Of a stretch of 64,000 nt of DNA, positions 1 through 64,000 are shown in pieces. The notes beneath the pieces are model-generated. The model saw only the letters and a list, made by a program, of their open reading frames with translations. It ran no database searches and had not been told where the DNA came from. The DNA comes from Treponemataceae bacterium (lineage in GTDB: Bacteria; Spirochaetota; Spirochaetia; Treponematales; Rectinemataceae), in NCBI GenBank assembly GCA_963677895.2, contig CAXXGJ010000006.1, positions 224,001 to 288,000 of the forward strand, in the 5' to 3' direction. The stretch's first letter is position 1; the number at the start of each line of letters is the position of its first letter. The position numbers and the translations under genes are program-made.

Positions 1-982
1 GAAGAACGTCGTCGGAACCGGCCCTTTCATGCTGAAGGAATGGACCCCCGACAACTCCATGACTCTGGTGAAGAACCCCGACTACTTCGAGAAGGGCGTG
101 CCCTACCTCGACAAAGTCATCTTTAGGATCATCCCCGAGCAGGCCTCCCTCCTCGCCGGCGTCAAGTCGGGAACCCTCGACATGGCCACCATCAACGACG
201 GATCCACCATCATGCTCGCCAAGCGGGACTCGAACCTCGTCGTCATGCAGAAACCAGGCGTCAACGTCAGAACCTTCGGCTTCAACGTCACGCACAAACC
301 CTTCGACGATGAACGCGTCCGCCAGGCCGTCTCCCTCGCGATCGACAGAAACGAAGTCGTGGCCGTGGCCGAATTCGGCATGGGCATGGCCTCGGGCCCG
401 ATCCCCGTCTCCGCCACGCAGTGGGCCCTCCCCCTCTCCAAGATTCCCTACTCCACGCCCGACTACGCCAAGGCCAAGGCTCTTCTCGCCCAGGCCGGCT
501 ATCCCAACGGATTCACCTTCAAGATCGTCACCGCCAACTCCTACGAGGGCGGACTCTCGGTAGCCCAGGTCATCCAGGACCAGCTCAAGAAAATCGGCGT
601 CACCGCCGAGCTCGAAGTCGTCGAATGGGGCATCTACATCGACCGCTGGGTGAAACGCACCTTTGACGCGATGGTCGAACTCCGCGGCGGCTCCAGCGAG
701 CCCGACCGCTTCCTCTACAGGATGATCCACTCCACCGGCGGCGTGAACAATTTCGTGTTCAAGGACGCCGAAGTGGACGCCCTCCTCGACAAAGGCCGCG
801 CCCTCACGAAAGTGTCCGATCGCAAGCCCATCTACGACCAGCTGCAGATTGCCCTCGCCACGAAGGCACCGATCATTTTCCTGTACTGCCCCCTCGAAAC
901 TCACGTCGTGAGCAAGAGCGTGAAGGGATTCAAGCAAGTCGGAAACGGAAGCCTCTATTACCTCACCTACGCCCAGAAATGA
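1..982 (+). CDS. Peptide/nickel ABC transporter substrate-binding protein (family 5), 5'-truncated by window edge
   Basis: Frame is open from the window start (VVGTGPFMLKEW); PFDDERVRQAVSLAIDR and AKAKALLAQAGY motifs; followed by dppBCDF-like genes. Confidence 0.9.
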   Translation, partial: KNVVGTGPFMLKEWTPDNSMTLVKNPDYFEKGVPYLDKVIFRIIPEQASLLAGVKSGTLDMATINDGSTIMLAKRDSNLVVMQKPGVNVRTFGFNVTHKPFDDERVRQAVSLAIDRNEVVAVAEFGMGMASGPIPVSATQWALPLSKIPYSTPDYAKAKALLAQAGYPNGFTFKIVTANSYEGGLSVAQVIQDQLKKIGVTAELEVVEWGIYIDRWVKRTFDAMVELRGGSSEPDRFLYRMIHSTGGVNNFVFKDAEVDALLDKGRALTKVSDRKPIYDQLQIALATKAPIIFLYCPLETHVVSKSVKGFKQVGNGSLYYLTYAQK

Positions 983-988
983 GCGTTA

Positions 989-1019
989 AAATCGCATAAC
1001 GCGACGCGTTATGCGATTT
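989..1019. repeat. Perfect 15-bp inverted repeat between the SBP and permease genes (stem-loop, likely mRNA stabiliser or attenuator)
   Basis: AAATCGCATAACGCG-A-CGCGTTATGCGATTT; a second hairpin CGGGAACC...GGTTCCCG follows at about 1026-1057. Confidence 0.75.
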
Positions 1020-1092
1020 GTTTACCGGGAACCTCGCGGCATTACGCGGGGTTCCCGATTCTCTCATCTACATTCTTGCATTGGGGCTCATA

Positions 1093-2055
1093 ATGGGAAG
1101 ATATATCGTCAGGCGGCTTTTATCCCTGATACCGGTACTCCTCGGCGTATCGATCATCGTGTTCTTTCTCGTCCGTCTCATACCGGGATCGTCGCTGCAG
1201 ATGTATCTCGGAACTCAGGTGGAAACGACGCCCGAGCAGATGGTGGAACTAAAACGCATTTTCGGCGAGGACAAACCAGTGCCCGTGCTCTACGTCGAAT
1301 GGCTGGGCAGGGTCCTCAGGGGCGACTTCGGCTATTCGCTGCGCACGAGCAGGCCCATCCTGCCCGATATCCTGCAGCGGCTTCCCTTGAGCATAGAGAT
1401 AACCATTTTCGCCCTGATTCTCGCGCTCGCGATCGGCATACCCCTCGGCATACTGTCCGCGATCAAGCAGCATCCTTTCACCGATGTTCTCATCCGCGTC
1501 GCCGGCCTTCTGGGACTGTCCCTGCCGCAGTTCTGGCTCGCCTCCCTCATGGTGATAGCCTTTTCGAACTTCCGCGGATGGATTCCCATGGGCAACTACG
1601 TGAGTTTTTTCAGCGCGCCGCTTCAGAACATCAGAATGCTCTTCTTTCCGTCGCTGGCCATAGGGATAGGCCTCGCCGCCGTCATCATGCGCTACACGCG
1701 CAATTCCATGCTCGAAGTGCTGCAGATGGATTACATACGCACGGCCAAGGCGAAAGGGCTCAAGAAGAAGGTCGTCATCGTGAGGCATGCGCTCAGGAAC
1801 GCCATTCTTCCCGTCATCACCGTGGCGGGGTTCAACACCGGTTATCTCCTCGGCGGCGCCATCGTCATCGAGGAAGTGTTCGCTCTTCCCGGCATGGGAA
1901 GGCTCGCGTTATACGCCATATATCAGCGCGACTATCCGCTCATCCAGGGAATAATACTGCTCATCGCCGCCATGTTCGTTCTCGTGAACCTGGTGACCGA
2001 TCTCATCTATGCGGCGGTGGATCCGCGCATCCGGCTCGACGACGGAGCGAGGTAG
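1093..2055 (+). CDS. Peptide ABC transporter permease (DppB/OppB-like)
   Basis: YIVRRLL start, GDFGYS, EAA loop DYIRTAKAKGL, RDYPLIQG; start placed at ATG 1093. Confidence 0.92.
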   Translation: MGRYIVRRLLSLIPVLLGVSIIVFFLVRLIPGSSLQMYLGTQVETTPEQMVELKRIFGEDKPVPVLYVEWLGRVLRGDFGYSLRTSRPILPDILQRLPLSIEITIFALILALAIGIPLGILSAIKQHPFTDVLIRVAGLLGLSLPQFWLASLMVIAFSNFRGWIPMGNYVSFFSAPLQNIRMLFFPSLAIGIGLAAVIMRYTRNSMLEVLQMDYIRTAKAKGLKKKVVIVRHALRNAILPVITVAGFNTGYLLGGAIVIEEVFALPGMGRLALYAIYQRDYPLIQGIILLIAAMFVLVNLVTDLIYAAVDPRIRLDDGAR

Positions 2056-2058
2056 GAT

Positions 2059-2895
2059 ATGGCCGGAACAAGACTCGGGAAAAACGCGATCGCCCTCACC
2101 GGGCTCGCGATAATCGCCTTCTACATCGCCGTCATCGTCGTCGCGCTTTTCTGGCTGCCCTACGACCCCGTGGCCATGAGCCCGGCGCACATGCTGGAAG
2201 CGCCTTCGATCAAAACGGGACACCTCTTCGGCACCGATGAGTTCGGTCGCGATATATTGTCGCGGATTATGCAGGGATGTTCGGTTTCGCTGATCATTTC
2301 CGTCAGCGCCACGCTCATGGGCGCCGTGATCGGCACTCTCATGGGCATCTGGGCCGGATTCCTCGGCGGGAAATGGGACCAGTTCATCATGCGCATAGCC
2401 GACATCCTTTTCTCCTTCCCTTCGCTCCTCCTCGCGATATTCATCATGGGTATCCTCGGAGAAAAAACGTACAACGTCATCATAGCGATAGGAATCGTCT
2501 ACATACCGCAGTTCGCGAGGGTGAGCAGAGGCGCGATAATAACGCTGAAGAGCAGCGAATTCGTTCGCGCCGCCTTCTCCAACGGCGCCGGAAGAAGTTA
2601 TGTGCTTTTCAAGCACCTTCTTCCGAACATAATGATGCCGCTCATCGTCCAGGTTTCGCTTTCGCTCAGCGTGGCTATCCTTCTCGAATCGGCCCTGAGC
2701 TTCCTGGGCCTCGGCATCCAGCCGCCCTATCCGTCCTGGGGCAACATGCTTTCGAGCGCGCGGAAATTCATGATGCTCGCGCCATGGACGGCGATTTATC
2801 CCGGCATAGCGATCAGCTTCCTGGTGCTCGGCTTCAACCTGCTGGGCGACGGGCTGCGCGACATCCTCGATCCGCGCCTGCGGAACGTGAAGTGA
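2059..2895 (+). CDS. Peptide ABC transporter permease (DppC/OppC-like)
   Basis: HLFGTDEFGRDILSR, ESALSFLGLG, PSWGNML, FNLLGDGLRDILDPR. Confidence 0.92.
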   Translation: MAGTRLGKNAIALTGLAIIAFYIAVIVVALFWLPYDPVAMSPAHMLEAPSIKTGHLFGTDEFGRDILSRIMQGCSVSLIISVSATLMGAVIGTLMGIWAGFLGGKWDQFIMRIADILFSFPSLLLAIFIMGILGEKTYNVIIAIGIVYIPQFARVSRGAIITLKSSEFVRAAFSNGAGRSYVLFKHLLPNIMMPLIVQVSLSLSVAILLESALSFLGLGIQPPYPSWGNMLSSARKFMMLAPWTAIYPGIAISFLVLGFNLLGDGLRDILDPRLRNVK

Positions 2896-2905
2896 GGGGC
2901 GGGAT

Positions 2906-3923
<1,018 letters not shown>

Positions 3924-3934
<11 letters not shown>

Positions 3935-4946
3935 ATCACTTGATAGATCGCGCGGCAGCTCGCCGCTCCTCGAAGTGAAGAATCTCAAGGTTTATTTCCC
4001 TATTGAAAAGGGAATCCTGATGCGCCGTCGGGTCGGCTGGCTCAAAGCGGTGGACGATATCAGCTTTTCCCTGAAAAAGGGCGAATCGCTCGGCCTCGTG
4101 GGCGAGTCGGGCTGCGGCAAGTCGACGACGGCGATGGCAATCGCCCAACTTCAGAGCGCGACGGGCGGGGAAATCCTCTTCGAGGGAAAAAATCTCCGCG
4201 CATTGTCGCCCAAAGAGCTGTACGAGGCGCGAAGGAATTTCCAGATCGTCTTCCAGGATCCCTATTCGTCGCTGGATCCGAGGATGAAGGCCGCCGACAT
4301 CATCGCCGAGCCTCTGCGCATCTACGCGAAGCGGGGCGCGCTCAACCTTACCGAAGAGCAGATCAAGGTCAAGACCGCCTCCCTGATGGAAAAGGTGGGG
4401 CTTCTGCCTTCCTTCGGAAGCCGATATCCCCACGAATTCTCGGGCGGCCAGCGGCAGCGCATCGGCATCGCGCGCGCCCTCGCCCTCGAGCCCAAGCTCA
4501 TCATCGCCGACGAGCCGGTGAGCGCCCTCGATGTGTCCATCCAGTCGCAGATTCTCAATCTCCTCAAGGATTTACAGGACGAATTCGATCTCACCTTTCT
4601 TTTCATCGCGCACAATCTCGCTGTCGTGGAGTATTTCTGCTCCAGGATCGTGGTGATGTATCTGGGAACGATAGCGGAGATAGCCGATTCGGCGGTTCTC
4701 TACGAAAAGCCATTGCATCCCTACACTCGCGCGCTTTTATCGGCCGTGCCGATTCCCGATCCACCCAAGGAACGCCTGCGCAAGCGCATCATATTGAAGG
4801 GCGACGTGCCCTCGCCCACGAAGGAAAGGGCCGGCTGTCCCTTCAGGGAACGTTGTTCCGAGGCCATGGAGCGCTGCGCCGCGAGCGCGCCGCCGCTCGT
4901 GGAAGTCGAGGCCGGCCATCAGGTGGCCTGCTTCCTGTATTCATGA
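3924..4946 (+). CDS. Peptide ABC transporter ATP-binding protein (DppF-like)
   Basis: GESGCGKS, FSGGQRQR, IIADEPVS, HPYT, C-terminal Cys motif. Confidence 0.93.
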
Positions 4947-4957
4947 GGAGGGCTACC

Positions 4958-5455
4958 ATGCCGCCGCTTATCGATGACGTAACGTTGGGCGATATAGATT
5001 CCTGCGCGCGCATCGCCTGCGAATCCGAAATTGGAAAGCGCTACGGCTTCGAGCGCGCCGCCCTCGCCGAAAAAATGCGCTCCGGCTTAGCCTCGGGCGC
5101 CATCATCGTGGCCGCCCGCGACGGCGCCGGAACGCTCGACGCCGGCGGCGCCGCCCCGCGCGGCGTTCTCGGCTTTGCCTGGATCGATCCGCGCGGGGCT
5201 TTCGGATCCGCGCCTTATCTGAAGCTCATAGCCGTCGACAAGAACAAACGGTCAGGCGGCGTCGGTTCGGCGCTTCTTGCCGAGTTCGAAAGGCGCACGC
5301 TCGCCATCGGCAAAGTCTGGACGCTTATGGTTTCGGACTTCAATCGGGGCGCCGTTGCCTTCTACGAAAAACATGGGTACTGTAAAGCAGGGGCCATTCC
5401 CGGTTTCGCCGTCGATGGCATCGTGGAGATATTGATGGTAAAGAAAAAGACATGA
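4958..5455 (+). CDS. GNAT family N-acetyltransferase
   Basis: IAVDKNKRSGGVGSALL acetyl-CoA motif, N-x-x-A-x-x-FYEKHGY; RBS GAGGAG before ATG 4958. Confidence 0.85.
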   Translation: MPPLIDDVTLGDIDSCARIACESEIGKRYGFERAALAEKMRSGLASGAIIVAARDGAGTLDAGGAAPRGVLGFAWIDPRGAFGSAPYLKLIAVDKNKRSGGVGSALLAEFERRTLAIGKVWTLMVSDFNRGAVAFYEKHGYCKAGAIPGFAVDGIVEILMVKKKT

Positions 5456-6540
5456 GTGAAGATCAGCTGGCCGGCGCTATAAACGCCATCGCCGAACGCG
5501 CTCTTTCGCGGAAACTCGCCGCGGGACTCGTCGTGAGAATCGAGCGCGGCGGCCAGCCGATTTTTGAACATGCCTACGGATACGCGCTCGTCGCGGCGAA
5601 CCGCCACGATCCCATGACGGCGGGCACGAAATTCGATCTCGCTTCCCTCACGAAACTATTCACCACGACGGCCGCCCTGCGTCTCGCGACGGGGAAAAGG
5701 ATTCCCCTCGACGCGCCGTTGCGCGATATCGAATTTACCGCCAGGATGTCGTCCGGACATCCCCTGCTCGAAAAGGCTTTTTCCACCATCACGGTCAGGA
5801 AGCTGATGACGCATTCGAGCGGCCTGCATTACTGGTATCCATTCTACGCCACGGGCGGCGGCGAATTCGCTTCCATAATGGAAAGCGTTTTGAAGCGCTT
5901 CCCGCTCGGCGGCGAGGTCGTCTATTCCGACCTGAATTACATGCTTCTCGGAAAGATCGTGGAGAACGCGAGCGGATTCCCGCTGAAGGCGGCGTTGCGC
6001 GATATCGTCTGCGGACCGTTGAAGTTGGCTGACACAGGATACAAGCTCGAGCGCGGTCCCTTCGCCGCGACGGAATTCGGCAATCTCATAGAGAAGAAAA
6101 TGGTAGAGGACCTCGGTCTCGTCTTTTCGAGCTGGCGCCCGGACGGCATCCCCCTAGTGGGCGAACCGGACGACGGGAACTGCCACTACTTTTTCAGCGG
6201 CGTGGCCGGCCACGCCGGCGTCTTCTCGACGGCGCGCGACCTCTGCGCGCTGGGCAAGGTGTATCTGGACCCGAACGGCCACAACGGATTCATCTCGCCG
6301 AGCCTTGTCGCGGAAGCCGGCCAGGATCACGGAGGGAATCGCGGTCTTGGATTCCAGCTGGGCGACCTCTATCCGGGCGGCGGCTTCGGCCACACGGGAT
6401 TCACCGGAACCTATCTCTACCTGAACCGCGAATCGCGGCTTGCGGTCGCCATCCTCGCCAACCGCCTCCATGTCGAGGCGCCGCAGAACATCAACGAGTT
6501 GAGGAAAGAGCTCGTCGGCGCGATACTCCGGGAGCTCTGA
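5452..6540 (+). CDS. Serine hydrolase, beta-lactamase/PBP-like family
   Basis: SxxK (ASLTK), YSD, GHTGFTG motifs. Confidence 0.88.
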   Translation: MSEDQLAGAINAIAERALSRKLAAGLVVRIERGGQPIFEHAYGYALVAANRHDPMTAGTKFDLASLTKLFTTTAALRLATGKRIPLDAPLRDIEFTARMSSGHPLLEKAFSTITVRKLMTHSSGLHYWYPFYATGGGEFASIMESVLKRFPLGGEVVYSDLNYMLLGKIVENASGFPLKAALRDIVCGPLKLADTGYKLERGPFAATEFGNLIEKKMVEDLGLVFSSWRPDGIPLVGEPDDGNCHYFFSGVAGHAGVFSTARDLCALGKVYLDPNGHNGFISPSLVAEAGQDHGGNRGLGFQLGDLYPGGGFGHTGFTGTYLYLNRESRLAVAILANRLHVEAPQNINELRKELVGAILREL

Positions 6541-6708
6541 CGGGCCGAAGCCGACCTGAGCGCCTTTTCCCTGTCTTGACGCGCCCTCCCAATTCATGGA
6601 TTCATGTAACGCTCAAAAAAATTCCGTAAAACGGAACGGCGCTCGAGCGCCGCTATAGCCTCACAACATCGACGGCATGTCGCCGTCTCCGCGAAACAAT
6701 CAGGGAGG

Positions 6709-7983
6709 ATGAACATCGTGTACGGTATCGATTTCGGAACCTCCAATACCGTCGTCTCCATCGAATCGGGCGGAAAATCGGAAGTGGTGGATCTGGGCGG
6801 CGGCGAGAAAGTGCTGCCTTCCATCATGTTTTTCGAAAGAGACAAAACTGTCGCGATCGGGACCGAGGGAATACGCGAATATTCGGCGGCTTTGGAGCGG
6901 CACAGGCTTTCGAGGGATCTGTACCGGCACTTTCGGCTTTTCCAAGCCCTGAAGCTCGCGCTCAAGGACGAATATTTCGAAGGTTCCCACGTTTTCGGCA
7001 AATATTGGAGCGGGGAAGCCCTGACCGGCCTCTTTCTCCGCGAAGTGAGACGGAGAGCCGACGCGAGCTGCGGAAAAGCGAGAAGAGAGGTAGTCCTGGG
7101 CAGGCCGGTGCGCCTCGCCGAGACTCCCGAAAAAGACGCGCTTATCCAGAAACGCTTCGAGGACGCCTGCCGCCTCGCGGGATTCGAGGAGGTGCATTTC
7201 GTCAAGGAACCGGTCGCGGCGATGGCGAGCCTCATCGGAGACGTCAAAGGATGCACGCTCGTGTTCGATTTCGGCGGCGGCACGCTGGACATCACCGTGG
7301 CGAGACTCCTGGACGATGGCATCGAGATCCTCTCGAGCGAAGGCGCCAACCTGGGCGGCTATATCTTGGACGAAGACCTCTCGCGCGGCCGCATCATCAA
7401 GCACTTCGGCTACGGCGGTCACATCAGGACGATGACGGGAAAGAGTCTCGAGATCCCGCGCTGGATCACCAATCAGGTGGCCTCATTCTACGCGCTTCCC
7501 CTTGGCGACGTGGTCAAGACGAAGCAGACTATCCAGGATCTGATGTACGACGCCGACAGGAAATCGGAACTCAAAGGCCTCATCGAGTTCCTGGACAGAA
7601 ACCTCGCCTTCGGTCTCTTCGGGAAGATCGACGACGCCAAGATCGCGCTATCCTCGCGGGACGCGGCATCGGTCGAATTCGACGTGCCGCCCCATATCGC
7701 CCTTAGAGAGAAGATCAGCAGAAGCGATTTCGAGCAAATCATCGGAAAGAGGGTGCTCGCCGCCGAAGCTCTGGTGCTCAAGGCTGTCGCCGAGGCGGGC
7801 ATCGAGACGGAAGCCGTCAGCCATGTCATAAGGGTGGGAGGTTCCTGCAGAATCCCCGCTTTCGTGAGAATGCTCGAAAGGAATTTTCCAGGCAAAGTAC
7901 GCGAAGGCGAGGTCTACACCAGCATTTCGGCCGGTCTGTTGAGAGCGTGGCGTCTAGGGCTCAGCTGCGATCGGCAAGGCTAG
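6709..7983 (+). CDS. Hsp70-family (YegD-like) ATPase lacking the substrate-binding domain
   Basis: GIDFGTSN, EPVAA, DFGGGTLD, VGGS actin/Hsp70 motifs; 424 aa. Confidence 0.85.
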   Translation: MNIVYGIDFGTSNTVVSIESGGKSEVVDLGGGEKVLPSIMFFERDKTVAIGTEGIREYSAALERHRLSRDLYRHFRLFQALKLALKDEYFEGSHVFGKYWSGEALTGLFLREVRRRADASCGKARREVVLGRPVRLAETPEKDALIQKRFEDACRLAGFEEVHFVKEPVAAMASLIGDVKGCTLVFDFGGGTLDITVARLLDDGIEILSSEGANLGGYILDEDLSRGRIIKHFGYGGHIRTMTGKSLEIPRWITNQVASFYALPLGDVVKTKQTIQDLMYDADRKSELKGLIEFLDRNLAFGLFGKIDDAKIALSSRDAASVEFDVPPHIALREKISRSDFEQIIGKRVLAAEALVLKAVAEAGIETEAVSHVIRVGGSCRIPAFVRMLERNFPGKVREGEVYTSISAGLLRAWRLGLSCDRQG

Positions 7984-7991
7984 AATCCGTT

Positions 7992-8492
7992 CTAGAATTT
8001 GTAGCCGAATCTTCTGAGCATCGCCTTGCGGTCCGCCTTGTCGGAATCGCCTTCAACCCCGAGCGGGGAAGACCCATCTATCACGCCGAGAATGCCGGCT
8101 CCCTGTTCTGTCCTCGCGCGCACAACCTGCAGCGCGTTGGCGGTGGCGCAGAAAATCCCGCAGACTTCGGGACAGGCCTTTATGCGATCCAGGACATTGA
8201 TGGGATACGTACCGGGGCCCAGGACGAGATAAAAGCTGTGCCCGGCGCCCACCGCCAGGGCGCAATCCACCGCGCTTTTCACCAAGGCCGGATCGGTACC
8301 CTCGGATCGCACGAGGCAGACGCCCGACGCTTCGTTGAAGGCCAGTCCATACTTGGCGCCGGGCGCTGAATTGGCCATTATTTCGGCTATATCCTCCACG
8401 GTCTTGATGAAATGCGACTGTCCGACGACGATATTGCAGTCGGCGGGTATCTGAAGTTGAACGATATCGAGTTCCACGGCTTTCTCCTTCAT
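7992..8492 (-). CDS. Adenosine-specific kinase family protein (DUF355)
   Basis: GQSHFIKTVED, AFNEASG, FCATAN, GVIDG motifs. Confidence 0.85.
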   Translation of the reverse strand: MKEKAVELDIVQLQIPADCNIVVGQSHFIKTVEDIAEIMANSAPGAKYGLAFNEASGVCLVRSEGTDPALVKSAVDCALAVGAGHSFYLVLGPGTYPINVLDRIKACPEVCGIFCATANALQVVRARTEQGAGILGVIDGSSPLGVEGDSDKADRKAMLRRFGYKF

Positions 8493-9289
8493 TCTTCCTG
8501 GACTTCTTTATGAACGGGCCGGCCCACGGGGGCGGCGTACATGGCGAACATATCCTCGCCGTCCAGTCCGAGATACGCGTCGAGCTTTTTCTGGTCGTAG
8601 GCGCCCACGGCGCAGGTTCCTAAGCCCAAGGCTTCGCATGCGAGATAGAGATTCTGGCAGGAATGGCCGGCGTCCAGGGCCACGAGCTTGTCGGCCGCCT
8701 TGCCGTAGCGCCATTCGCTCCTGTAGGGAACGGCCGCCCAGAGAATGACGCAGGATGAATTCCGCAGCTGGTCCATGAGGGCTTCGTTGAGCGATTCTGA
8801 ATCGTCGCCCTCCCTTTCGAGCACAAGGGAATGTTCCAGCGGGAGATAGCGGTAAAGCCCGGGCTTGAGTCCATCGATCCTGCGAGCGGAAACATAGAGA
8901 TCCAGGGGGTGCCTGGCGCCGCCCGATGGCGTCGTCCTGAAGGAAAATTTTCCCCTGTTCTCGCGCACGCCTTCGCAGGACCATAGAAGATAGGAAAGCT
9001 CCGCGAGTGAAAGCGGCGCTGTTTCGAAAACGCGCCTCGATTTGCGGCTTTTCAGCAAGCGATGGAGGGTTGGCGCCGCCATTATTGGCGCCGCCTGTTT
9101 TCCATCGACGCTTTCCCGTTCCGCGTAGACTTCCTCCACGGGAGGAAGCGTCACGACGCTGTCGTCGGATTCGGGAGGAGTCTCCTGGAGGGGAGCGGGC
9201 AGTCCTTTCGACTGGTCGGAAACCGTTTCCTTGACGAGCTGCCAGTTGGATTTCAGGAAATGTCTTCCCTGAAGGTATCGGTCATCCAT
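8489..9289 (-). CDS. SagB/ThcOx-type nitroreductase-fold oxidoreductase
   Basis: RKSRR, RTTPSGGARHP, LDAGHSCQNLYL. Confidence 0.85.
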   Translation of the reverse strand: MDDRYLQGRHFLKSNWQLVKETVSDQSKGLPAPLQETPPESDDSVVTLPPVEEVYAERESVDGKQAAPIMAAPTLHRLLKSRKSRRVFETAPLSLAELSYLLWSCEGVRENRGKFSFRTTPSGGARHPLDLYVSARRIDGLKPGLYRYLPLEHSLVLEREGDDSESLNEALMDQLRNSSCVILWAAVPYRSEWRYGKAADKLVALDAGHSCQNLYLACEALGLGTCAVGAYDQKKLDAYLGLDGEDMFAMYAAPVGRPVHKEVQEE

Positions 9290-9740
9290 TGTTCTTTCCT
9301 TGAAACAGAATCGTTTCTATGTAGTCCACCGCGTCGGCCACAATCCTGTTGCACACCTTGTCGCTCAGGCCGCCCGCCTTCACCGCCGCTTGGCCTTCGT
9401 CGGTCCATAGGTCGGCGCCGCCGAGAAGGACGCGGCACTGGGTCGATCCATACCTCGTTTCCATCTCCGCCACGAATTTCGCGACCGCCCCGTAGGTATT
9501 CATCTTTCCGTCCTGGTCCGATCCTTCTTCGCTTCCCATGGCGAGCGAGAGGGCAAGGACGCCGCCGCTGATCGCCCCGCAGGTGAGTCCCATCCTGCCC
9601 ATGCCGCCGCCCAAGCCCGTCGAGATCTTGTGCGCGAGGCGCTCATCCATGCCGAAATCGGCGGCGAATACGGTAAACACCGCCTGAGAACAAGAAGAAC
9701 CGCCGCCATGCAATGCCACCGCCCGTTCCGCTCTGGTCAT
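9282..9740 (-). CDS. C-GCAxxG-C-C family putative redox protein
   Basis: CSQAV, GGGMG..TCGAISG, STQC, VC; start chosen at ATG 9740. Confidence 0.85.
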   Translation of the reverse strand: MTRAERAVALHGGGSSCSQAVFTVFAADFGMDERLAHKISTGLGGGMGRMGLTCGAISGGVLALSLAMGSEEGSDQDGKMNTYGAVAKFVAEMETRYGSTQCRVLLGGADLWTDEGQAAVKAGGLSDKVCNRIVADAVDYIETILFQGKNNG

Positions 9741-9853
9741 ATGTTTCCTCGCTGATGTATCGACTTCAGCCACTGTTATACTACCATCCATGAGGCTCAG
9801 GCAATCGCGGCGCCATTCCGGCCTTATCGATACGAACGCGCCGTCGTCTCAGC

Positions 9854-11344
9854 CTATCGATACGAACGCGCCGCTTTCACCGCCTTCTCCCAGCCCGACA
9901 CGAGGCGGCTCCTCGTCCCACCGTCCATCTCCGGCCTGAATTCCCGGCGCTTTCTCCAATTCTTCTTCACGTCGTCCAGCCCCGACCAGTAACCCGCGGC
10001 GAGACCGGCCATGTAGGCGGCGCCCAGGGCGGTGGTCTCGGTGACTTCGGGCAGGACGACATTCCGCTCGGTGATATCGGCCTGGAACTGCATCAGGAAG
10101 GAGTTGGCCGAAGCGCCGCCGTCGGCTTTTATGCTCGCAAGCCTGCGGCCTGAATCCTTTTCCATGGCGTCGAGAAGATCGCGCGACTCATAGGCGATCG
10201 CTTCCAGGGCCGCGCGCACGAAATGCGCCCTCGTCGTGCCCCTTGTGATGCCCACAACGGTTCCGCGTACCTCCGAATCCCAATAAGGCGCTCCCAGGCC
10301 GACGAACGCGGGGACCAGGTAGACTCCGCCCGTGTCCGGCACGGAGCGGGCGAGTTCTTCGCTCTCGCTCGACTGGGCCAGAAGGCCCATCTGGTCGCGT
10401 AACCACTGGATGACGGCGCCCGCGATGAAAACCGAGCCCTCGAGGGCGTAGGTGTAGCCCTTGCCGAGATCCCAGGCCACGGTCGTGAGGAGGTTGTGCT
10501 CCGAAACGACAGGGAAGGGGCCCGCGTTCATAAGGGTGAAACAGCCAGTGCCGTAAGTGTTCTTGGCCTCCCCGGGCTCGAAGCAGGCGTGGCCGAAAAG
10601 GGCAGCCTGCTGATCGCCCGCGACGCCCGTAACGGGAATCGCGGTTCCGAAAAGCTCAGCGCGCGCGGTCCCGAAGAACCCCGAACTGGGCAGCACCTCA
10701 GGTAGAATGGAGCGCGGCACGCCGAGCAGTTTCAGGAGATCGTCATCCCATGTCCGTTTTCTAATATCGAAGAGGAGCGTACGGCTCGCGTTGGTGGGGT
10801 CGGTGGCGTGGCGTCCGGTAAGGCGGTAGATAAGCCAGGAATCTATGGTGCCGAACATGAGTTCGCCGCGCTCGGCACGCACGCGCAGGTCGGGACGCTC
10901 CCTGAACAGCCAAGTGAGCTTGGTGCCCGAAAAATAGGCGTCCAGCACGAGGCCGGTCTTTTCGCGTATTTCCGGCTCGGCCCCTGCCGCCCGCAGCTCG
11001 TCGCATATGCCCGACGAACGCCTGCACTGCCAGACAATGGCGTTGTACACGGGTTTGCCGGTATCGCGCTCCCAGAGCACCGTCGTCTCGCGCTGGTTCG
11101 TGATGCCTATGGCGAGTATCTGGTCGCTTTCGATCTGGGCCGCCGCGATGGCGCCGCGCGCCGCCTCGAGCTGGGTCGTCCAGATTTCCTCGGGGTCGTG
11201 CTCGACCCAACCCGGCTTGGGAAATATCTGATTGAAGGGAATCTGCTTGACGCCGATGATGATGCCGTCATGGTTGAATAAAATCGCCCTCGAAGAGGTC
11301 GTGCCCTGATCCAGGGCAAGAATATACTGTTCTTTTGTCGACAT
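9854..11344 (-). CDS. glpK: Glycerol kinase
   Basis: ILALDQGTTSSR, ITNQRETT, GDQQAALFG, KNTYGTGCF, GLGAPYW; real start MSTKEQY at 11344. Confidence 0.96.
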   Translation of the reverse strand: MSTKEQYILALDQGTTSSRAILFNHDGIIIGVKQIPFNQIFPKPGWVEHDPEEIWTTQLEAARGAIAAAQIESDQILAIGITNQRETTVLWERDTGKPVYNAIVWQCRRSSGICDELRAAGAEPEIREKTGLVLDAYFSGTKLTWLFRERPDLRVRAERGELMFGTIDSWLIYRLTGRHATDPTNASRTLLFDIRKRTWDDDLLKLLGVPRSILPEVLPSSGFFGTARAELFGTAIPVTGVAGDQQAALFGHACFEPGEAKNTYGTGCFTLMNAGPFPVVSEHNLLTTVAWDLGKGYTYALEGSVFIAGAVIQWLRDQMGLLAQSSESEELARSVPDTGGVYLVPAFVGLGAPYWDSEVRGTVVGITRGTTRAHFVRAALEAIAYESRDLLDAMEKDSGRRLASIKADGGASANSFLMQFQADITERNVVLPEVTETTALGAAYMAGLAAGYWSGLDDVKKNWRKRREFRPEMDGGTRSRLVSGWEKAVKAARSYR

Positions 11345-11449
11345 GGATGTAGTATACTCCGGAAACGAAGAACGTGAAACGCCGAAAACGGCAGCGCGGC
11401 GGCCTTGAAAGTGGTATGGCCGCATGCCGGTTTCATCCTGGGGGAAGCC

Positions 11450-11935
11450 ATGGAAAAGAACGAATTCAATGCTCTCGTGAACGCTTTCGAGCACGCGTAC
11501 GACGCCTTGTCGGCCGAGCTGAACCCGCTCGGTCCCGATGAATTGAACTTCGTGCCGCCTATCCTCGACGCCTGGTCCATCAACGAACACCTCGTCCATC
11601 TCCTGGACGCCGACAGTAACCTCGTGATGCGACTGAGGGGCGCGGTGGCGGAACCTGGAAGGAGCGTGCCCGTCTGGAACCAGGAGGCCTGGCGCGCGAA
11701 GAACAATTATTCCGCGAGCGACGGCGTTTTCTGCCTCGATCTTGCCGTTTCCCTCAGGAAATTCCTGGCCGAATCGCTCCGGACCCTCGACGACGCGACC
11801 CGCGAAGCAGCCTGCGTCATGCATCCCGAACGGGGCAAGCTCAGCCTTGCCGATGTCCTGACCATCTATACGGGACATGCCGATTTTCACTTCAAGTATC
11901 TGAAAAGGAATCTTGAGGCGTTTAAAAATAAATAG
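11450..11935 (+). CDS. DinB/YfiT family protein
   Basis: WSINEHLVHL, HPERG, GHADFH His triad. Confidence 0.8.
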   Translation: MEKNEFNALVNAFEHAYDALSAELNPLGPDELNFVPPILDAWSINEHLVHLLDADSNLVMRLRGAVAEPGRSVPVWNQEAWRAKNNYSASDGVFCLDLAVSLRKFLAESLRTLDDATREAACVMHPERGKLSLADVLTIYTGHADFHFKYLKRNLEAFKNK

Positions 11936-11950
11936 CTCAGAGGAAGTACG

Positions 11951-12652
11951 ATGGATCTGATGGAAAGCCTTACGACGATACGAATCGGCCCGATGGACGC
12001 CGCCATCCGCCTCATCCTGGCCATGTTGGCGGGAGGGCTGGTGGGAATGGAGCGCGAGATGCGCCGCCAGACCGCCGGCCTGCGCACCCATATTCTCATA
12101 TCGCTCGGCTCCTGCCTCCTGATGATGCTCTCCATCTGGATGCCCCAGTCCGTCGGCCTCGACAAGGGCGATCCGGGGCGCATCGCCGCCCAGGTGGTGT
12201 CGGGCATAGGTTTCCTTGGCGCCGGCGCCTTCATAAAAATCGGCAACAACGTGAAGGGCATGACGACAGCGGCCAGTCTCTGGGTCGTGGCGGCCATCGG
12301 CCTGACCATAGGCGGCGGCATGTGGATCGCCGGCCTCATCACCCTTGTCCTGGTCCTGATCGCCCTCGCCGCCCTGGAGCCCGTCGAGCGCAAGCTTTTC
12401 CCCGCCGAGCGTTTCAAATACATCGGCATCTGGTTCGCGGAAAATACGGCCGACCGAGGCAAAGTCCTCGACGTCCTCGCCGAGCACGGCATACGCGTCC
12501 AATCCGTCGACGCGAGCCAGGATGTGGCCAGGCAATCCACCAAGTTCTCCGTGCTGGCCAAGATCCCCGTCGATGTGGACATAGAGCGTCTCTTCAGGGA
12601 CCTTCGCCATATCGGCAACGTCGAAAAGGTGAAAATCGAGGAAAACGCCTAA
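11951..12652 (+). CDS. MgtC/SapB family membrane protein
   Basis: GMERE..AGLRTH, DPGRIAAQVVSGIGFLGAG, GMTTAASLW. Confidence 0.92.
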   Translation: MDLMESLTTIRIGPMDAAIRLILAMLAGGLVGMEREMRRQTAGLRTHILISLGSCLLMMLSIWMPQSVGLDKGDPGRIAAQVVSGIGFLGAGAFIKIGNNVKGMTTAASLWVVAAIGLTIGGGMWIAGLITLVLVLIALAALEPVERKLFPAERFKYIGIWFAENTADRGKVLDVLAEHGIRVQSVDASQDVARQSTKFSVLAKIPVDVDIERLFRDLRHIGNVEKVKIEENA

Positions 12653-12709
12653 CCGAGTCTGACGGCCACGGACCAAGCTCGAACTTATTGGGTTTGTTCA
12701 GGTGAAGAC

Positions 12710-13408
12710 TCAGCGGGCCAGCCAGCTCCTGACGTCGTTCAAGTTCCCAAATACCCGCGCGGCCTTGCACAGTGCTTCTTCATCCGGCTGTATCAAATCG
12801 GGAACCATCACCGGTATCGTCCCCGCCGCGTAGGCCGCGGCTATTCCTGTGCGCGAATCCTCCAGCACCAGGCAGGAGCCGGGGGTCACACCGAGCCCTG
12901 CGGCTGCCTTCAGATATATCTCGGGATCGGGTTTTGTCTTCTCAACCTCATCCCCGCAAATGGTAAAGTTGAAGCGCTCAAAAAGGCCCGCCTTGCGCAG
13001 AAGCGGCATGACGCGGGGCCTTGTGGTTGACGTCGCCACGGCCATCGGAATCTTTTCAGCCTTGAAAAAGCCAATAATATCAAGGAGGCCGTGTTTGAGC
13101 GGAACTTCATTCTCACGGAAATAATCGGCTTCCAGGGCGAGCCTGGTAGCCCTGATGGCGTCGTAAGGGAATTCCGGCCCATGCGTTTCCATCATGAACA
13201 GCCTGCCGGAGGCGCTCGACTGTCCGACGAGGCTCTTGAGCACTTCGGGGCCGATGTCCCAACCGTGCGCGGCTCCCGCCTTTGTCCAAAGCTCATGGGC
13301 GACCCTTTCGGTATCGAACATGAGCCCATCCATATCGAATGCGACCGCCTCGATCGCGAAACCATCCACGCATAGCATTCCCGTACTCCTCAAAACTGGT
13401 TGTGCCAT
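12710..13408 (-). CDS. HAD-superfamily phosphatase (CbbY/beta-PGM-like)
   Basis: FDMDGLMFDTE, ATST, KPDPEIY, LEDS..G; start uncertain. Confidence 0.88.
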   Translation of the reverse strand: MAQPVLRSTGMLCVDGFAIEAVAFDMDGLMFDTERVAHELWTKAGAAHGWDIGPEVLKSLVGQSSASGRLFMMETHGPEFPYDAIRATRLALEADYFRENEVPLKHGLLDIIGFFKAEKIPMAVATSTTRPRVMPLLRKAGLFERFNFTICGDEVEKTKPDPEIYLKAAAGLGVTPGSCLVLEDSRTGIAAAYAAGTIPVMVPDLIQPDEEALCKAARVFGNLNDVRSWLAR

Positions 13409-13522
13409 AATGTACTATTCCATGTAAGCATGAAAAGCGCTTAACCCTTCAGCCAGAGTTCTTTGGCTAAAATCTCGCGATCGGCAGTCAAATGCGCTGC
13501 AAAACCAGCCTGTGCCATTCCG

Positions 13523-13551
13523 TTGACTTTTTTCTGCCCAGCTTGTATATT
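13523..13551 (+). promoter_or_regulatory. Sigma70-type promoter for the tRNA
   Basis: TTGACT-17 bp-TATATT, 55 bp upstream of the tRNA. Confidence 0.6.
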
Positions 13552-13605
13552 TTTTGCCGCGCCCGGAGGGTGAATAGTCCCTCGTGGCGTTCCGCTTGGT
13601 TGCGC

Positions 13606-13679
13606 GGGCCCATAGCTCAGTTGGTTAGAGCCGCGGACTCATAATCCGTTGGTCCCTGGTTCAAGTCCAGGTGGGCCCA
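13606..13679 (+). tRNA. tRNA with CAT anticodon, probably tRNA-Ile2 (lysidine); integration target (attL)
   Basis: Acceptor GGGCCCA/TGGGCCC + A73, D arm AGCTCAGTTGGTTAGAGC, anticodon loop CT-CAT-AA (13638-13644), T loop GGTTCAAGTCC; no C1:A72 mismatch or 3 G-C anticodon pairs of initiator tRNA; CCA not encoded. Confidence 0.93.
13637..13679 (+). repeat. attL core (43 bp, tRNA 3' half)
   Basis: ACTCATAATCCGTTGGTCCCTGGTTCAAGTCCAGGTGGGCCCA identical to 45080-45122. Confidence 0.95.
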
Positions 13680-13747
13680 TACCCTAAGACACTTTAGGGA
13701 AATGAATTACGATCAGCTACCAGAAAACTGGCGCTGAATCCTTATCC

Positions 13748-13770
13748 AATTGTGAGATGGAATTGTGAGA
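13748..13770 (+). repeat. Putative integrase arm-type site pair (left arm)
   Basis: AATTGTGAGA-TGG-AATTGTGAGA; 22/23 identical to 44940-44962. Confidence 0.75.
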
Positions 13771-13792
13771 AATTCCGTCTTGGGAGGGTTCA

Positions 13793-15133
13793 ATGCGTCA
13801 GAAGCTGTTCTCGCTACAACTTCGAAATGGTACTTACTATGCTCAGTTGTTTAACCCCATTACACGGAAGTACTCTTCACCAAGATCAACCAGAACTTCT
13901 GATTATGGCGAAGCTAATGGCATAGCCTTAGATTGGCTTAAGAACGGCCTTCCTAATGCACGAAGAGGGCGCTATTCCGAAACCAGCAACTTTGACAGAA
14001 AACGACGAGAAATAGCCGATCTTCTATCGGTAGATGCTGCTATAGCTACCATTAAATCCGATCACTTCAGTCTTGATGATGGCCAGAGAATAGTTGAGGC
14101 TTTGAAAGAACGCGGTATCATCGAATCTGTGGTCCTTACGAGTTCATCCAGCCAGAAGCTGCTTATCCAGTACCTCAAGGATTTCTGGACTTACGAGACA
14201 TCTCCTTACGTTCATGAGAAGCATCTGTATGGGCAGCGTATTGGGAAGCGGCACGTCCTTGAATCCTTGCATCGCGTTCAATACTGGGAGAAGGCTTTTT
14301 CTTCAACCACTCTACTTAGTGAAGTATCAATTCATGACCTTAGAGACTTTACTCTCAAATTAGCCGAAGAAGGCCGGGCAGCAAATACCATCAATCAGAT
14401 CATGTTTGCCGGAACGACAGCGCTGAAATGGGCTGCTTCCCATGGGCAACTGACTGTTGATCCAACAAAAGGCTTAATGCAGTTCTCTGGACAGGCGATA
14501 AAGCGTGGGATTCTCACTGAAAAGGAAGCATCAAGTCTATTCCGTATAGCCTGGAAAGATGAACGGGCTAGGATAGGTAACCTTGTAGCGATGACGACTG
14601 GTTTGCGATCTGGTGAAGTACTAGCATTACAAATCGAGGATATTGGAGCAGATAGGCTTTTCATTCGTCATTCCTGGAGTGCGGCCGATGAGTTAAAGGG
14701 AACCAAGACAAACCGTGAACGGATAGTCCCCTTATTGCCGCAAGTTCGAACGGAATTGATAGCCTTAGCGAAAAAGAACCCACACCGAGGTCCGGAACAA
14801 AAGTTCATCTTCTATGGGCTGCTTCCTGGAAAGCCGATGGTTCCTAATATTCTCCTTGAGGGTTTATGTAGTGCCCTGATAGATATCGGGATGACGGAAG
14901 AAGCTCGGCAAGAACGTCACATCTGTTTCCACTCATGGCGACATTATTTCACAGCACATATGAATTCCATAGCAGATTCTAAAAAGGTTCAGAAGGCAAC
15001 AGGACATACAACGGATTCGGTGTTCGACGGTTATGCCGATCATGAGATAGCTTCTGATATGAAGGTGCTTTCAAAGACAGCAAAGAGTGTCTTCAAGAAA
15101 GTACTAGACTTTAAAATTGCAGTTGATCAATGA
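13793..15133 (+). CDS. Tyrosine recombinase / phage-type integrase
   Basis: TGLRSGE (R), KGTKT (K), FHSWRH (HxxR), TGH, DGY (Y); directly after the tRNA. Confidence 0.93.
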   Translation: MRQKLFSLQLRNGTYYAQLFNPITRKYSSPRSTRTSDYGEANGIALDWLKNGLPNARRGRYSETSNFDRKRREIADLLSVDAAIATIKSDHFSLDDGQRIVEALKERGIIESVVLTSSSSQKLLIQYLKDFWTYETSPYVHEKHLYGQRIGKRHVLESLHRVQYWEKAFSSTTLLSEVSIHDLRDFTLKLAEEGRAANTINQIMFAGTTALKWAASHGQLTVDPTKGLMQFSGQAIKRGILTEKEASSLFRIAWKDERARIGNLVAMTTGLRSGEVLALQIEDIGADRLFIRHSWSAADELKGTKTNRERIVPLLPQVRTELIALAKKNPHRGPEQKFIFYGLLPGKPMVPNILLEGLCSALIDIGMTEEARQERHICFHSWRHYFTAHMNSIADSKKVQKATGHTTDSVFDGYADHEIASDMKVLSKTAKSVFKKVLDFKIAVDQ

Positions 15134-15149
15134 CCTTTTGGTCGGCTGA

Positions 15150-15791
15150 TCATGAACCAGGGGAGCTTTGATTAGTAGACTTCCCTAATAATTTGTTTCG
15201 GTGCTTAGAGCGTTCTTGGCGTTTCTTTTCTTCATCACTAGCATTTTTCAGCCTCGATTTTGTAGCGCTATACGACTCAGGTGAAATATCCCGATTATTA
15301 ATGAGGAAACATGAGATGATAGCCGTACGAGCTGGTGGAATTTCTAGCTTCCCTTCTTTTTGTACCTCCTCTAGCCATAGGCATAGCTCTTTTAAAGTAC
15401 CATTGAATTTAAGTTTTCCAATATCGCTGTTTCTTGCAACCTTCTGAAAGACACTGCTCGCATTATTAAATTCAATGCTTACTGCCTCGCGGATTTCTTC
15501 TATAAAACTCGTTTGGGAAACAGCATAGTCCCTTAAGGAAGGCGGTTGATGCAGAGCTTTAGATAGTTTTTGAATAGTATATAAAATAGGTCGGATCTCT
15601 TCAGGTTCCTCCTCTATTATTGGATCAATACTAGGCTCGTTGTGCTGCAGTTCAAAAGGAGAAATTTGCCTCAGTTGGCCTTCAAGATATGCTAATCTTT
15701 CTTTTATTATATCCAAAGCCGTAGTGATCTGTAGTTTTTTGCTAAGAACATCCTTAAGCACAATATCAAGATCCATCATTTTCTTAAACAC
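15150..15791 (-). CDS. Hypothetical protein, possible regulator (weak RteC-like C-terminus), divergent from the xis operon
   Basis: 213-aa ORF; LKFNGTLKELCLWLEEVQKEGKLE loosely resembles RteC-type helices; repressor-like position. Confidence 0.5.
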   Translation of the reverse strand: MFKKMMDLDIVLKDVLSKKLQITTALDIIKERLAYLEGQLRQISPFELQHNEPSIDPIIEEEPEEIRPILYTIQKLSKALHQPPSLRDYAVSQTSFIEEIREAVSIEFNNASSVFQKVARNSDIGKLKFNGTLKELCLWLEEVQKEGKLEIPPARTAIISCFLINNRDISPESYSATKSRLKNASDEEKKRQERSKHRNKLLGKSTNQSSPGS

Positions 15792-15956
15792 CTCATTAAT
15801 CTCTTATCCCATAAGATATTGTATCTAAATATTAATGTTTATAAAGCCTTTGGCATTAATTGTTAATGTCCAAAGTTAACACGGATTTTACTCTAATGGT
15901 TTTATCAAAGCAATCATTTCAGCATACTTCCACTTGAGAAAAGCAAGGAGGTATCG

Positions 15957-16148
15957 ATGGCTGAGGAGTTGAAGGAAGGATTGTTCTCTGTACGACGAGC
16001 AGCTACCTATCTGGGAATCTCAGCGCAGACGTTATATAGGCGTCATCCCGAGATTCCTAGAATTCGGATAGGATCACTGATTCGTTTCCAGCGTACAGAC
16101 CTGGATCAATACATCGACAAGAATCGTTTTGTAAAAGCGGAACTCTAA
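15957..16148 (+). CDS. Excisionase/AlpA-like helix-turn-helix protein
   Basis: FSVRRAATYLGISAQTLYR...IPRIRIGSLIRF...DLDQYI; RBS AGGAGG. Confidence 0.85.
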   Translation: MAEELKEGLFSVRRAATYLGISAQTLYRRHPEIPRIRIGSLIRFQRTDLDQYIDKNRFVKAEL

Positions 16149-16167
16149 AAGGAAAGGAGCACATCAT

Positions 16168-16368
16168 ATGACAACTGAGGAGAGCTTGATGGCAAATAAG
16201 AATCTCGAGGTAGCCCTTGCGGAGGCACCTCAATATGGCTGGTTGAGCATAACGATCAAGTTTAGGGCAGGGAAAATCTGCCAGATAGAACGGCACAAAT
16301 TAGTTCAGACATTACCAAGTAAGGAAGTTCCTTACGGTATAAAACAGATTTCAAGGAGTATCAAATGA
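16168..16368 (+). CDS. Small hypothetical protein (DUF2292/YezD-like)
   Basis: YGWLSITIKFRAGKICQIE pattern; RBS AAGGAG; stop overlaps next start. Confidence 0.5.
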   Translation: MTTEESLMANKNLEVALAEAPQYGWLSITIKFRAGKICQIERHKLVQTLPSKEVPYGIKQISRSIK

Positions 16369-17138
16369 ACAGAGCTAATCTAGTTAATCATGAGTCACTT
16401 AACGAGGATCATGCAAAAAAAAACAGAAGACGTTCTATTGATTTAGAAGCACTGTTATACGGCAATCTTCCATCAAAAAAGATCACCCAAGTTTGGACGG
16501 AGGATGGAAGAATCGATTTTATTACCTTTCATAGGGTTCTATTAAAATCCCTCATTAGCCAAAACAAAAGAGTAATTTTCATAACAGGTGATGCAGATTT
16601 GCCAAAACTTCCCTGTATTATTTCTTCGCAAGGTGAAAAATGTATAAGCCCATTGCTAAAAATTTATAAAGTCAGCTTCTTTGAAGAAATCGAAGAGATT
16701 CTTAAGGAAGAGGAAAAATCTCCAGCTGCAATAATCATTGATGGAATCAGTAAAGTTATGTGTCATAGCCAGAGGGGAAAAGGCCATGATGATGCTGATT
16801 TAGTAGAAATTGATAAGGCAGAACTGAATGCTGAAAAGAAAATCATGAAACTCTTGCAACAAAGAACCAAGGATTTTGATTTTCCGGTTTTATTTACTTC
16901 ATATAGTAACCAGGTCTATAGGTCTGGAGGTTACTCATTAGGGTTTTGCCCTGATAAAGAACCCGTACTTTTTTATGGATCGGATATATCCATTGAACTC
17001 ATTCCAGACTCATTGGTGGATGGTTTTCATTACATACAAGCTTTTGAGTATAGACTTTCCAGGAAAACAAAAAAAGAATTGATATTCGCTTGGCCGATAC
17101 GATCCTATTGGAGCCAAGGGTCACTAATCGACCTATAA
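16365..17138 (+). CDS. Degenerate DnaB/RecA-fold ATPase-like protein
   Basis: VIFIT, AAIIIDGI (Walker B-like), LLQQRTKDFDFPVLFTS similar to DnaB LK.LAKEL.VPVI.LSQ, SDISIEL; no intact Walker A. Confidence 0.5.
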   Translation: MNRANLVNHESLNEDHAKKNRRRSIDLEALLYGNLPSKKITQVWTEDGRIDFITFHRVLLKSLISQNKRVIFITGDADLPKLPCIISSQGEKCISPLLKIYKVSFFEEIEEILKEEEKSPAAIIIDGISKVMCHSQRGKGHDDADLVEIDKAELNAEKKIMKLLQQRTKDFDFPVLFTSYSNQVYRSGGYSLGFCPDKEPVLFYGSDISIELIPDSLVDGFHYIQAFEYRLSRKTKKELIFAWPIRSYWSQGSLIDL

Positions 17139-17280
17139 CAAGCCCTATCCTAAAAGAAAAATGACTATCAACAGAGGAGATAGAGTTGAAGGACCATATA
17201 TGAATTAGCCTTGATAAATATTAAGCCCTATAACGAGCCCCATCTTAATAGAAAACTGATCATAGGTTTAGGAGATAGCA

Positions 17281-18321
17281 GTGATAGACAGTATTGGAAT
17301 TCATACGAAGATAAGTCTCGATGAAGTTGAGTCTTTTATTTATCACCTGCAAGAAGTTAAGAGAAGCCCACGTAAGATAATCGGAAAGATTAATGGTATT
17401 CCGATAAAGGTATTACAAAGTGGAGATATCTACTCAAACTTCAGTCTCCCTAAATACTTCCTAAGATTAACTGGTAAGGTATTAAACGTTACACTGATGC
17501 AAGAGTGTATTGAGAACATCTTGGATGATATACCCGCTTTTCATGATGGAAACCTGTATAGGATAGATATAGCTGATACATTTACGATGTCACAGCCGAT
17601 ACCAAATTATCTGGAGGTTCTTGGGCCAAAAAATAATTGTAGAAGAGTGGAAGATATCTTTGGGTCAAAACCATATAGATATGACTATGATCACCAGACT
17701 AAACACTATAGGTATAAAATACGATCTCTGGTTTTCTATGATAAAAACGCTGAAGAGTTAAGCCAACGTAAGGGGATGAAGCCTGAAAAATTCATTCACA
17801 ATCTATCTACCAACGAACTACGATACGAACTTCAATTCAAGGAAGGTGTCGCAAAACAATTATACAGTGATATAGAATATCAATTTACGCTAATGGATCT
17901 ATTACATCCTAGTCTGTTAAAATTGCTCGCTGATTATTGGAAGAATGAATTTGATGATATCTTGTTAATTCCTCAAAGCTGCTTTTGTCCAGTATTTGAT
18001 ACAACGATAGGTTTTCAAAATGCATTGGCAAGCTATGGCTATCAATGTGCTGGGCCAAATAATGTTGAGGCTTTAATAAAGAAAGCAACGAAAGAACGTA
18101 AGATAAGCAGTCAAAGTGGTTCTCGATTAAGAAGAAAATTACGTAAGAATTATAGGCAGTATTCTAAAGGGATACAATCAGATCCAATTTCTGAGCTGCA
18201 AAACGCTGTGAATACGTCATATAAGAAGTTCCTTACGCACATAGAGTCACTCCAAACCATACAGGCTGTTCAGCAGAATGAACTCAATAACCTAATTGAA
18301 GGAGATAACGATGAAAAATGA
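17281..18321 (+). CDS. Rolling-circle replication initiator/relaxase (phage gene II/X, Rep_trans-like)
   Basis: MIDSI start, NFSLPKY, YRIDIA, LVFYDK, LRYEL motifs characteristic of this family. Confidence 0.75.
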   Translation: MIDSIGIHTKISLDEVESFIYHLQEVKRSPRKIIGKINGIPIKVLQSGDIYSNFSLPKYFLRLTGKVLNVTLMQECIENILDDIPAFHDGNLYRIDIADTFTMSQPIPNYLEVLGPKNNCRRVEDIFGSKPYRYDYDHQTKHYRYKIRSLVFYDKNAEELSQRKGMKPEKFIHNLSTNELRYELQFKEGVAKQLYSDIEYQFTLMDLLHPSLLKLLADYWKNEFDDILLIPQSCFCPVFDTTIGFQNALASYGYQCAGPNNVEALIKKATKERKISSQSGSRLRRKLRKNYRQYSKGIQSDPISELQNAVNTSYKKFLTHIESLQTIQAVQQNELNNLIEGDNDEK

Positions 18322-19330
18322 AGCAGATTCTCTACAAAAACGATGCAAACTTTTTCAGAAAGTAGAAGAAACAGGTAACGTGGCTGAAGCCTGTCGGACT
18401 CTGGGCGTCAATAAATCATCCTACTACAATTTTAAAAGCCTATATGAGAAATATGGAGTTGAGGGGCTTAAGGGGAATAACAAAGAGGACTTGAAACATC
18501 TGTCATCAGAAAAGGCTAGAAAACGAAAGATGGACAAAATAGCTGAGTACGTTATTCAATATCCTGAAGTCGGTTGTCATAGGATTAGAAATTTTCTTCT
18601 TGAAGAGAAAGTTTCAATGTCTGCAAATGCTATTCAAAATGCACTTAAATACAGGGGATTAGGCTCAACTATTGATAGGATTCATGCCCTTGAGGAAAAG
18701 TTATACAAGGAAGATACAAACCCTACTGAGGAGCAGCGTGAACTTATAGAAGGAAAAGACCCATGTATGAAGGAGCGGGGATTAGTGTGTAAAGCCCCAG
18801 GCGAAGTTTTAGTTCAATGTATTTCTAGCTTGCATACACCTTCAACTCAGAAAGTATTATTCGCTCATTATGTAATTGATCGGTATGGATGCCTGGCCTT
18901 CCTAATATTCGACCGTTCGGAGTCAATTGATGTTTCTATCCGGCTGCTAAACGATAGTGTAATTCCTTACTACGATGAAATGGGAATCAAGATTCAAGAG
19001 ATTTTGCTTGAAGCCGAAGAAGAGCCTGATGCAGAAAACTTGTCAAGATATAGTAGTTTCGTGAAGAACTATGGAATAGCGCTTAGGTTCATAGAAAGCA
19101 CAGATGAAAACGCAGATGGGTTTGCCCAGCGTTTTGAGACCTGCTTTTGTGATAAGCTACTATCTGATCCAAAGACAAAGTTGTATCTAGAAGAGATTGA
19201 AGTCTTAAACGAGAAGTGCCAGATCTGGTTGAATCGGTATAATTCTAGTTCATATCATGGCTATAGGAATTTTGGGAACTCTCCATATGATGTAATCAAA
19301 GAATATCGAGCTGGCAGGCAACCAATCTAA
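18311..19330 (+). CDS. IS481-family transposase-derived protein, catalytic DDE residues apparently substituted
   Basis: N-terminal GNVAEACRTLGVNKSSYY..YEKYGVEGL HTH; rve-like PGEVLVQ, VIDRY, GFAQRF, WLNRYN..YHGYRNFGNSP. Confidence 0.75.
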   Translation: MKNEADSLQKRCKLFQKVEETGNVAEACRTLGVNKSSYYNFKSLYEKYGVEGLKGNNKEDLKHLSSEKARKRKMDKIAEYVIQYPEVGCHRIRNFLLEEKVSMSANAIQNALKYRGLGSTIDRIHALEEKLYKEDTNPTEEQRELIEGKDPCMKERGLVCKAPGEVLVQCISSLHTPSTQKVLFAHYVIDRYGCLAFLIFDRSESIDVSIRLLNDSVIPYYDEMGIKIQEILLEAEEEPDAENLSRYSSFVKNYGIALRFIESTDENADGFAQRFETCFCDKLLSDPKTKLYLEEIEVLNEKCQIWLNRYNSSSYHGYRNFGNSPYDVIKEYRAGRQPI

Positions 19331-19429
19331 ATGGACAGAGTTTTTGGTACTTCCCTATTGGATGAGGAGATTTATGCCACCAGAATACTTAATGGACTCC
19401 AAAAAAGGGGACCGAATAGAAAGGATTAA

Positions 19430-19605
19430 CTCCTTACGGCAAGAAGAAGGGGCCTTACATACGGGATAAAGCGGGCTGGGAAGGGCTCGATCCAAGAGCT
19501 TGAAAAAAGGCTCCTTACGGTTTTCCCGTTACGCTCGAACTGCAGCTTCTATAAAAATGAAAAGCACCTCCTTACGGTTTTGTGCTTAAGTACAAAAGTG
19601 TACTT
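19430..19605 (+). repeat. Three CTCCTTACGG direct repeats plus hairpins in non-coding DNA (candidate origin or nick region)
   Basis: Copies at 19430, 19511, 19568 (last two extend to CTCCTTACGGTTTT); third lies in the loop of AAGCAC/GTGCTT; AAGTACA-AAAG-TGTACTT at 19588-19605. Confidence 0.65.
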
Positions 19606-19751
19606 CCATATGACTTGAACCAGATCTAAAAGACAGTAAGAATTCCTCTTATGGCATGGCTCTGAAAGGCTTCTTCTTGCCTGGTTTTTGCTTGTTTCCA
19701 CCCTTCAACCGAAGTAGAATGACAAAAAGATGAAAAAAGGGAGAAGTTGAC

Positions 19752-22661
19752 GTGCCAGATGAGCTCAATCCATCCCAATGTCGTGCTGTTGAATCGACCG
19801 AAACTCCCCTCTTGGTTATCGCTGGGCCAGGTGCAGGAAAAACCAAGACTTTAGTTGAGCGAATAGTAGCCTTGGTCACAAAGAAGCAGGTGCCATCTGA
19901 GAGCATCTTTGTTGCGACGTTTACCGAGAAAGCAGCCAAAGAACTTGTAACTAGGGTTTCGAACAGGGCGATAGAGCTCGGTGTGGATATCAACCTCAGC
20001 GAAATGTATATTGGGACCCTTCATTCCATTTTCCTTAGAATTATCGAAGAATACCGGCCCTATACCTTGTTGATGAGGAACTATCGTGTTCTTGATGACT
20101 TCGAACAGCAATACCTTATCCACCGTTCCTTAGCAGCCTTTCAAGCAGTGAGCGATTATAACACCCTCATAAAGCCCATGCTAAACCGCTGGGAACAAGC
20201 AAAAGAGGTAGCGGGGCTCGTCAATAAAGCTGCGGAAGAAGATCTTGAACTTGACCGGCTTTCAGCATCTCCTTCTGCCGAACTGAAAGCGCTGGGGGCG
20301 ATCACCCAAGTATATCGTTCCAAGCTGCAGGAAGAAAACGCCTTAGATTTTTCGACAATCCAATCGACGATGCTCAAACTCATCACTGAACAGCCAAAGG
20401 TTCTTTGCGACCTTCAAACGAAGATTAGATACTTCATGATAGACGAATACCAGGATACGAATACGATCCAGGAAAAGATTCTCCTTATGCTAGCCGCTCC
20501 TGATAACCGCATCTGCGTTGTTGGTGACGACGACCAGAGCCTGTATCGGTTTCGCGGGGCGACCGTAAGGAATATCCTGGAATTCAGAAAGAATTTCGCC
20601 TCAGGAGAATGCGAGAAAGTTGAGCTTGTCACCAACTACCGATCACACCCCAAGATCATTGATTTCTACAACGAATGGATGGGATCTATTCCGTCGAAGG
20701 GTTCATGGACGGGAGAAACTGGAGAGAGTTTTCGCTATCCCAAATTGATACGACCGCGAGACACGACGTTCTCGGACTATGAATCTGTCGTAAAAGTTGC
20801 GGGGCTGGAGAGCCAAGAATCTTGGAATGAAGAGGTCCTTACGTTCTTGCGATCCTTGAGAGACAAGGGGATTCTTAAGGATAACAACCAAGTTGCATTT
20901 CTATTCCGATCAGTCAAGAACAGCAAGGCGATTGCGCTAGCGACTTTTCTTGAAGAAAATGGCGTCCCAGTCTTCTCTCCAAGATCCGCACTCTTTTTCC
21001 AGCGAGAAGAGATTCGACTGCTCATCGGAGCATATGTCTTTCTCTTTCCTCAGCTCATTGAAAAACACCTGAAATGGCAAGCTGACGCCGAACTTAAGGA
21101 ATGGGATTACTATCGAGAATGCCTTGAGCTCTTCACGAATGAATTGCGAGCGAATCCTGATCTGCATAAGGAGCTCAGGATTTGGTGTGCCAAGAAGGCG
21201 AAAGTCCATAGCTCCTTGAGCGAGAATACAAACTACTCTTTCGCCTCGCTCTTCTATGAACTCCTGGCCTTTCCCATGTTCTCACGTTATGTGGATACAG
21301 AACTGACCGGTGGGGTGTCGGACCTCCGTCCTGTCTATAATCTCTCGCTTTTCAGTCAACTCCTGGCCAAATTCGAGTTTCTTCACAATATAATCGTCCT
21401 TACACCCGAAAGCTTAACAAAAGATCTCCGCTCTCTTTTCAACCAATACCTCCGCTATCTCATTGATGGTGGTATCGCTGAGTATGAGGATTTCGATAGC
21501 TTCGCGCCTTCTGGATGTGTATCGTTCATGACCATTCATCAATCCAAAGGCTTGGAATTCCCGATCGTTTTAGTCGATTCGCTCAATAGTGTTCCAGTTA
21601 CTTCCATCGAAGCTATCGATACAGCGCTGGCGAATTTCTATCGGGAAGATGAGCCTTTTGAACCCCCGGAACGAATCAAATATTTCGACTTCTGGAGACT
21701 CTATTACACTGCGTTTTCCAGAGCACAGAATCTCCTTGTCCTTACTGGCGCTGAAAACCATTCAGGAAAGGGTATGTCTCGACTTCCATCACTCTACTTC
21801 GCACCACTTTATAACAAGCTTCCTGACTGGAGGGATGCGCGGCTCGACGAAAGTCATCTTCTCTTGGACACAGTAAAGCCAGCGAATATCAAACACGAAT
21901 ACTCATTTACATCTCATGTCTTGCTTTACGAGGATTGCCCTCTCCAATACAAGTTCTTCCGTGAACTGGAGTTCAGCCCTGTCCGGACAAACGCTATTCT
22001 ATTTGGTACTCTTGTGCATCAGACGATTGAAGATGCGCATAAGGCTGTTTTGGCTGGCAAGTCAGACATGATCACCGCAGACCAGATTCACTTTTGGCTC
22101 GAAGCGAACTACAAGAGCCTCTCCAAGTCGACAAGAACATACCTGGCGCAAGGGACTTTAGGAGCTGTTGAGGATCATGTTCTTCGCTACGTGGATCAGG
22201 CTAGCCGGGACTGGAGCGCAATCCAGGAAGCTGAACTCAGGGTTGCGCTGCTGAAAGAGAACTATATCCTTACGGGTTCAATAGACCTCATTCGCGGCAA
22301 AGAACAAAGCGTCGAGATCATCGACTTTAAAACTGAAAAGAAACCTGATATCAACAGCCCGGAAGGCCGTGAAAAACTCGACAGATATAGGCGTCAGCTT
22401 GAAATATACGCCCACATAGTTGAAGAACGATATGGTCATGAAGTGAGTCGGATGCATCTTTACTATACGGGGGCAAAAAACGAGAGTCCTTACATAAGCT
22501 ATGACTATGAACCGAGGAAGATCGACAGCACAATTACTGCCATTGGCGGTGTGGTAGGGAAGATTGAAGCGAAAAACTTCGATCATCACCATGTTGAAAA
22601 GTCAGAGCGACATTGCAGCAATTGTGACGTCAAACCCTTCTGCTGGAGGAATTTTATCTAA
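19752..22661 (+). CDS. UvrD/PcrA-like SF1 helicase fused to a C-terminal PD-(D/E)XK nuclease with 4-Cys (Fe-S-like) motif
   Basis: AGPGAGKT, IDEYQD, VGDDDQSLYRFRGA, MTIHQSKGLEF, YTAFSRA; C-term YEDCP..GSIDLI..IIDFKT..QLEIY..CSNC..FC. Confidence 0.9.
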   Translation: MPDELNPSQCRAVESTETPLLVIAGPGAGKTKTLVERIVALVTKKQVPSESIFVATFTEKAAKELVTRVSNRAIELGVDINLSEMYIGTLHSIFLRIIEEYRPYTLLMRNYRVLDDFEQQYLIHRSLAAFQAVSDYNTLIKPMLNRWEQAKEVAGLVNKAAEEDLELDRLSASPSAELKALGAITQVYRSKLQEENALDFSTIQSTMLKLITEQPKVLCDLQTKIRYFMIDEYQDTNTIQEKILLMLAAPDNRICVVGDDDQSLYRFRGATVRNILEFRKNFASGECEKVELVTNYRSHPKIIDFYNEWMGSIPSKGSWTGETGESFRYPKLIRPRDTTFSDYESVVKVAGLESQESWNEEVLTFLRSLRDKGILKDNNQVAFLFRSVKNSKAIALATFLEENGVPVFSPRSALFFQREEIRLLIGAYVFLFPQLIEKHLKWQADAELKEWDYYRECLELFTNELRANPDLHKELRIWCAKKAKVHSSLSENTNYSFASLFYELLAFPMFSRYVDTELTGGVSDLRPVYNLSLFSQLLAKFEFLHNIIVLTPESLTKDLRSLFNQYLRYLIDGGIAEYEDFDSFAPSGCVSFMTIHQSKGLEFPIVLVDSLNSVPVTSIEAIDTALANFYREDEPFEPPERIKYFDFWRLYYTAFSRAQNLLVLTGAENHSGKGMSRLPSLYFAPLYNKLPDWRDARLDESHLLLDTVKPANIKHEYSFTSHVLLYEDCPLQYKFFRELEFSPVRTNAILFGTLVHQTIEDAHKAVLAGKSDMITADQIHFWLEANYKSLSKSTRTYLAQGTLGAVEDHVLRYVDQASRDWSAIQEAELRVALLKENYILTGSIDLIRGKEQSVEIIDFKTEKKPDINSPEGREKLDRYRRQLEIYAHIVEERYGHEVSRMHLYYTGAKNESPYISYDYEPRKIDSTITAIGGVVGKIEAKNFDHHHVEKSERHCSNCDVKPFCWRNFI

Positions 22662-22723
22662 AATATATTGCTATTTTGTAAAAAATGTGCAAATATTGAG
22701 TATATTTCCTCTTGGAGGCTAAT

Positions 22724-24013
22724 ATGCTGCTAGAGTTTCGTGTTTCCAACTATCGATCTATCAGGGATGAGCAATGCCTCAGTCTCATGCCAGTTGCAGC
22801 TGATACAGCTCTCAAAGCAAGCAATGTTTATAAAACCAATAGTAGCTTAGTACCTGAAGTGTTGAATGGCTGTGCTGTTTATGGAGCCAATGCCAGCGGG
22901 AAATCCAACCTATTCCGAGCTATGGGATTCATGCAAGCGCTTGTTAAAGAGTCCGCGACGGCGGTGAAAGCCGGGCAAGCGCTCAATGTGCAGAGCTTCG
23001 CCTTTGACAAAACACATCCTTCTTCAGCTTCATCCTTTGAACTGACCGCTTTGATTGAGGGAGTACGCTATCAATATGGGTTCTCCCTGACAGCGAATCG
23101 AATACAAGACGAATGGCTATTGGTTTTTAAGTCCAGTAAGCCTCAGGAGTGGTTCTCCAGGAAATGGAACGAGAATACAAAGCAGCATGATTATGCTCCT
23201 TTCAGCGCCTATTTTTTGGGACAAAAGGATCTTTGGAAGCGTTCGACCAGAGAAAATGCCCTCTTCCTCTCCACTGCGGTACAGTTTAATAGTGAGCAGC
23301 TGAGACCTCTTTGGAATTGGATCGTCAATAGCTGGATCAATCTTCCTGCAATGGTACCTCTAAATATGAATATTACTCTTAACGCCATTGAACATGTGCA
23401 AGCTAAGAAGACCATTCTTGAGTTTCTGAACGCTGCTGATCTTGGGATTGCGGATATTTCAATTGTTAAGGCTCCTGGCAAGGAGGCGCTGTTTGCGATC
23501 GATGGGGCTACTGGAAATGCCTCGGTTTCTGAGAGCAAGGATACTGAAATACGAATGCCGCGATTCACCCATGTTGCCTCGCAGCAGACAGTAGCGCTGG
23601 ACTATCAAGATGAGTCTCAAGGAACTCAGCGCCTTTTTGAGTATGCTGGAATAATCCTCATGATCTTGCAGAATGGGATGACACTCGCAATTGACGAGAT
23701 TGAAAGTAGTATGCATCCCCTCCTGGTGCGGCATATTCTAAAGCTTTTCTTCTCTCCTGAGACGAATCCTCATGGTGCCCAGATCATATTCACGACACAC
23801 AGCACAACGCTCTTGGATAATGAGCTTCTCAGGCGGGACCAAATCTGGTTCACCGAGAAAGATGCAGACCTCGCTACCGCTTTGATTGCCTTCAGCGAGT
23901 TTAGTCCTCGCAAAAACGAGTCCTTTGAGAAGAACTATCTTGATGGACGATATGGCGCTATTCCTATACTCCGTACATTCCAGGCAAAGGAAGCGACGAA
24001 TGCACGAAAATAG
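22724..24013 (+). CDS. RloA / AAA_21 (AbiEii/AbiLi-like) ATPase
   Basis: EFRVSNYRSI, YGANASGKSN, ESQGTQRL, IDEIESSMHP, QIIFTTH, LRRDQIWF, YLDGRYGAIP. Confidence 0.88.
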   Translation: MLLEFRVSNYRSIRDEQCLSLMPVAADTALKASNVYKTNSSLVPEVLNGCAVYGANASGKSNLFRAMGFMQALVKESATAVKAGQALNVQSFAFDKTHPSSASSFELTALIEGVRYQYGFSLTANRIQDEWLLVFKSSKPQEWFSRKWNENTKQHDYAPFSAYFLGQKDLWKRSTRENALFLSTAVQFNSEQLRPLWNWIVNSWINLPAMVPLNMNITLNAIEHVQAKKTILEFLNAADLGIADISIVKAPGKEALFAIDGATGNASVSESKDTEIRMPRFTHVASQQTVALDYQDESQGTQRLFEYAGIILMILQNGMTLAIDEIESSMHPLLVRHILKLFFSPETNPHGAQIIFTTHSTTLLDNELLRRDQIWFTEKDADLATALIAFSEFSPRKNESFEKNYLDGRYGAIPILRTFQAKEATNARK

Positions 24014-24692
24014 CCCCAAAAAACGTCAAATCAGACGTCTAGAACGTAAAGCCGGAAAGAGGCCGCTATATCCTCGTATACTGATGGTCTGTGAAGGAAG
24101 TAAAACGGAAAAACTCTACTTCGATGATATTCGACAGCATTGGAGAATATCTTCGGCTGATTGGGAGGTGTTGCCTTCTGAACTTGGAACGGGACCTGAA
24201 AAGGTTGTAGAGTTTGCGGAGCAGAAGGCTCGTGAGGAGAAGAAATGGGACGAAGTCTATTGCATTTTTGATCGCGATGACCATGTTTATTACCAAACGG
24301 CAATACAAAAAGCGAAAAGCCTCGACGGCAAAATACGGCCCAATGATCCAATTGCAGCCAGTTCTCGATTTATGGCGATACCCTCCATACCTTGTTTTGA
24401 GTTGTGGTATCTCATTCACTTCGTATCGATCACCCAAGAGCTTCCCAGGGATAAAGTGTACACGCAACTAAAGATTAAAGTTCCTGAATATAGTAAAGGT
24501 GCTGCAGGCATGTTCGAAAGAACATTTTCGAGACTCTCCTTCGCGTGTACAAGTGCCGAAAATGAGAGGAAGCGAAAAGAACAGTCTGGTAATGATAACC
24601 CTTCAACTGACGTAGACATTCTTGTTAAGCGTCTACAGGAAATCGGGGCGATGAAAACAAAAGCGATGACAAAACAGCGGGGCGAAGAATGA
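24000..24692 (+). CDS. RloB family (TOPRIM-like) protein
   Basis: ILMVCEGSKTEKLYF, YCIFDRD, SIPCFELWYLIHF, NPST; coupled to RloA. Confidence 0.88.
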   Translation: MHENSPKKRQIRRLERKAGKRPLYPRILMVCEGSKTEKLYFDDIRQHWRISSADWEVLPSELGTGPEKVVEFAEQKAREEKKWDEVYCIFDRDDHVYYQTAIQKAKSLDGKIRPNDPIAASSRFMAIPSIPCFELWYLIHFVSITQELPRDKVYTQLKIKVPEYSKGAAGMFERTFSRLSFACTSAENERKRKEQSGNDNPSTDVDILVKRLQEIGAMKTKAMTKQRGEE

Positions 24693-26638
24693 ACGAAGAA
24701 TCGAGAGAGGCGCGGCTTCCTTACGGTACAACCGAGAGCACGCCACAATACACATTCGACTATGAACCGATACGCGGGTACCCAGAGCTTCGTTGGACAG
24801 GGAAACGACCGTTTCGCGGTACTACATATTTCCCCGCGCAATTGAAAGAAAACCATGGCGACTCCGTCGATGGTTGGCGAAACAAGCTCTATTGGGGCGA
24901 TAATCTCCAGGTGATGAGTCATCTCCTTCGGGAATATCGTGGGAAAGTAAAGCTTATCTACATCGATCCTCCATTTGATTCCAAAGCTGACTACAAGAAG
25001 AAGATTGAACTTCGGGGCGCTAACGCCACAAGCGATGCGAGCGCTTTTGAAGAAAAGCAGTACACAGATATTTGGACGAATGATGAGTATCTGCAATTCA
25101 TGTATGAACGACTAATCCTAATGAGGGAATTGCTTGCGGAAGATGGGAGCATATTTCTTCACTGTGATGATACAAAAAATGCTTACCTTAAGTTACTTCT
25201 TGTCGAAGTGTTTTCTGAATCGAATTTTCGAAATGAAATAGTTTGGAAAAGATCAACAGCAACTGGGTTGGCAATGAAACGATGTGGGACGCTTCATGAT
25301 ACTATTTATTGGTTTTCAAAGAGTAATAACTATCAGTTTACAATGCAGTATCATAAATATGAAGAAGAATACCTAAAGCGAATTAGGAAAGACGAATCCG
25401 GACGAGACTATATCCCTATTCCAACAGGGAATCCAGGTCCAAGACCAAATCTTTATTATGAGTATAAAGGCTATCTACCCCACCCTAATGGATATAAATG
25501 GACTAGGGGAAAAATGGAAGAATTGGATCGCCAGGGGAGGCTTATATTTCCTGAGTCAAAAGAGGGACGGATACAGTATAAACAGTATCTAGATGAAATG
25601 GAGGGTGTAAAGCTACAAGACCTATGGATAGATATTCCGCCTGTAAATCCTGTTGCTAAGGAAAGACTTGGTTATCCAACACAAAAACCTGAAGCATTGA
25701 TTGAGAGAATTGTAAAAATGACGACGAAGCCTGGGGACCTTGTTTTTGATTGCTTCATGGGGTCCGGAACGGCTCAAGCAGTTTCAATGAAGCTCGGCCG
25801 TCGCTTTCTTGGTGCAGATATTAATTTAGGTGCCATACAGACAACTACTAAACGGCTACTTGGAATAGCAGATGAGCTAAAAAGCGGGATACCAGAGCTT
25901 GCTCTTGGTGATCTTGTTGAACCTGCAAAGATAATCACAGGATTTGAAGTCTTTACTGTCAATCATTACGACTTCTTTCGCAACGAACTCGAAGCTAAGG
26001 AATTGCTTATAGAAGCTCTCGAGTTACAGAAACTCCCTGGCAACATGCTTTGGGATGGAGAGAAGGAAGGATGGATGGTGAAGATCCTCGCTGTTAATCG
26101 CTTGGCTACAGCCGCCGATCTGAATCCCATCCTCGGAAACTTGGATTATAAAGCTTGGGAACGACGTTCACGAGAACATCCTGATAAACCAGTGGAACGA
26201 ATCAGGTTTGTCTGCATGGGACACGATCCGGATTTAAAGGCACAATTCTTAGATGAAATGGCTAAGATTGGTTTTAAAGTTGAGCTCGAGGTTCTCGATA
26301 TTTTGCGTGATAGGAAAGAACTTCAATTCAAGCGGGAAGCCGAAGCTAAGATTGTCCTTACGAAGAAAAAGCTTGAGATTCAGAGCTTCTACCCAATGAA
26401 CCTTTTACAGAAGCTTTCGTTCGACCGGGCGAAAGTTGGAGAGTGGCGCGAACTTGTCGATTCCGTCTTGATCGACTGGAACTATGATGGAGCAGTCTTT
26501 AGCCCCTCACTCTCGGATATTCCAGATAAGAATACCTTAGTAAGGGGTGCCTATGATGTCCCCGACGACGCTGGGACAATTAGGGTTAAAATAACCGACC
26601 TGATTGCCGAATCGTGGGAAGAGAACGTAGGAGCGTAG
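24689..26638 (+). CDS. Type III restriction-modification methyltransferase (Mod)
   Basis: LYWGDNL, LIYIDPPF (motif IV), YPTQKPEAL, DCFMGSG (motif I) in beta-class order. Confidence 0.9.
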   Translation: MNEESREARLPYGTTESTPQYTFDYEPIRGYPELRWTGKRPFRGTTYFPAQLKENHGDSVDGWRNKLYWGDNLQVMSHLLREYRGKVKLIYIDPPFDSKADYKKKIELRGANATSDASAFEEKQYTDIWTNDEYLQFMYERLILMRELLAEDGSIFLHCDDTKNAYLKLLLVEVFSESNFRNEIVWKRSTATGLAMKRCGTLHDTIYWFSKSNNYQFTMQYHKYEEEYLKRIRKDESGRDYIPIPTGNPGPRPNLYYEYKGYLPHPNGYKWTRGKMEELDRQGRLIFPESKEGRIQYKQYLDEMEGVKLQDLWIDIPPVNPVAKERLGYPTQKPEALIERIVKMTTKPGDLVFDCFMGSGTAQAVSMKLGRRFLGADINLGAIQTTTKRLLGIADELKSGIPELALGDLVEPAKIITGFEVFTVNHYDFFRNELEAKELLIEALELQKLPGNMLWDGEKEGWMVKILAVNRLATAADLNPILGNLDYKAWERRSREHPDKPVERIRFVCMGHDPDLKAQFLDEMAKIGFKVELEVLDILRDRKELQFKREAEAKIVLTKKKLEIQSFYPMNLLQKLSFDRAKVGEWRELVDSVLIDWNYDGAVFSPSLSDIPDKNTLVRGAYDVPDDAGTIRVKITDLIAESWEENVGA

Positions 26639-26639
26639 A

Positions 26640-29240
26640 ATGGCAAAGAAAATTGCTCTACCAGCAATAGTTACCCTCCCTTTCTTTGAGTATCTATGGA
26701 GCTTCTATCGCGCCAATCGCGGACAGATTCGATTCTCTTATAAAGATCTCACAAAAAGGCTCTTGGATTTCAATGACCCCTCCAATGCCGGAGCTTTCCT
26801 CCGAAAGCCGCAGTTCGAAGCGTTTGAGATGTATGTATTCCTAAAGGAGTACCTTGATAACCCCAAACTTGCCGAATTGCTCGATGACTGGCGTAATAAC
26901 AAAGGCAAGTTTCAGCTGAAGAATACTCCTGCGGCAGATCAGCAAGATCTCTTCGGTACTTTAGATGCAAACGTCTATGATGAAGCATTCAAAAAACTTG
27001 AGGCTGTTCGCCAGGATTATGCAAACTACATCTTTGCCTTAACGATGGGGGTAGGGAAAACCATCCTCATGGCATTGTGCATCTTCTATGAATTTCTGCT
27101 CGCTCGAAAATTCCCTTCAGATACACGTTTTTGCCATAATGCAATTGTCTTCGCTCCGGATACAACCGTGCTTCAGTCTCTCAAGGAGATACAAGAGTTC
27201 GATAAAACTAAGGTGATTCCCGCTGAATACGCTCGCGGCCTCAATGCTGAGATAAAATTCTATTTCCTCGAAGAATCTGGTGTAACGCTCAATACACTTG
27301 ATCGATCAAGCTTTAACGTTGTTATTTCCAACACACAAAAAATCATACGCAAACGCCAAAACGCGCAGAAATCAGCGTGCGACAAGCTCTTTGCTCAAGG
27401 CGACTGGGACGATGTACTAGCAGTAGACACCAATGCAGATCTGTACGATATTGGCGATGAAGAAGGGCTTTCGACCAATCAGCGTTTCCAGAAGCTTTCG
27501 CGGCTTCATCAGCTTGGTATCTATGTCGACGAAGCTCATCATGCATTTGGAAAGACTCTCAAGAAAGACATGGCAGATCATGAGTCTAAAACCAGTCTGC
27601 GCTTGACGATTGATAGCCTTGCCCGCGAACTCTTGCAAGCAGGCACTCGTGTCGTTGCCTGCTATAACTTCACCGGTACTCCTTACGTTGAGAATGAATT
27701 GATGCCGGAAGTGGTTTATGCCTTCTCATTGAAAGATGCGATTTCAGGCAGGTATCTCAAGACTGCTAAAGTCACACAGGTTCAAAATGCGCTCTCGCTA
27801 GAGTTTATTCGGAATGCTATAAAAAGCTTTGTGGCGGAACATGGCGATGCGCGATATGAAGGCATGCTCCCCAAGATGGCTATCTTCGCCGCGACCATCA
27901 ACGAACTTGAGCAAGAGCTTAAGCCTCAGGTCGAAAAAGTATTAATAGAATTGGGGCTACCCACATCAAGCATTCTCGTCAACGTTGGTGATGAAAAGCT
28001 CACAAGCCAAGACGATATCCGGGATTTTCGTTCACTCGACACTCGTGATTCCATTAAACAGTTCATTCTTTTGGTTGGGAAGGGGAAAGAAGGATGGAAC
28101 TGCCGATCCCTTTTTTCTGTAGCTCTCTTCAGACAACCGAAATCGAAGATCTTTGTCTTGCAGGCGACCATGCGCTGTCTTCGGTCGATAACTAGCGTTC
28201 AACAAGAAGGCCATGTTTTTCTCTCGAACGAGAACTACGAGATCCTAAAAGCTGAACTTGAAGCCAACTTCAGGCTCTCCGTCGATGAATTCCAGAGCAA
28301 ACCCGATGATGGGAAGAAGACAGTGATTCTCAAAGTTCACAAACCTCCGGTCTTTATCGATGTTGTAGAGTCTAAGACCCTCTATAACGTAGCAGAAAAG
28401 CATCCGCAGCCTGGGTATTCGCTAGGCCTTGATGAACTCGATACAACACAATATCGAATCACTTCGACCACTACGGATATCCGTAGCATCGAATCGGTTG
28501 AGGGAGGAACGCGCGATCTCTCGTCCTTACGCGACGATATTGAGTTTTCTGAGATAATGTTGGTTGCCGAAGTTTCCCGATATCTGAATAAGAGTCCTAT
28601 AGAAGTAGAAGAGCTCCTTTGCCAATCTGCCGAAAGAATGGAAGGCATCCTTGTTTGGGTGAATCGAGCAAACAGAATTCTCTATGACATTGTTATTCCA
28701 CGCCTTTTTAAGCACCTCTATGAAATAGAAGAGTATCAAGGCCCCAAGCATAAAGTACGAAAGTTGCTCGTAAAAGATCCGCCAAATGGTGAAGAGGGAT
28801 ATACGATGCGAGTAGATCCCGCTCTCTTCATAGAAGAATCAACGCTAGAGTATTCTACATACAAAGATAAAAGCTTCCATCTCTCTGGGTATGGCTTTGA
28901 TTCAACTCCCGAACTAGAGTTCTTCCGCCAAAACTTGCCGAACCTTCATATAAAGAAACTTTGGTTCACGGGGATGCTCACCGCAGGCCAGACAGAATTC
29001 AACGTCCATTATATCGACCCGAACTCAAACGCGCTTAGAACGTACTATCCGGACTTTCTGCTCGAGTTGGATGATGGAACGTATCTCATCGTTGAAATTA
29101 AAGGCGATCATATGATTGATGACCCGGTGACACAGGCCAAGAAAAGCTACGCGGAGCGTATGGCTGAGGCTAGTCGAATGCGATATAGACTGATTCCTGG
29201 TAGTCAGGCGGGGCATAAGATGGATATTTTTCTTGGATAA
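26640..29240 (+). CDS. Type III restriction endonuclease (Res), SF2 helicase plus C-terminal nuclease
   Basis: LTMGVGKT, VDEAHH, FTGTP, KEGWN; YYPDF...VEIKG nuclease motif. Confidence 0.88.
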   Translation: MAKKIALPAIVTLPFFEYLWSFYRANRGQIRFSYKDLTKRLLDFNDPSNAGAFLRKPQFEAFEMYVFLKEYLDNPKLAELLDDWRNNKGKFQLKNTPAADQQDLFGTLDANVYDEAFKKLEAVRQDYANYIFALTMGVGKTILMALCIFYEFLLARKFPSDTRFCHNAIVFAPDTTVLQSLKEIQEFDKTKVIPAEYARGLNAEIKFYFLEESGVTLNTLDRSSFNVVISNTQKIIRKRQNAQKSACDKLFAQGDWDDVLAVDTNADLYDIGDEEGLSTNQRFQKLSRLHQLGIYVDEAHHAFGKTLKKDMADHESKTSLRLTIDSLARELLQAGTRVVACYNFTGTPYVENELMPEVVYAFSLKDAISGRYLKTAKVTQVQNALSLEFIRNAIKSFVAEHGDARYEGMLPKMAIFAATINELEQELKPQVEKVLIELGLPTSSILVNVGDEKLTSQDDIRDFRSLDTRDSIKQFILLVGKGKEGWNCRSLFSVALFRQPKSKIFVLQATMRCLRSITSVQQEGHVFLSNENYEILKAELEANFRLSVDEFQSKPDDGKKTVILKVHKPPVFIDVVESKTLYNVAEKHPQPGYSLGLDELDTTQYRITSTTTDIRSIESVEGGTRDLSSLRDDIEFSEIMLVAEVSRYLNKSPIEVEELLCQSAERMEGILVWVNRANRILYDIVIPRLFKHLYEIEEYQGPKHKVRKLLVKDPPNGEEGYTMRVDPALFIEESTLEYSTYKDKSFHLSGYGFDSTPELEFFRQNLPNLHIKKLWFTGMLTAGQTEFNVHYIDPNSNALRTYYPDFLLELDDGTYLIVEIKGDHMIDDPVTQAKKSYAERMAEASRMRYRLIPGSQAGHKMDIFLG

Positions 29241-29293
29241 GCGAATAAACTCGATTTTGTAAAAATGATTAAAAGCCAATGCTAGGAGGGAAT

Positions 29294-30511
29294 ATGAAGA
29301 GCGAAAACTCACAACGTATACTCGGTTATCTTCAACAATGCTTATCAAGTGATAAAAGACCTCTTAGCTTGTTTTTAGGCGCAGGGTGCCCGTTAGCAGT
29401 TAAAACAGGGCAAGACAAATCGGTTCCACTAATACCAGATATATCAGGAATAACACAGATAGTACGTAATGAATTATCAGAATGTTCAGAGTGTGGCCCT
29501 CTCTTGAAGGTAATAGAAGAGCACTTTATGACAGATGGGGTGGAAACAACATCTATTGAAGATATGCTTACACACATTCGTTCACTTAGGGCGGTCGCAG
29601 GTAATGCTGAAGTCCGTGGCCTTTCTGCAACAAATCTTGACAAATTGGATAACCGTATATGTCAAATAATATATAGAATTGTTGATAAAGAACTTCCAGG
29701 CATCGATACACCATACCATTATGTTGCTTCATGGGTTGATTCAGTAAGAAGAGAAAACCCAATCGAGGTGTTCACGACAAATTATGATTTACTAATGGAA
29801 CAAGCCTTTGAAGACAATAAGGTACCTTATTATGATGGATTTACCGGTGTACGCAAACCTTTTTTTGATCTTCGCGCAATGGAAGAAGACATGTTGCCAC
29901 CGCGATGGGCTCGACTGTGGAAAATACATGGGTCGATAAATTGGTATCAGGTAGATAATAAAGGAGTGTTTCGAGGAACTGCGGAAGAGAAACAGGGCTC
30001 TAAGCGTGTTATCCACCCATCGCACTTAAAATATCAAGAAAGCAGAAGATTGCCCTATTTAGCTATGATGGATCGCTTAAGAGCATTTTTTAAACATCCA
30101 ACTGCAACTTTACTTACATGTGGTTACTCATATCGGGATGAACACATTAATGAAATCATTATTCAGGGGCTTGAATACACGCAAACCGCTGTTGTCTTTG
30201 CTCTGCTATATGGAGACCTTGAGGTATATTCAAATGCGATTACTCTTGCTTTACGGAATTCAAATCTAAATTTATTGGCTAGTAATGGAGCGGTTATCGG
30301 AGGACAAAAAGTGGTCTGGCAAGAGCGAGAAGCTGAACAAGAAACGGAAGAATCAGTTGATTGGCTAGCCTGGAAAGCGGTTCCGTCTAGTCCTCAACCT
30401 GACAAGCAAAAGGCTGAGCTTTTACTTGGTGATTTTGCTATCTTTGGAAAATTTTTACATGAGCTTACTGGCACTCAAAAGCGCTTTATGGAGCAAGGGA
30501 ATGTCAACTAA
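29294..30511 (+). CDS. SIR2-like (SIR2_2) NADase of a Sir2-HerA defence system
   Basis: FLGAGC, FTTNYDLLME, KIHGSINW, CGYSYRDEHIN; RBS AGGAGG. Confidence 0.9.
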   Translation: MKSENSQRILGYLQQCLSSDKRPLSLFLGAGCPLAVKTGQDKSVPLIPDISGITQIVRNELSECSECGPLLKVIEEHFMTDGVETTSIEDMLTHIRSLRAVAGNAEVRGLSATNLDKLDNRICQIIYRIVDKELPGIDTPYHYVASWVDSVRRENPIEVFTTNYDLLMEQAFEDNKVPYYDGFTGVRKPFFDLRAMEEDMLPPRWARLWKIHGSINWYQVDNKGVFRGTAEEKQGSKRVIHPSHLKYQESRRLPYLAMMDRLRAFFKHPTATLLTCGYSYRDEHINEIIIQGLEYTQTAVVFALLYGDLEVYSNAITLALRNSNLNLLASNGAVIGGQKVVWQEREAEQETEESVDWLAWKAVPSSPQPDKQKAELLLGDFAIFGKFLHELTGTQKRFMEQGNVN

Positions 30512-32393
30512 TCCAACCTATTTGGGTACTGTTCAGGATGTTCAGGGTGCGACTATCAGTATTGCTCTAGATAAAGACACTATTTCTGGGCTCTCTTTTA
30601 TCGATGGTCATGGATATCGAATTGGCCAGATAGGAAGCCTAGTCCGTATATCGGTAGGTTTTATTGATTTATTTGGTATTGTATCACATGTTGGAGCAGG
30701 CGCAGTACCGGAATCAGTAGTTAATAATCAACCTTTTGGATACCGATGGCTAAAGGTGCAACTAATTGGTGAAGGGCGAAAATCAGGAGATTTTAAAAGA
30801 GGTATATCACAGTACCCAACTATAGGGGATGAAGCACATCTTGTTACTGAACAGGATCTTGTTGGTATCTATGGTAGACCAGAAAACCCATCTTATGTTC
30901 GTATTGGAGATTTGGCAAGTTCGGAATCTATACCAGCCTTAATCGATATTAATAAGCTCATCGCTCGACATAGTGCGATTGTGGGAACCACGGGATCAGG
31001 AAAATCGACTACAGTCGCAAGTATTCTTAGGTCAATATCTGATACTAGTGTTTATCCTTCTGCCCGAATTATTGTTCTAGATATTCATGGGGAATATCAT
31101 TCTGCTCTTGGGGACCGTGCGACAATTTTTCGTGTTAACGCAGATGAAGATTCAGGAGAGAAGCCACTGTATATTCCGTATTGGGCATTAACATTCGATG
31201 AGCTTATCAAAATTACACCTTTTAATGGAATAAATGATTCAGATCGTAGTGCATTGATCGAAAAGATTAAAACCCTAAAAACTGCATCACTTAATAAACA
31301 AGCAAGAAATGGAGTTACTGAGGATACGCTTACAGTAGACACACCCGTCCCATTCAGTATTCATAGACTTTGGTATGAGTTATATCGATTAGTATGTTCT
31401 ACACATACGGCACAATCAAATGGACAAAGCGATGCGACAGAGGCTATAGAGCCTAACCAAGAAGGGAAACCTATTTTGGGGGATATACTTAAAGTAACTG
31501 CACCTAAGTATAAACCCATCACTCAAGGTGGCACAAATCGAGTCTACTTAAGTTCTTCCCCTTTAAACATTCGGAGACAGGTTGTGGCGATGGAGTCTCT
31601 TCTTCGCGATTCAAGGTATGATTTTATCTTTCGTCCGGGACCTTGGTGCCCACTGCCAACACTGACCGATCTTGATACCCAACCAGAGAGAGATTTAGAT
31701 ACTCTAGTGCAATCATGGATAGGCAATAGCAAGCCAATAACAATTCTTGATTTATCCGGTGTCCCTGTTTCTATCCTTACTGACTTAATTGGTGCAGTTA
31801 TCCGGCTACTCTTTGATGCTCTTTTCTGGGCTCGCTACTTACCAGAGGGAGGAAGGGACAGACCGCTTTTATTTGTACTAGAAGAAGCGCATTCATACTT
31901 GAAGGTTGGAAGTGATGGTTCTGCATCTATCGCTGTCCGCCGAATAGTAAAAGAAGGCCGGAAATATGGATTGAGTGCGATGATTGTGAGTCAGCGCCCA
32001 GCAGAGATAGACCCTACCATACTTTCGCAATGTGGGACGATTGTTGCCATGCGGTTAGCGAATTCAACTGATCGATCACACATTACTAGCACTGTAAGCG
32101 ATAACCTTGAAGGTCTTTTTAGTATGCTACCTACTTTGCGTACGGGGGAAGCAATCATTGTTGGAGAAGCAGTACATCTGCCATTGCGAGTGCTTATAGA
32201 CGCTCCTAGTAAAAGCCATCGGCCAGACAGCCACGATCCGATAATTTATGACCCTAAAGCCAGGAAAGGATGGAATAAATCCATTGAATCTGAAGACTAC
32301 GCAACATTGCTTGAGAATTGGCGAAGCGAAAAAACTCATCTTAAAATTGATCAGGAGGTGAATAATGAATCTAATTCCGGTCAGCTCTTCTAA
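30501..32393 (+). CDS. HerA/FtsK-family ATPase of a Sir2-HerA system
   Basis: N-terminal HAS barrel (GQIGSLVRI, YPTIGD), GTTGSGKS, LDIHGEY, LEEAH, KEGRKYG, SQRP. Confidence 0.9.
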   Translation: MSTNPTYLGTVQDVQGATISIALDKDTISGLSFIDGHGYRIGQIGSLVRISVGFIDLFGIVSHVGAGAVPESVVNNQPFGYRWLKVQLIGEGRKSGDFKRGISQYPTIGDEAHLVTEQDLVGIYGRPENPSYVRIGDLASSESIPALIDINKLIARHSAIVGTTGSGKSTTVASILRSISDTSVYPSARIIVLDIHGEYHSALGDRATIFRVNADEDSGEKPLYIPYWALTFDELIKITPFNGINDSDRSALIEKIKTLKTASLNKQARNGVTEDTLTVDTPVPFSIHRLWYELYRLVCSTHTAQSNGQSDATEAIEPNQEGKPILGDILKVTAPKYKPITQGGTNRVYLSSSPLNIRRQVVAMESLLRDSRYDFIFRPGPWCPLPTLTDLDTQPERDLDTLVQSWIGNSKPITILDLSGVPVSILTDLIGAVIRLLFDALFWARYLPEGGRDRPLLFVLEEAHSYLKVGSDGSASIAVRRIVKEGRKYGLSAMIVSQRPAEIDPTILSQCGTIVAMRLANSTDRSHITSTVSDNLEGLFSMLPTLRTGEAIIVGEAVHLPLRVLIDAPSKSHRPDSHDPIIYDPKARKGWNKSIESEDYATLLENWRSEKTHLKIDQEVNNESNSGQLF

Positions 32394-32574
32394 CATTGCT
32401 GCTATTGGCTATGAAGAAGGATCAATGACTTTAACAGTTCAATTTCTTAGCGGAACCCTCTATCAGTATTTTGACGTTCCGTCACAGGTTCATCAAGAAT
32501 TAATGGTTGCAGGATCTGTTGGTACCTATTTTAGCCAGAATATTAGGAACAACTATCGATATACTAAACTCTAG
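32365..32574 (+). CDS. KTSC domain protein
   Basis: VSSSNIAAIGY..LTVQF..G..YQYFDVP..L..AGSVGTYF..NIR is the canonical KTSC pattern; RBS AGGAGG inside the herA end. Confidence 0.9.
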   Translation: MNLIPVSSSNIAAIGYEEGSMTLTVQFLSGTLYQYFDVPSQVHQELMVAGSVGTYFSQNIRNNYRYTKL

Positions 32575-32662
32575 TAAGCTAATTTTAGATGTTCACTAAG
32601 GTCTAGCAAGGTGTATAGTAAACAAAAACAGAAAATGTAATGCTGAGCGAACAGAGGCATAT

Positions 32663-33994
32663 ATGACTATTGGTATATTGATTTGCTTAGGGCTATTAGT
32701 TGTTCTTGTGGCAATTTTACTCATTCTTTTTCTTCGGTCAAAGCCAGCTTGTTACGATGAACGATTCGCTCAAATAGAGAGCGGCCAAGATAAAATTGAT
32801 CAAAGCGTTCGAAATGAAATCTCTCGAAACCGAGAAGAATCTGGTAAATTGCAGACTCAAAACCGAGAGGAACTCATCAAGACGCTTGAAACCTTCCGTT
32901 CAGGAATCCTTACGTCTATGGGACAAATTGCAGAGATGCAAAAAGCGCAACTCCAAACTTTTCAAGAACAACTAAGTACCTTAACGACAGGGAATGAGCA
33001 GCGTCTTGATAAGCTGAGAGAAACTGTTGACGAAAAACTTCGCCAAGTTCAGGCAGATAGTGCGGAGAAACTAGAAAAGATACGGGCTACTGTAGATGAG
33101 AAGCTTCACCAAACACTTGAAACACGCCTTGGGGAGTCTTTTAAGCTTGTTAGTGAACGACTTGAACTGGTACAAAAAGGTTTAGGAGAAATGCAGGGGT
33201 TGGCTACAGGAGTTGGAGATCTTAAGCGTGTCCTTACTAATGTTAAGACTCGAGGAACTTGGGGAGAAGTCGCGCTTAAATCAATTATCGATGATATCCT
33301 TACGCCTGCCCAGTATGAAGAAAATGCAATAACAAAAAAGGGTAGTCAGGAAAGAGTTGAGATAGCAATCAAGCTGCCCGGACGGGGAGAAGATGGAATT
33401 GAGAAAGTTCTTTTGCCGATTGACGCAAAGTTTCCTAAGGAAGATTACGAACGGCTGCTTACTGCTCAAGAAGCCGGCGATCTGGTTGGAAGCGATGAAG
33501 CATTAAAAGCCCTTGCTGCAAGGCTTAAGGGCTGTGCAAAAGATATCAGAGATAAGTATCTTAATCCTCCTGCAACCACAGACTTTGCAATTATGTTCCT
33601 GCCTTCTGAAAGTCTTTATGCTGAAAGTCTACGACGTCCAGGTTTGGTTGAATCGCTCCAGAAAGAATTTCGTATTATCGTAACAGGCCCAACAACCCTT
33701 GCCGCAATTGTGAATAGTCTCCAAATGGGTTTCAGAACTCTAGCTATTGAAAAACGCTCCAGCGAAGTCTGGCAAATTCTTGGGGCTGTAAAGACTGAAT
33801 TTGTTAAGTTTGGTGAAATTCTGGAGAAGACAAAGAAAAAGATACAAGAAGCAGGAGATACTATCGAGACAGCTTCAACTAAATCGAGAAAAATACAATC
33901 AAAGCTAAGAAGTGTAGAAGCTATGCCAGATATACCGATTGCCGGGCTTTTACCGACTGAAGCAAGCGATTTTCAAGATGATGCACAAGCCTAA
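32663..33994 (+). CDS. rmuC: DNA recombination protein RmuC
   Basis: N-terminal TM helix, coiled coil, NVKTRGTWGE, LPIDAKFP, TTDFAIMFLPSESLYAE, GPTTL. Confidence 0.9.
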   Translation: MTIGILICLGLLVVLVAILLILFLRSKPACYDERFAQIESGQDKIDQSVRNEISRNREESGKLQTQNREELIKTLETFRSGILTSMGQIAEMQKAQLQTFQEQLSTLTTGNEQRLDKLRETVDEKLRQVQADSAEKLEKIRATVDEKLHQTLETRLGESFKLVSERLELVQKGLGEMQGLATGVGDLKRVLTNVKTRGTWGEVALKSIIDDILTPAQYEENAITKKGSQERVEIAIKLPGRGEDGIEKVLLPIDAKFPKEDYERLLTAQEAGDLVGSDEALKALAARLKGCAKDIRDKYLNPPATTDFAIMFLPSESLYAESLRRPGLVESLQKEFRIIVTGPTTLAAIVNSLQMGFRTLAIEKRSSEVWQILGAVKTEFVKFGEILEKTKKKIQEAGDTIETASTKSRKIQSKLRSVEAMPDIPIAGLLPTEASDFQDDAQA

Positions 33995-34068
33995 GGTAAT
34001 GCTATTATTCATAGAAGATTCTTGTTGATGGATTGAATATTTCCCGATAATCTGGTATTATCGGGTAT

Positions 34069-35028
34069 ATGGAATCTGACCAGATTTCCCCTAGCAAAGA
34101 GCCCTCCTTCGACGTCGAGAGGGTCGTCCAGAAACTCCTCAGAGAGGCTCCCTCTCTCAAGGACCTCTCTCCTGATCAGCTCGACACCATCGCCAAGGCG
34201 GTCGTCCTCGAAGACCTGAAGGATGACCTCAAACATCGCCGAGACTTGGCCAGGGTCGATCTGACCAAACTCCAGGAAACCTTCCTTACACGGCAGAAGA
34301 GCGCCCATACAAAACGCGCATACGAAAGCGCACTTACCCTCCTTACGACCTGGGCACAGCGTGCCGGAGTCCATATTCTTGAGATGAAACCTCGTCATGC
34401 CGATGCCTTCATTGCGTCACTCGAAGGCTCTGCGTCCTCGATCCGGCTCAAGGTAGCGGTCGCCTCTTCGTTCTTTGCCTTCCTTACGAGGGAGACCGAG
34501 AATCGGGTCACGAATCCCTTCAGAGGAACGCGCGCCCGGCCAAAACGACAAACCTCCGCCCCGCTCGTCCCGACCGGCGAAGATGTGAAAAGCCTCCTTA
34601 CGGCTTCAGAAGGGAGCCTGCATGCCGCAATCCTCTGCATGGTCGAGCATGGTTTCAGAATTGGCGCACTTCCTACGCTCGAGATCTGGGGGGCGAGGTA
34701 TAAAGCGTACTCAAAAGGGAAGCAACTTGCAGGTGAACTCTCGAGCGACACCATAGAAGCTATAAAGACGGCCGGGCTCGATCCTCGTCATCCTTGGGCG
34801 GAGACGAATCCTGAAGCGATTCGGGATGCATTCCGGTACCTCGCTCGGACGCTGCACAAGAAGGGGCTCACCAAGGCTCCCTACTCGGTCCATGACCTCC
34901 GGCACTATTACGCGATCAAGCAGTACCAGCAGGATCATGATATCTATCGGCTCAAAGAGCTTCTTGGCCACAGCTCAATCCAGGTTACAGAAGTGTACTT
35001 ATTTGGATTACACAGCTATTTTATATAG
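34069..35028 (+). CDS. Second tyrosine recombinase (Xer/resolvase-like)
   Basis: GFRIG (R), HDLRH, LLGHSSIQVTEVY; higher GC than neighbours. Confidence 0.88.
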   Translation: MESDQISPSKEPSFDVERVVQKLLREAPSLKDLSPDQLDTIAKAVVLEDLKDDLKHRRDLARVDLTKLQETFLTRQKSAHTKRAYESALTLLTTWAQRAGVHILEMKPRHADAFIASLEGSASSIRLKVAVASSFFAFLTRETENRVTNPFRGTRARPKRQTSAPLVPTGEDVKSLLTASEGSLHAAILCMVEHGFRIGALPTLEIWGARYKAYSKGKQLAGELSSDTIEAIKTAGLDPRHPWAETNPEAIRDAFRYLARTLHKKGLTKAPYSVHDLRHYYAIKQYQQDHDIYRLKELLGHSSIQVTEVYLFGLHSYFI

Positions 35029-35295
35029 AACTATTAGCATATAATAGATTATCTAAAAATAGAACGTATCCCTATCTCTAAGGAGACATCAACCCAGGAA
35101 TAGCGAGATGAATCTCATCATCTCTTAACCTTATATTTGGTATGTACTTATTTATCCCGATGATAGTACTCTAGTGCCCTAATTATTATAACCTACTTGC
35201 GCAACTTCAGAACACTAGCAGGAATGACGATAATAGATAATTAACGTGACCTAGAAGGATATTGGGTCTATACTGGGGTATAAAGGGAGGAATAC

Positions 35296-36210
35296 ATGTC
35301 ATCGCGCGCAATTGCAGGGGAGTATAACACTAACCAAGTAATTGCTATGACTTGGCTGTTTTCTTCTAAAGTAATAAAGGAATTGGCCCAAAAGGGGGAA
35401 TCCTCGACTTTTAGTCGACTTATAAAAGCAGCAGATCTTTGGCCAAGGCTTCCTAATTGCGAGAAGCTGAGAATTCGTGATGCCTATGATATCGTCTATA
35501 ATATCCTTAAAAATGGCGACAATCGAAGTGCATACATTTACAAAAATGTTCTCACTCGTAAGCGCTTTCTTGGAATTCACAGCCTTAAAACAGCATCATT
35601 ACTTACGGAATTTCGGGTGGGAAATTCAAAGGCTGATGTAGTAATCTTAAATGGTACCTCCACTGCTTATGAGATTAAATCTGAACGAGATACTTTCCTT
35701 CGGCTTGGTAGTCAAATTAGTTCTTACCTCAATGTCTTTGACAATGTCTATGTTATCTCAAGCGAAGATAACTGCGAGCGACTTATGTCTCTTCTTCCCC
35801 CTCAAGTTGGAATTATGGCATTAAATAAAAGACAGTGCATAAGTACTATCCGTGACGCTCTCTCAAATAAACGCAATATCTCGCCAAGTATTTTTTTTGA
35901 TTCCCTCACCAGAAAAGAAGCTGAAGAAGTATTGAAACTATATAGCATTACCATCCCCAAAGTCCCAAATACCAAGATTCGAAACGAACTCAAATCCCTA
36001 TTCATTGAACTCGGAGCTTCCCGTGTGCACGATGGTGCAGTAACTGTATTAAAGAAGAGCCGGAGCCTTAGCCCTCTGAGTGATTTTCTTTTCCTTCTTC
36101 CTGATTCATTGAAAGCAGCAGGCTTAAGCATATCAATGCCCCTTACCGCCAGAGAGCAGTTAATCGACACGCTTGACCTAAGCCTTAATACAGCATACAG
36201 ATGGAGTTAA
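35296..36210 (+). CDS. sce7726-family protein (PD-(D/E)XK-like)
   Basis: YIYKN, EFRVGNSKADVVILNGTSTAYEIKSERD, QISSY; adjacent to an sce7725-type gene. Confidence 0.8.
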   Translation: MSSRAIAGEYNTNQVIAMTWLFSSKVIKELAQKGESSTFSRLIKAADLWPRLPNCEKLRIRDAYDIVYNILKNGDNRSAYIYKNVLTRKRFLGIHSLKTASLLTEFRVGNSKADVVILNGTSTAYEIKSERDTFLRLGSQISSYLNVFDNVYVISSEDNCERLMSLLPPQVGIMALNKRQCISTIRDALSNKRNISPSIFFDSLTRKEAEEVLKLYSITIPKVPNTKIRNELKSLFIELGASRVHDGAVTVLKKSRSLSPLSDFLFLLPDSLKAAGLSISMPLTAREQLIDTLDLSLNTAYRWS

Positions 36211-36236
36211 CAAAGAATTAAATAAAAGAGGTTAAA

Positions 36237-37175
36237 ATGTATTACCCATATTTTCGAGGTAAACAATACGAGCTTGTGGCGATACGGGAGAATGCTCAAC
36301 TTATTGCAAATTCAAGCTTTATTCCGATTATTGAACCTGTAAAAGAAGCTTTCGGCCCTCTAGAACGTGCCTTGATGGAGCTCCACCAAAATAATGGGAG
36401 TGCCATCCTGATCATGAATCCACGACATGGGCAACTTGTTGAGGACCAATCAAGCTTAGAAGAATTATTAGCTCAAAAACTTCAGGCTTTTAGCACCCTA
36501 TCTATCGGGCTGATATTGTCACAAAACACAACACTTGCCGAAATCAGACGATTAATCTCGAAGTATTCATCGCATCCAATTACTCTTATTCATTATGGTT
36601 TCCCTGATGCAAAAAGCTTACTCTCCGCAACAACTGATCAACCGGCAGTAAAACAACATGTTTTTATTGAGGATAAATGTACAGATCTATATCCCCGTCA
36701 TTTTAAAAATTTAAAGAGAATTACTGTTCGCGACGGTTTTGAGCGAATGTCAAATAAAAATTACCCACCATTCGGAGCCTTCTCCGATCGCCATATCAAC
36801 TTCAACGAGAGAGGCTTTGATGGCTTTGGCGACTTTCTAATAGTTGGCGATGATTACTCAGAGACTGGTGGACCAGCATATGCGGTCGCAATACATCTCA
36901 CATATATCGACCCTGATCAAGATGATTCCATGTTTGTATTTCATTTTGTTTCTAAATCACAAGATACGCCGGCCGACCCGGCAGGAAAGTTTATAGAAGC
37001 GCTTGATAAACTATATTCAGAAGCAAAGCGTGCCAAGACTCCACTGTTACAGACAAAGGCTGTCAAGGAATTTCTCCATCTTCGAGAAATTGGACATTTC
37101 CCCGGACTTGGATATGTTAAAAAGCTTTCGATGCAACATCATCTCGAACTTATGGCTAACTTCTTCGCACGGTAG
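36237..37175 (+). CDS. sce7725-family protein
   Basis: MYYPYFRGKQYEL, PIIEP, GFGDFLIVGDDYSETGGPAYAVAIH, GYVKKLSMQHH. Confidence 0.82.
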   Translation: MYYPYFRGKQYELVAIRENAQLIANSSFIPIIEPVKEAFGPLERALMELHQNNGSAILIMNPRHGQLVEDQSSLEELLAQKLQAFSTLSIGLILSQNTTLAEIRRLISKYSSHPITLIHYGFPDAKSLLSATTDQPAVKQHVFIEDKCTDLYPRHFKNLKRITVRDGFERMSNKNYPPFGAFSDRHINFNERGFDGFGDFLIVGDDYSETGGPAYAVAIHLTYIDPDQDDSMFVFHFVSKSQDTPADPAGKFIEALDKLYSEAKRAKTPLLQTKAVKEFLHLREIGHFPGLGYVKKLSMQHHLELMANFFAR

Positions 37176-38209
37176 TGAGCATAATGGGTTGTTGCCCTAA
37201 CTGTTTTGATGATGACTATCTCAAAGATGAGGTTTTCCCTCGATATTCCACTAACCGTGGAGTATGTGCTTATTGCGGAGCAACTGATCAGGCTTTGATT
37301 GATCCACTTTTTTTTCGAGATAGCTTTGAAATACTACTAGGTATTTATTCACAACGCGAAGATGGTATCCGACTGATCGATCACCTTCGTCATGATTGGA
37401 ATCTGTTCCCTCAAGGGAACATTTCAGATCAAGCCACTGAAGAATTGCTTAACCGAATCTTTGACGACAACTCAATTTCAACGATGCGCTATCGACTTAA
37501 TGCTAATCCTACAACAAATTCACTCGATTCATGGCAGGACTTTAAGGAAGAGCTTTGTCACCGCAATCGATTCTTTCTGAAATCAGACCTAAACCTTGAT
37601 AGAATCAAGATTTTATTAGGGTTTCTTGAATGCAAACCATCGAGTATACCTGCACAGTTGTTTCGTGCAAGAATTCAAGAGGGAGACAGTCCGATCCCAT
37701 TAACACAGATGGGACCACCGCCACCCCGACTCGCCTCTCATGGACGCGCAAATCCTCCGGGAATCCCATATCTATATATGGCAAGTGATCCAAAAACAGC
37801 CATCTCCGAGCTTCGCCCGTACACAAGTGATATTACTACTGTCGCAGCACTTTCCCTAATTCCAGGTCTACTGTTTGTTGACCTCCGATTTCCCCGAAAG
37901 ACAGCCTCACCGTTCAAGTTTGGTGATGAAGACCAACTAATGTTATTACAGCAAGACCTTACATTTTTGGATCAGTTGGGAAATGAATTGACTCGACCTA
38001 TCAATCCTCGATCTGCCCATATAGAATACCTGCCAAGCCAGTATCTTTGCGAGTTTATAAAACACTGTGGATATGACGGGGTTATTTATCGTAGCTCTGT
38101 CGCTGCTGGTATAAACTACGCTTTATTCTATCCAGCAAATGCTTCACTTACAGAAATCACTACATATTCGGTGGATAGAGTATCTGTAGATATTTCTAAA
38201 GCTTCTTAA
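37175..38209 (+). CDS. RES-domain NAD+-degrading toxin-like protein with N-terminal CxxC...CxxC domain
   Basis: CPNC, CAYC; LFRAR, GRANPPGIPYLY, AISELRP, YLPSQY, YDGVIYRSS (R-E-S). Confidence 0.88.
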   Translation: MSIMGCCPNCFDDDYLKDEVFPRYSTNRGVCAYCGATDQALIDPLFFRDSFEILLGIYSQREDGIRLIDHLRHDWNLFPQGNISDQATEELLNRIFDDNSISTMRYRLNANPTTNSLDSWQDFKEELCHRNRFFLKSDLNLDRIKILLGFLECKPSSIPAQLFRARIQEGDSPIPLTQMGPPPPRLASHGRANPPGIPYLYMASDPKTAISELRPYTSDITTVAALSLIPGLLFVDLRFPRKTASPFKFGDEDQLMLLQQDLTFLDQLGNELTRPINPRSAHIEYLPSQYLCEFIKHCGYDGVIYRSSVAAGINYALFYPANASLTEITTYSVDRVSVDISKAS

Positions 38210-38242
38210 TTTGAGATCGGTTGAACTGGCGTAAAATCACAA

Positions 38243-38516
38243 TATCGGGCATATAGAATCCTACTAGAGTGCCCTTCGCGAAAAGCTCTCCGACGTCAAG
38301 CGGGTGGCCCAGAAGCCTTTCAGGGGAACCTTCTCTGAAGGATCTCTCTACCGATCAGATCGAGGATCTGATGCTCGGTTTACGATAAGCAACACTACTT
38401 CGCAAACAAGTAGTACGAGCCAGATAATGAATTTATATCGCATTAAAGAACTTCTAGGGCATTGCAGCATTCAAGTTACAGAAACCTATCTTCGGGGAAT
38501 TGAAAGCTACCTTTAG
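38243..38516 (+). pseudogene. Internally deleted copy of the 34069-35028 recombinase gene
   Basis: 38243-38363 aligns with 34059-34184 (ATG changed to ATA); 38370-38516 aligns with about 34880-35028 (LYRIKELLGHCSIQVTETYL vs IYRLKELLGHSSIQVTEVYL). Confidence 0.85.
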
Positions 38517-38525
38517 TATAACCTC

Positions 38526-39671
38526 TTAAAATGAGAGACTTATTTTTGCAGGCTTCATCGAAAGCAATTTCAAGTAAGGAAGAGCACCATCATACTGCTG
38601 ATCATCAGCAGGCGTGACGATCACATCAAATCCTAATTCTAGTGATGCGCCGAAAGGGGAAGTGATTGTCGACGTTGAGAAAGATTTTCGTAAATTGCTT
38701 TCTTCAATAAAGAGAACAAAGAGGCTGCTTTCTCCCCGGTTTCCCAATAACGATAGATCGACAGAATGGCACACTACTCGATCTCGGGAAAGCCATTTTA
38801 TTGGAATTACATTACTAAAATAGTATCCTTCCTGTTCTTCAAAGCTGTTAGGATTAGTTAGGAGGTCAAAATTCCTATTCACTTCTTCTTTACCATGATA
38901 TCGCTTCAGGGTTTCAGTACCCTTCAGGAATGATGCGTTTTCTTTCTCTTCTTGAGTTTTATAGTATTGTGCCTTTTCTCTGTCCGCTTGGATTTTCGCA
39001 TACTGTGCTTCAGCATCTGAAAAAGCTTTTGCTAGTTCAGTCTTACCTTGATCTTCCAAGTACATCGCGGGAGTGAATGAGTAGAGTAGCTCTGAAGAAG
39101 TCGAATAGATCAAATATGGGATGGTTGGATCTAGACCCTTGTCAACAAGCCAGGGTAAAAGCTTCACTAGCCCACTTTTTTGGGAAAATGAAATAATGAG
39201 CGCTGAATCAGTTAATTGGAATTTTTCATTGTTCGGCAATGTCTTCTCTAGTTTTTTATTAAAATCATACCCATAATTCAATAGAGTCTGAAGATAACTT
39301 TTTATCTTGTCACTATCATCTATCGAATCCACTAAAGTGACGAATAAATCCCTATCGACCTGTTCATCATTCAGTTGATAAACAGCGTTTGGATCTGCGT
39401 TTGCTTCCAATATTGGATTTATGCAGCTAGCTGCATAAAAAGCGAGCGCTACTGCAATTAACGGAGCTCCATTATCAAATTCTCCATTTACTTTTTTAGG
39501 ATTCTTTCGAAGCCATTCACGACATGATACAAAATCATTGTAAATAAAGAATTTGCGTAGATCTGCCTGCTCAGTACTAGAAAGCTTTACTCTTGCTTCT
39601 TGCGCAGAGAGACTATTCACTGCAGCCAAAGTAATAAGCAGTACTAGCCCGAATAGCTTTGTCTTGCGCAT
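38526..39671 (-). CDS. Exported protein with ankyrin-like segment
   Basis: Signal peptide MRKTKLFGLVLLITLAAVNSLSA; ILEANADPN, LLNYGYDFN, LVDKGLDP ankyrin-like turns. Confidence 0.6.
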   Translation of the reverse strand: MRKTKLFGLVLLITLAAVNSLSAQEARVKLSSTEQADLRKFFIYNDFVSCREWLRKNPKKVNGEFDNGAPLIAVALAFYAASCINPILEANADPNAVYQLNDEQVDRDLFVTLVDSIDDSDKIKSYLQTLLNYGYDFNKKLEKTLPNNEKFQLTDSALIISFSQKSGLVKLLPWLVDKGLDPTIPYLIYSTSSELLYSFTPAMYLEDQGKTELAKAFSDAEAQYAKIQADREKAQYYKTQEEKENASFLKGTETLKRYHGKEEVNRNFDLLTNPNSFEEQEGYYFSNVIPIKWLSRDRVVCHSVDLSLLGNRGESSLFVLFIEESNLRKSFSTSTITSPFGASLELGFDVIVTPADDQQYDGALPYLKLLSMKPAKISLSF

Positions 39672-39866
39672 GTTTATATCTCCTCTATCGATGCTTCCTT
39701 TGAAAAGGCGCTGATATAAAGCTCCGTCAACCAATCAGTTTTTATAAGATAGATATTTAATAACGCAGCACATTCTTCTGTGGTTGTTTCTCTAGGCGAG
39801 AAATAACTCTCTATAGAGAGTCGATCAACAATAAGAATAGCCATACTCTCCAGAGAGAGTCAATCA

Positions 39867-40073
39867 ATGAATAAACAAATCCAGGAGGTCTGCGAGAAGA
39901 TACGTCTCTTACGAAATCAGAAAGGTTTGACCATTCTAGAATTGGCGGAGAGAGCAGGTATTGCGCATAGCGCTGTTTATTACATTGAAAGCAAGAAGAA
40001 GGAACCGACTCTTTCAACATTGTTCAAACTCGCGGAAGCATTAGAGATTTCGATTGTTGAATTCTTCAGATAA
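39867..40073 (+). CDS. XRE-family HTH transcriptional regulator
   Basis: IRLLRNQKGLTILELAERAGI..YIES..KEPTLSTLFKLAEALEI. Confidence 0.9.
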   Translation: MNKQIQEVCEKIRLLRNQKGLTILELAERAGIAHSAVYYIESKKKEPTLSTLFKLAEALEISIVEFFR

Positions 40074-40229
40074 CTCTTCATTATAAACTGGTTGGAAGTT
40101 AGACTCTTTCGCCAGCAACCGTTCTCGCTTAGCTTAGCAAAAAATCTGATACTCCTTACGACCTAATACTTAGCCTAATAAAGCATTCAGGAAAGCACAT
40201 CATGGAGCTTATCTATATATGTCATGGTA

Positions 40230-40257
40230 TTGACAGTTCTTAAAAAATTCCCATAAT
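40230..40257 (+). promoter_or_regulatory. Sigma70-type promoter upstream of the ankyrin gene
   Basis: TTGACA-16 bp-CATAAT. Confidence 0.45.
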
Positions 40258-40385
40258 GTCGCCTGTTGAAAAATTACTTCCTGTAAATTACCTTACCCGA
40301 CTCCTGGCACGACAGATACCTCAATCCTGACTACAAGATAAGTGTATCTGCTGGCAAATCTTGTCTCACAAGAAAAGGAGTCAAT

Positions 40386-40898
40386 ATGTGCGACATATCT
40401 AATCCAAAGAACGAAGAAATCTGCATCGAAGCTGGTGCTGATATCAACACCAGAGATTGTGACGGAAGAACCCCTCTCCACTACGCTGCACGCAATCCTT
40501 ACAAAGAGGCGGCGGAGTCCCTTCTCTCAAACGGCGCTGATATAAACGCACGGGATAATATTGGTTGCACTCCGCTCATGATGGCAGCCGCTTTCAATTC
40601 CAACGCTGCGATAGCCGAGCTACTGCTCGAAAAGGGTGCGGATCTCTACGCGCAGGACAATCAGGGATGGAACGCGCTTGACTATGCCAGGCTGCTGAAT
40701 CGTAACCCGCTCATCCAGGACATTCTGATCGGAAGAGGGCTTTCCCATGCATTAAACCAGGAAATCTTCGACGTCTTCCCTGGCACACACTCGATTCCTT
40801 TCGAGCAGCCCTCTGATGCGGATCAAGCCGCACTAGATGCAATGATAGATTCTTTAGCAGAGGAATCCTGGGACTGGGAGGTAGAACAATGCAAATAG
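40386..40898 (+). CDS. Ankyrin repeat protein with acidic tail
   Basis: GRTPLHYAA, GADINARD..GCTPLMMAA, GADLYAQDNQGWNALDYA. Confidence 0.88.
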   Translation: MCDISNPKNEEICIEAGADINTRDCDGRTPLHYAARNPYKEAAESLLSNGADINARDNIGCTPLMMAAAFNSNAAIAELLLEKGADLYAQDNQGWNALDYARLLNRNPLIQDILIGRGLSHALNQEIFDVFPGTHSIPFEQPSDADQAALDAMIDSLAEESWDWEVEQCK

Positions 40899-41647
40899 AC
40901 CTTGGTTCGCCACCTTCCGATGGGAAGTGGCTGGAGGGACTCGCCGTAGAGTCCCTCCTTACGATGGAATTCCCGATACAGGCGATCCTGAAGGATTCTC
41001 TCTACTATCCTGCTTCAGGTTTCGACGGAGATCCTATAAAGCATCTACTCGGTACCTTCCTTTCTTTCATCTATGTCGATTACGCCCGATCGCATGAACT
41101 ACTCATGCTCGAGATCCAAGGGAGGGGGTTCAAAGGGTATCGGATGCTCGGTTGGAGAGCTGTAACGAAGCAAGAGCTCGTCCCACATGGCTGGACTCCT
41201 CGATATCCTACACGGAAGGATGGAGATCCTCGATCTGGATACCGGTGGGCGAAACCGCCTTTCTGTGACTGGTGTGTCTTTGAGCGATTACCGGAGATGC
41301 CCGAAGGGTACGGTCCTTACCGTTTCAGTCTGCTGTTCCTAGGCGGTGATGGCGTCGCCACGTTTCAAGCACTTTACCTGGGGAACCATGCCTTTCCCCG
41401 AGGAGTGGCGATCATCCAGGATGGATATGGCTTCGGGTTCGGTTGGACTCCATTCCGCGACAGGAACCGAATCTTCGCCAGATCCGTGATGGAGAATCCT
41501 TATGGGCAGCCAGAAGTACTCTTGAACGGTGGTTGGGGAAAAATAGGGGGTTATCAAGATCCTATATGGCCTGAATATGCAGAGGAATTGGGTTGCTTCA
41601 AGAAGACTATCGCTGGGTCATTCATAGCCTGGGGACTGTCAATGTAG
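40889..41647 (+). CDS. Hypothetical protein (possible Rossmann/SAM-like N-terminus)
   Basis: 252-aa ORF overlapping the ankyrin stop; SLYYPASGFD..FIYVDY. Confidence 0.6.
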   Translation: MQIDLGSPPSDGKWLEGLAVESLLTMEFPIQAILKDSLYYPASGFDGDPIKHLLGTFLSFIYVDYARSHELLMLEIQGRGFKGYRMLGWRAVTKQELVPHGWTPRYPTRKDGDPRSGYRWAKPPFCDWCVFERLPEMPEGYGPYRFSLLFLGGDGVATFQALYLGNHAFPRGVAIIQDGYGFGFGWTPFRDRNRIFARSVMENPYGQPEVLLNGGWGKIGGYQDPIWPEYAEELGCFKKTIAGSFIAWGLSM

Positions 41648-41903
41648 ACTGGCTATTATGCCTATCGCTATACGAATAAAGATGATTCCTTTTGACCTAT
41701 ATTCACAGGTATTGTAAAATGCTACTCAGATATATAATAGAAGAGTTGCGGTATCGATTAGGGGAGGTACTTGGTCGTTAACACGCAATTTTCTCTGCTA
41801 TGTGGTCTAGGAATGTTAATCTCGTTACTAATATATATTTAATAGTATATATTTATACTGACTTAAAACAAGGATTATTTGATATGGGGTCGAAAAATCT
41901 ATC

Positions 41904-43010
41904 ATGATTGGATATTTTCCAAATTACAGGAACACCAAGAAGAGCAAGTGCAATAATAAAAAAATATACGCAATTGACTTATTCTGTGGTGCAGGAGGAT
42001 TAACCAAAGGTCTTGAAACTGCAGGGATTGATGTTCGGCTAGGTATAGATATTGATCCAGAATGTGAATACCCGTATTCCCGAAACACTTCCTCCAGCTT
42101 TATGAAGGCCTCCATTGATTCAGTTAGTGGCAAAGACCTTATGCAATACTATCGGGGCAATAGCGTTCGTCTTCTCGCAGGCTGTGCACCATGCCAGACT
42201 TTTTCTTCTTATAATAAAAAAGCCGATAAAGAGGACGGACGCTGGTGGCTACTATCAGAGTTTGCTCGTTTGGTTAAAGAAATGGAGCCAGAGATCGTTA
42301 CGATGGAGAATGTTCCTGGTCTTGCTGGGCAGGACGTATTCTCATCCTTTATTGGGGTATTGCGTCGGAATAGATACCATTTTTCCTATTCTATTGTGGA
42401 TTGTGTCCTTTATGGTATTCCCCAGAAGAGAAAACGACTTGTCCTTCTAGCTTCTAAGCTAGGACGTATTTCTTTACTCTCCCCAGAACAAATCAACGCA
42501 CAATCTAAAACCGTCAGGACAGCAATTAGCCATCTCCCTGAACTTGAGGCAGGGCAGGTGGATTTGAATGATCCATTACATCAATGTTCTGTACTTTCTT
42601 CTTTAAACACCAAGAGAATAAAAGCGTCCTTAGCTGGTGGCTCATGGAAAGATTGGAATAAATCATTGATTGCTGACTGCCATCTCAAGGAATCAGGCGA
42701 ATCCTATCCAAGTGTGTATGGTCGAATGGTGTGGGATGAACCTTCGCCTACGATTACCACACAATTTTATGGATTTGGTAATGGTCGTTTTGGGCATCCT
42801 CAACAAAATCGTGCGATATCCCTTAGGGAAGGTGCAATTCTACAGACTTTTCCAGATGACTACGAATTTGTTGCACCAGGAGAGCGTATCAAAAAAACCA
42901 CTATTGGGCGACTTATTGGGAATGCGGTTCCTGTACGTCTCGGTGAGGTAATCGGAGAAACAATACTAAAACATGTAAGATCGCACGATTGCAGTAAGGA
43001 AGAAAAATGA
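41904..43010 (+). CDS. DNA (cytosine-5) methyltransferase
   Basis: DLFCGAGG (I), GCAPCQ (IV), MENV (VI), QKRKR (VIII), IGNAVP (X). Confidence 0.94.
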   Translation: MIGYFPNYRNTKKSKCNNKKIYAIDLFCGAGGLTKGLETAGIDVRLGIDIDPECEYPYSRNTSSSFMKASIDSVSGKDLMQYYRGNSVRLLAGCAPCQTFSSYNKKADKEDGRWWLLSEFARLVKEMEPEIVTMENVPGLAGQDVFSSFIGVLRRNRYHFSYSIVDCVLYGIPQKRKRLVLLASKLGRISLLSPEQINAQSKTVRTAISHLPELEAGQVDLNDPLHQCSVLSSLNTKRIKASLAGGSWKDWNKSLIADCHLKESGESYPSVYGRMVWDEPSPTITTQFYGFGNGRFGHPQQNRAISLREGAILQTFPDDYEFVAPGERIKKTTIGRLIGNAVPVRLGEVIGETILKHVRSHDCSKEEK

Positions 43011-44887
43011 AAGAGTACCTTTTAACAGTTGATGTACGTATTCTTGAACTACTCGGACCCAATCTCTATACGAATATCTACTATGTTTTAGCAGAGTTAA
43101 TCGCAAATGCTTATGACGCAGATGCGAAAAATGTCTACATCATCTCTAATAAAGATGATATCCGCGTCGAAGATGATGGACATGGGATGTCCTATGAAGC
43201 AGGAGATATAAAAAAGTACTTAAATGTTGCAGCTGTTTCGAGATCCACTGAAGATGAATCGTTAACAAAATCAGGTACACGTCGCAAAATGGGACGCAAA
43301 GGAGTAGGCAAACTAGCTGCGCTTTCCGTTTCTGAAAACGTTGATGTCTTAACTATCGCTCAAGGGGAGAAATCCGGATTCGTACTATCCCGCCACCCGG
43401 CGGCTGATAACAAACTAATAGAAATCGAAGACGATAAAATAGTGTTTGAACGAATTGCAGATCATGGCTCTGCAATAATCATGAGAAATCCCCAGTACCG
43501 ACTCCATAAGAGCATGATCAGTATTCAGCGTAATCTTCTCAAGATATTTCCTTTGATCAATTCAGATTTTCGTATACATGTCATTCGTGGTGACGAGAGT
43601 GTGACAATTGACAGTTTCGATCGGAGTATCATGGGTGACTTATGTGCCCTGATAACACTTGGCGAGAAATTTGCTCCGCTATGTGATCTTGTAGATAATA
43701 GTGTACCAAGTAGACGATCTGATTTAGTTGTGGCAAAAGAAAAAATGAATATACCAATTTCCATGAAAGCAAATGATGGTGTGCAGCATGAATACAACCT
43801 TGAAATACTAGGCTGGATCGGTACATACAAATCAACACGTGGACGAAAAGCAGAGATGACAGATTTCCCTGATAACTTTATATCATTATTTGCAAATGAT
43901 AAGCTCGGTGAGTTCAATATCTTGCCCTTTGTTGGTCAAAATAAATTAAACGAAGTCTATGTTGTTGGACAACTACACATTGATCTTTTTGAATTAACGG
44001 AATTGCCAGATATGGCATTGAGCAACCGACAGGGATACAAATCAGATGATCCGCGCTATGTAGCTATGTTGGAGTATGTGAGAAAGGATTTATTAGCCGA
44101 AATTTTACGAAAACGCGAAGTCTTCACGGATCTTGCCAATGCAGAAAGAAAGAAACAAAAAGAAGCGATGCAAAAGAATGATGAAGCCAACCTAAAAGTC
44201 GCTGTAGACACTTTTCGTAAAAATGCCAGCTCAGATGCGGCTAATACATTGGCGGGACTTGATTTGAAAGTCTCTCGTGAAGCGATTGAGTCGGTTATCT
44301 CAAAATCCATTAATGCTCATAGCCCAGACCTTGGTCTGAAGGTTAAGGTTGATTCTCAGAAAAAAAAGATCCTCATTAGCCAAACAAGTGCTGATAAGGC
44401 TCTTGCAGACATCATTTACCAGATGTTGGTATTTAATAACGTTCTGTCCGATGACATTTTATATACAAACTGTGATGACGAGGTTTGTAGGGTACCTGAA
44501 AATCGAGCCGTTTACGAATATCTCCGCGAATTTTTTGTAGAAAGTTATTCGGCTAAAAAGATCTATGTGCTTTTTGTAACAAGCCAAAACACGAAGGTCT
44601 CATGGGGGGCAATCACAGAGGTTGGAGCAGCTTGGATCACGAAAATTGATCATAAGATTTTTAACGTACCCCCCTTTCGTCCAGAGCATCCTCTAGATGT
44701 TGAAATGCAATGGCAAAACACATATCGTACTGAACCAACGAAAGGAGATCTCTGGATGACCAGGCTAAACGCAGACATTTTTTGCCAAAAATTAGAATCA
44801 GTCTGTGATGCACTGGTTTACAAGAAAAAAACACGTGTTCAAAACATGGATTATTTGGGCACACTTGTTTCTATAAGAAGTACATGA
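43007..44887 (+). CDS. MORC/GHKL-type ATPase fused to a C-terminal TIR-like domain
   Basis: ELIANAYDA, EDDGHGM, MGRKGVGK GHKL motifs; coiled coil; ILISQTSADK...VLFVTSQN..SWGAITEVGAAW TIR pattern; ATGA overlap with the MTase. Confidence 0.8.
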   Translation: MKEYLLTVDVRILELLGPNLYTNIYYVLAELIANAYDADAKNVYIISNKDDIRVEDDGHGMSYEAGDIKKYLNVAAVSRSTEDESLTKSGTRRKMGRKGVGKLAALSVSENVDVLTIAQGEKSGFVLSRHPAADNKLIEIEDDKIVFERIADHGSAIIMRNPQYRLHKSMISIQRNLLKIFPLINSDFRIHVIRGDESVTIDSFDRSIMGDLCALITLGEKFAPLCDLVDNSVPSRRSDLVVAKEKMNIPISMKANDGVQHEYNLEILGWIGTYKSTRGRKAEMTDFPDNFISLFANDKLGEFNILPFVGQNKLNEVYVVGQLHIDLFELTELPDMALSNRQGYKSDDPRYVAMLEYVRKDLLAEILRKREVFTDLANAERKKQKEAMQKNDEANLKVAVDTFRKNASSDAANTLAGLDLKVSREAIESVISKSINAHSPDLGLKVKVDSQKKKILISQTSADKALADIIYQMLVFNNVLSDDILYTNCDDEVCRVPENRAVYEYLREFFVESYSAKKIYVLFVTSQNTKVSWGAITEVGAAWITKIDHKIFNVPPFRPEHPLDVEMQWQNTYRTEPTKGDLWMTRLNADIFCQKLESVCDALVYKKKTRVQNMDYLGTLVSIRST

Positions 44888-44939
44888 AAAGGGGTCAATT
44901 TTTTTGTGTAGTATGTTTGAGGAGGGAGAACGAGATTTT

Positions 44940-44962
44940 AATTATGAGATGGAATTGTGAGA
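44940..44962 (+). repeat. Putative integrase arm-type site pair (right arm)
   Basis: AATTATGAGA-TGG-AATTGTGAGA; matches 13748-13770. Confidence 0.75.
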
Positions 44963-45013
44963 TAAATCGTAACTAATCCTTACAATAGGCAACCATGCCA
45001 TACAACTAATTCG

Positions 45014-45042
45014 TTGACACTTATTAAAATACGCCAGATAAT
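45014..45042 (+). promoter_or_regulatory. Outward-facing sigma70 promoter at the island right end
   Basis: TTGACA-17 bp-GATAAT, 38 bp before attR. Confidence 0.7.
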
Positions 45043-45079
45043 GTCCAAGCGTTACAACGCATGGATAAGGATTTTTCGT

Positions 45080-45122
45080 ACTCATAATCCGTTGGTCCCT
45101 GGTTCAAGTCCAGGTGGGCCCA
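45080..45122 (+). repeat. attR core (43-bp duplicate of tRNA 3' half)
   Basis: Exact match to 13637-13679. Confidence 0.95.
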
Positions 45123-45181
45123 AATTTAGTTAGTCATTCTGAAAAATTCCTCAGTAAACACTCTATACGTACAGCGCGTGT

Positions 45182-46372
45182 CTACTTCATTAAGCGAGAT
45201 TCCGGACGCGCCGGCGAGATATCCCTTCCAAAAATTGCGAACAGCACGGTACCCAGGGCGCCACAGGCCGCGGCGGCAACGAAATTGGCGGCGGGAGCGA
45301 TATTCCACAGCCAAGCGCTCGATAGCGCCGCGATCGACACGATGATATCCCTGATCAGGTAGTAGGCTCCAAAAGTCCTGGCCTTCGCGTCCTCCGGCGC
45401 CAGGTCCATAATGAGGGCTTTGCGTGTCGGTTCCCCGAATTCCTTGAGTCCCCTGATGATGAAGGCCGCGACAAATGTCGCGAAAGAATGCGAGAAAAAC
45501 AGGACGAGGGGAAAAAGGGTGAAGAACACGAAAGTCATCAGCACGAAGGGCTTTTTCCCGTACCGATCCGCCATCCACGCGACGGGGATGTAGACGAGCA
45601 TCGCGGTGACCATCTCGATCGTCGTGAGAATCCCGAACTGCAGAGGCGTGAGGTGGTTGTTTTCCACGGCCCAGATGACGACGAAGGCGTAGGGGATCTG
45701 TTCGGCGAAGCGGATGAGGATGTCGCTCGCCAGGAGGCTCTTGAGCGCCGGGCTGAAGAGGTCGCGAAAGTTTTTGCTGTTCTTTTCGCCGGATTTTTGT
45801 TCGCCACGGTCTTCGGCCATGAATCGATGCAGCAGCGCCAGCGCGACGAGGCCCATGAGAAATGCCGCGCCGAATGCCACCCTGACGCCCTGGATGCGGC
45901 CGTATGCTCCGATGAGAATGCCGCCAACGATGGGGCCGAGGGCCATCGGAATGCGGCGTACGAAGGAGTGGAGCGATACGCCGAAGCTTCGCCGCTCCTT
46001 GGGTACGGTTTTGGAAACGAGGCTCATGATCGCCGGAAGCGAGATGGCCGTCCATGAGATGAAAAAGACCGACCCGACGAGCACCATCTGCCAGGCGGGA
46101 AAGAGGATCACCAGGAGGTAGCCGAAGAGGGCGACGATGGTGAAAAGCTCGAGGGACCGTTTATGGCCGATGCGGTCAGCGAGCCAACCACCCGGAAAGG
46201 AGTAGAGGGCCGAGAGCAGGTTGTCCATCGAGTTGAGGAATCCGACCGACCAGGTGCTGCCGCCGAGCGCCAGCAAATACAGGGGAAGAAAGCGTTCCGC
46301 CATTTTCTCGCCCATGCCGACGAAGATGACGAGAAGCAGCATCGTGGTCATGCTCGCGTTTTTCGAGAGCAT
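45182..46372 (-). CDS. MFS transporter
   Basis: 12 hydrophobic segments, GGWLADRIGHK and ADRYGKK motif A; start uncertain (46372 or 46456). Confidence 0.88.
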   Translation of the reverse strand: MLSKNASMTTMLLLVIFVGMGEKMAERFLPLYLLALGGSTWSVGFLNSMDNLLSALYSFPGGWLADRIGHKRSLELFTIVALFGYLLVILFPAWQMVLVGSVFFISWTAISLPAIMSLVSKTVPKERRSFGVSLHSFVRRIPMALGPIVGGILIGAYGRIQGVRVAFGAAFLMGLVALALLHRFMAEDRGEQKSGEKNSKNFRDLFSPALKSLLASDILIRFAEQIPYAFVVIWAVENNHLTPLQFGILTTIEMVTAMLVYIPVAWMADRYGKKPFVLMTFVFFTLFPLVLFFSHSFATFVAAFIIRGLKEFGEPTRKALIMDLAPEDAKARTFGAYYLIRDIIVSIAALSSAWLWNIAPAANFVAAAACGALGTVLFAIFGRDISPARPESRLMK

Positions 46373-46425
46373 TCGCTTGAAATCGGATTTGCGTCGCACG
46401 TGTATCTCCGTATTCGTTTTCGGTT

Positions 46426-46860
46426 CTATCTGCGTTTCGCGGTTTCGAGCCTGCACCAGGCGTAGAGCGAATCATATACCTCAAACTGATGCTCGAGGTT
46501 TTCCGAATCGTTGGGGAAGCGCAGCGAATAGCCCGTGGCGATAGCCTCGAGTCCCGCCGCGACGGGGTGATCGGCAAGCCTGTCCGTGTCCGCGCAGCCG
46601 ACGATTTCGGCCAAGAGGAGGAGGGCGGGGTCTTTGAGGCCATAGGTCTTTATGATGGTCTGGAAGGAGCAATTCCCGTCATGGTGCCCGAGCGCGACTC
46701 CGGGCGCGTCGAAGGGTATCGCGGCGGTTTCTTTTACAGTCTTCTCGATCTGGCTGGCGGGAACGAAGAGGAATTCTGCATCGCTGTCTATGAACCTTGA
46801 AATGAGCCAAGGACAGGCGATCCTGTCGACGTGTACGTGCGAACGCGTAAGCCATTTCAT
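46426..46860 (-). CDS. Chromate-resistance ChrB C-terminal domain protein
   Basis: MKWLTR..HVDRIACPWLI.RFID..AEF, PFD, CSF..I..YGL.DPAL, YDSLYAW. Confidence 0.85.
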   Translation of the reverse strand: MKWLTRSHVHVDRIACPWLISRFIDSDAEFLFVPASQIEKTVKETAAIPFDAPGVALGHHDGNCSFQTIIKTYGLKDPALLLLAEIVGCADTDRLADHPVAAGLEAIATGYSLRFPNDSENLEHQFEVYDSLYAWCRLETAKRR

Positions 46861-46949
46861 ACTTTGCCTCCAACACCTCTAGCATTATGCAGTATTACCT
46901 AGAAAAACAATGACCGATATGTGTGATATTTAGAAGACAGATGATTACA

Positions 46950-46992
46950 GACTGATAATCCGTTGGTCCTGGATCAAGTCCAACTGGGGCGA
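46950..46992 (+). repeat. Decayed third copy of the tRNA 3' half (relic attR)
   Basis: GACTGATAATCCGTTGGTCC-TGGATCAAGTCCAACTGGGGCGA, 37/44 aligned positions identical to 13636-13679. Confidence 0.85.
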
Positions 46993-47113
46993 CCTTTACG
47001 ATTGAATTATTCCCAGAGCTTGGCCTTCTATGCATTTTTTCGCATATTAGTGAGTAGCCTCGCTATGAGGCAGCTCACTAAAGGAATTGCCTTGAATGAA
47101 GGAGTATCCAATC

Positions 47114-48035
47114 ATGACAAATCTGAAAAACATAGAGCCGACTCCGCTGGTGATAGTGGCTTTTACTTGACCCTGTGTGTACATGGTGCTGGGGCAGCGA
47201 ACCCGTGCTTCGCAAGCTCGAAAGCTGGTATGGGCCCCACCTGAGGATCGACTATGTCATGGGAGGGCTTGTCAAAGACATACGAGATTTCCGTGACGGC
47301 CGCAATGGCATTGGCGGCGATCCCGAGGAATCCAACGCCCAGATCGCCCGTCACTACATTGAAGCTTCGGAACGCCATGGCATGCCGGTCGAGGTAGAGA
47401 ACTTCCGCCTTTTTTCGGAAGGTTCTTACTCCACCTATCCCCAGAACATCGCCTATAAGGCGGCGCAAATAAGCAATCCGGAGTTGGCTGCACGATATCT
47501 CCGGAAAATGCGGGAAGCTAACGCCACCGAAGGCAGGGAGACGGGCTTACGGGAGGTTCTCGTCGAGCTGGCCAGCGATGTTGGGCTCGACCTCGAAGGT
47601 TTTCTGAAAGCCTTGGAAGATGGAAGCGCGGAGAAGGCTTTCCGAGAAGATCTGGCGATCACCGCCCGATACGGGGTCAGGGGTTTCCCAACCTTTCTCT
47701 TGAGATTTTAGGGCAAGGAAGCCCTCATTCGTGGCTACCAGAGCTTTGCTTCGATCCGCGCCGTGATCGCATCGTTAAGCAAGGGGGCCCTGGTCGATCG
47801 GGCTCCGGAAAAAACCAGCAAGGCAATAATGGACTATTTAAATCGTTACGGGCGTGCCGCTATCGTGGAGCTTGCGACGAATTTCGAGTTCTCGGGGGAG
47901 GATTTGGAGGCGCTGCTCAAGGAACTGGAGGATTCTGGCCAGATCCTGAGGGTGCCCGTGGGCAAGGGATATTTTATCGAAGCATTCGCAGCAAGCAGGA
48001 GCTGCGATCCTGTTACGGGTATCTGCAGGGTATAG
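47114..48035 (+). pseudogene. DsbA/FrnE-like thioredoxin-fold protein, disrupted by a +1 frameshift (about 47168) and an in-frame TAG (47709-47711)
   Basis: Removing one T restores VAFTDPVCTWCWGSEP; frame continues past TAG (GVRGFPTFLLRF*GKEALIRGY) to SCDPVTGIC. Confidence 0.8.
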
Positions 48036-48123
48036 TTTAAAACCCGCATAGCTGTGGAGTTCAAGGGCGGCCTGAGTGTAGCCGCCCTTGCCAAGACATC
48101 AATGAAATCGTCGGCAACTGGTT

Positions 48124-48774
48124 TTACTCTGTATACCCCAATTGCTGAATGAAAAGAGGTACTTCGTCTTTTCCAAGCTTGAGGGCTTCGCTGGCGTCCG
48201 CCGCTTTAAGCGTGTACTGGACGATGGAGGCCAGTTTCAAGGAAGAAGCGGTCAGTGAAATATTCTGGGCGGAAAAACCGGCTGTCGCATGCGCCATCTG
48301 CAGGAATAGCGCCGGGTTGGTTTTTAGGAACGAGGGAGTGAGCGCGTTGTCCACCGTATAAAGGATGAGCGCCGAGGCCGTCTGGGAGGCCGCGGAAGAA
48401 ACTTTGGATCGAACGTCCGTTCCGTTTATGAACTGCAGGCTGTTCTTGTCGGCCAGGTATTTCCAGCTTCCCTTATCAGTCAGGACATAGATATTGATAT
48501 ACGCGTTGTCGCCCGAGAACGAGATGTTCCGTCCCGCCTTGGTGGCGCTCGTGACGGCATCGACTTTTCGCGGCCCGAGCCCCGCCCACAATATAGTGGA
48601 AAGATCAGCGGTCGGGATGTCTTTCTTAATGAAGGTTTTGGAAACCTTGCGGTTGGTTATGGCGCCGAGAAGATCGACGCCGCTTTTGCCGGCAGGCGGA
48701 GGAAGTGCGATGTCCTGTGCCCATAGCGTCGCCGCCGAAACCGCGATCAAAAGAATAAAAAGCGCTTTTTTCAT
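48124..48774 (-). CDS. Exported nitroreductase-family protein
   Basis: Signal peptide; AITNRKVSK.F, LSTILWAG, AGFSAQNISL. Confidence 0.75.
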   Translation of the reverse strand: MKKALFILLIAVSAATLWAQDIALPPPAGKSGVDLLGAITNRKVSKTFIKKDIPTADLSTILWAGLGPRKVDAVTSATKAGRNISFSGDNAYINIYVLTDKGSWKYLADKNSLQFINGTDVRSKVSSAASQTASALILYTVDNALTPSFLKTNPALFLQMAHATAGFSAQNISLTASSLKLASIVQYTLKAADASEALKLGKDEVPLFIQQLGYTE

Positions 48775-49034
48775 GCATTACTCCTTGGGAAAATCTGAAG
48801 CCTGGTGATGGACATAATTCCCCATCAGTCCGCTCAAGCTTAAATATAGTTACAAACAATGAATATTTTATGAATGGCAGGTGGAATTAGCGTGATTGCC
48901 TCAAGAAATCCGCTTCGCGCCGGTATCCTGCCTGCCGGAATGCATACAAAGAACGCATTGAATTCATAGACCATTCATATCCATGGCGTATGCTCGGATC
49001 ATACGAGCTATCTACCCAGGAAGGCGCCAAGAGC

Positions 49035-50381
49035 ATGAAAAAAACCACGATATTCATAGTCGACATGACCTGTTCTTCCTGCGAGGCTCGGATCGCGAGG
49101 ACGCTCGCGGCTATCGATGGCGTGATCTCCGCGCGGGTCAGCCTCAAGGGAGGCCGCGCCGATATCGAATATGACGACAGCCGGACGACGATCGAAGCGA
49201 TGAAGGCCGCGATTGGAAAAGCCGGGTATACCGTCGGCGCGGGCGGCGGCGCAAGCACGACGATCGCCGTGGGTATAGGCCTCATTCTCGCGGCGCTCTA
49301 TATGGTCGCGAGCGCGGCGGGGCTTTTCAACGGCCTTCCGACGATAAACGCCTCCCTTGGCTATGGAATGCTTTTTGTGGTCGGGATGCTGACCTCGGTT
49401 CACTGCGTAGCCATGTGCGGCGGGATCGCCCTGTCGCAAAGCGTCGGCGCCGGAATCGCGGGAGCCGGCGTCGCGGGAGCCGGCGGAAATCGCAAAAAGC
49501 TTATGCCCGGCCTTCTGTACAACGGGGGAAGGGTCGTTTCCTATACTATCGTAGGCGGCATCGTCGGCGCTCTCGGCGCCGCGTTCAGCTTTTCGCCCGT
49601 TATGAAAGGAGTCATCGCCGCGGCGGCCGGTCTTTTCATGATCCTTTTTGGCCTCAAGATGCTCGGCCTGCTCTCCGGGTTGCCGAGGATGTCCCGAATA
49701 ATTCCCTCTCCGCTCAGGCGCGCCGTCGGCCGTTTCTCGTCGGCTCTCGGAAAGCGGGGACCTTTCGCCGTCGGTATCCTCAACGGCCTCATGCCCTGCG
49801 GCCCGCTTCAGACAATGCAGTTGTATGCCCTCGGGACGGGCAGCTTTTTTGCCGGCGCGCTGTCCATGTTCATCTTCTCGCTCGGCACCGTGCCGCTCAT
49901 GCTCGCTTTCAGCCTCGCGGCGGCCTTCATCCCCAAAAGACTCGTTCCCGCGATGGTCAAGGCCAGCGCCGTTCTCGTCATGTTCCTGGGTCTGATGACG
50001 CTCGGCAGAGCCGCGGCTCTCTCCGGAATCGCGATTCCCGAGACCCCCTCGCTCGGTATCGCGGGCGGTTTCGCCAAGGCGACAGTCCTGGACGGCGCCC
50101 AGACCGTGCTCACGGATTTCGGTACATCCGGATATTACATGCCCTTCGCCGTCCAGGCGGGCATTCCCATAAAGTGGACAATCAGAGTCACAGCCGAGGG
50201 ACTCAATGGCTGCAATAACCCCATCACCCTTCCCTCGTATGGAATCCGGAAAACACTCGTGCCGGGGGACAACCTCATCGAATTCACGCCGAATAATGAA
50301 GGCGTTATCGCGTACACGTGCTGGATGGGCATGATATCGAGCCGCATCAAGGTGGTGAAAGACCTCGCCAGCGAAAGGTAA
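49035..50381 (+). CDS. HMA + DsbD_2/TauE-type membrane protein with C-terminal cupredoxin-like domain
   Basis: MTCSSC, HCVAMCGG, YNGGRVVSY, GLMPCGPLQ, GCN..YTCWMGM. Confidence 0.85.
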   Translation: MKKTTIFIVDMTCSSCEARIARTLAAIDGVISARVSLKGGRADIEYDDSRTTIEAMKAAIGKAGYTVGAGGGASTTIAVGIGLILAALYMVASAAGLFNGLPTINASLGYGMLFVVGMLTSVHCVAMCGGIALSQSVGAGIAGAGVAGAGGNRKKLMPGLLYNGGRVVSYTIVGGIVGALGAAFSFSPVMKGVIAAAAGLFMILFGLKMLGLLSGLPRMSRIIPSPLRRAVGRFSSALGKRGPFAVGILNGLMPCGPLQTMQLYALGTGSFFAGALSMFIFSLGTVPLMLAFSLAAAFIPKRLVPAMVKASAVLVMFLGLMTLGRAAALSGIAIPETPSLGIAGGFAKATVLDGAQTVLTDFGTSGYYMPFAVQAGIPIKWTIRVTAEGLNGCNNPITLPSYGIRKTLVPGDNLIEFTPNNEGVIAYTCWMGMISSRIKVVKDLASER

Positions 50382-50471
50382 TCGCGAATCCGCGGGAAAA
50401 ACACCGAGCGTTCATACGCCGTTCACAAAGCGGCGATATCATCGTACTCAATCGATGACGAAGGAGATGGA

Positions 50472-50696
50472 GTGATGAGAAAACTGCTGACGATAGAAGG
50501 AATGAGCTGCGGACATTGCACGATGCATGTTCAGTCCGCGCTCGAAGATATTCCGGGAGTGACGAAGGTCGATGTCGACCTGCTCAAGAAGAGCGCGATG
50601 GTCGAAGGCGATGGCGACAACTTCAACGATGTGGCCTTCAAGCTTGCCGTCGCCGAGGCTGGTTACCGCGTCACCGCTATCCTCGGCGGGCGCTAA
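50472..50696 (+). CDS. CopZ-like heavy-metal-associated chaperone
   Basis: IEGMSCGHC, AVAEAGY. Confidence 0.9.
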   Translation: MMRKLLTIEGMSCGHCTMHVQSALEDIPGVTKVDVDLLKKSAMVEGDGDNFNDVAFKLAVAEAGYRVTAILGGR

Positions 50697-50725
50697 TCAG
50701 TGTCTTCGGACACTAAGGAGTCGAG

Positions 50726-51460
50726 ATGAAAAATTTTAAATATCATGGCGCAGTGTTTGGGGCGACTGTCCTTGCGATTACCCTCGCCCTCGCGTTGAGC
50801 GGCTGCGCGAGCACCGACGTGGTCGGGAAAGTGGCGAAGACTTCGTTCAAGGCTGTCCTGGACGCTTCGAAAGACAATGTCTCGTTCTCGAGCGAAGACG
50901 AGTCCTGGGTGCTCAAGTCCTCCGCGGGCGATGAAGTCTTGTTCTCCTCAAACTTCGCCCGCAACGCGGCGAGCGCGGGCGGCATGGCCGACATGGACAA
51001 GCCCGACGTGGAATTCACCTTCGACGCGGCTCCCTTCCTCGCCGCGGGTCTCGACCTCGCCAAGCTTCCGATGATCGACGGAATAAAATACGAAATCGAA
51101 GATGGCCGCTTCATGCTCCATTTCGAGCTCGGGAACGACGCTTTCTCGGCCGACGCGGCAAAATCCTTCGAAGCCACATTCTCTGAGGTCGTTCGCACCC
51201 AACGCTCGAGGATCGGCTATCACGAAAAGCTCGATCACTATGGAATCGGTCTCGGCGACGGCAACATGTTCGAATGGGCCAAGGACATGTCCAAGAACGA
51301 CAAGGATATCGTCTGGGTTCTCAATCCCGCGCCTTTCATCGCCGCCGGCGTCAATCCCGCCACAATCGAGGGCTGGATCTTCGCGAAAGTCGAGACCAAG
51401 GATGACAAGGGCAAAGCGGTTTTTACGGACAAGCTGCTCAAGCCATTCAATCTGGAATAA
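50726..51460 (+). CDS. Hypothetical lipoprotein
   Basis: Lipobox LALSG-C; GYHEKLDHYG, FEWAKD. Confidence 0.75.
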   Translation: MKNFKYHGAVFGATVLAITLALALSGCASTDVVGKVAKTSFKAVLDASKDNVSFSSEDESWVLKSSAGDEVLFSSNFARNAASAGGMADMDKPDVEFTFDAAPFLAAGLDLAKLPMIDGIKYEIEDGRFMLHFELGNDAFSADAAKSFEATFSEVVRTQRSRIGYHEKLDHYGIGLGDGNMFEWAKDMSKNDKDIVWVLNPAPFIAAGVNPATIEGWIFAKVETKDDKGKAVFTDKLLKPFNLE

Positions 51461-51588
51461 ACCTCGCACCCGCGGGTTGTCCATCGGAGCGCGGCTTCTC
51501 TTCGGAGGAAGCCGCGCTTTTCTTATTTTCTGGATAGGCGCAAGATTTATGGCTATACTAGCCTTAGTGACAGCGAGGGAGGCCAAGC

Positions 51589-52293
51589 GTGCCGGTCAAA
51601 ATTCTTGTCGCCGACGATGAAGAGAAAATAGCCGCGATGGTGGGGAGCTATCTCGAAGCTAACGGCTTTCAGCCGCTCATCGCGCATGATGGGACGCGCG
51701 CGCTTGCCCTCTTCAGGGAACAAGCTCCCGCCTGCCTCATCCTCGACATCAATATGCCCGGCTTGAACGGGCTCGATGTGGCCCGCGAAGCGAGGAAGAC
51801 CTCGTCGGTGCCGATCATCTTCCTGACGGCAAGGGCCGAAGAAACCGATAAAATAATAGGCCTTGAGCTCGGCGCCGACGACTATATTTCCAAGCCCTTC
51901 AGCCCTCGGGAACTCGTCGCGCGGATCCGCGCGGTACTGCGTCGCACAACGTCGCCTCCCTTGGCGGACGAGCGCGAAGGGCCAATCCGCCGCGGCGGGA
52001 TCGAGATCGATTTCCGGAAAAGATCGGTGAAAGTCGCGGGGCAGCTTAAAAACCTGACGACCGTACAGCTCGATATTCTCGGCCTCCTCATGCGCGAACC
52101 GGAAAGGGTGTTCAGCCGTCTGGAAATCCTGGAGCGCTGCATGGGCACCAGCTACGACGGCTACGAAAGGACGATAGACGCCCATATCAAGAATATCCGC
52201 AAGGCCTTGGGCGACGACAGCGAAAACCCGAGGTTCATAAGCACGGTGCGGGGAGCCGGCTATAAATTCCTGGAGCAGTCCAGTGAAGCTTAG
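51589..52293 (+). CDS. OmpR-family response regulator (BaeR-like)
   Basis: ILVADDE, LDINMP, FLTAR, GADDYISKPF, RTIDAHIKNIR. Confidence 0.93.
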   Translation: MPVKILVADDEEKIAAMVGSYLEANGFQPLIAHDGTRALALFREQAPACLILDINMPGLNGLDVAREARKTSSVPIIFLTARAEETDKIIGLELGADDYISKPFSPRELVARIRAVLRRTTSPPLADEREGPIRRGGIEIDFRKRSVKVAGQLKNLTTVQLDILGLLMREPERVFSRLEILERCMGTSYDGYERTIDAHIKNIRKALGDDSENPRFISTVRGAGYKFLEQSSEA

Positions 52294-53725
52294 ATCGCGA
52301 CTGGCGATATATTTTTTCCTGGTCATCGCCGTGGTGGCGGGCACGACGCTTTTTTTCGTTCGGCGATCGACTGAAAGCAATTTCCGCTCCTTCATCTTCG
52401 CCGGGGATTCGGGCAAAGCCAGAGTCTACGCCACGATCCTCGCCGAATACTACAGTGAACACAAAGACTGGATAGACCTTCAGTCCTTCCTTTCGGAGAT
52501 GCCACAGCTCGCTTTTTTCGGGCTCGACCAACGCATCCATGGGGAACGCGGCGGCACGCCTCTATCACCCTATCCTTCCGAGACTATCAGCGCGCTGCTC
52601 TCGGACCGGATCGCGGTGGCCGACATTAACGGAATAATCGTGGCCGATACTTCCGGCGAGCTTCTTCGTACCGTTCATCCCCCGAAACACCTGGCGCACG
52701 GCGTTCCTATCATGGTGAATTCCGAACAGAAGGGGACGGTGTTGGTGGGATCGATGGTGGATTCTTCCCTCACGGGGATGAGCGAGCGTTTTCTCGGCTC
52801 GATCACCGAGGCGCTCATCTGGGCGGTCGCGTTGTCGGCGGGGCTCGCGCTCGTCCTCGGCATGATACTTTCGGCGCAGGTGACGCGGCCCGTCACCATG
52901 CTCACCCGCGCGGCGCGAAGCGTGGCCGCGGGGAACTTGTCGACGGTGGTTGAAACAACCGGGAAAAAAGACGCAAAGGACGAGATATCGGAACTGGCGC
53001 AATCGTTCAACGCGATGACCGAAGAGCTCAACCGCCTCGAGGAGGCGAAAAAACAGATCATCGCCGATTCCGCCCACGAACTCAGGACGCCTTTGACGCT
53101 TATACAGGGCACCATCGAGGCGATGATCGACGGGGTCTATCCCCTCGACATCCCGACGCTGGAATCGGTCCATGAGGAAACCGTGAGACTTTCCCATCTC
53201 GTCGATATGCTGCGGGAACTGGATATCATCCAATCGGGCAGGCTTTCGCTTCATCTGGAATCGATCGACGGCATGGAGCTTTTGCGCAAGACGGCGACGC
53301 TCTTCGCCGCCTCGGCCAAGGGAAAAAACATCAGTCTGACGGTCGAAGAGCCTTCCTCTTCGCCTTCGCCTTCGATAAACGCTGATTATCTCCGTATCGG
53401 GGAAGTCGTCTACAATCTCGTCTCGAACGCCATCAAGTACACGCCGGCGGAAGGAAAGGTCAGGCTGCGCGTTGAAGACGACAGGAAGCTGGGCCTGGTT
53501 CATTTCTATGTCGACGATTCAGGGCCGGGCATCCCGGCCGACGAGAGGGGGCGAATATTCGAACGCTTCTACCGGATCGACAAATCCCGCGCCGCGGATA
53601 GAGGCGGCCGGGGATTGGGGCTCGCCATCGCGAGCGAGATCGCCAAAGCCCACGGAGGAAGCATCGTCGTGGGAGATTCCGACTTGGGCGGCGCCTCGTT
53701 CGTCCTCACGCTCAGGTCGGCATGA
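52283..53725 (+). CDS. Sensor histidine kinase (BaeS-like, HAMP)
   Basis: AHELRTPL, NLVSNAIKY, DSGPGI, FERFYR, GLGLAI. Confidence 0.93.
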   Translation: MKLRSRLAIYFFLVIAVVAGTTLFFVRRSTESNFRSFIFAGDSGKARVYATILAEYYSEHKDWIDLQSFLSEMPQLAFFGLDQRIHGERGGTPLSPYPSETISALLSDRIAVADINGIIVADTSGELLRTVHPPKHLAHGVPIMVNSEQKGTVLVGSMVDSSLTGMSERFLGSITEALIWAVALSAGLALVLGMILSAQVTRPVTMLTRAARSVAAGNLSTVVETTGKKDAKDEISELAQSFNAMTEELNRLEEAKKQIIADSAHELRTPLTLIQGTIEAMIDGVYPLDIPTLESVHEETVRLSHLVDMLRELDIIQSGRLSLHLESIDGMELLRKTATLFAASAKGKNISLTVEEPSSSPSPSINADYLRIGEVVYNLVSNAIKYTPAEGKVRLRVEDDRKLGLVHFYVDDSGPGIPADERGRIFERFYRIDKSRAADRGGRGLGLAIASEIAKAHGGSIVVGDSDLGGASFVLTLRSA

Positions 53726-53727
53726 TT

Positions 53728-54210
53728 TCAATTCCTTTTCCAGTTGGCGAAGTAGGGCGCGACGCTCGCCAGATACTGCCGGGAAATCCCGATGGAATCC
53801 CCGAGGTCGGTCTTTTCCTTTCCGAGGATGGGGATGGGATTGCATCCGCCCTTAATTTTTTCGATCTGATCCAGACTGAATCGATTCCCGCAGTTCTGGC
53901 AAACGAAGAAGGCACCTTCCTGTTTGTAATAGCCGCGCCCTGATGAATAACATATCTGACATGTGTTGAGCGCCGTCCGGATCGTTCCGTCCGAGGCCTT
54001 GACGGCGAAGATCTCCATATTTTTGCCGTCGACAACGTAGGGGTAGAATTTTGCCCTGACCGTTATGTCCTTCTTTTTTATGACGATCCCCCAGTCGGCT
54101 GATGCCTTGGTTCCGCCCTCCTGCGAAAACGCGAAAGGAAGGGTAAACATTGCGAGAGCAATACTGATCGCTGCCGCGCGGACAATCCTGCCTGAAATCT
54201 TTCTATTCAT
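53728..54210 (-). CDS. DUF2318-like exported Cys-rich (Fe-S/metal-binding) protein
   Basis: RTALNTCQIC..GYY..FVCQNCG..GGCNPIP; signal-like N-terminus from ATG 54210. Confidence 0.8.
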   Translation of the reverse strand: MNRKISGRIVRAAAISIALAMFTLPFAFSQEGGTKASADWGIVIKKKDITVRAKFYPYVVDGKNMEIFAVKASDGTIRTALNTCQICYSSGRGYYKQEGAFFVCQNCGNRFSLDQIEKIKGGCNPIPILGKEKTDLGDSIGISRQYLASVAPYFANWKRN

Positions 54211-54391
54211 GTACGTCCTCCGGGTCGATGCTTTCGGCATTGTATTCTTCCTGTGTGAACAGGGCGTGAATCCCGGATAGTGTTGGCGTGAATTTTCGCT
54301 GCGCTTTCCGTCGCCCGCTCGTCGTTCTTGATCTGTGGGAGTCGATCCATACGTCAGAAACAGGTTTCGCATCGTGAATGAAAAACCGCTA

Positions 54392-54443
54392 TTGACAAAT
54401 TAAATATGCATGCTATTCTGGCCAATATCCCCCAGGGGGGGAT
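54392..54443 (+). promoter_or_regulatory. Promoter with CsoR/RcnR-type G/C-tract operator
   Basis: TTGACA (54392)-16 bp-TATTCT with TG extension; ATCCCCC-AGG-GGGGGAT inverted repeat at 54427-54443. Confidence 0.65.
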
Positions 54444-54456
54444 TAAGGAGATAAGC

Positions 54457-54642
54457 ATGCACGAAGGAAAACATGGGATTTTAGACGGCGTGGACGATAT
54501 CGACGATGTCTTTGGAACCAAAGACGAGCATGAAAACGATTTGGAACATAATGCCGACCACAGCCATGATCACGATCATGACAAGAAAGGAAAGAAGGAA
54601 GAACAGAAACCACACACACACGGTAAAGGCTGTAACTGCTGA
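54457..54642 (+). CDS. Small His/Asp-rich putative metal-binding peptide
   Basis: RBS AAGGAG; EHENDLEHNADHSHDHDHD..HTHGKGCNC. Confidence 0.7.
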   Translation: MHEGKHGILDGVDDIDDVFGTKDEHENDLEHNADHSHDHDHDKKGKKEEQKPHTHGKGCNC

Positions 54643-54657
54643 AAGGAGATAAGGTCG

Positions 54658-56583
54658 ATGGAAAGCGCCAAGGTTTCTGCTGTCAAGGATGGAGCGTCGG
54701 GGAAAAATCCGATGCTGAAGTATAAGTTATTCATATTCCCTGGAGCGATCGCCGTATTATTGATCCTCGCGGCGCTATTTGAGTACGTCTGGAAAGACGC
54801 GCTTCCCTTCAGCTTCGCGTTGATACCATTGGTTATTGCCGGTGGGTTTGTCGTGAAGTCGACGGTAGAAGCGATCTTCACGCTCAAGAAAGTGACAGCG
54901 GGTACTTTGGTCGTGTTGGCCTTGATCGGGACCACCTACGTGGGGGAGTATTTAGCCGGAGCCGTAGTCTCTTTCATGATGATCTTCGGTGAATTTCTCG
55001 AAGAACTCACGATGGAAAAGACGAAAAACGCGGTCCGGGAACTGATTCGGCTCGTACCCCTTACGTGCAGGAAAAAAATCGACGGCGAGTACGTGCTCGT
55101 CTCGATCAAGCAGATTCGTGTCGGCGATTATGTGCAGGTTATCCCCGGGGATAGGATACCTATCGATGGCGTGATTGTCGCGGGCCATGCGGCGGTGAAC
55201 GAATCCTCCATTACCGGTGAGTCGATGCCGGTGGACAAGGCTCCGGGCGACAAAGTCTTCGTTGGATCGCTGAATGAAAACGGCGTGATGGAAATTCTCA
55301 CGGAGAAGATTGGGTCGGACACGGTTCTTGGGCGGATCATCAAAACGGTGCATCAGGCGCAGAACAATAAGGGCAAAGCGCAAAAGACCGCCGACCAGTT
55401 CGCGAAATATTTTCTCCCGATAATTATTACGGTGTGCGTCATCGTGTATTTCCTGACCTTCGATCTCATGAGGGTCATGACTATTCTTGTGATCGCTTGT
55501 CCCTGCGCCCTCGTGTTGGCGACGCCCACAGCCGTCGTCGCCGCTGTCGGGAACGCGGCCAAGAAAGGCGTGTTGATCAAGGGCGGCATCGCGCTTGAAA
55601 CCTGCGCCAAAGTGACTACGGTCTGTTTCGACAAGACGGGAACCATCACGTTAGGCGAACCTAATGTAGTGGCATTCGAAGGCTTTAATGGACATTCGCG
55701 CGAAGAGTTGAACGATATCGTCGCCATCGTGGAAAAGAACTCGCAGCATCCTATAGGGAAGGCATTGATGCGGTTCTTGGCCGAACAGGGCGTCGATACA
55801 AAAAAAATACCCGACGGGGCTTTCGAGATGCTTTTTGGACGGGGCATCCGCGTCGTTGTGGGTGAAGATATCTATGAAGTCTCAAACCAGCGATCATTGG
55901 ATGGAAAAGAAAATGTGCCGCGTGAAATTCTGGAGTTCTTCACCGGTCAGGAGTCGCTGGGGCGAACGGCTCTTGTCGCGCTCAAGAACGCGGTGCCTGT
56001 GGGCGGCATTGCCGTCGCCGACAAGATCAGGGCTTCGGTGCGGCAGACGGTCCGCGAGCTCATGGATATCGGAGTGAAGCGGGTTGTGGTTCTCACGGGA
56101 GACAATCCAATAACGGCGAAGGCAATCTGCGATGAAGCGGGGATTCCGGAATTCGAAGCGTCGCTTTTGCCCGAAGACAAGCTGGCTCGAATCGAAACGA
56201 TGAAACAGCATGGGGAAGTCGTGGCCATGGTCGGCGATGGCGTCAACGATGCTCCCGCGCTGGTGCTTTCCGATGTCGGGATCGCGATGGGCGCCGCCGG
56301 CACCGATGTGGCGATGGAAGCGTCAAGCATCGCGTTAATGTCCGACAAGATTGAAATGCTGCCCGCGACCTTCGCCCTAAGCCGGCGAACATACAAGATC
56401 ATACAGCAAAACATTTGGGTTTTCGCGGTATTCGTCAACATCGTTGGCGTCATTGTTTCCGGTTTGGGTTGGCTTAATCCAATAATGGCTTCGGTCGTAC
56501 ACAATGCGTCGTCCGTGTTCGTCGTATTGAATTCGTCGCGACTGCTCGGTTTTAAGTACGAGGCCGGCTCTGCGAAAAAGTGA
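54658..56583 (+). CDS. Heavy-metal P1B-type ATPase
   Basis: TGES, CPC, DKTGT, SQHP, VGDGVNDAP; no N-terminal metal-binding domain. Confidence 0.93.
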   Translation: MESAKVSAVKDGASGKNPMLKYKLFIFPGAIAVLLILAALFEYVWKDALPFSFALIPLVIAGGFVVKSTVEAIFTLKKVTAGTLVVLALIGTTYVGEYLAGAVVSFMMIFGEFLEELTMEKTKNAVRELIRLVPLTCRKKIDGEYVLVSIKQIRVGDYVQVIPGDRIPIDGVIVAGHAAVNESSITGESMPVDKAPGDKVFVGSLNENGVMEILTEKIGSDTVLGRIIKTVHQAQNNKGKAQKTADQFAKYFLPIIITVCVIVYFLTFDLMRVMTILVIACPCALVLATPTAVVAAVGNAAKKGVLIKGGIALETCAKVTTVCFDKTGTITLGEPNVVAFEGFNGHSREELNDIVAIVEKNSQHPIGKALMRFLAEQGVDTKKIPDGAFEMLFGRGIRVVVGEDIYEVSNQRSLDGKENVPREILEFFTGQESLGRTALVALKNAVPVGGIAVADKIRASVRQTVRELMDIGVKRVVVLTGDNPITAKAICDEAGIPEFEASLLPEDKLARIETMKQHGEVVAMVGDGVNDAPALVLSDVGIAMGAAGTDVAMEASSIALMSDKIEMLPATFALSRRTYKIIQQNIWVFAVFVNIVGVIVSGLGWLNPIMASVVHNASSVFVVLNSSRLLGFKYEAGSAKK

Positions 56584-56611
56584 GTCGATAGAACAAATCC
56601 TCCAAGCTCTT

Positions 56612-57703
56612 GTGAGGATACGATCGGATGTCGGTTCCGATATGGAGCCTGTGATGGAGCGTGCCGCGGGCATCCTCATGGATATGGGATTAACCGTCGC
56701 GCGTTATGCGTTTTCGCCAGATTCTCCATGCATCGTGGCAAGGTATTCAGCGCATTCCGGAAAGTCATCGGGGATCGGATCGATCGTTCTTTATTGTCAT
56801 CTCGATACAGCGACATATGAAACGGGGAAATGGAGAGTGGATCCCCTTTCGGCGACGGAAACAAAGGGAAGGATTTACGGCCGGGGAACGATCGATTGCA
56901 AAGGTTTGGCGGCTGTGTGGTTGTCGCTTCTTCGGAAGATCTCCGCCCGCGAGGAGAATTTGCCCTTCGATCTTGTGTTTGTCGCCGTAAGCGATGAAGA
57001 GAAGACCGAAAGCGAAGCCATGGAAAAGCTTCTGGAGACAACAACGGAATTCGAAGGGACAATCCTGGTTTTAGGAGAAGGTGGAGGAATTCCGCTGCGC
57101 TCCGGGAGCTTAACATACTATACGCTCCAGACCGGTGAAATGGAACGCTGGACATTCAAAACAGCCCCAACCATCAAACCGCGGCGATTCAGGCTGGGAG
57201 CTTTGCTTGAGGGATTCTGGCGCAGGGCCTACACAAGAGAAACCCTGGGATTCGTGGTACGCGGCATTCTTGGATTCCGCGATCCCGACCGATCTCTGGA
57301 ATCGAATCCTTTGGAGCAGGAAGGGGCCGAAGGACTTATCTGGTATCGGACAGCTTTTGGAAAATGTCCTCTGCCTTTCAGCTCCAGTAACAATGTGGTT
57401 ACGAATATCGTCGCGACAGGGGTACCGAGAGCGTCGAACATTGGCATAAGGACCGCAAGGAGAGTATTGCGGCGGATCGACAGGAAGTTTCGAGTGTTGC
57501 CCCTGGTTACGCGAGGATACAGCGACAATAGATGCTTTAGGATACGCGGGATACCAACCTTAGGCTTTTTCCCATTATTGACGGGAAACTCCCTGGCCGG
57601 ATGTCACCGCGAAAATGAGTATATATCGATAAAGAGTCTGCATTTTGCGGAAGAAGTGCTGGAGTCGATGCTGATGGAATTTAAGGAGGCGATCGGTGGG
57701 TAA
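56612..57703 (+). CDS. M20/M25/M40 family metallopeptidase-like protein
   Basis: CHLDT, YGRGTIDCKG, SDEE, GEGGG, SDNR, CHRENE. Confidence 0.75.
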   Translation: MRIRSDVGSDMEPVMERAAGILMDMGLTVARYAFSPDSPCIVARYSAHSGKSSGIGSIVLYCHLDTATYETGKWRVDPLSATETKGRIYGRGTIDCKGLAAVWLSLLRKISAREENLPFDLVFVAVSDEEKTESEAMEKLLETTTEFEGTILVLGEGGGIPLRSGSLTYYTLQTGEMERWTFKTAPTIKPRRFRLGALLEGFWRRAYTRETLGFVVRGILGFRDPDRSLESNPLEQEGAEGLIWYRTAFGKCPLPFSSSNNVVTNIVATGVPRASNIGIRTARRVLRRIDRKFRVLPLVTRGYSDNRCFRIRGIPTLGFFPLLTGNSLAGCHRENEYISIKSLHFAEEVLESMLMEFKEAIGG

Positions 57704-58439
57704 GAGAATCCTATTGCTTGGCGTGTACGGTATGGAAATGGTGGAATGCGGTGGAGCCTTGGCGGTGAACGCGCGTTCCGGCGGAGAATCGTTCGCCTCT
57801 ATCATGCTTGCCGGAAATCAGATGAAGGCAAATTGCCTGAAGGCCGCGGATATCCTGGGCGTAAAAAAAGTATACTTCAACGGCTTTGAAAGGGGAGAGG
57901 TGGATCTTCGCCACGATTACAAGGTCGAACTGATAAAAGTCATTCGGGAGACAAAACCTGACATCGTGATCACCCAAGATCCCGAGCATGTGCTGCAGGA
58001 TCTCGATCCGGACAGGCGGCCCGCGATGACGCTTATCCTGGAGTCGCTTGCCTTAGCCTCGAGGGATTATGTGATGGATGCCACCCCCGGCCTCGAACCG
58101 CATCCGATACCCAAGATCTATTACATGAGTCCGGTAAATCCGAACTGCACGATCAACGTCGCCGATGTCTGGGATCTCAAGGAAAAAGGGATGGATGTGC
58201 TGGTGTCCCAGATGGAATTCAGCGGTAAACATTTCGAGACGAACTTGAGCGCGAAGGAGCTGGATATTCTCGCTCCTGGTTTTGCGGGCCTGAAAACGTA
58301 CTACGAAAAGGGCAGAACGGTGCACTCGGCGATAGATAAAGCCATCCACATGTTCTACGGCGTAGGTGGCCACGGGAGTTTCGCTCTCGCGGAACCATAC
58401 CGTTTCGAAGGGAAGTTCGAGTTCACGGAACTGTATTGA
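57696..58439 (+). CDS. PIG-L family deacetylase-like protein
   Basis: ECGGALA, KAADILGV, IRETKPDIVIT, DPDRR; metal His ligands diverged. Confidence 0.7.
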   Translation: MGKRILLLGVYGMEMVECGGALAVNARSGGESFASIMLAGNQMKANCLKAADILGVKKVYFNGFERGEVDLRHDYKVELIKVIRETKPDIVITQDPEHVLQDLDPDRRPAMTLILESLALASRDYVMDATPGLEPHPIPKIYYMSPVNPNCTINVADVWDLKEKGMDVLVSQMEFSGKHFETNLSAKELDILAPGFAGLKTYYEKGRTVHSAIDKAIHMFYGVGGHGSFALAEPYRFEGKFEFTELY

Positions 58440-58470
58440 GCTTTTTATTGAGACCTATAGGAGGTATGAC

Positions 58471-60057
58471 ATGAAAAGACAACTCAGGAGCGCGTTGATC
58501 GTGGCGGCGATAATTACCGTTGTTCTTCAGGCGACCGGAGCTGCCGGCATGCTGAAGATCGGACTTTCCTCGGAGGAAGGAACTCTGAATCCTTACACTT
58601 ATAAAACGGAAACAGGCATAGATCTGGTACGTCTGGTGAGCGATCCACTGTTCCAGATTGATAAGGATCTCATAGCAAAGCCCTGGCTCGTTGAATCCTA
58701 CAGCCTCAGCGCGGACAAGCTTCTTTTGACGATGAAGTTGCACGATAACGTGAAATGGCACGACGGTAAGCCGCTCACCTCAGCGGACGTAAAATTCACC
58801 TACGAGTACATCCAGAAATATCCGAAATCGCGCTTTACCAATCCGGCTAAGAATATCATCGCGATTGAGGCTCCGGATTCGCTCACCGTAACCATGAAAT
58901 TCAAGAAATACTTGCCGGACATGTTCTATCGGCCGCTCGCGGACATGCCGATACTGCCCAAACATATCTGGGAAAAGATTGACAATCCGGACGCGTCGAC
59001 GGTGATGGTCGGTTCGGGCGCTTTCATCCTCACCGATGTGAAACCAGGCGAAATGTACCGCATGAAGGCCAATAAGGCTTTCTTCATGGGAGCGCCGGAT
59101 GTAGATGAAATTGTCATCCCTCTCATAAAGGATACGACCGCCCTCTTCACCGCGTTGAAAGCCGGATCCCTGGACATCACCACAAGAAATCTCGCGCCTG
59201 AATTGATCAAGGATTTCGCCGCGGACAAGAATCTGAAAATACTGAAGGGATCGGGATTCTCGACGACGATGATCTATTTCAACAACGAACGTCCTCCCTT
59301 CGACAAGAAGGAGTTTCGGCAGGCATTGGCCTACGCGATCAATCGCAAGGAAATCCTCGATGTCGTCATCTTGGGCGTCGGAACCGTCGGAAGCATGGGA
59401 TTCGTGCATCCCGATCTGATGAATTATAATCCTTCGATCAATCAATATGCCTATGATCTGGAAAAATCGAAAAAGCTCCTCGACTCCATCGGCTTTATCG
59501 ACAAAAACGGAGACGGACTCCGCGAATCGGATCAGGGTAAACCGCTTGATTTTAAAATCCTTGTCTATGCGAACAATGCCTTGCGAATCAGGGCGGCCGA
59601 ACTCATGAAAGAGTCTTTCGCGAAAATCGGAGTGAAGGTTACCATTTCCGCCCTCGATATGGCGGTCGTGGATGACCTCGCGTGGCCGGATTTCGACGCC
59701 AAGAACGGCCGCAACTACGATATGACGATGTGGGGCTGGGGAGCGTCCAGCATGAACGCTATCAACCGCTATGTCGAGATGTTGAATTCCGATTTCGCCA
59801 AGGGGCCATCGAACCATGGAGCCTTCAAGAGCGCGGCGGCGGACGCGGTATTGAACGAGATGGCGACCGAGGTCGATTTCGCGAAGCGAGACCTGCTCGT
59901 GAAAAAAATGCAAACGATAGTCGCGGAGGAAGTACCTTTCGTGACGCTTTACTACGCCGACCAGGATTTCGCCTACAATTTTAGGGCAAAAGACACATGG
60001 GTATTCCAGAAGGGCAAGGGACCGGTCACGGTTCTTTCCTTCGTGAAAGGATTCTAA
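58471..60057 (+). CDS. Peptide ABC transporter substrate-binding protein
   Basis: Signal peptide, VKWHDGKPLTSADVKFT, PFDKKEFRQALAYAINR. Confidence 0.92.
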   Translation: MKRQLRSALIVAAIITVVLQATGAAGMLKIGLSSEEGTLNPYTYKTETGIDLVRLVSDPLFQIDKDLIAKPWLVESYSLSADKLLLTMKLHDNVKWHDGKPLTSADVKFTYEYIQKYPKSRFTNPAKNIIAIEAPDSLTVTMKFKKYLPDMFYRPLADMPILPKHIWEKIDNPDASTVMVGSGAFILTDVKPGEMYRMKANKAFFMGAPDVDEIVIPLIKDTTALFTALKAGSLDITTRNLAPELIKDFAADKNLKILKGSGFSTTMIYFNNERPPFDKKEFRQALAYAINRKEILDVVILGVGTVGSMGFVHPDLMNYNPSINQYAYDLEKSKKLLDSIGFIDKNGDGLRESDQGKPLDFKILVYANNALRIRAAELMKESFAKIGVKVTISALDMAVVDDLAWPDFDAKNGRNYDMTMWGWGASSMNAINRYVEMLNSDFAKGPSNHGAFKSAAADAVLNEMATEVDFAKRDLLVKKMQTIVAEEVPFVTLYYADQDFAYNFRAKDTWVFQKGKGPVTVLSFVKGF

Positions 60058-60135
60058 TGTATTCGCAGAGAGGGGAGGACTCTTAGTCTCCTCCTCTCTA
60101 TCGCTGATAGACGATGGCAAGGGGAGCGATAGCGG

Positions 60136-61101
60136 ATGTTTCGGTTTTATACGAGCAAGCTGATTCAGTACTCAATACTGCTTTTTCTCGCGGCTTCCCT
60201 CAATTTCGCCCTTCCGAGACTCATGCCTGGGGACCCCCTTCGATACGTAGTCGGCGAGGATATCACCATGATGAGCGCCGCGGAGAAGGAAGCGATGCGC
60301 GCGAAGATGGGGCTTAATGAGCCAATGGTGATGCAGTATCTCGAATACTTCGGGGAGTTGCTGCAAGGCAATCTCGGTTATTCTTTCAGGGAGAATAAGA
60401 CAGTTTCCGCCGTAATTGCCACTCGACTCCCCTGGACTCTGCTATTGGCAGCCCTCAATATAGTCATTTCCACGCTATTAGGCGCCGCGGCCGGCGCCTT
60501 GGCCGCGTGGCGGCGCGGTTCGAAGCTCGATCTGGGAATGGGCACATTTTTCATCTTCTTGCGTTCCATGCCCTCATTCTGGATCGGCATGATACTTGTC
60601 GCGATTTTCGGATCCACGCTCAAGTGGCTGCCAGTGTACGGGGCCTATACGATGTGGAGCTACTACAAGGGACTGGCGCAGGTATTGGACATCCTGAAAC
60701 ATCTGGTGCTCCCATTGACCACTATGGTGATTCTTTCCGTCACGTCCATCTACATCACGATGCGGTATTCGATGATAAACACGCTCGGCGAGGACTACAT
60801 CACGATGGCGGAACTCAAGGGAATTCCGGAGAAGAAGATAAAATATCGTCATGCCATGAGAAACGCCCTCATACCGGTGGTGACGGTCGTGATGATGAAC
60901 ATCGGCTATATGGTCGGCGGCGCCACGGTGGTCGAGACGGTCTTCGCCTATCCCGGGACGGGTCGACTGCTTTTCGAAGCCGTGAGCAATCGAGATTACC
61001 CATTGATACAAGGCTGTTTCTTCGTGATCACGTTGTGCGTCATAGTGGCGAATATCATCGCCGATCTCCTGTATCCCCTGCTTGACCCCAAGGTGGCTTA
61101 A
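60136..61101 (+). CDS. Peptide ABC transporter permease (DppB-like)
   Basis: PRLMPGDP, GNLGYS, EDYITMAELKG, RDYPLIQG. Confidence 0.92.
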   Translation: MFRFYTSKLIQYSILLFLAASLNFALPRLMPGDPLRYVVGEDITMMSAAEKEAMRAKMGLNEPMVMQYLEYFGELLQGNLGYSFRENKTVSAVIATRLPWTLLLAALNIVISTLLGAAAGALAAWRRGSKLDLGMGTFFIFLRSMPSFWIGMILVAIFGSTLKWLPVYGAYTMWSYYKGLAQVLDILKHLVLPLTTMVILSVTSIYITMRYSMINTLGEDYITMAELKGIPEKKIKYRHAMRNALIPVVTVVMMNIGYMVGGATVVETVFAYPGTGRLLFEAVSNRDYPLIQGCFFVITLCVIVANIIADLLYPLLDPKVA

Positions 61102-61102
61102 G

Positions 61103-61960
61103 ATGTCAAGACAGATGGATACGGTGAAGCTGTTTCTCAAGAATAAAACCGGCGTTGTTGGACTCATCATCCTCGCCTGCTTTGTCTTTGTCGCGATTTT
61201 CGCGCCTCTGATTTCCCCTTACGATCCCTATGAGCGTATAGGGAAGCCCTTCGAGCATCCGTCCTTCAAACATCTTCTCGGGACGAACGATATCGGTCAG
61301 GATATCTTGAGCGAAGTGCTGTTCGGCACGAGGATTTCGCTGCTGATCGGCGTTCTTTCGGCGGCGGTTTCCCTGGTGATCGGTACGATGGTCGGATTGA
61401 CCGCCGGCTATATCGGCGGCAGAACCGACGCGATCTTGATGAGGGCGGTGGACTTGAATCTTGTCATTCCGATGCTGCCTTTGATGATTTTGCTGGCCGC
61501 GTTTTTCGGGCCGAGTTTCTGGAATATTATCCTGGTCATCGGCGTCCTTTCCTGGGCAAGCCCGGCGAGGGTTATCCGATCACAGGTTCTGACGGTCAAA
61601 AATAAAGGCTATGTAGAGTCCGTCCAGGTATTGGGGGCAAGACCCTGGTATACGATTCGCAAGCATATCCTTCCGCCGACGATGTCGATCATCATCTCGC
61701 AGCTCATTCTGATGTCGTCGCGCGCGATCCTTACCGAAGCCTCGCTCAGCTTTTTAGGGCTTGGGGATCCCACGCAGAAAAGTTGGGGAATCATCCTTTT
61801 TTATGCCCAATCAAGAAGCGCATTTCTGACAAACGCGTGGATTTGGTGGATCCTTCCGCCGGGAATTCTCATCACGCTGCTGGTCATTTCCTTTTCATAC
61901 ATCGGGAATGCCCTTGAGGAAATCGTGAATCCACGGCTCCGCAGGAAGGTGAAAGGATGA
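61103..61960 (+). CDS. Peptide ABC transporter permease (DppC-like)
   Basis: HLLGTNDIGQDI, EASLSFLGLG, SWG, NPRLR. Confidence 0.92.
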   Translation: MSRQMDTVKLFLKNKTGVVGLIILACFVFVAIFAPLISPYDPYERIGKPFEHPSFKHLLGTNDIGQDILSEVLFGTRISLLIGVLSAAVSLVIGTMVGLTAGYIGGRTDAILMRAVDLNLVIPMLPLMILLAAFFGPSFWNIILVIGVLSWASPARVIRSQVLTVKNKGYVESVQVLGARPWYTIRKHILPPTMSIIISQLILMSSRAILTEASLSFLGLGDPTQKSWGIILFYAQSRSAFLTNAWIWWILPPGILITLLVISFSYIGNALEEIVNPRLRRKVKG

Positions 61961-62000
61961 AGAATTCACGGATTGCCTTCTATAGCGGCTGGAGGACCGG

Positions 62001-62984
62001 ATGCCAGTCCTGAGCGTACGGGATATAACGACCGTTTACCGCACTCCCGACGGCAATGCGCTTGCGCTGGATGCCTTCAGTATCGATCTCGAGAAGGGAG
62101 AGATGCTTGGCTTGATCGGGGAATCGGGCTGCGGAAAGACGACGGCTGGTTATTCGATTCTCAGGGCGGTAAAGTATCCGGGCTTGATGATGGGGGGATC
62201 GGTGCTGCTCGACGGCGTGGATCTGGCGTCCTTGGGGCCGGAAGCATTGCGGCGTCACCTATGGAAAGACATCGCCATGATTCCGCAATGCGCGATGAAC
62301 GCGCTGAATCCTTCGTACCGCATCGGGGCGCAGATCGCGGAAGCTATCACCACACATGAGCCTCTCGTGCCGAAAGCTGAAGTCGCTGCCCGCGTAAAAA
62401 TTCTCCTCGACTCGGTGGGGCTCAATTCCGGATGGGTAAATTCCTTTCCCCACAAACTGAGCGGGGGAATGAAACAGCGTGTCGTGATCGCGATGGCGCT
62501 TGCTTGTAGCCCAAAGGTGATCATAGCGGATGAATCGACTACGGGTCTGGACGTGCTCGTTCAGGCGCAAATCATGGCACTCTTGAAAAAAATCCAGACG
62601 GAGAGGAACCTCGGGATCATTCTGATATCGCACGATTTGCCGATGGTCGCCGACGTATGTGATCGCATCGGCATCATGTATGCGGGCTCTCTCGTCGAGA
62701 CGGGAGCGACGGAAGAAATCATGCGGCATCCTCAACATCCCTACACGAAGGCTTTATTGGCTTCTCAGATAAGGTTAGACGACCTGCATTCGGTCGTGCG
62801 CCCCATCGAAGGTTGTGTTCCTAATCTGGTGGAAAAGGATCCGGGTTGCAGATTTCGTGGAAGATGCAGGTTTTCTATCGAGATATGCGCCGGCGAAAAA
62901 CCCTCTTTGTCAAAAATCGGAAACAGCCATCGCTGCGCATGCCACCATATGAAAGCCTTGTCGAGGGAGAATGCCTATGCGTGA
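62001..62984 (+). CDS. Peptide ABC transporter ATP-binding protein (DppD-like)
   Basis: GESGCGKT, LSGGMKQR, IIADEST, HPYT. Confidence 0.92.
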   Translation: MPVLSVRDITTVYRTPDGNALALDAFSIDLEKGEMLGLIGESGCGKTTAGYSILRAVKYPGLMMGGSVLLDGVDLASLGPEALRRHLWKDIAMIPQCAMNALNPSYRIGAQIAEAITTHEPLVPKAEVAARVKILLDSVGLNSGWVNSFPHKLSGGMKQRVVIAMALACSPKVIIADESTTGLDVLVQAQIMALLKKIQTERNLGIILISHDLPMVADVCDRIGIMYAGSLVETGATEEIMRHPQHPYTKALLASQIRLDDLHSVVRPIEGCVPNLVEKDPGCRFRGRCRFSIEICAGEKPSLSKIGNSHRCACHHMKALSRENAYA

Positions 62985-63993
62985 CATTCCGATACTGGAA
63001 GTCGAAGGACTTAAAAAGACATTCGGCCAGAAAGCGCATTTTACGCATTTTAGCCGAAGGAACCATAAAGCCTCTAGAAGCGACGTGTACGCGCTTGACG
63101 ATGTTTCGTTCTCTCTGATGAAAGGAGAAACTTTAGGTATCATTGGCGAGTCCGGCTGCGGAAAGAGCACAACCGCCAGAATTCTCGTCGGTCTCGTGAA
63201 ACCGGACTCAGGCGCCTTGCGTTTCGAAGGTGAGAATATCCTGAAGATGGGCCCAGCTGGCATGCAGGCATATAGGAAACAGGTGCAAATTGTTTTTCAG
63301 GATCCCTACGAGTACTTGAATCCAAGGATGACGTTGAGGGATATAGTCTGTGAACCGCTCGTCATCAACCATATGGTTGGGAGCGAGGGGGAAAAGGAAA
63401 AGGTAGCTGAAAAATACCTGGAACAGGTTGGCCTCGCCCCCGCCAAGGACTTCTCAAAACGTTATACGCACGAGCTGAGCGGCGGACAGAGACAACGTGT
63501 GGCGGTTGCCCGCGCGCTTGTGCTACACCCTAAGCTGCTGATCGCGGACGAACCTACCTCCATGCTCGACGTCTCAGTGCGCGCCGGAATCTTGAATCTC
63601 CTGAAAAGCCTCATTCTGGAGTACAGGATGTCCATGGTATTCATAACCCACGACATCGCGACCTCCGGCTATATGTGCGACAAGCTTGCCGTAATGTACA
63701 AAGGGCGAATCGTCGAAATAGGAGACCGAGACGCCATCATACGAGCGCCGCAACACCCCTATACCAAAGCCTTGGTGCAAGTCTGCACGGACCTGCAGGG
63801 TTTCATCAAGGAGCGAAAAACGTTTATCAAGGAAGGAGAAGTTGATGCCTTCGAGCGTGGTGGGCACTGTTGTTTCGAGGCGCGCTGCGTGTGCCGGGAC
63901 TCTGAATGCGGCTGTGGCTGCGAGGGAAAACAGGAAATGGTAGAGGTCGGGGTAGGCCATTTCGTCGCATGCGCGCATTGTAATTGCGGATAA
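62971..63993 (+). CDS. Peptide ABC transporter ATP-binding protein (DppF-like)
   Basis: GESGCGKS, LSGGQRQR, LIADEPT, Cys-rich C-terminus. Confidence 0.92.
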   Translation: MPMRDIPILEVEGLKKTFGQKAHFTHFSRRNHKASRSDVYALDDVSFSLMKGETLGIIGESGCGKSTTARILVGLVKPDSGALRFEGENILKMGPAGMQAYRKQVQIVFQDPYEYLNPRMTLRDIVCEPLVINHMVGSEGEKEKVAEKYLEQVGLAPAKDFSKRYTHELSGGQRQRVAVARALVLHPKLLIADEPTSMLDVSVRAGILNLLKSLILEYRMSMVFITHDIATSGYMCDKLAVMYKGRIVEIGDRDAIIRAPQHPYTKALVQVCTDLQGFIKERKTFIKEGEVDAFERGGHCCFEARCVCRDSECGCGCEGKQEMVEVGVGHFVACAHCNCG

Positions 63994-64000
63994 AAGTCTC

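Follow-up and report, generated by a model that had tools for sequence, protein, structure and literature searches.

Most oriented words known from mobile DNA have, to our knowledge, been taken over from the host, Chi being one example. Uptake sequences (DUS and USS) are spread chromosome-wide in both orientations, TraB repeats occupy one plasmid locus, and we know of no element-wide oriented word for satellites or integrative elements that encode a Rep_trans rolling-circle protein, such as those with PICI-like gene order or the MOB_T elements. In the lambdoid phages LLS and MD8, Chi is distributed 20:3 between the strands at one site per 1.86 kb and 32:0 as the commonest octamer, respectively (PMC12315714). 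The primase-polymerase of phage NrS-1 uses an 8-nt site, TTTGGTTA, along with a shorter and more efficient one (PMC8718748), and strand-biased circularising elements (SE) carrying an intA-tfp-intB operon plus srap are reported from Gammaproteobacteria (PMC10214605).

The window analysed here, a stretch of 64,000 nucleotides from a Treponematales genome, contains a 31.4-kb tRNA-Met defence island within which the octamer TCCTTACG occurs 20 times on the + strand and once on the − strand. From left to right, the island and its sites are arranged as follows.

13606..13679, + strand: tRNA-Met(CAT), whose final 43 bases (13637-13679) form the attL core
13793..15133, + strand: tRNA-targeting tyrosine integrase (int), with sites 14133 and 14203 inside
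14133..14140, + strand: TCCTTACG in int, xLT phase; retained in G082 and G002
14203..14210, + strand: TCCTTACG in int, PY phase; retained in G082 and G002
15957..16148, + strand: Xis/HTH_17 protein, 41% identical to Xis of the G005 element
16329..16336, + strand: TCCTTACG within a 66-aa ORF (16168-16368); retained in G082
17281..18321, + strand: rolling-circle initiator (rep) of the G2P/Phage_CRI family, Rep_trans fold
18230..18237, + strand: TCCTTACG in rep; retained in G082
18296..19330, + strand: divergent IS481-like HTH/DDE protein (score 72 bits, cut-off 224)
19431..19576, + strand: three exact copies close together between genes (19431, 19512, 19569)
19752..22661, + strand: UvrD helicase-PD-(D/E)XK nuclease fusion, with sites 20836 and 22267 (retained in G082) and variants at 21397 and 21739
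20564..20571, − strand: the sole opposite-strand copy; not retained in G082
22712..24692, + strand: AbiL-like pair (AAA_21 + RloB), without a site; the proteins permit no position
24689..29240, + strand: type III-like mod/res, with sites 24718, 26355, 27680 and 28524
29279..32393, + strand: SIR2-HerA defence pair; 0/3 permitted positions used, one TCCTTACT variant
32663..33994, + strand: RmuC-family gene, with sites 32907 and 33297
34069..35028, + strand: int2, a second, XerC/D-like tyrosine recombinase, with sites 34340, 34481 and 34595 and a variant at 34283
35296..38209, + strand: sce7726-sce7725-RES cassette, bordered by a duplicate of the int2 3' end; 0/2 permitted positions used
40153..40160, + strand: intergenic TCCTTACG behind an HTH_3 gene (39867-40073); retained in G005 in a 70%-identical stretch
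40889..41647, + strand: 252-aa protein with a predicted class I SAM-methyltransferase-like fold, with site 40956
41904..44887, + strand: C5 methyltransferase and GHKL restriction-like gene; 0/3 permitted positions used
44977..44984, + strand: variant TCCTTACA, lying some 100 bp inward of attR
45080..45122, + strand: attR, where the 43 bp of the tRNA 3' end recur identically in direct orientation

A recount reproduced exactly the 20 + strand coordinates of a preliminary description of this DNA, its single − strand copy (CGTAAGGA at 20564) and the absence of the word from the host flanks (0 copies in the window beyond the island). The span assigned there, 14133..40963, was right in placing all copies inside the island and too short for the island itself, which runs from the attL core to attR. 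The ten TCCTTAC variants on the + strand were found again (TCCTTACA 5, TCCTTACT 4, TCCTTACC 1), the 7-mer TCCTTAC totalling 30 copies on + and 4 on −, and one-mismatch variants at positions 1-7 of the octamer showed no excess in the island (7 on +, 13 on −). The word, TCCTTAC(G>A,T), has sharp limits and is over-represented on a single strand in a family of tRNA-Met defence islands from one Treponematales family. As noted before, it occupies all three codon phases as well as non-coding DNA (11 sites xLT, 4 PY, 1 SLR, 4 intergenic), the 16 genic sites of the 20 being in sense orientation. The spacing of sites is compatible with a uniform distribution (KS p 0.19), with no clear clustering towards the island ends; no flanking consensus was seen among 37 sites and no hairpin context at the TCCTTACG sites, and the tRNA was the sole match of an Rfam search. 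Intergenic sites are frequently lengthened to CTCCTTACGGTTT.

TCCTTACG is the commonest 8-mer of the island (20 copies, the runner-up having 9), where Markov models trained on the island itself predict 0.31-0.83 copies on the + strand (orders 0-3) or 2.1 (order 4). The enrichment persisted under a codon-preserving null chosen beforehand as a refuting test, with 16 copies observed in genes against a mean of 0.94 and a maximum of 5 in 2000 synonymous-codon shuffles. Moreover, the word is used at 16/35 protein-permitted positions in island genes vs 5/226 in host genes. On the Markov and synonymous-shuffle nulls and the permitted-position test, we rejected chance, codon and peptide effects. When 271 genome segments of 25 kb were scanned, only a poly-C run and the low-GC contig C39 outscored the island.

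Equal frequency across the genome, another outcome named in advance as refuting, was not seen either: the host chromosome has 63 copies vs 59-69 expected (Markov orders 3-6), that is, no excess. Eleven small contigs that carry the word only once or twice consist of host-like genes. A genome-wide word was also rejected, as counts in 41 genomes were approximately balanced between strands and mostly below a reversed-pattern control. We scanned 401 order-level and 401 phylum-level genomes for site pairs, an approach that detects only pairs within 400-500 bp and missed the word-carrying G012 and G083. No genome with genome-wide dispersed enrichment and no word-rich donor emerged; apart from tandem repeats and low counts here and there, the scans yielded only G000, G005, G082 and G002. 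A helper phage fared no better: of the 80 viral loci listed by the pair scan, 74 carried 2-3 copies and the six highest-ranking ones were either isolated clusters or tandem repeats. An extended word pattern gave 0 matches. Int2, the methyltransferase-like protein and a 312-aa family of G005 had no match in viral contigs, the Rep had none in plasmids and phages, and plasmids held only 25-41% matches to int2.

The last of the refuting outcomes, homologous elements without enrichment or polarity, was likewise not observed: eight loci from other genomes or metagenomes carry the word 47:2 on one strand, including sites antisense to cargo genes. Sequencing runs X6-X10 hold the island; runs X1-X5, in which the word had small shares, were left aside as indicators of habitat. 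Relative to the tRNA, the polarity is the same in the window, G082, G012 and G083 and opposite in G005 and G084, and is therefore independent of the chromosome. It is likewise independent of gene sense, since the DrmD/DrmMI-like genes of locus L036 use 3/6 permitted antisense positions vs 1/10 permitted sense-strand positions in all its minus-strand genes (4/211 in host genes). The word polarity tracks the island backbone (xis, ATPase or Rep, int2), and neither cargo-gene sense nor chromosome. Conservation at synonymous positions was likewise borne out: 22/23 window-site comparisons were retained in five close relatives vs 0.13-0.77 for background 8-mers, and 8/8 int2 sites vs 0.25-0.27 for phase- and protein-matched 8-mers, these counts sharing sites and kin sequences and so not being independent. 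For example, all three sites of the 19431-19569 cluster are retained in G082 despite divergence of the sequence that separates the first from the second, and G012 has an exact TCCTTACG at a distance from its own attR matching that of the 44977 variant in the window. On the other hand, two int2 relatives of about 80% identity have lost all three int2 sites (0/6), and ten loci with 42-51% identical int2 carry one site altogether. Fifteen regions surrounding integrases of 35-45% identity showed no conspicuous oriented word of their own.

The gene content of these islands differs. The initiator, with Y153, K155 and E183 invariant across 90 aligned homologues and a Foldseek match to RepD/RepDE (E 1e-8), is encoded in the window island and G082 only, and neither it nor ORF 16365-17138 aligned with G005 backbone proteins. 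Int2 is common to the window, G005, L036, L037 and L038; it was not found in the fragmented assemblies of the word-carrying G082, G083, G084 and G012. The restriction-modification (R-M) systems are type III-like, type I or DISARM-like. The 252-aa protein gave a best fold match of Z 8.0 (rmsd 4.2, 147 aligned) and no usable match in the ESM Atlas. Profile scans of the islands found no conjugation or capsid genes, and the only FtsK-profile match was the HerA of the SIR2-HerA pair, below threshold. Among the island proteins scanned against Pfam, PHROGs and NCBIfam, several ORFs remaining without assignment, there was no primase.

To judge from these comparisons, the element uses the word as a signal in the DNA strand itself and conserves it at synonymous sites, as indicated by the 47:2 bias that includes antisense sites and by the occurrence of either polarity relative to the tRNA. 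This sustains the original reading of an oriented, element-specific cis-signal unrelated to peptide or codon usage. It does not extend to the proposal that the island's Rep or UvrD-nuclease fusion is the general reader, since the G005 element, complete from attL to attR on one contig and with the word at 10:0, has neither gene. Very probably the word is kept by selection and, given a polarity maintained across tens of kb, its reader either acts on single-stranded DNA or tracks along the molecule. Given the missing genes in the 10:0 relative, the reader probably acts in trans: it is likely not a gene common to all islands and would be supplied by the host or a helper element.

Our best guess, offered tentatively, is that the word is where priming occurs on single-stranded intermediates of replication or transfer. 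The excised island would enter a single-stranded state, here through rolling-circle nicking by the Rep_trans protein and in Rep-less members through mobilisation in trans, a stage assumed for G005; the word would mark where complementary-strand synthesis is primed, about once per 1.5 kb, and cargo genes would gain more sites the longer they reside in the island. Priming is favoured by the enrichment, the polarity, the lack of linkage to gene sense or chromosome, the conservation, the uniform-compatible spacing and the initiator fold encoded here, as well as by the precedent of the 8-nt NrS-1 site; a word needed only on single-stranded intermediates would also leave no chromosomal excess, as observed. 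It is weakened by the lack of a primase among the scanned proteins, the absence of Rep from G005, the shorter and more efficient site also used by the NrS-1 enzyme, the relatives devoid of the int2 sites, the non-independence of the conservation counts and the clusters within 60-140 bp (19431-19569 and int2), where added priming sites are of little use. Also against it, no excised circle or single-stranded form was seen for the right part of the island, the only part covered. The cluster region (19380-19640), the one stretch folded as a candidate nick site or double-strand origin, gave no better folding than shuffles (z −0.05).

The main rival, which we consider rather doubtful, is a Chi-like signal, at which a helicase-nuclease (host AddAB-type or a helper's) entering linear island DNA at one end would be attenuated, so that rolling-circle concatemers or incoming linear copies survive and recombine. 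The pattern is close to that of the Chi-rich phages LLS and MD8 (PMC12315714), clustered sites would bring added benefit, and two adjacent large PDDEXK_1 genes of the host (1304- and 922-aa frames on contig C18, C18:446606-450897) are, we infer, AddAB. In its favour, too, is a weak leading-strand tendency of the hosts, 31:25 in G000 (p 0.50) and 30:18 in G001:C3 (p 0.11), which stays short of significance (combined p 0.095). Against a Chi-like role stand this lack of significance, a chromosome at expectation, the lack of dispersed enrichment in the pair scans, the lack of clear end clustering and the absence of the island's helicase-nuclease from G005. We know of no Chi-type signal for the host group; if the word were one, it would be the first for the group and invisible to chromosome statistics. 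A dispersed, oriented, strict 8-mer without flanking information could also orient or load a DNA translocase or packaging machine of a helper (KOPS- or TraB-like) moving the island between cells, which we regard as unlikely. TraB binds repeated 8-bp motifs and KOPS is read by FtsK (PMC10191066), and islands without detected conjugation or capsid genes would need a helper. Yet no motif-rich helper emerged from G000, five related assemblies or the viral loci, the island's one FtsK-profile match is the sub-threshold HerA, and the host's own KOPS-like word is another sequence, GGGNAGGG, which makes a host KOPS role, like a host Chi role, unlikely; replichore-skewed octamers of the host include GGGAAGGG (217:81) and GGGCAGGG (218:108).

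Somewhat less probable again is that a protein of the island itself (int2, Xis, HTH_3 or the methyltransferase-like one) binds the word or makes crossovers at it. Sites are densest in int2, with 3-4 in 320 bp, a gene present at five loci, and the extension to CTCCTTACGGTTT would fit a protein site, but simple binding leaves polarity across 30 kb unexplained, neither any of the 15 listed joints nor the int2 cassette joint falls at a site, and the distribution of int2 matches that of the word neither in its 42-51% identical relatives nor, as far as the fragmented assemblies go, in the four word carriers without it. That the word is an R-M site, or reflects codon usage, a peptide or mRNA, is highly improbable. 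R-M genes are plentiful in the islands, the genic sites are sense-oriented and the word resembles an anti-Shine-Dalgarno sequence; however, R-M systems differ between islands, restriction accounts for avoidance rather than a 70-fold excess, and antisense and intergenic sites are equally enriched. The synonymous shuffle and the permitted-position test already largely refute this reading.

The word is specific to the islands, fills nearly half of the permitted coding positions and turns up again where backbone and cargo are unrelated. It predicts a DNA enzyme or helper in anaerobic spirochaetes, for which it supplies the exact substrate, marks members of the island family and may allow cargo genes to be ordered by length of stay. 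It is conceivable that we are dealing with a private oriented eight-letter code of helper-dependent defence islands, unused by the host chromosome and served by an undescribed, sequence-specific priming or tracking reader; selection would write it into each cargo gene of long residence, and its saturation would date the cargo. Among the papers listed in searches of mostly open-access literature, none was found to describe the word.

Overall, the word shares high density and placement in genes at synonymous positions with DUS and USS, and differs from them in lacking genome-wide abundance in both orientations. The island resembles Rep_trans integrative elements (integrase at a tRNA, Xis, replication gene, defence cargo, transfer genes not found), from which the element-wide word sets it apart, as do the backbones of motif-bearing islands, which differ among themselves. 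As regards SE, the two recombinases here lie 19 kb apart, and the host falls beyond the Gammaproteobacteria reported for them (PMC10214605). KOPS and the Streptomyces TraB 8-bp repeats are likewise oriented 8-mers for a directional motor (PMC10191066), although the host's KOPS-like word differs and a TraB-like gene was not found in the island. The NrS-1 site is also 8-nt, strand-specific and independent of a hairpin; NrS-1 encodes its own reader, whereas no primase was found in the islands (PMC8718748). Finally, the Rec-less phages LLS and MD8 likewise carry their top octamer on one strand about every 1.5-2 kb, but theirs is the known RecBCD signal of the host, common on the chromosome and concentrated near one phage end (PMC12315714), whereas the island word is new, at chance level on the chromosome, evenly spread and housed in a defence island.

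The octamer TCCTTACG occurs in the window as the preliminary description had it, with 20 copies on the + strand and one on the − strand, all exact matches. They are confined to an island that extends from tRNA-Met(CAT) (13606-13679) to a 43-bp direct repeat (45080-45122) and has 43% G+C vs about 58% in the flanks, where no copy is found. The claimed excess survives composition- and codon-based nulls: 0.31-0.83 copies are expected under island-trained Markov models (orders 0-3), and 16 genic copies are observed vs 0.94 under a within-gene synonymous-codon shuffle (maximum 5, 2000 shuffles). The strand bias has p = 2e-5; the 7-mer TCCTTAC is distributed 30:4 between the strands. Position 8 tolerates A and T, near misses at positions 1-7 show no excess in the island, and the flanking bases of 37 non-orthologous sites carry no information beyond the octamer. 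The host genome (G000) outside the island contains 63 copies on both strands vs 59-69 expected (orders 3-6); with the chromosome at expectation, the island is 70-fold denser in a word that is not abundant genome-wide.

On the island + strand the word is present at 16/35 positions where the encoded protein permits it, as compared to 1/20 on the opposite strand of + genes (Fisher p 0.002) and 5/226 in host genes of contig C38 (p 4e-12); other low-GC regions of the host genome have 2/76. Occupancy is high in the backbone and in several cargo genes.

Permitted positions filled by TCCTTACG in island genes
int (tRNA-end integrase): 2/3
rep (17281-18321): 1/1
int2 (XerC/D-like recombinase, 34069-35028): 3/4
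mod: 2/2
res: 2/3
uvrD: 2/5
rmuC: 2/5

The SIR2-HerA genes, the sce7726 cassette and the C5 methyltransferase pair together have 0/8 permitted positions filled, which suggests that they are recent arrivals. A strain without the sce7726 cassette exists in sequencing run X7 (joint 34953-38445), and locus L037 also lacks it.

Further features of the window
19752-44887: tightly packed defence genes (an AbiL-like pair, type III-like R-M, SIR2-HerA, sce7726/7725-RES, C5 methyltransferase with GHKL nuclease-like partner)
34953-38445: sce7726-sce7725-RES cassette, bordered by a second copy of the int2 3' end (remnant 38304-38516)
46950-46988: third, degenerate att copy, 1.9 kb past attR

Tandem att copies are likewise found in G005, G019 and G084, indicating stacked islands.

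Enrichment and polarity recur in related elements, eight loci summing to 47:2 with 0.04-0.44 copies expected in each. These were located via the integrase, int2, Rep, the 252-aa protein (40889-41647) or the attR end, except for contig G082:C82 (7 sites), located via the word itself, without which the sum is 40:2. The feature is real, family-wide and DNA-strand-polarised.

Strand counts of TCCTTACG in relatives (G012 and G084 intervals set by hand) and window sites kept there
G082: 11:0 in 11 kb; 9/9 kept
G005: 10:0 in 24 kb; 5/5 kept
L036: 10:1 in 16 kb; 3/4 kept
G012: 4:0 in 3.4 kb
G083: 4:1 in 11 kb
G084: 2:0 in 3.7 kb
L037: 3:0; 3/3 kept
L038: 3:0; 0/6 kept, together with L039
G002 (remnant only, two sites in an IS-interrupted integrase): 2/2 kept

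L039 has zero exact copies and three of TCCTTACC instead. Ten loci with a 42-51% identical int2 have one site in total, and the tRNA-Met islands of G057 (15 kb) and G019 (42 kb), without tblastn matches to the tested island proteins, have 0:0. The G083 stretch shares none of the tested proteins with the window; its four same-strand sites, spaced by 2209, 2015 and 2137 bp, lie in a type I R-M cluster adjoining tRNA-Met (L269 3828-10189, G083:C36).

The word is apparently under selection. For background 8-mers the kept fraction is 0.13-0.77, and in int2 the word is kept in 8/8 cases vs 25-27% for phase- and protein-matched 8-mers (one G005 site, with a different first residue, was left out). Five further comparisons (four places) have it in the relative only, one or two changes apart; the − strand copy is absent from G082. 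As these counts reuse sites and kin, they indicate selection rather than measure it.

Three antisense sites in DrmD-/DrmMI-like genes of L036 (3/6 permitted positions vs 4/211 in host genes, p 4e-4) and one within the G005 integrase tie the word to the DNA strand, not to mRNA; mRNA effects, or R-M, are very improbable explanations. The word is similar to an anti-Shine-Dalgarno sequence. It lies on the tRNA strand in the window, G082, G012 and G083 and on the opposite one in G005 and G084; in G005 its polarity tracks the xis - RecA-like - int2 backbone. The motif-bearing island of L036 also encodes a short pAgo with a TIR partner (10826-13643) besides the DrmD/DrmMI-like genes (46-5069).

Genes for a Rep_trans-fold rolling-circle initiator and a UvrD-nuclease fusion, proposed earlier as candidate readers of the word, lie in the window. 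Neither is found between the att copies (C2:119073 and 94209) of the G005 element, which argues against both as the general reader. That element instead has an unrelated 312-aa protein and a RecA-like protein whose Walker A motif is altered (L016 2183-3391, RecA/UvsX-like, GESGFGVT, in an xis-led backbone). It shares with the window Xis (41%), int2 (88%), a minus-strand ORF, an HTH_3 gene, an ankyrin gene and the methyltransferase-fold protein. The last (40889-41647) belongs to a widespread family that has neither a name nor a Pfam entry (207 homologues), a confident model predicting a class I methyltransferase-like fold with middling Z. An IS481-like protein (18296-19330) scores far under the cut-off of that family, and by eye the acidic residues of its catalytic site may be altered; a three-site cluster immediately follows its gene. 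The scanned island proteins include no primase, conjugation or capsid genes. The reader would thus appear to act in trans; no helper element was found among the genomes and listed viral loci scanned.

Repeated short words occur elsewhere too. In the distant spirochaete G701 (contig C5) TCCTTACG is the unit of five perfect arrays (17, 21, 9, 13 and 13 units at 139048, 234672, 1125004, 1589563 and 1598824; L230-L233), located within the 5' portion of lipoprotein-like paralogues. The arrays resemble phase-variable repeats, and the identity of their unit with the island word is probably a coincidence. Several family f4 genomes have 23-24 bp tandem repeats with TCCTTACN (L045, L056, L057, L059), likely an ascertainment effect of searching for the word. 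On the 46-kb host contig C39 (33% G+C) several 8-mers recur on a single strand, at 16-28 copies per 25 kb, for which genes of repeat proteins or contamination would be the probable source.

Polarity across 30 kb would require either that the DNA passes through a single-stranded stage or that an enzyme tracks along it. We tentatively favour a role as priming site on the displaced or transferred strand, which fits the even spacing, the presence of Rep and the lack of chromosomal excess. A Chi-like stop signal, somewhat doubtful, would account for the clustered sites and resembles the closest published pattern, Chi in phages LLS (20:3) and MD8 (32:0; PMC12315714); the chromosome statistics do not fit it. 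The word does not pass the host-enrichment tests for a host Chi or KOPS role. Its copies across the replichores (31:25 in G000, where the probably wrong orientation of contig C12 moves one copy; 30:18 in G001:C3, p 0.11, skew switch near 1.2 Mb; combined p 0.095) may still reflect a weak leading-strand tendency. The most replichore-skewed octamer of G000, a spirochaete, is GGGNAGGG (217:81, 218:108), the same as the proteobacterial KOPS. A translocase or packaging signal of a helper is unlikely, binding by an island-encoded protein such as int2 slightly more so, and mechanisms outside those weighed are improbable.

Besides the work on Chi-bearing phages, the literature consulted covers the primase site of phage NrS-1 (PMC8718748), KOPS and TraB repeats (PMC10191066) and strand-biased circularising elements (PMC10214605). 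No description of the word as a signal was found in the literature searched, and an undescribed system behind it is conceivable, if on balance not expected. Unlike host Chi and KOPS, it has no host enrichment; as an oriented word it is similar in look, and possibly in function, to Chi or a primase site.
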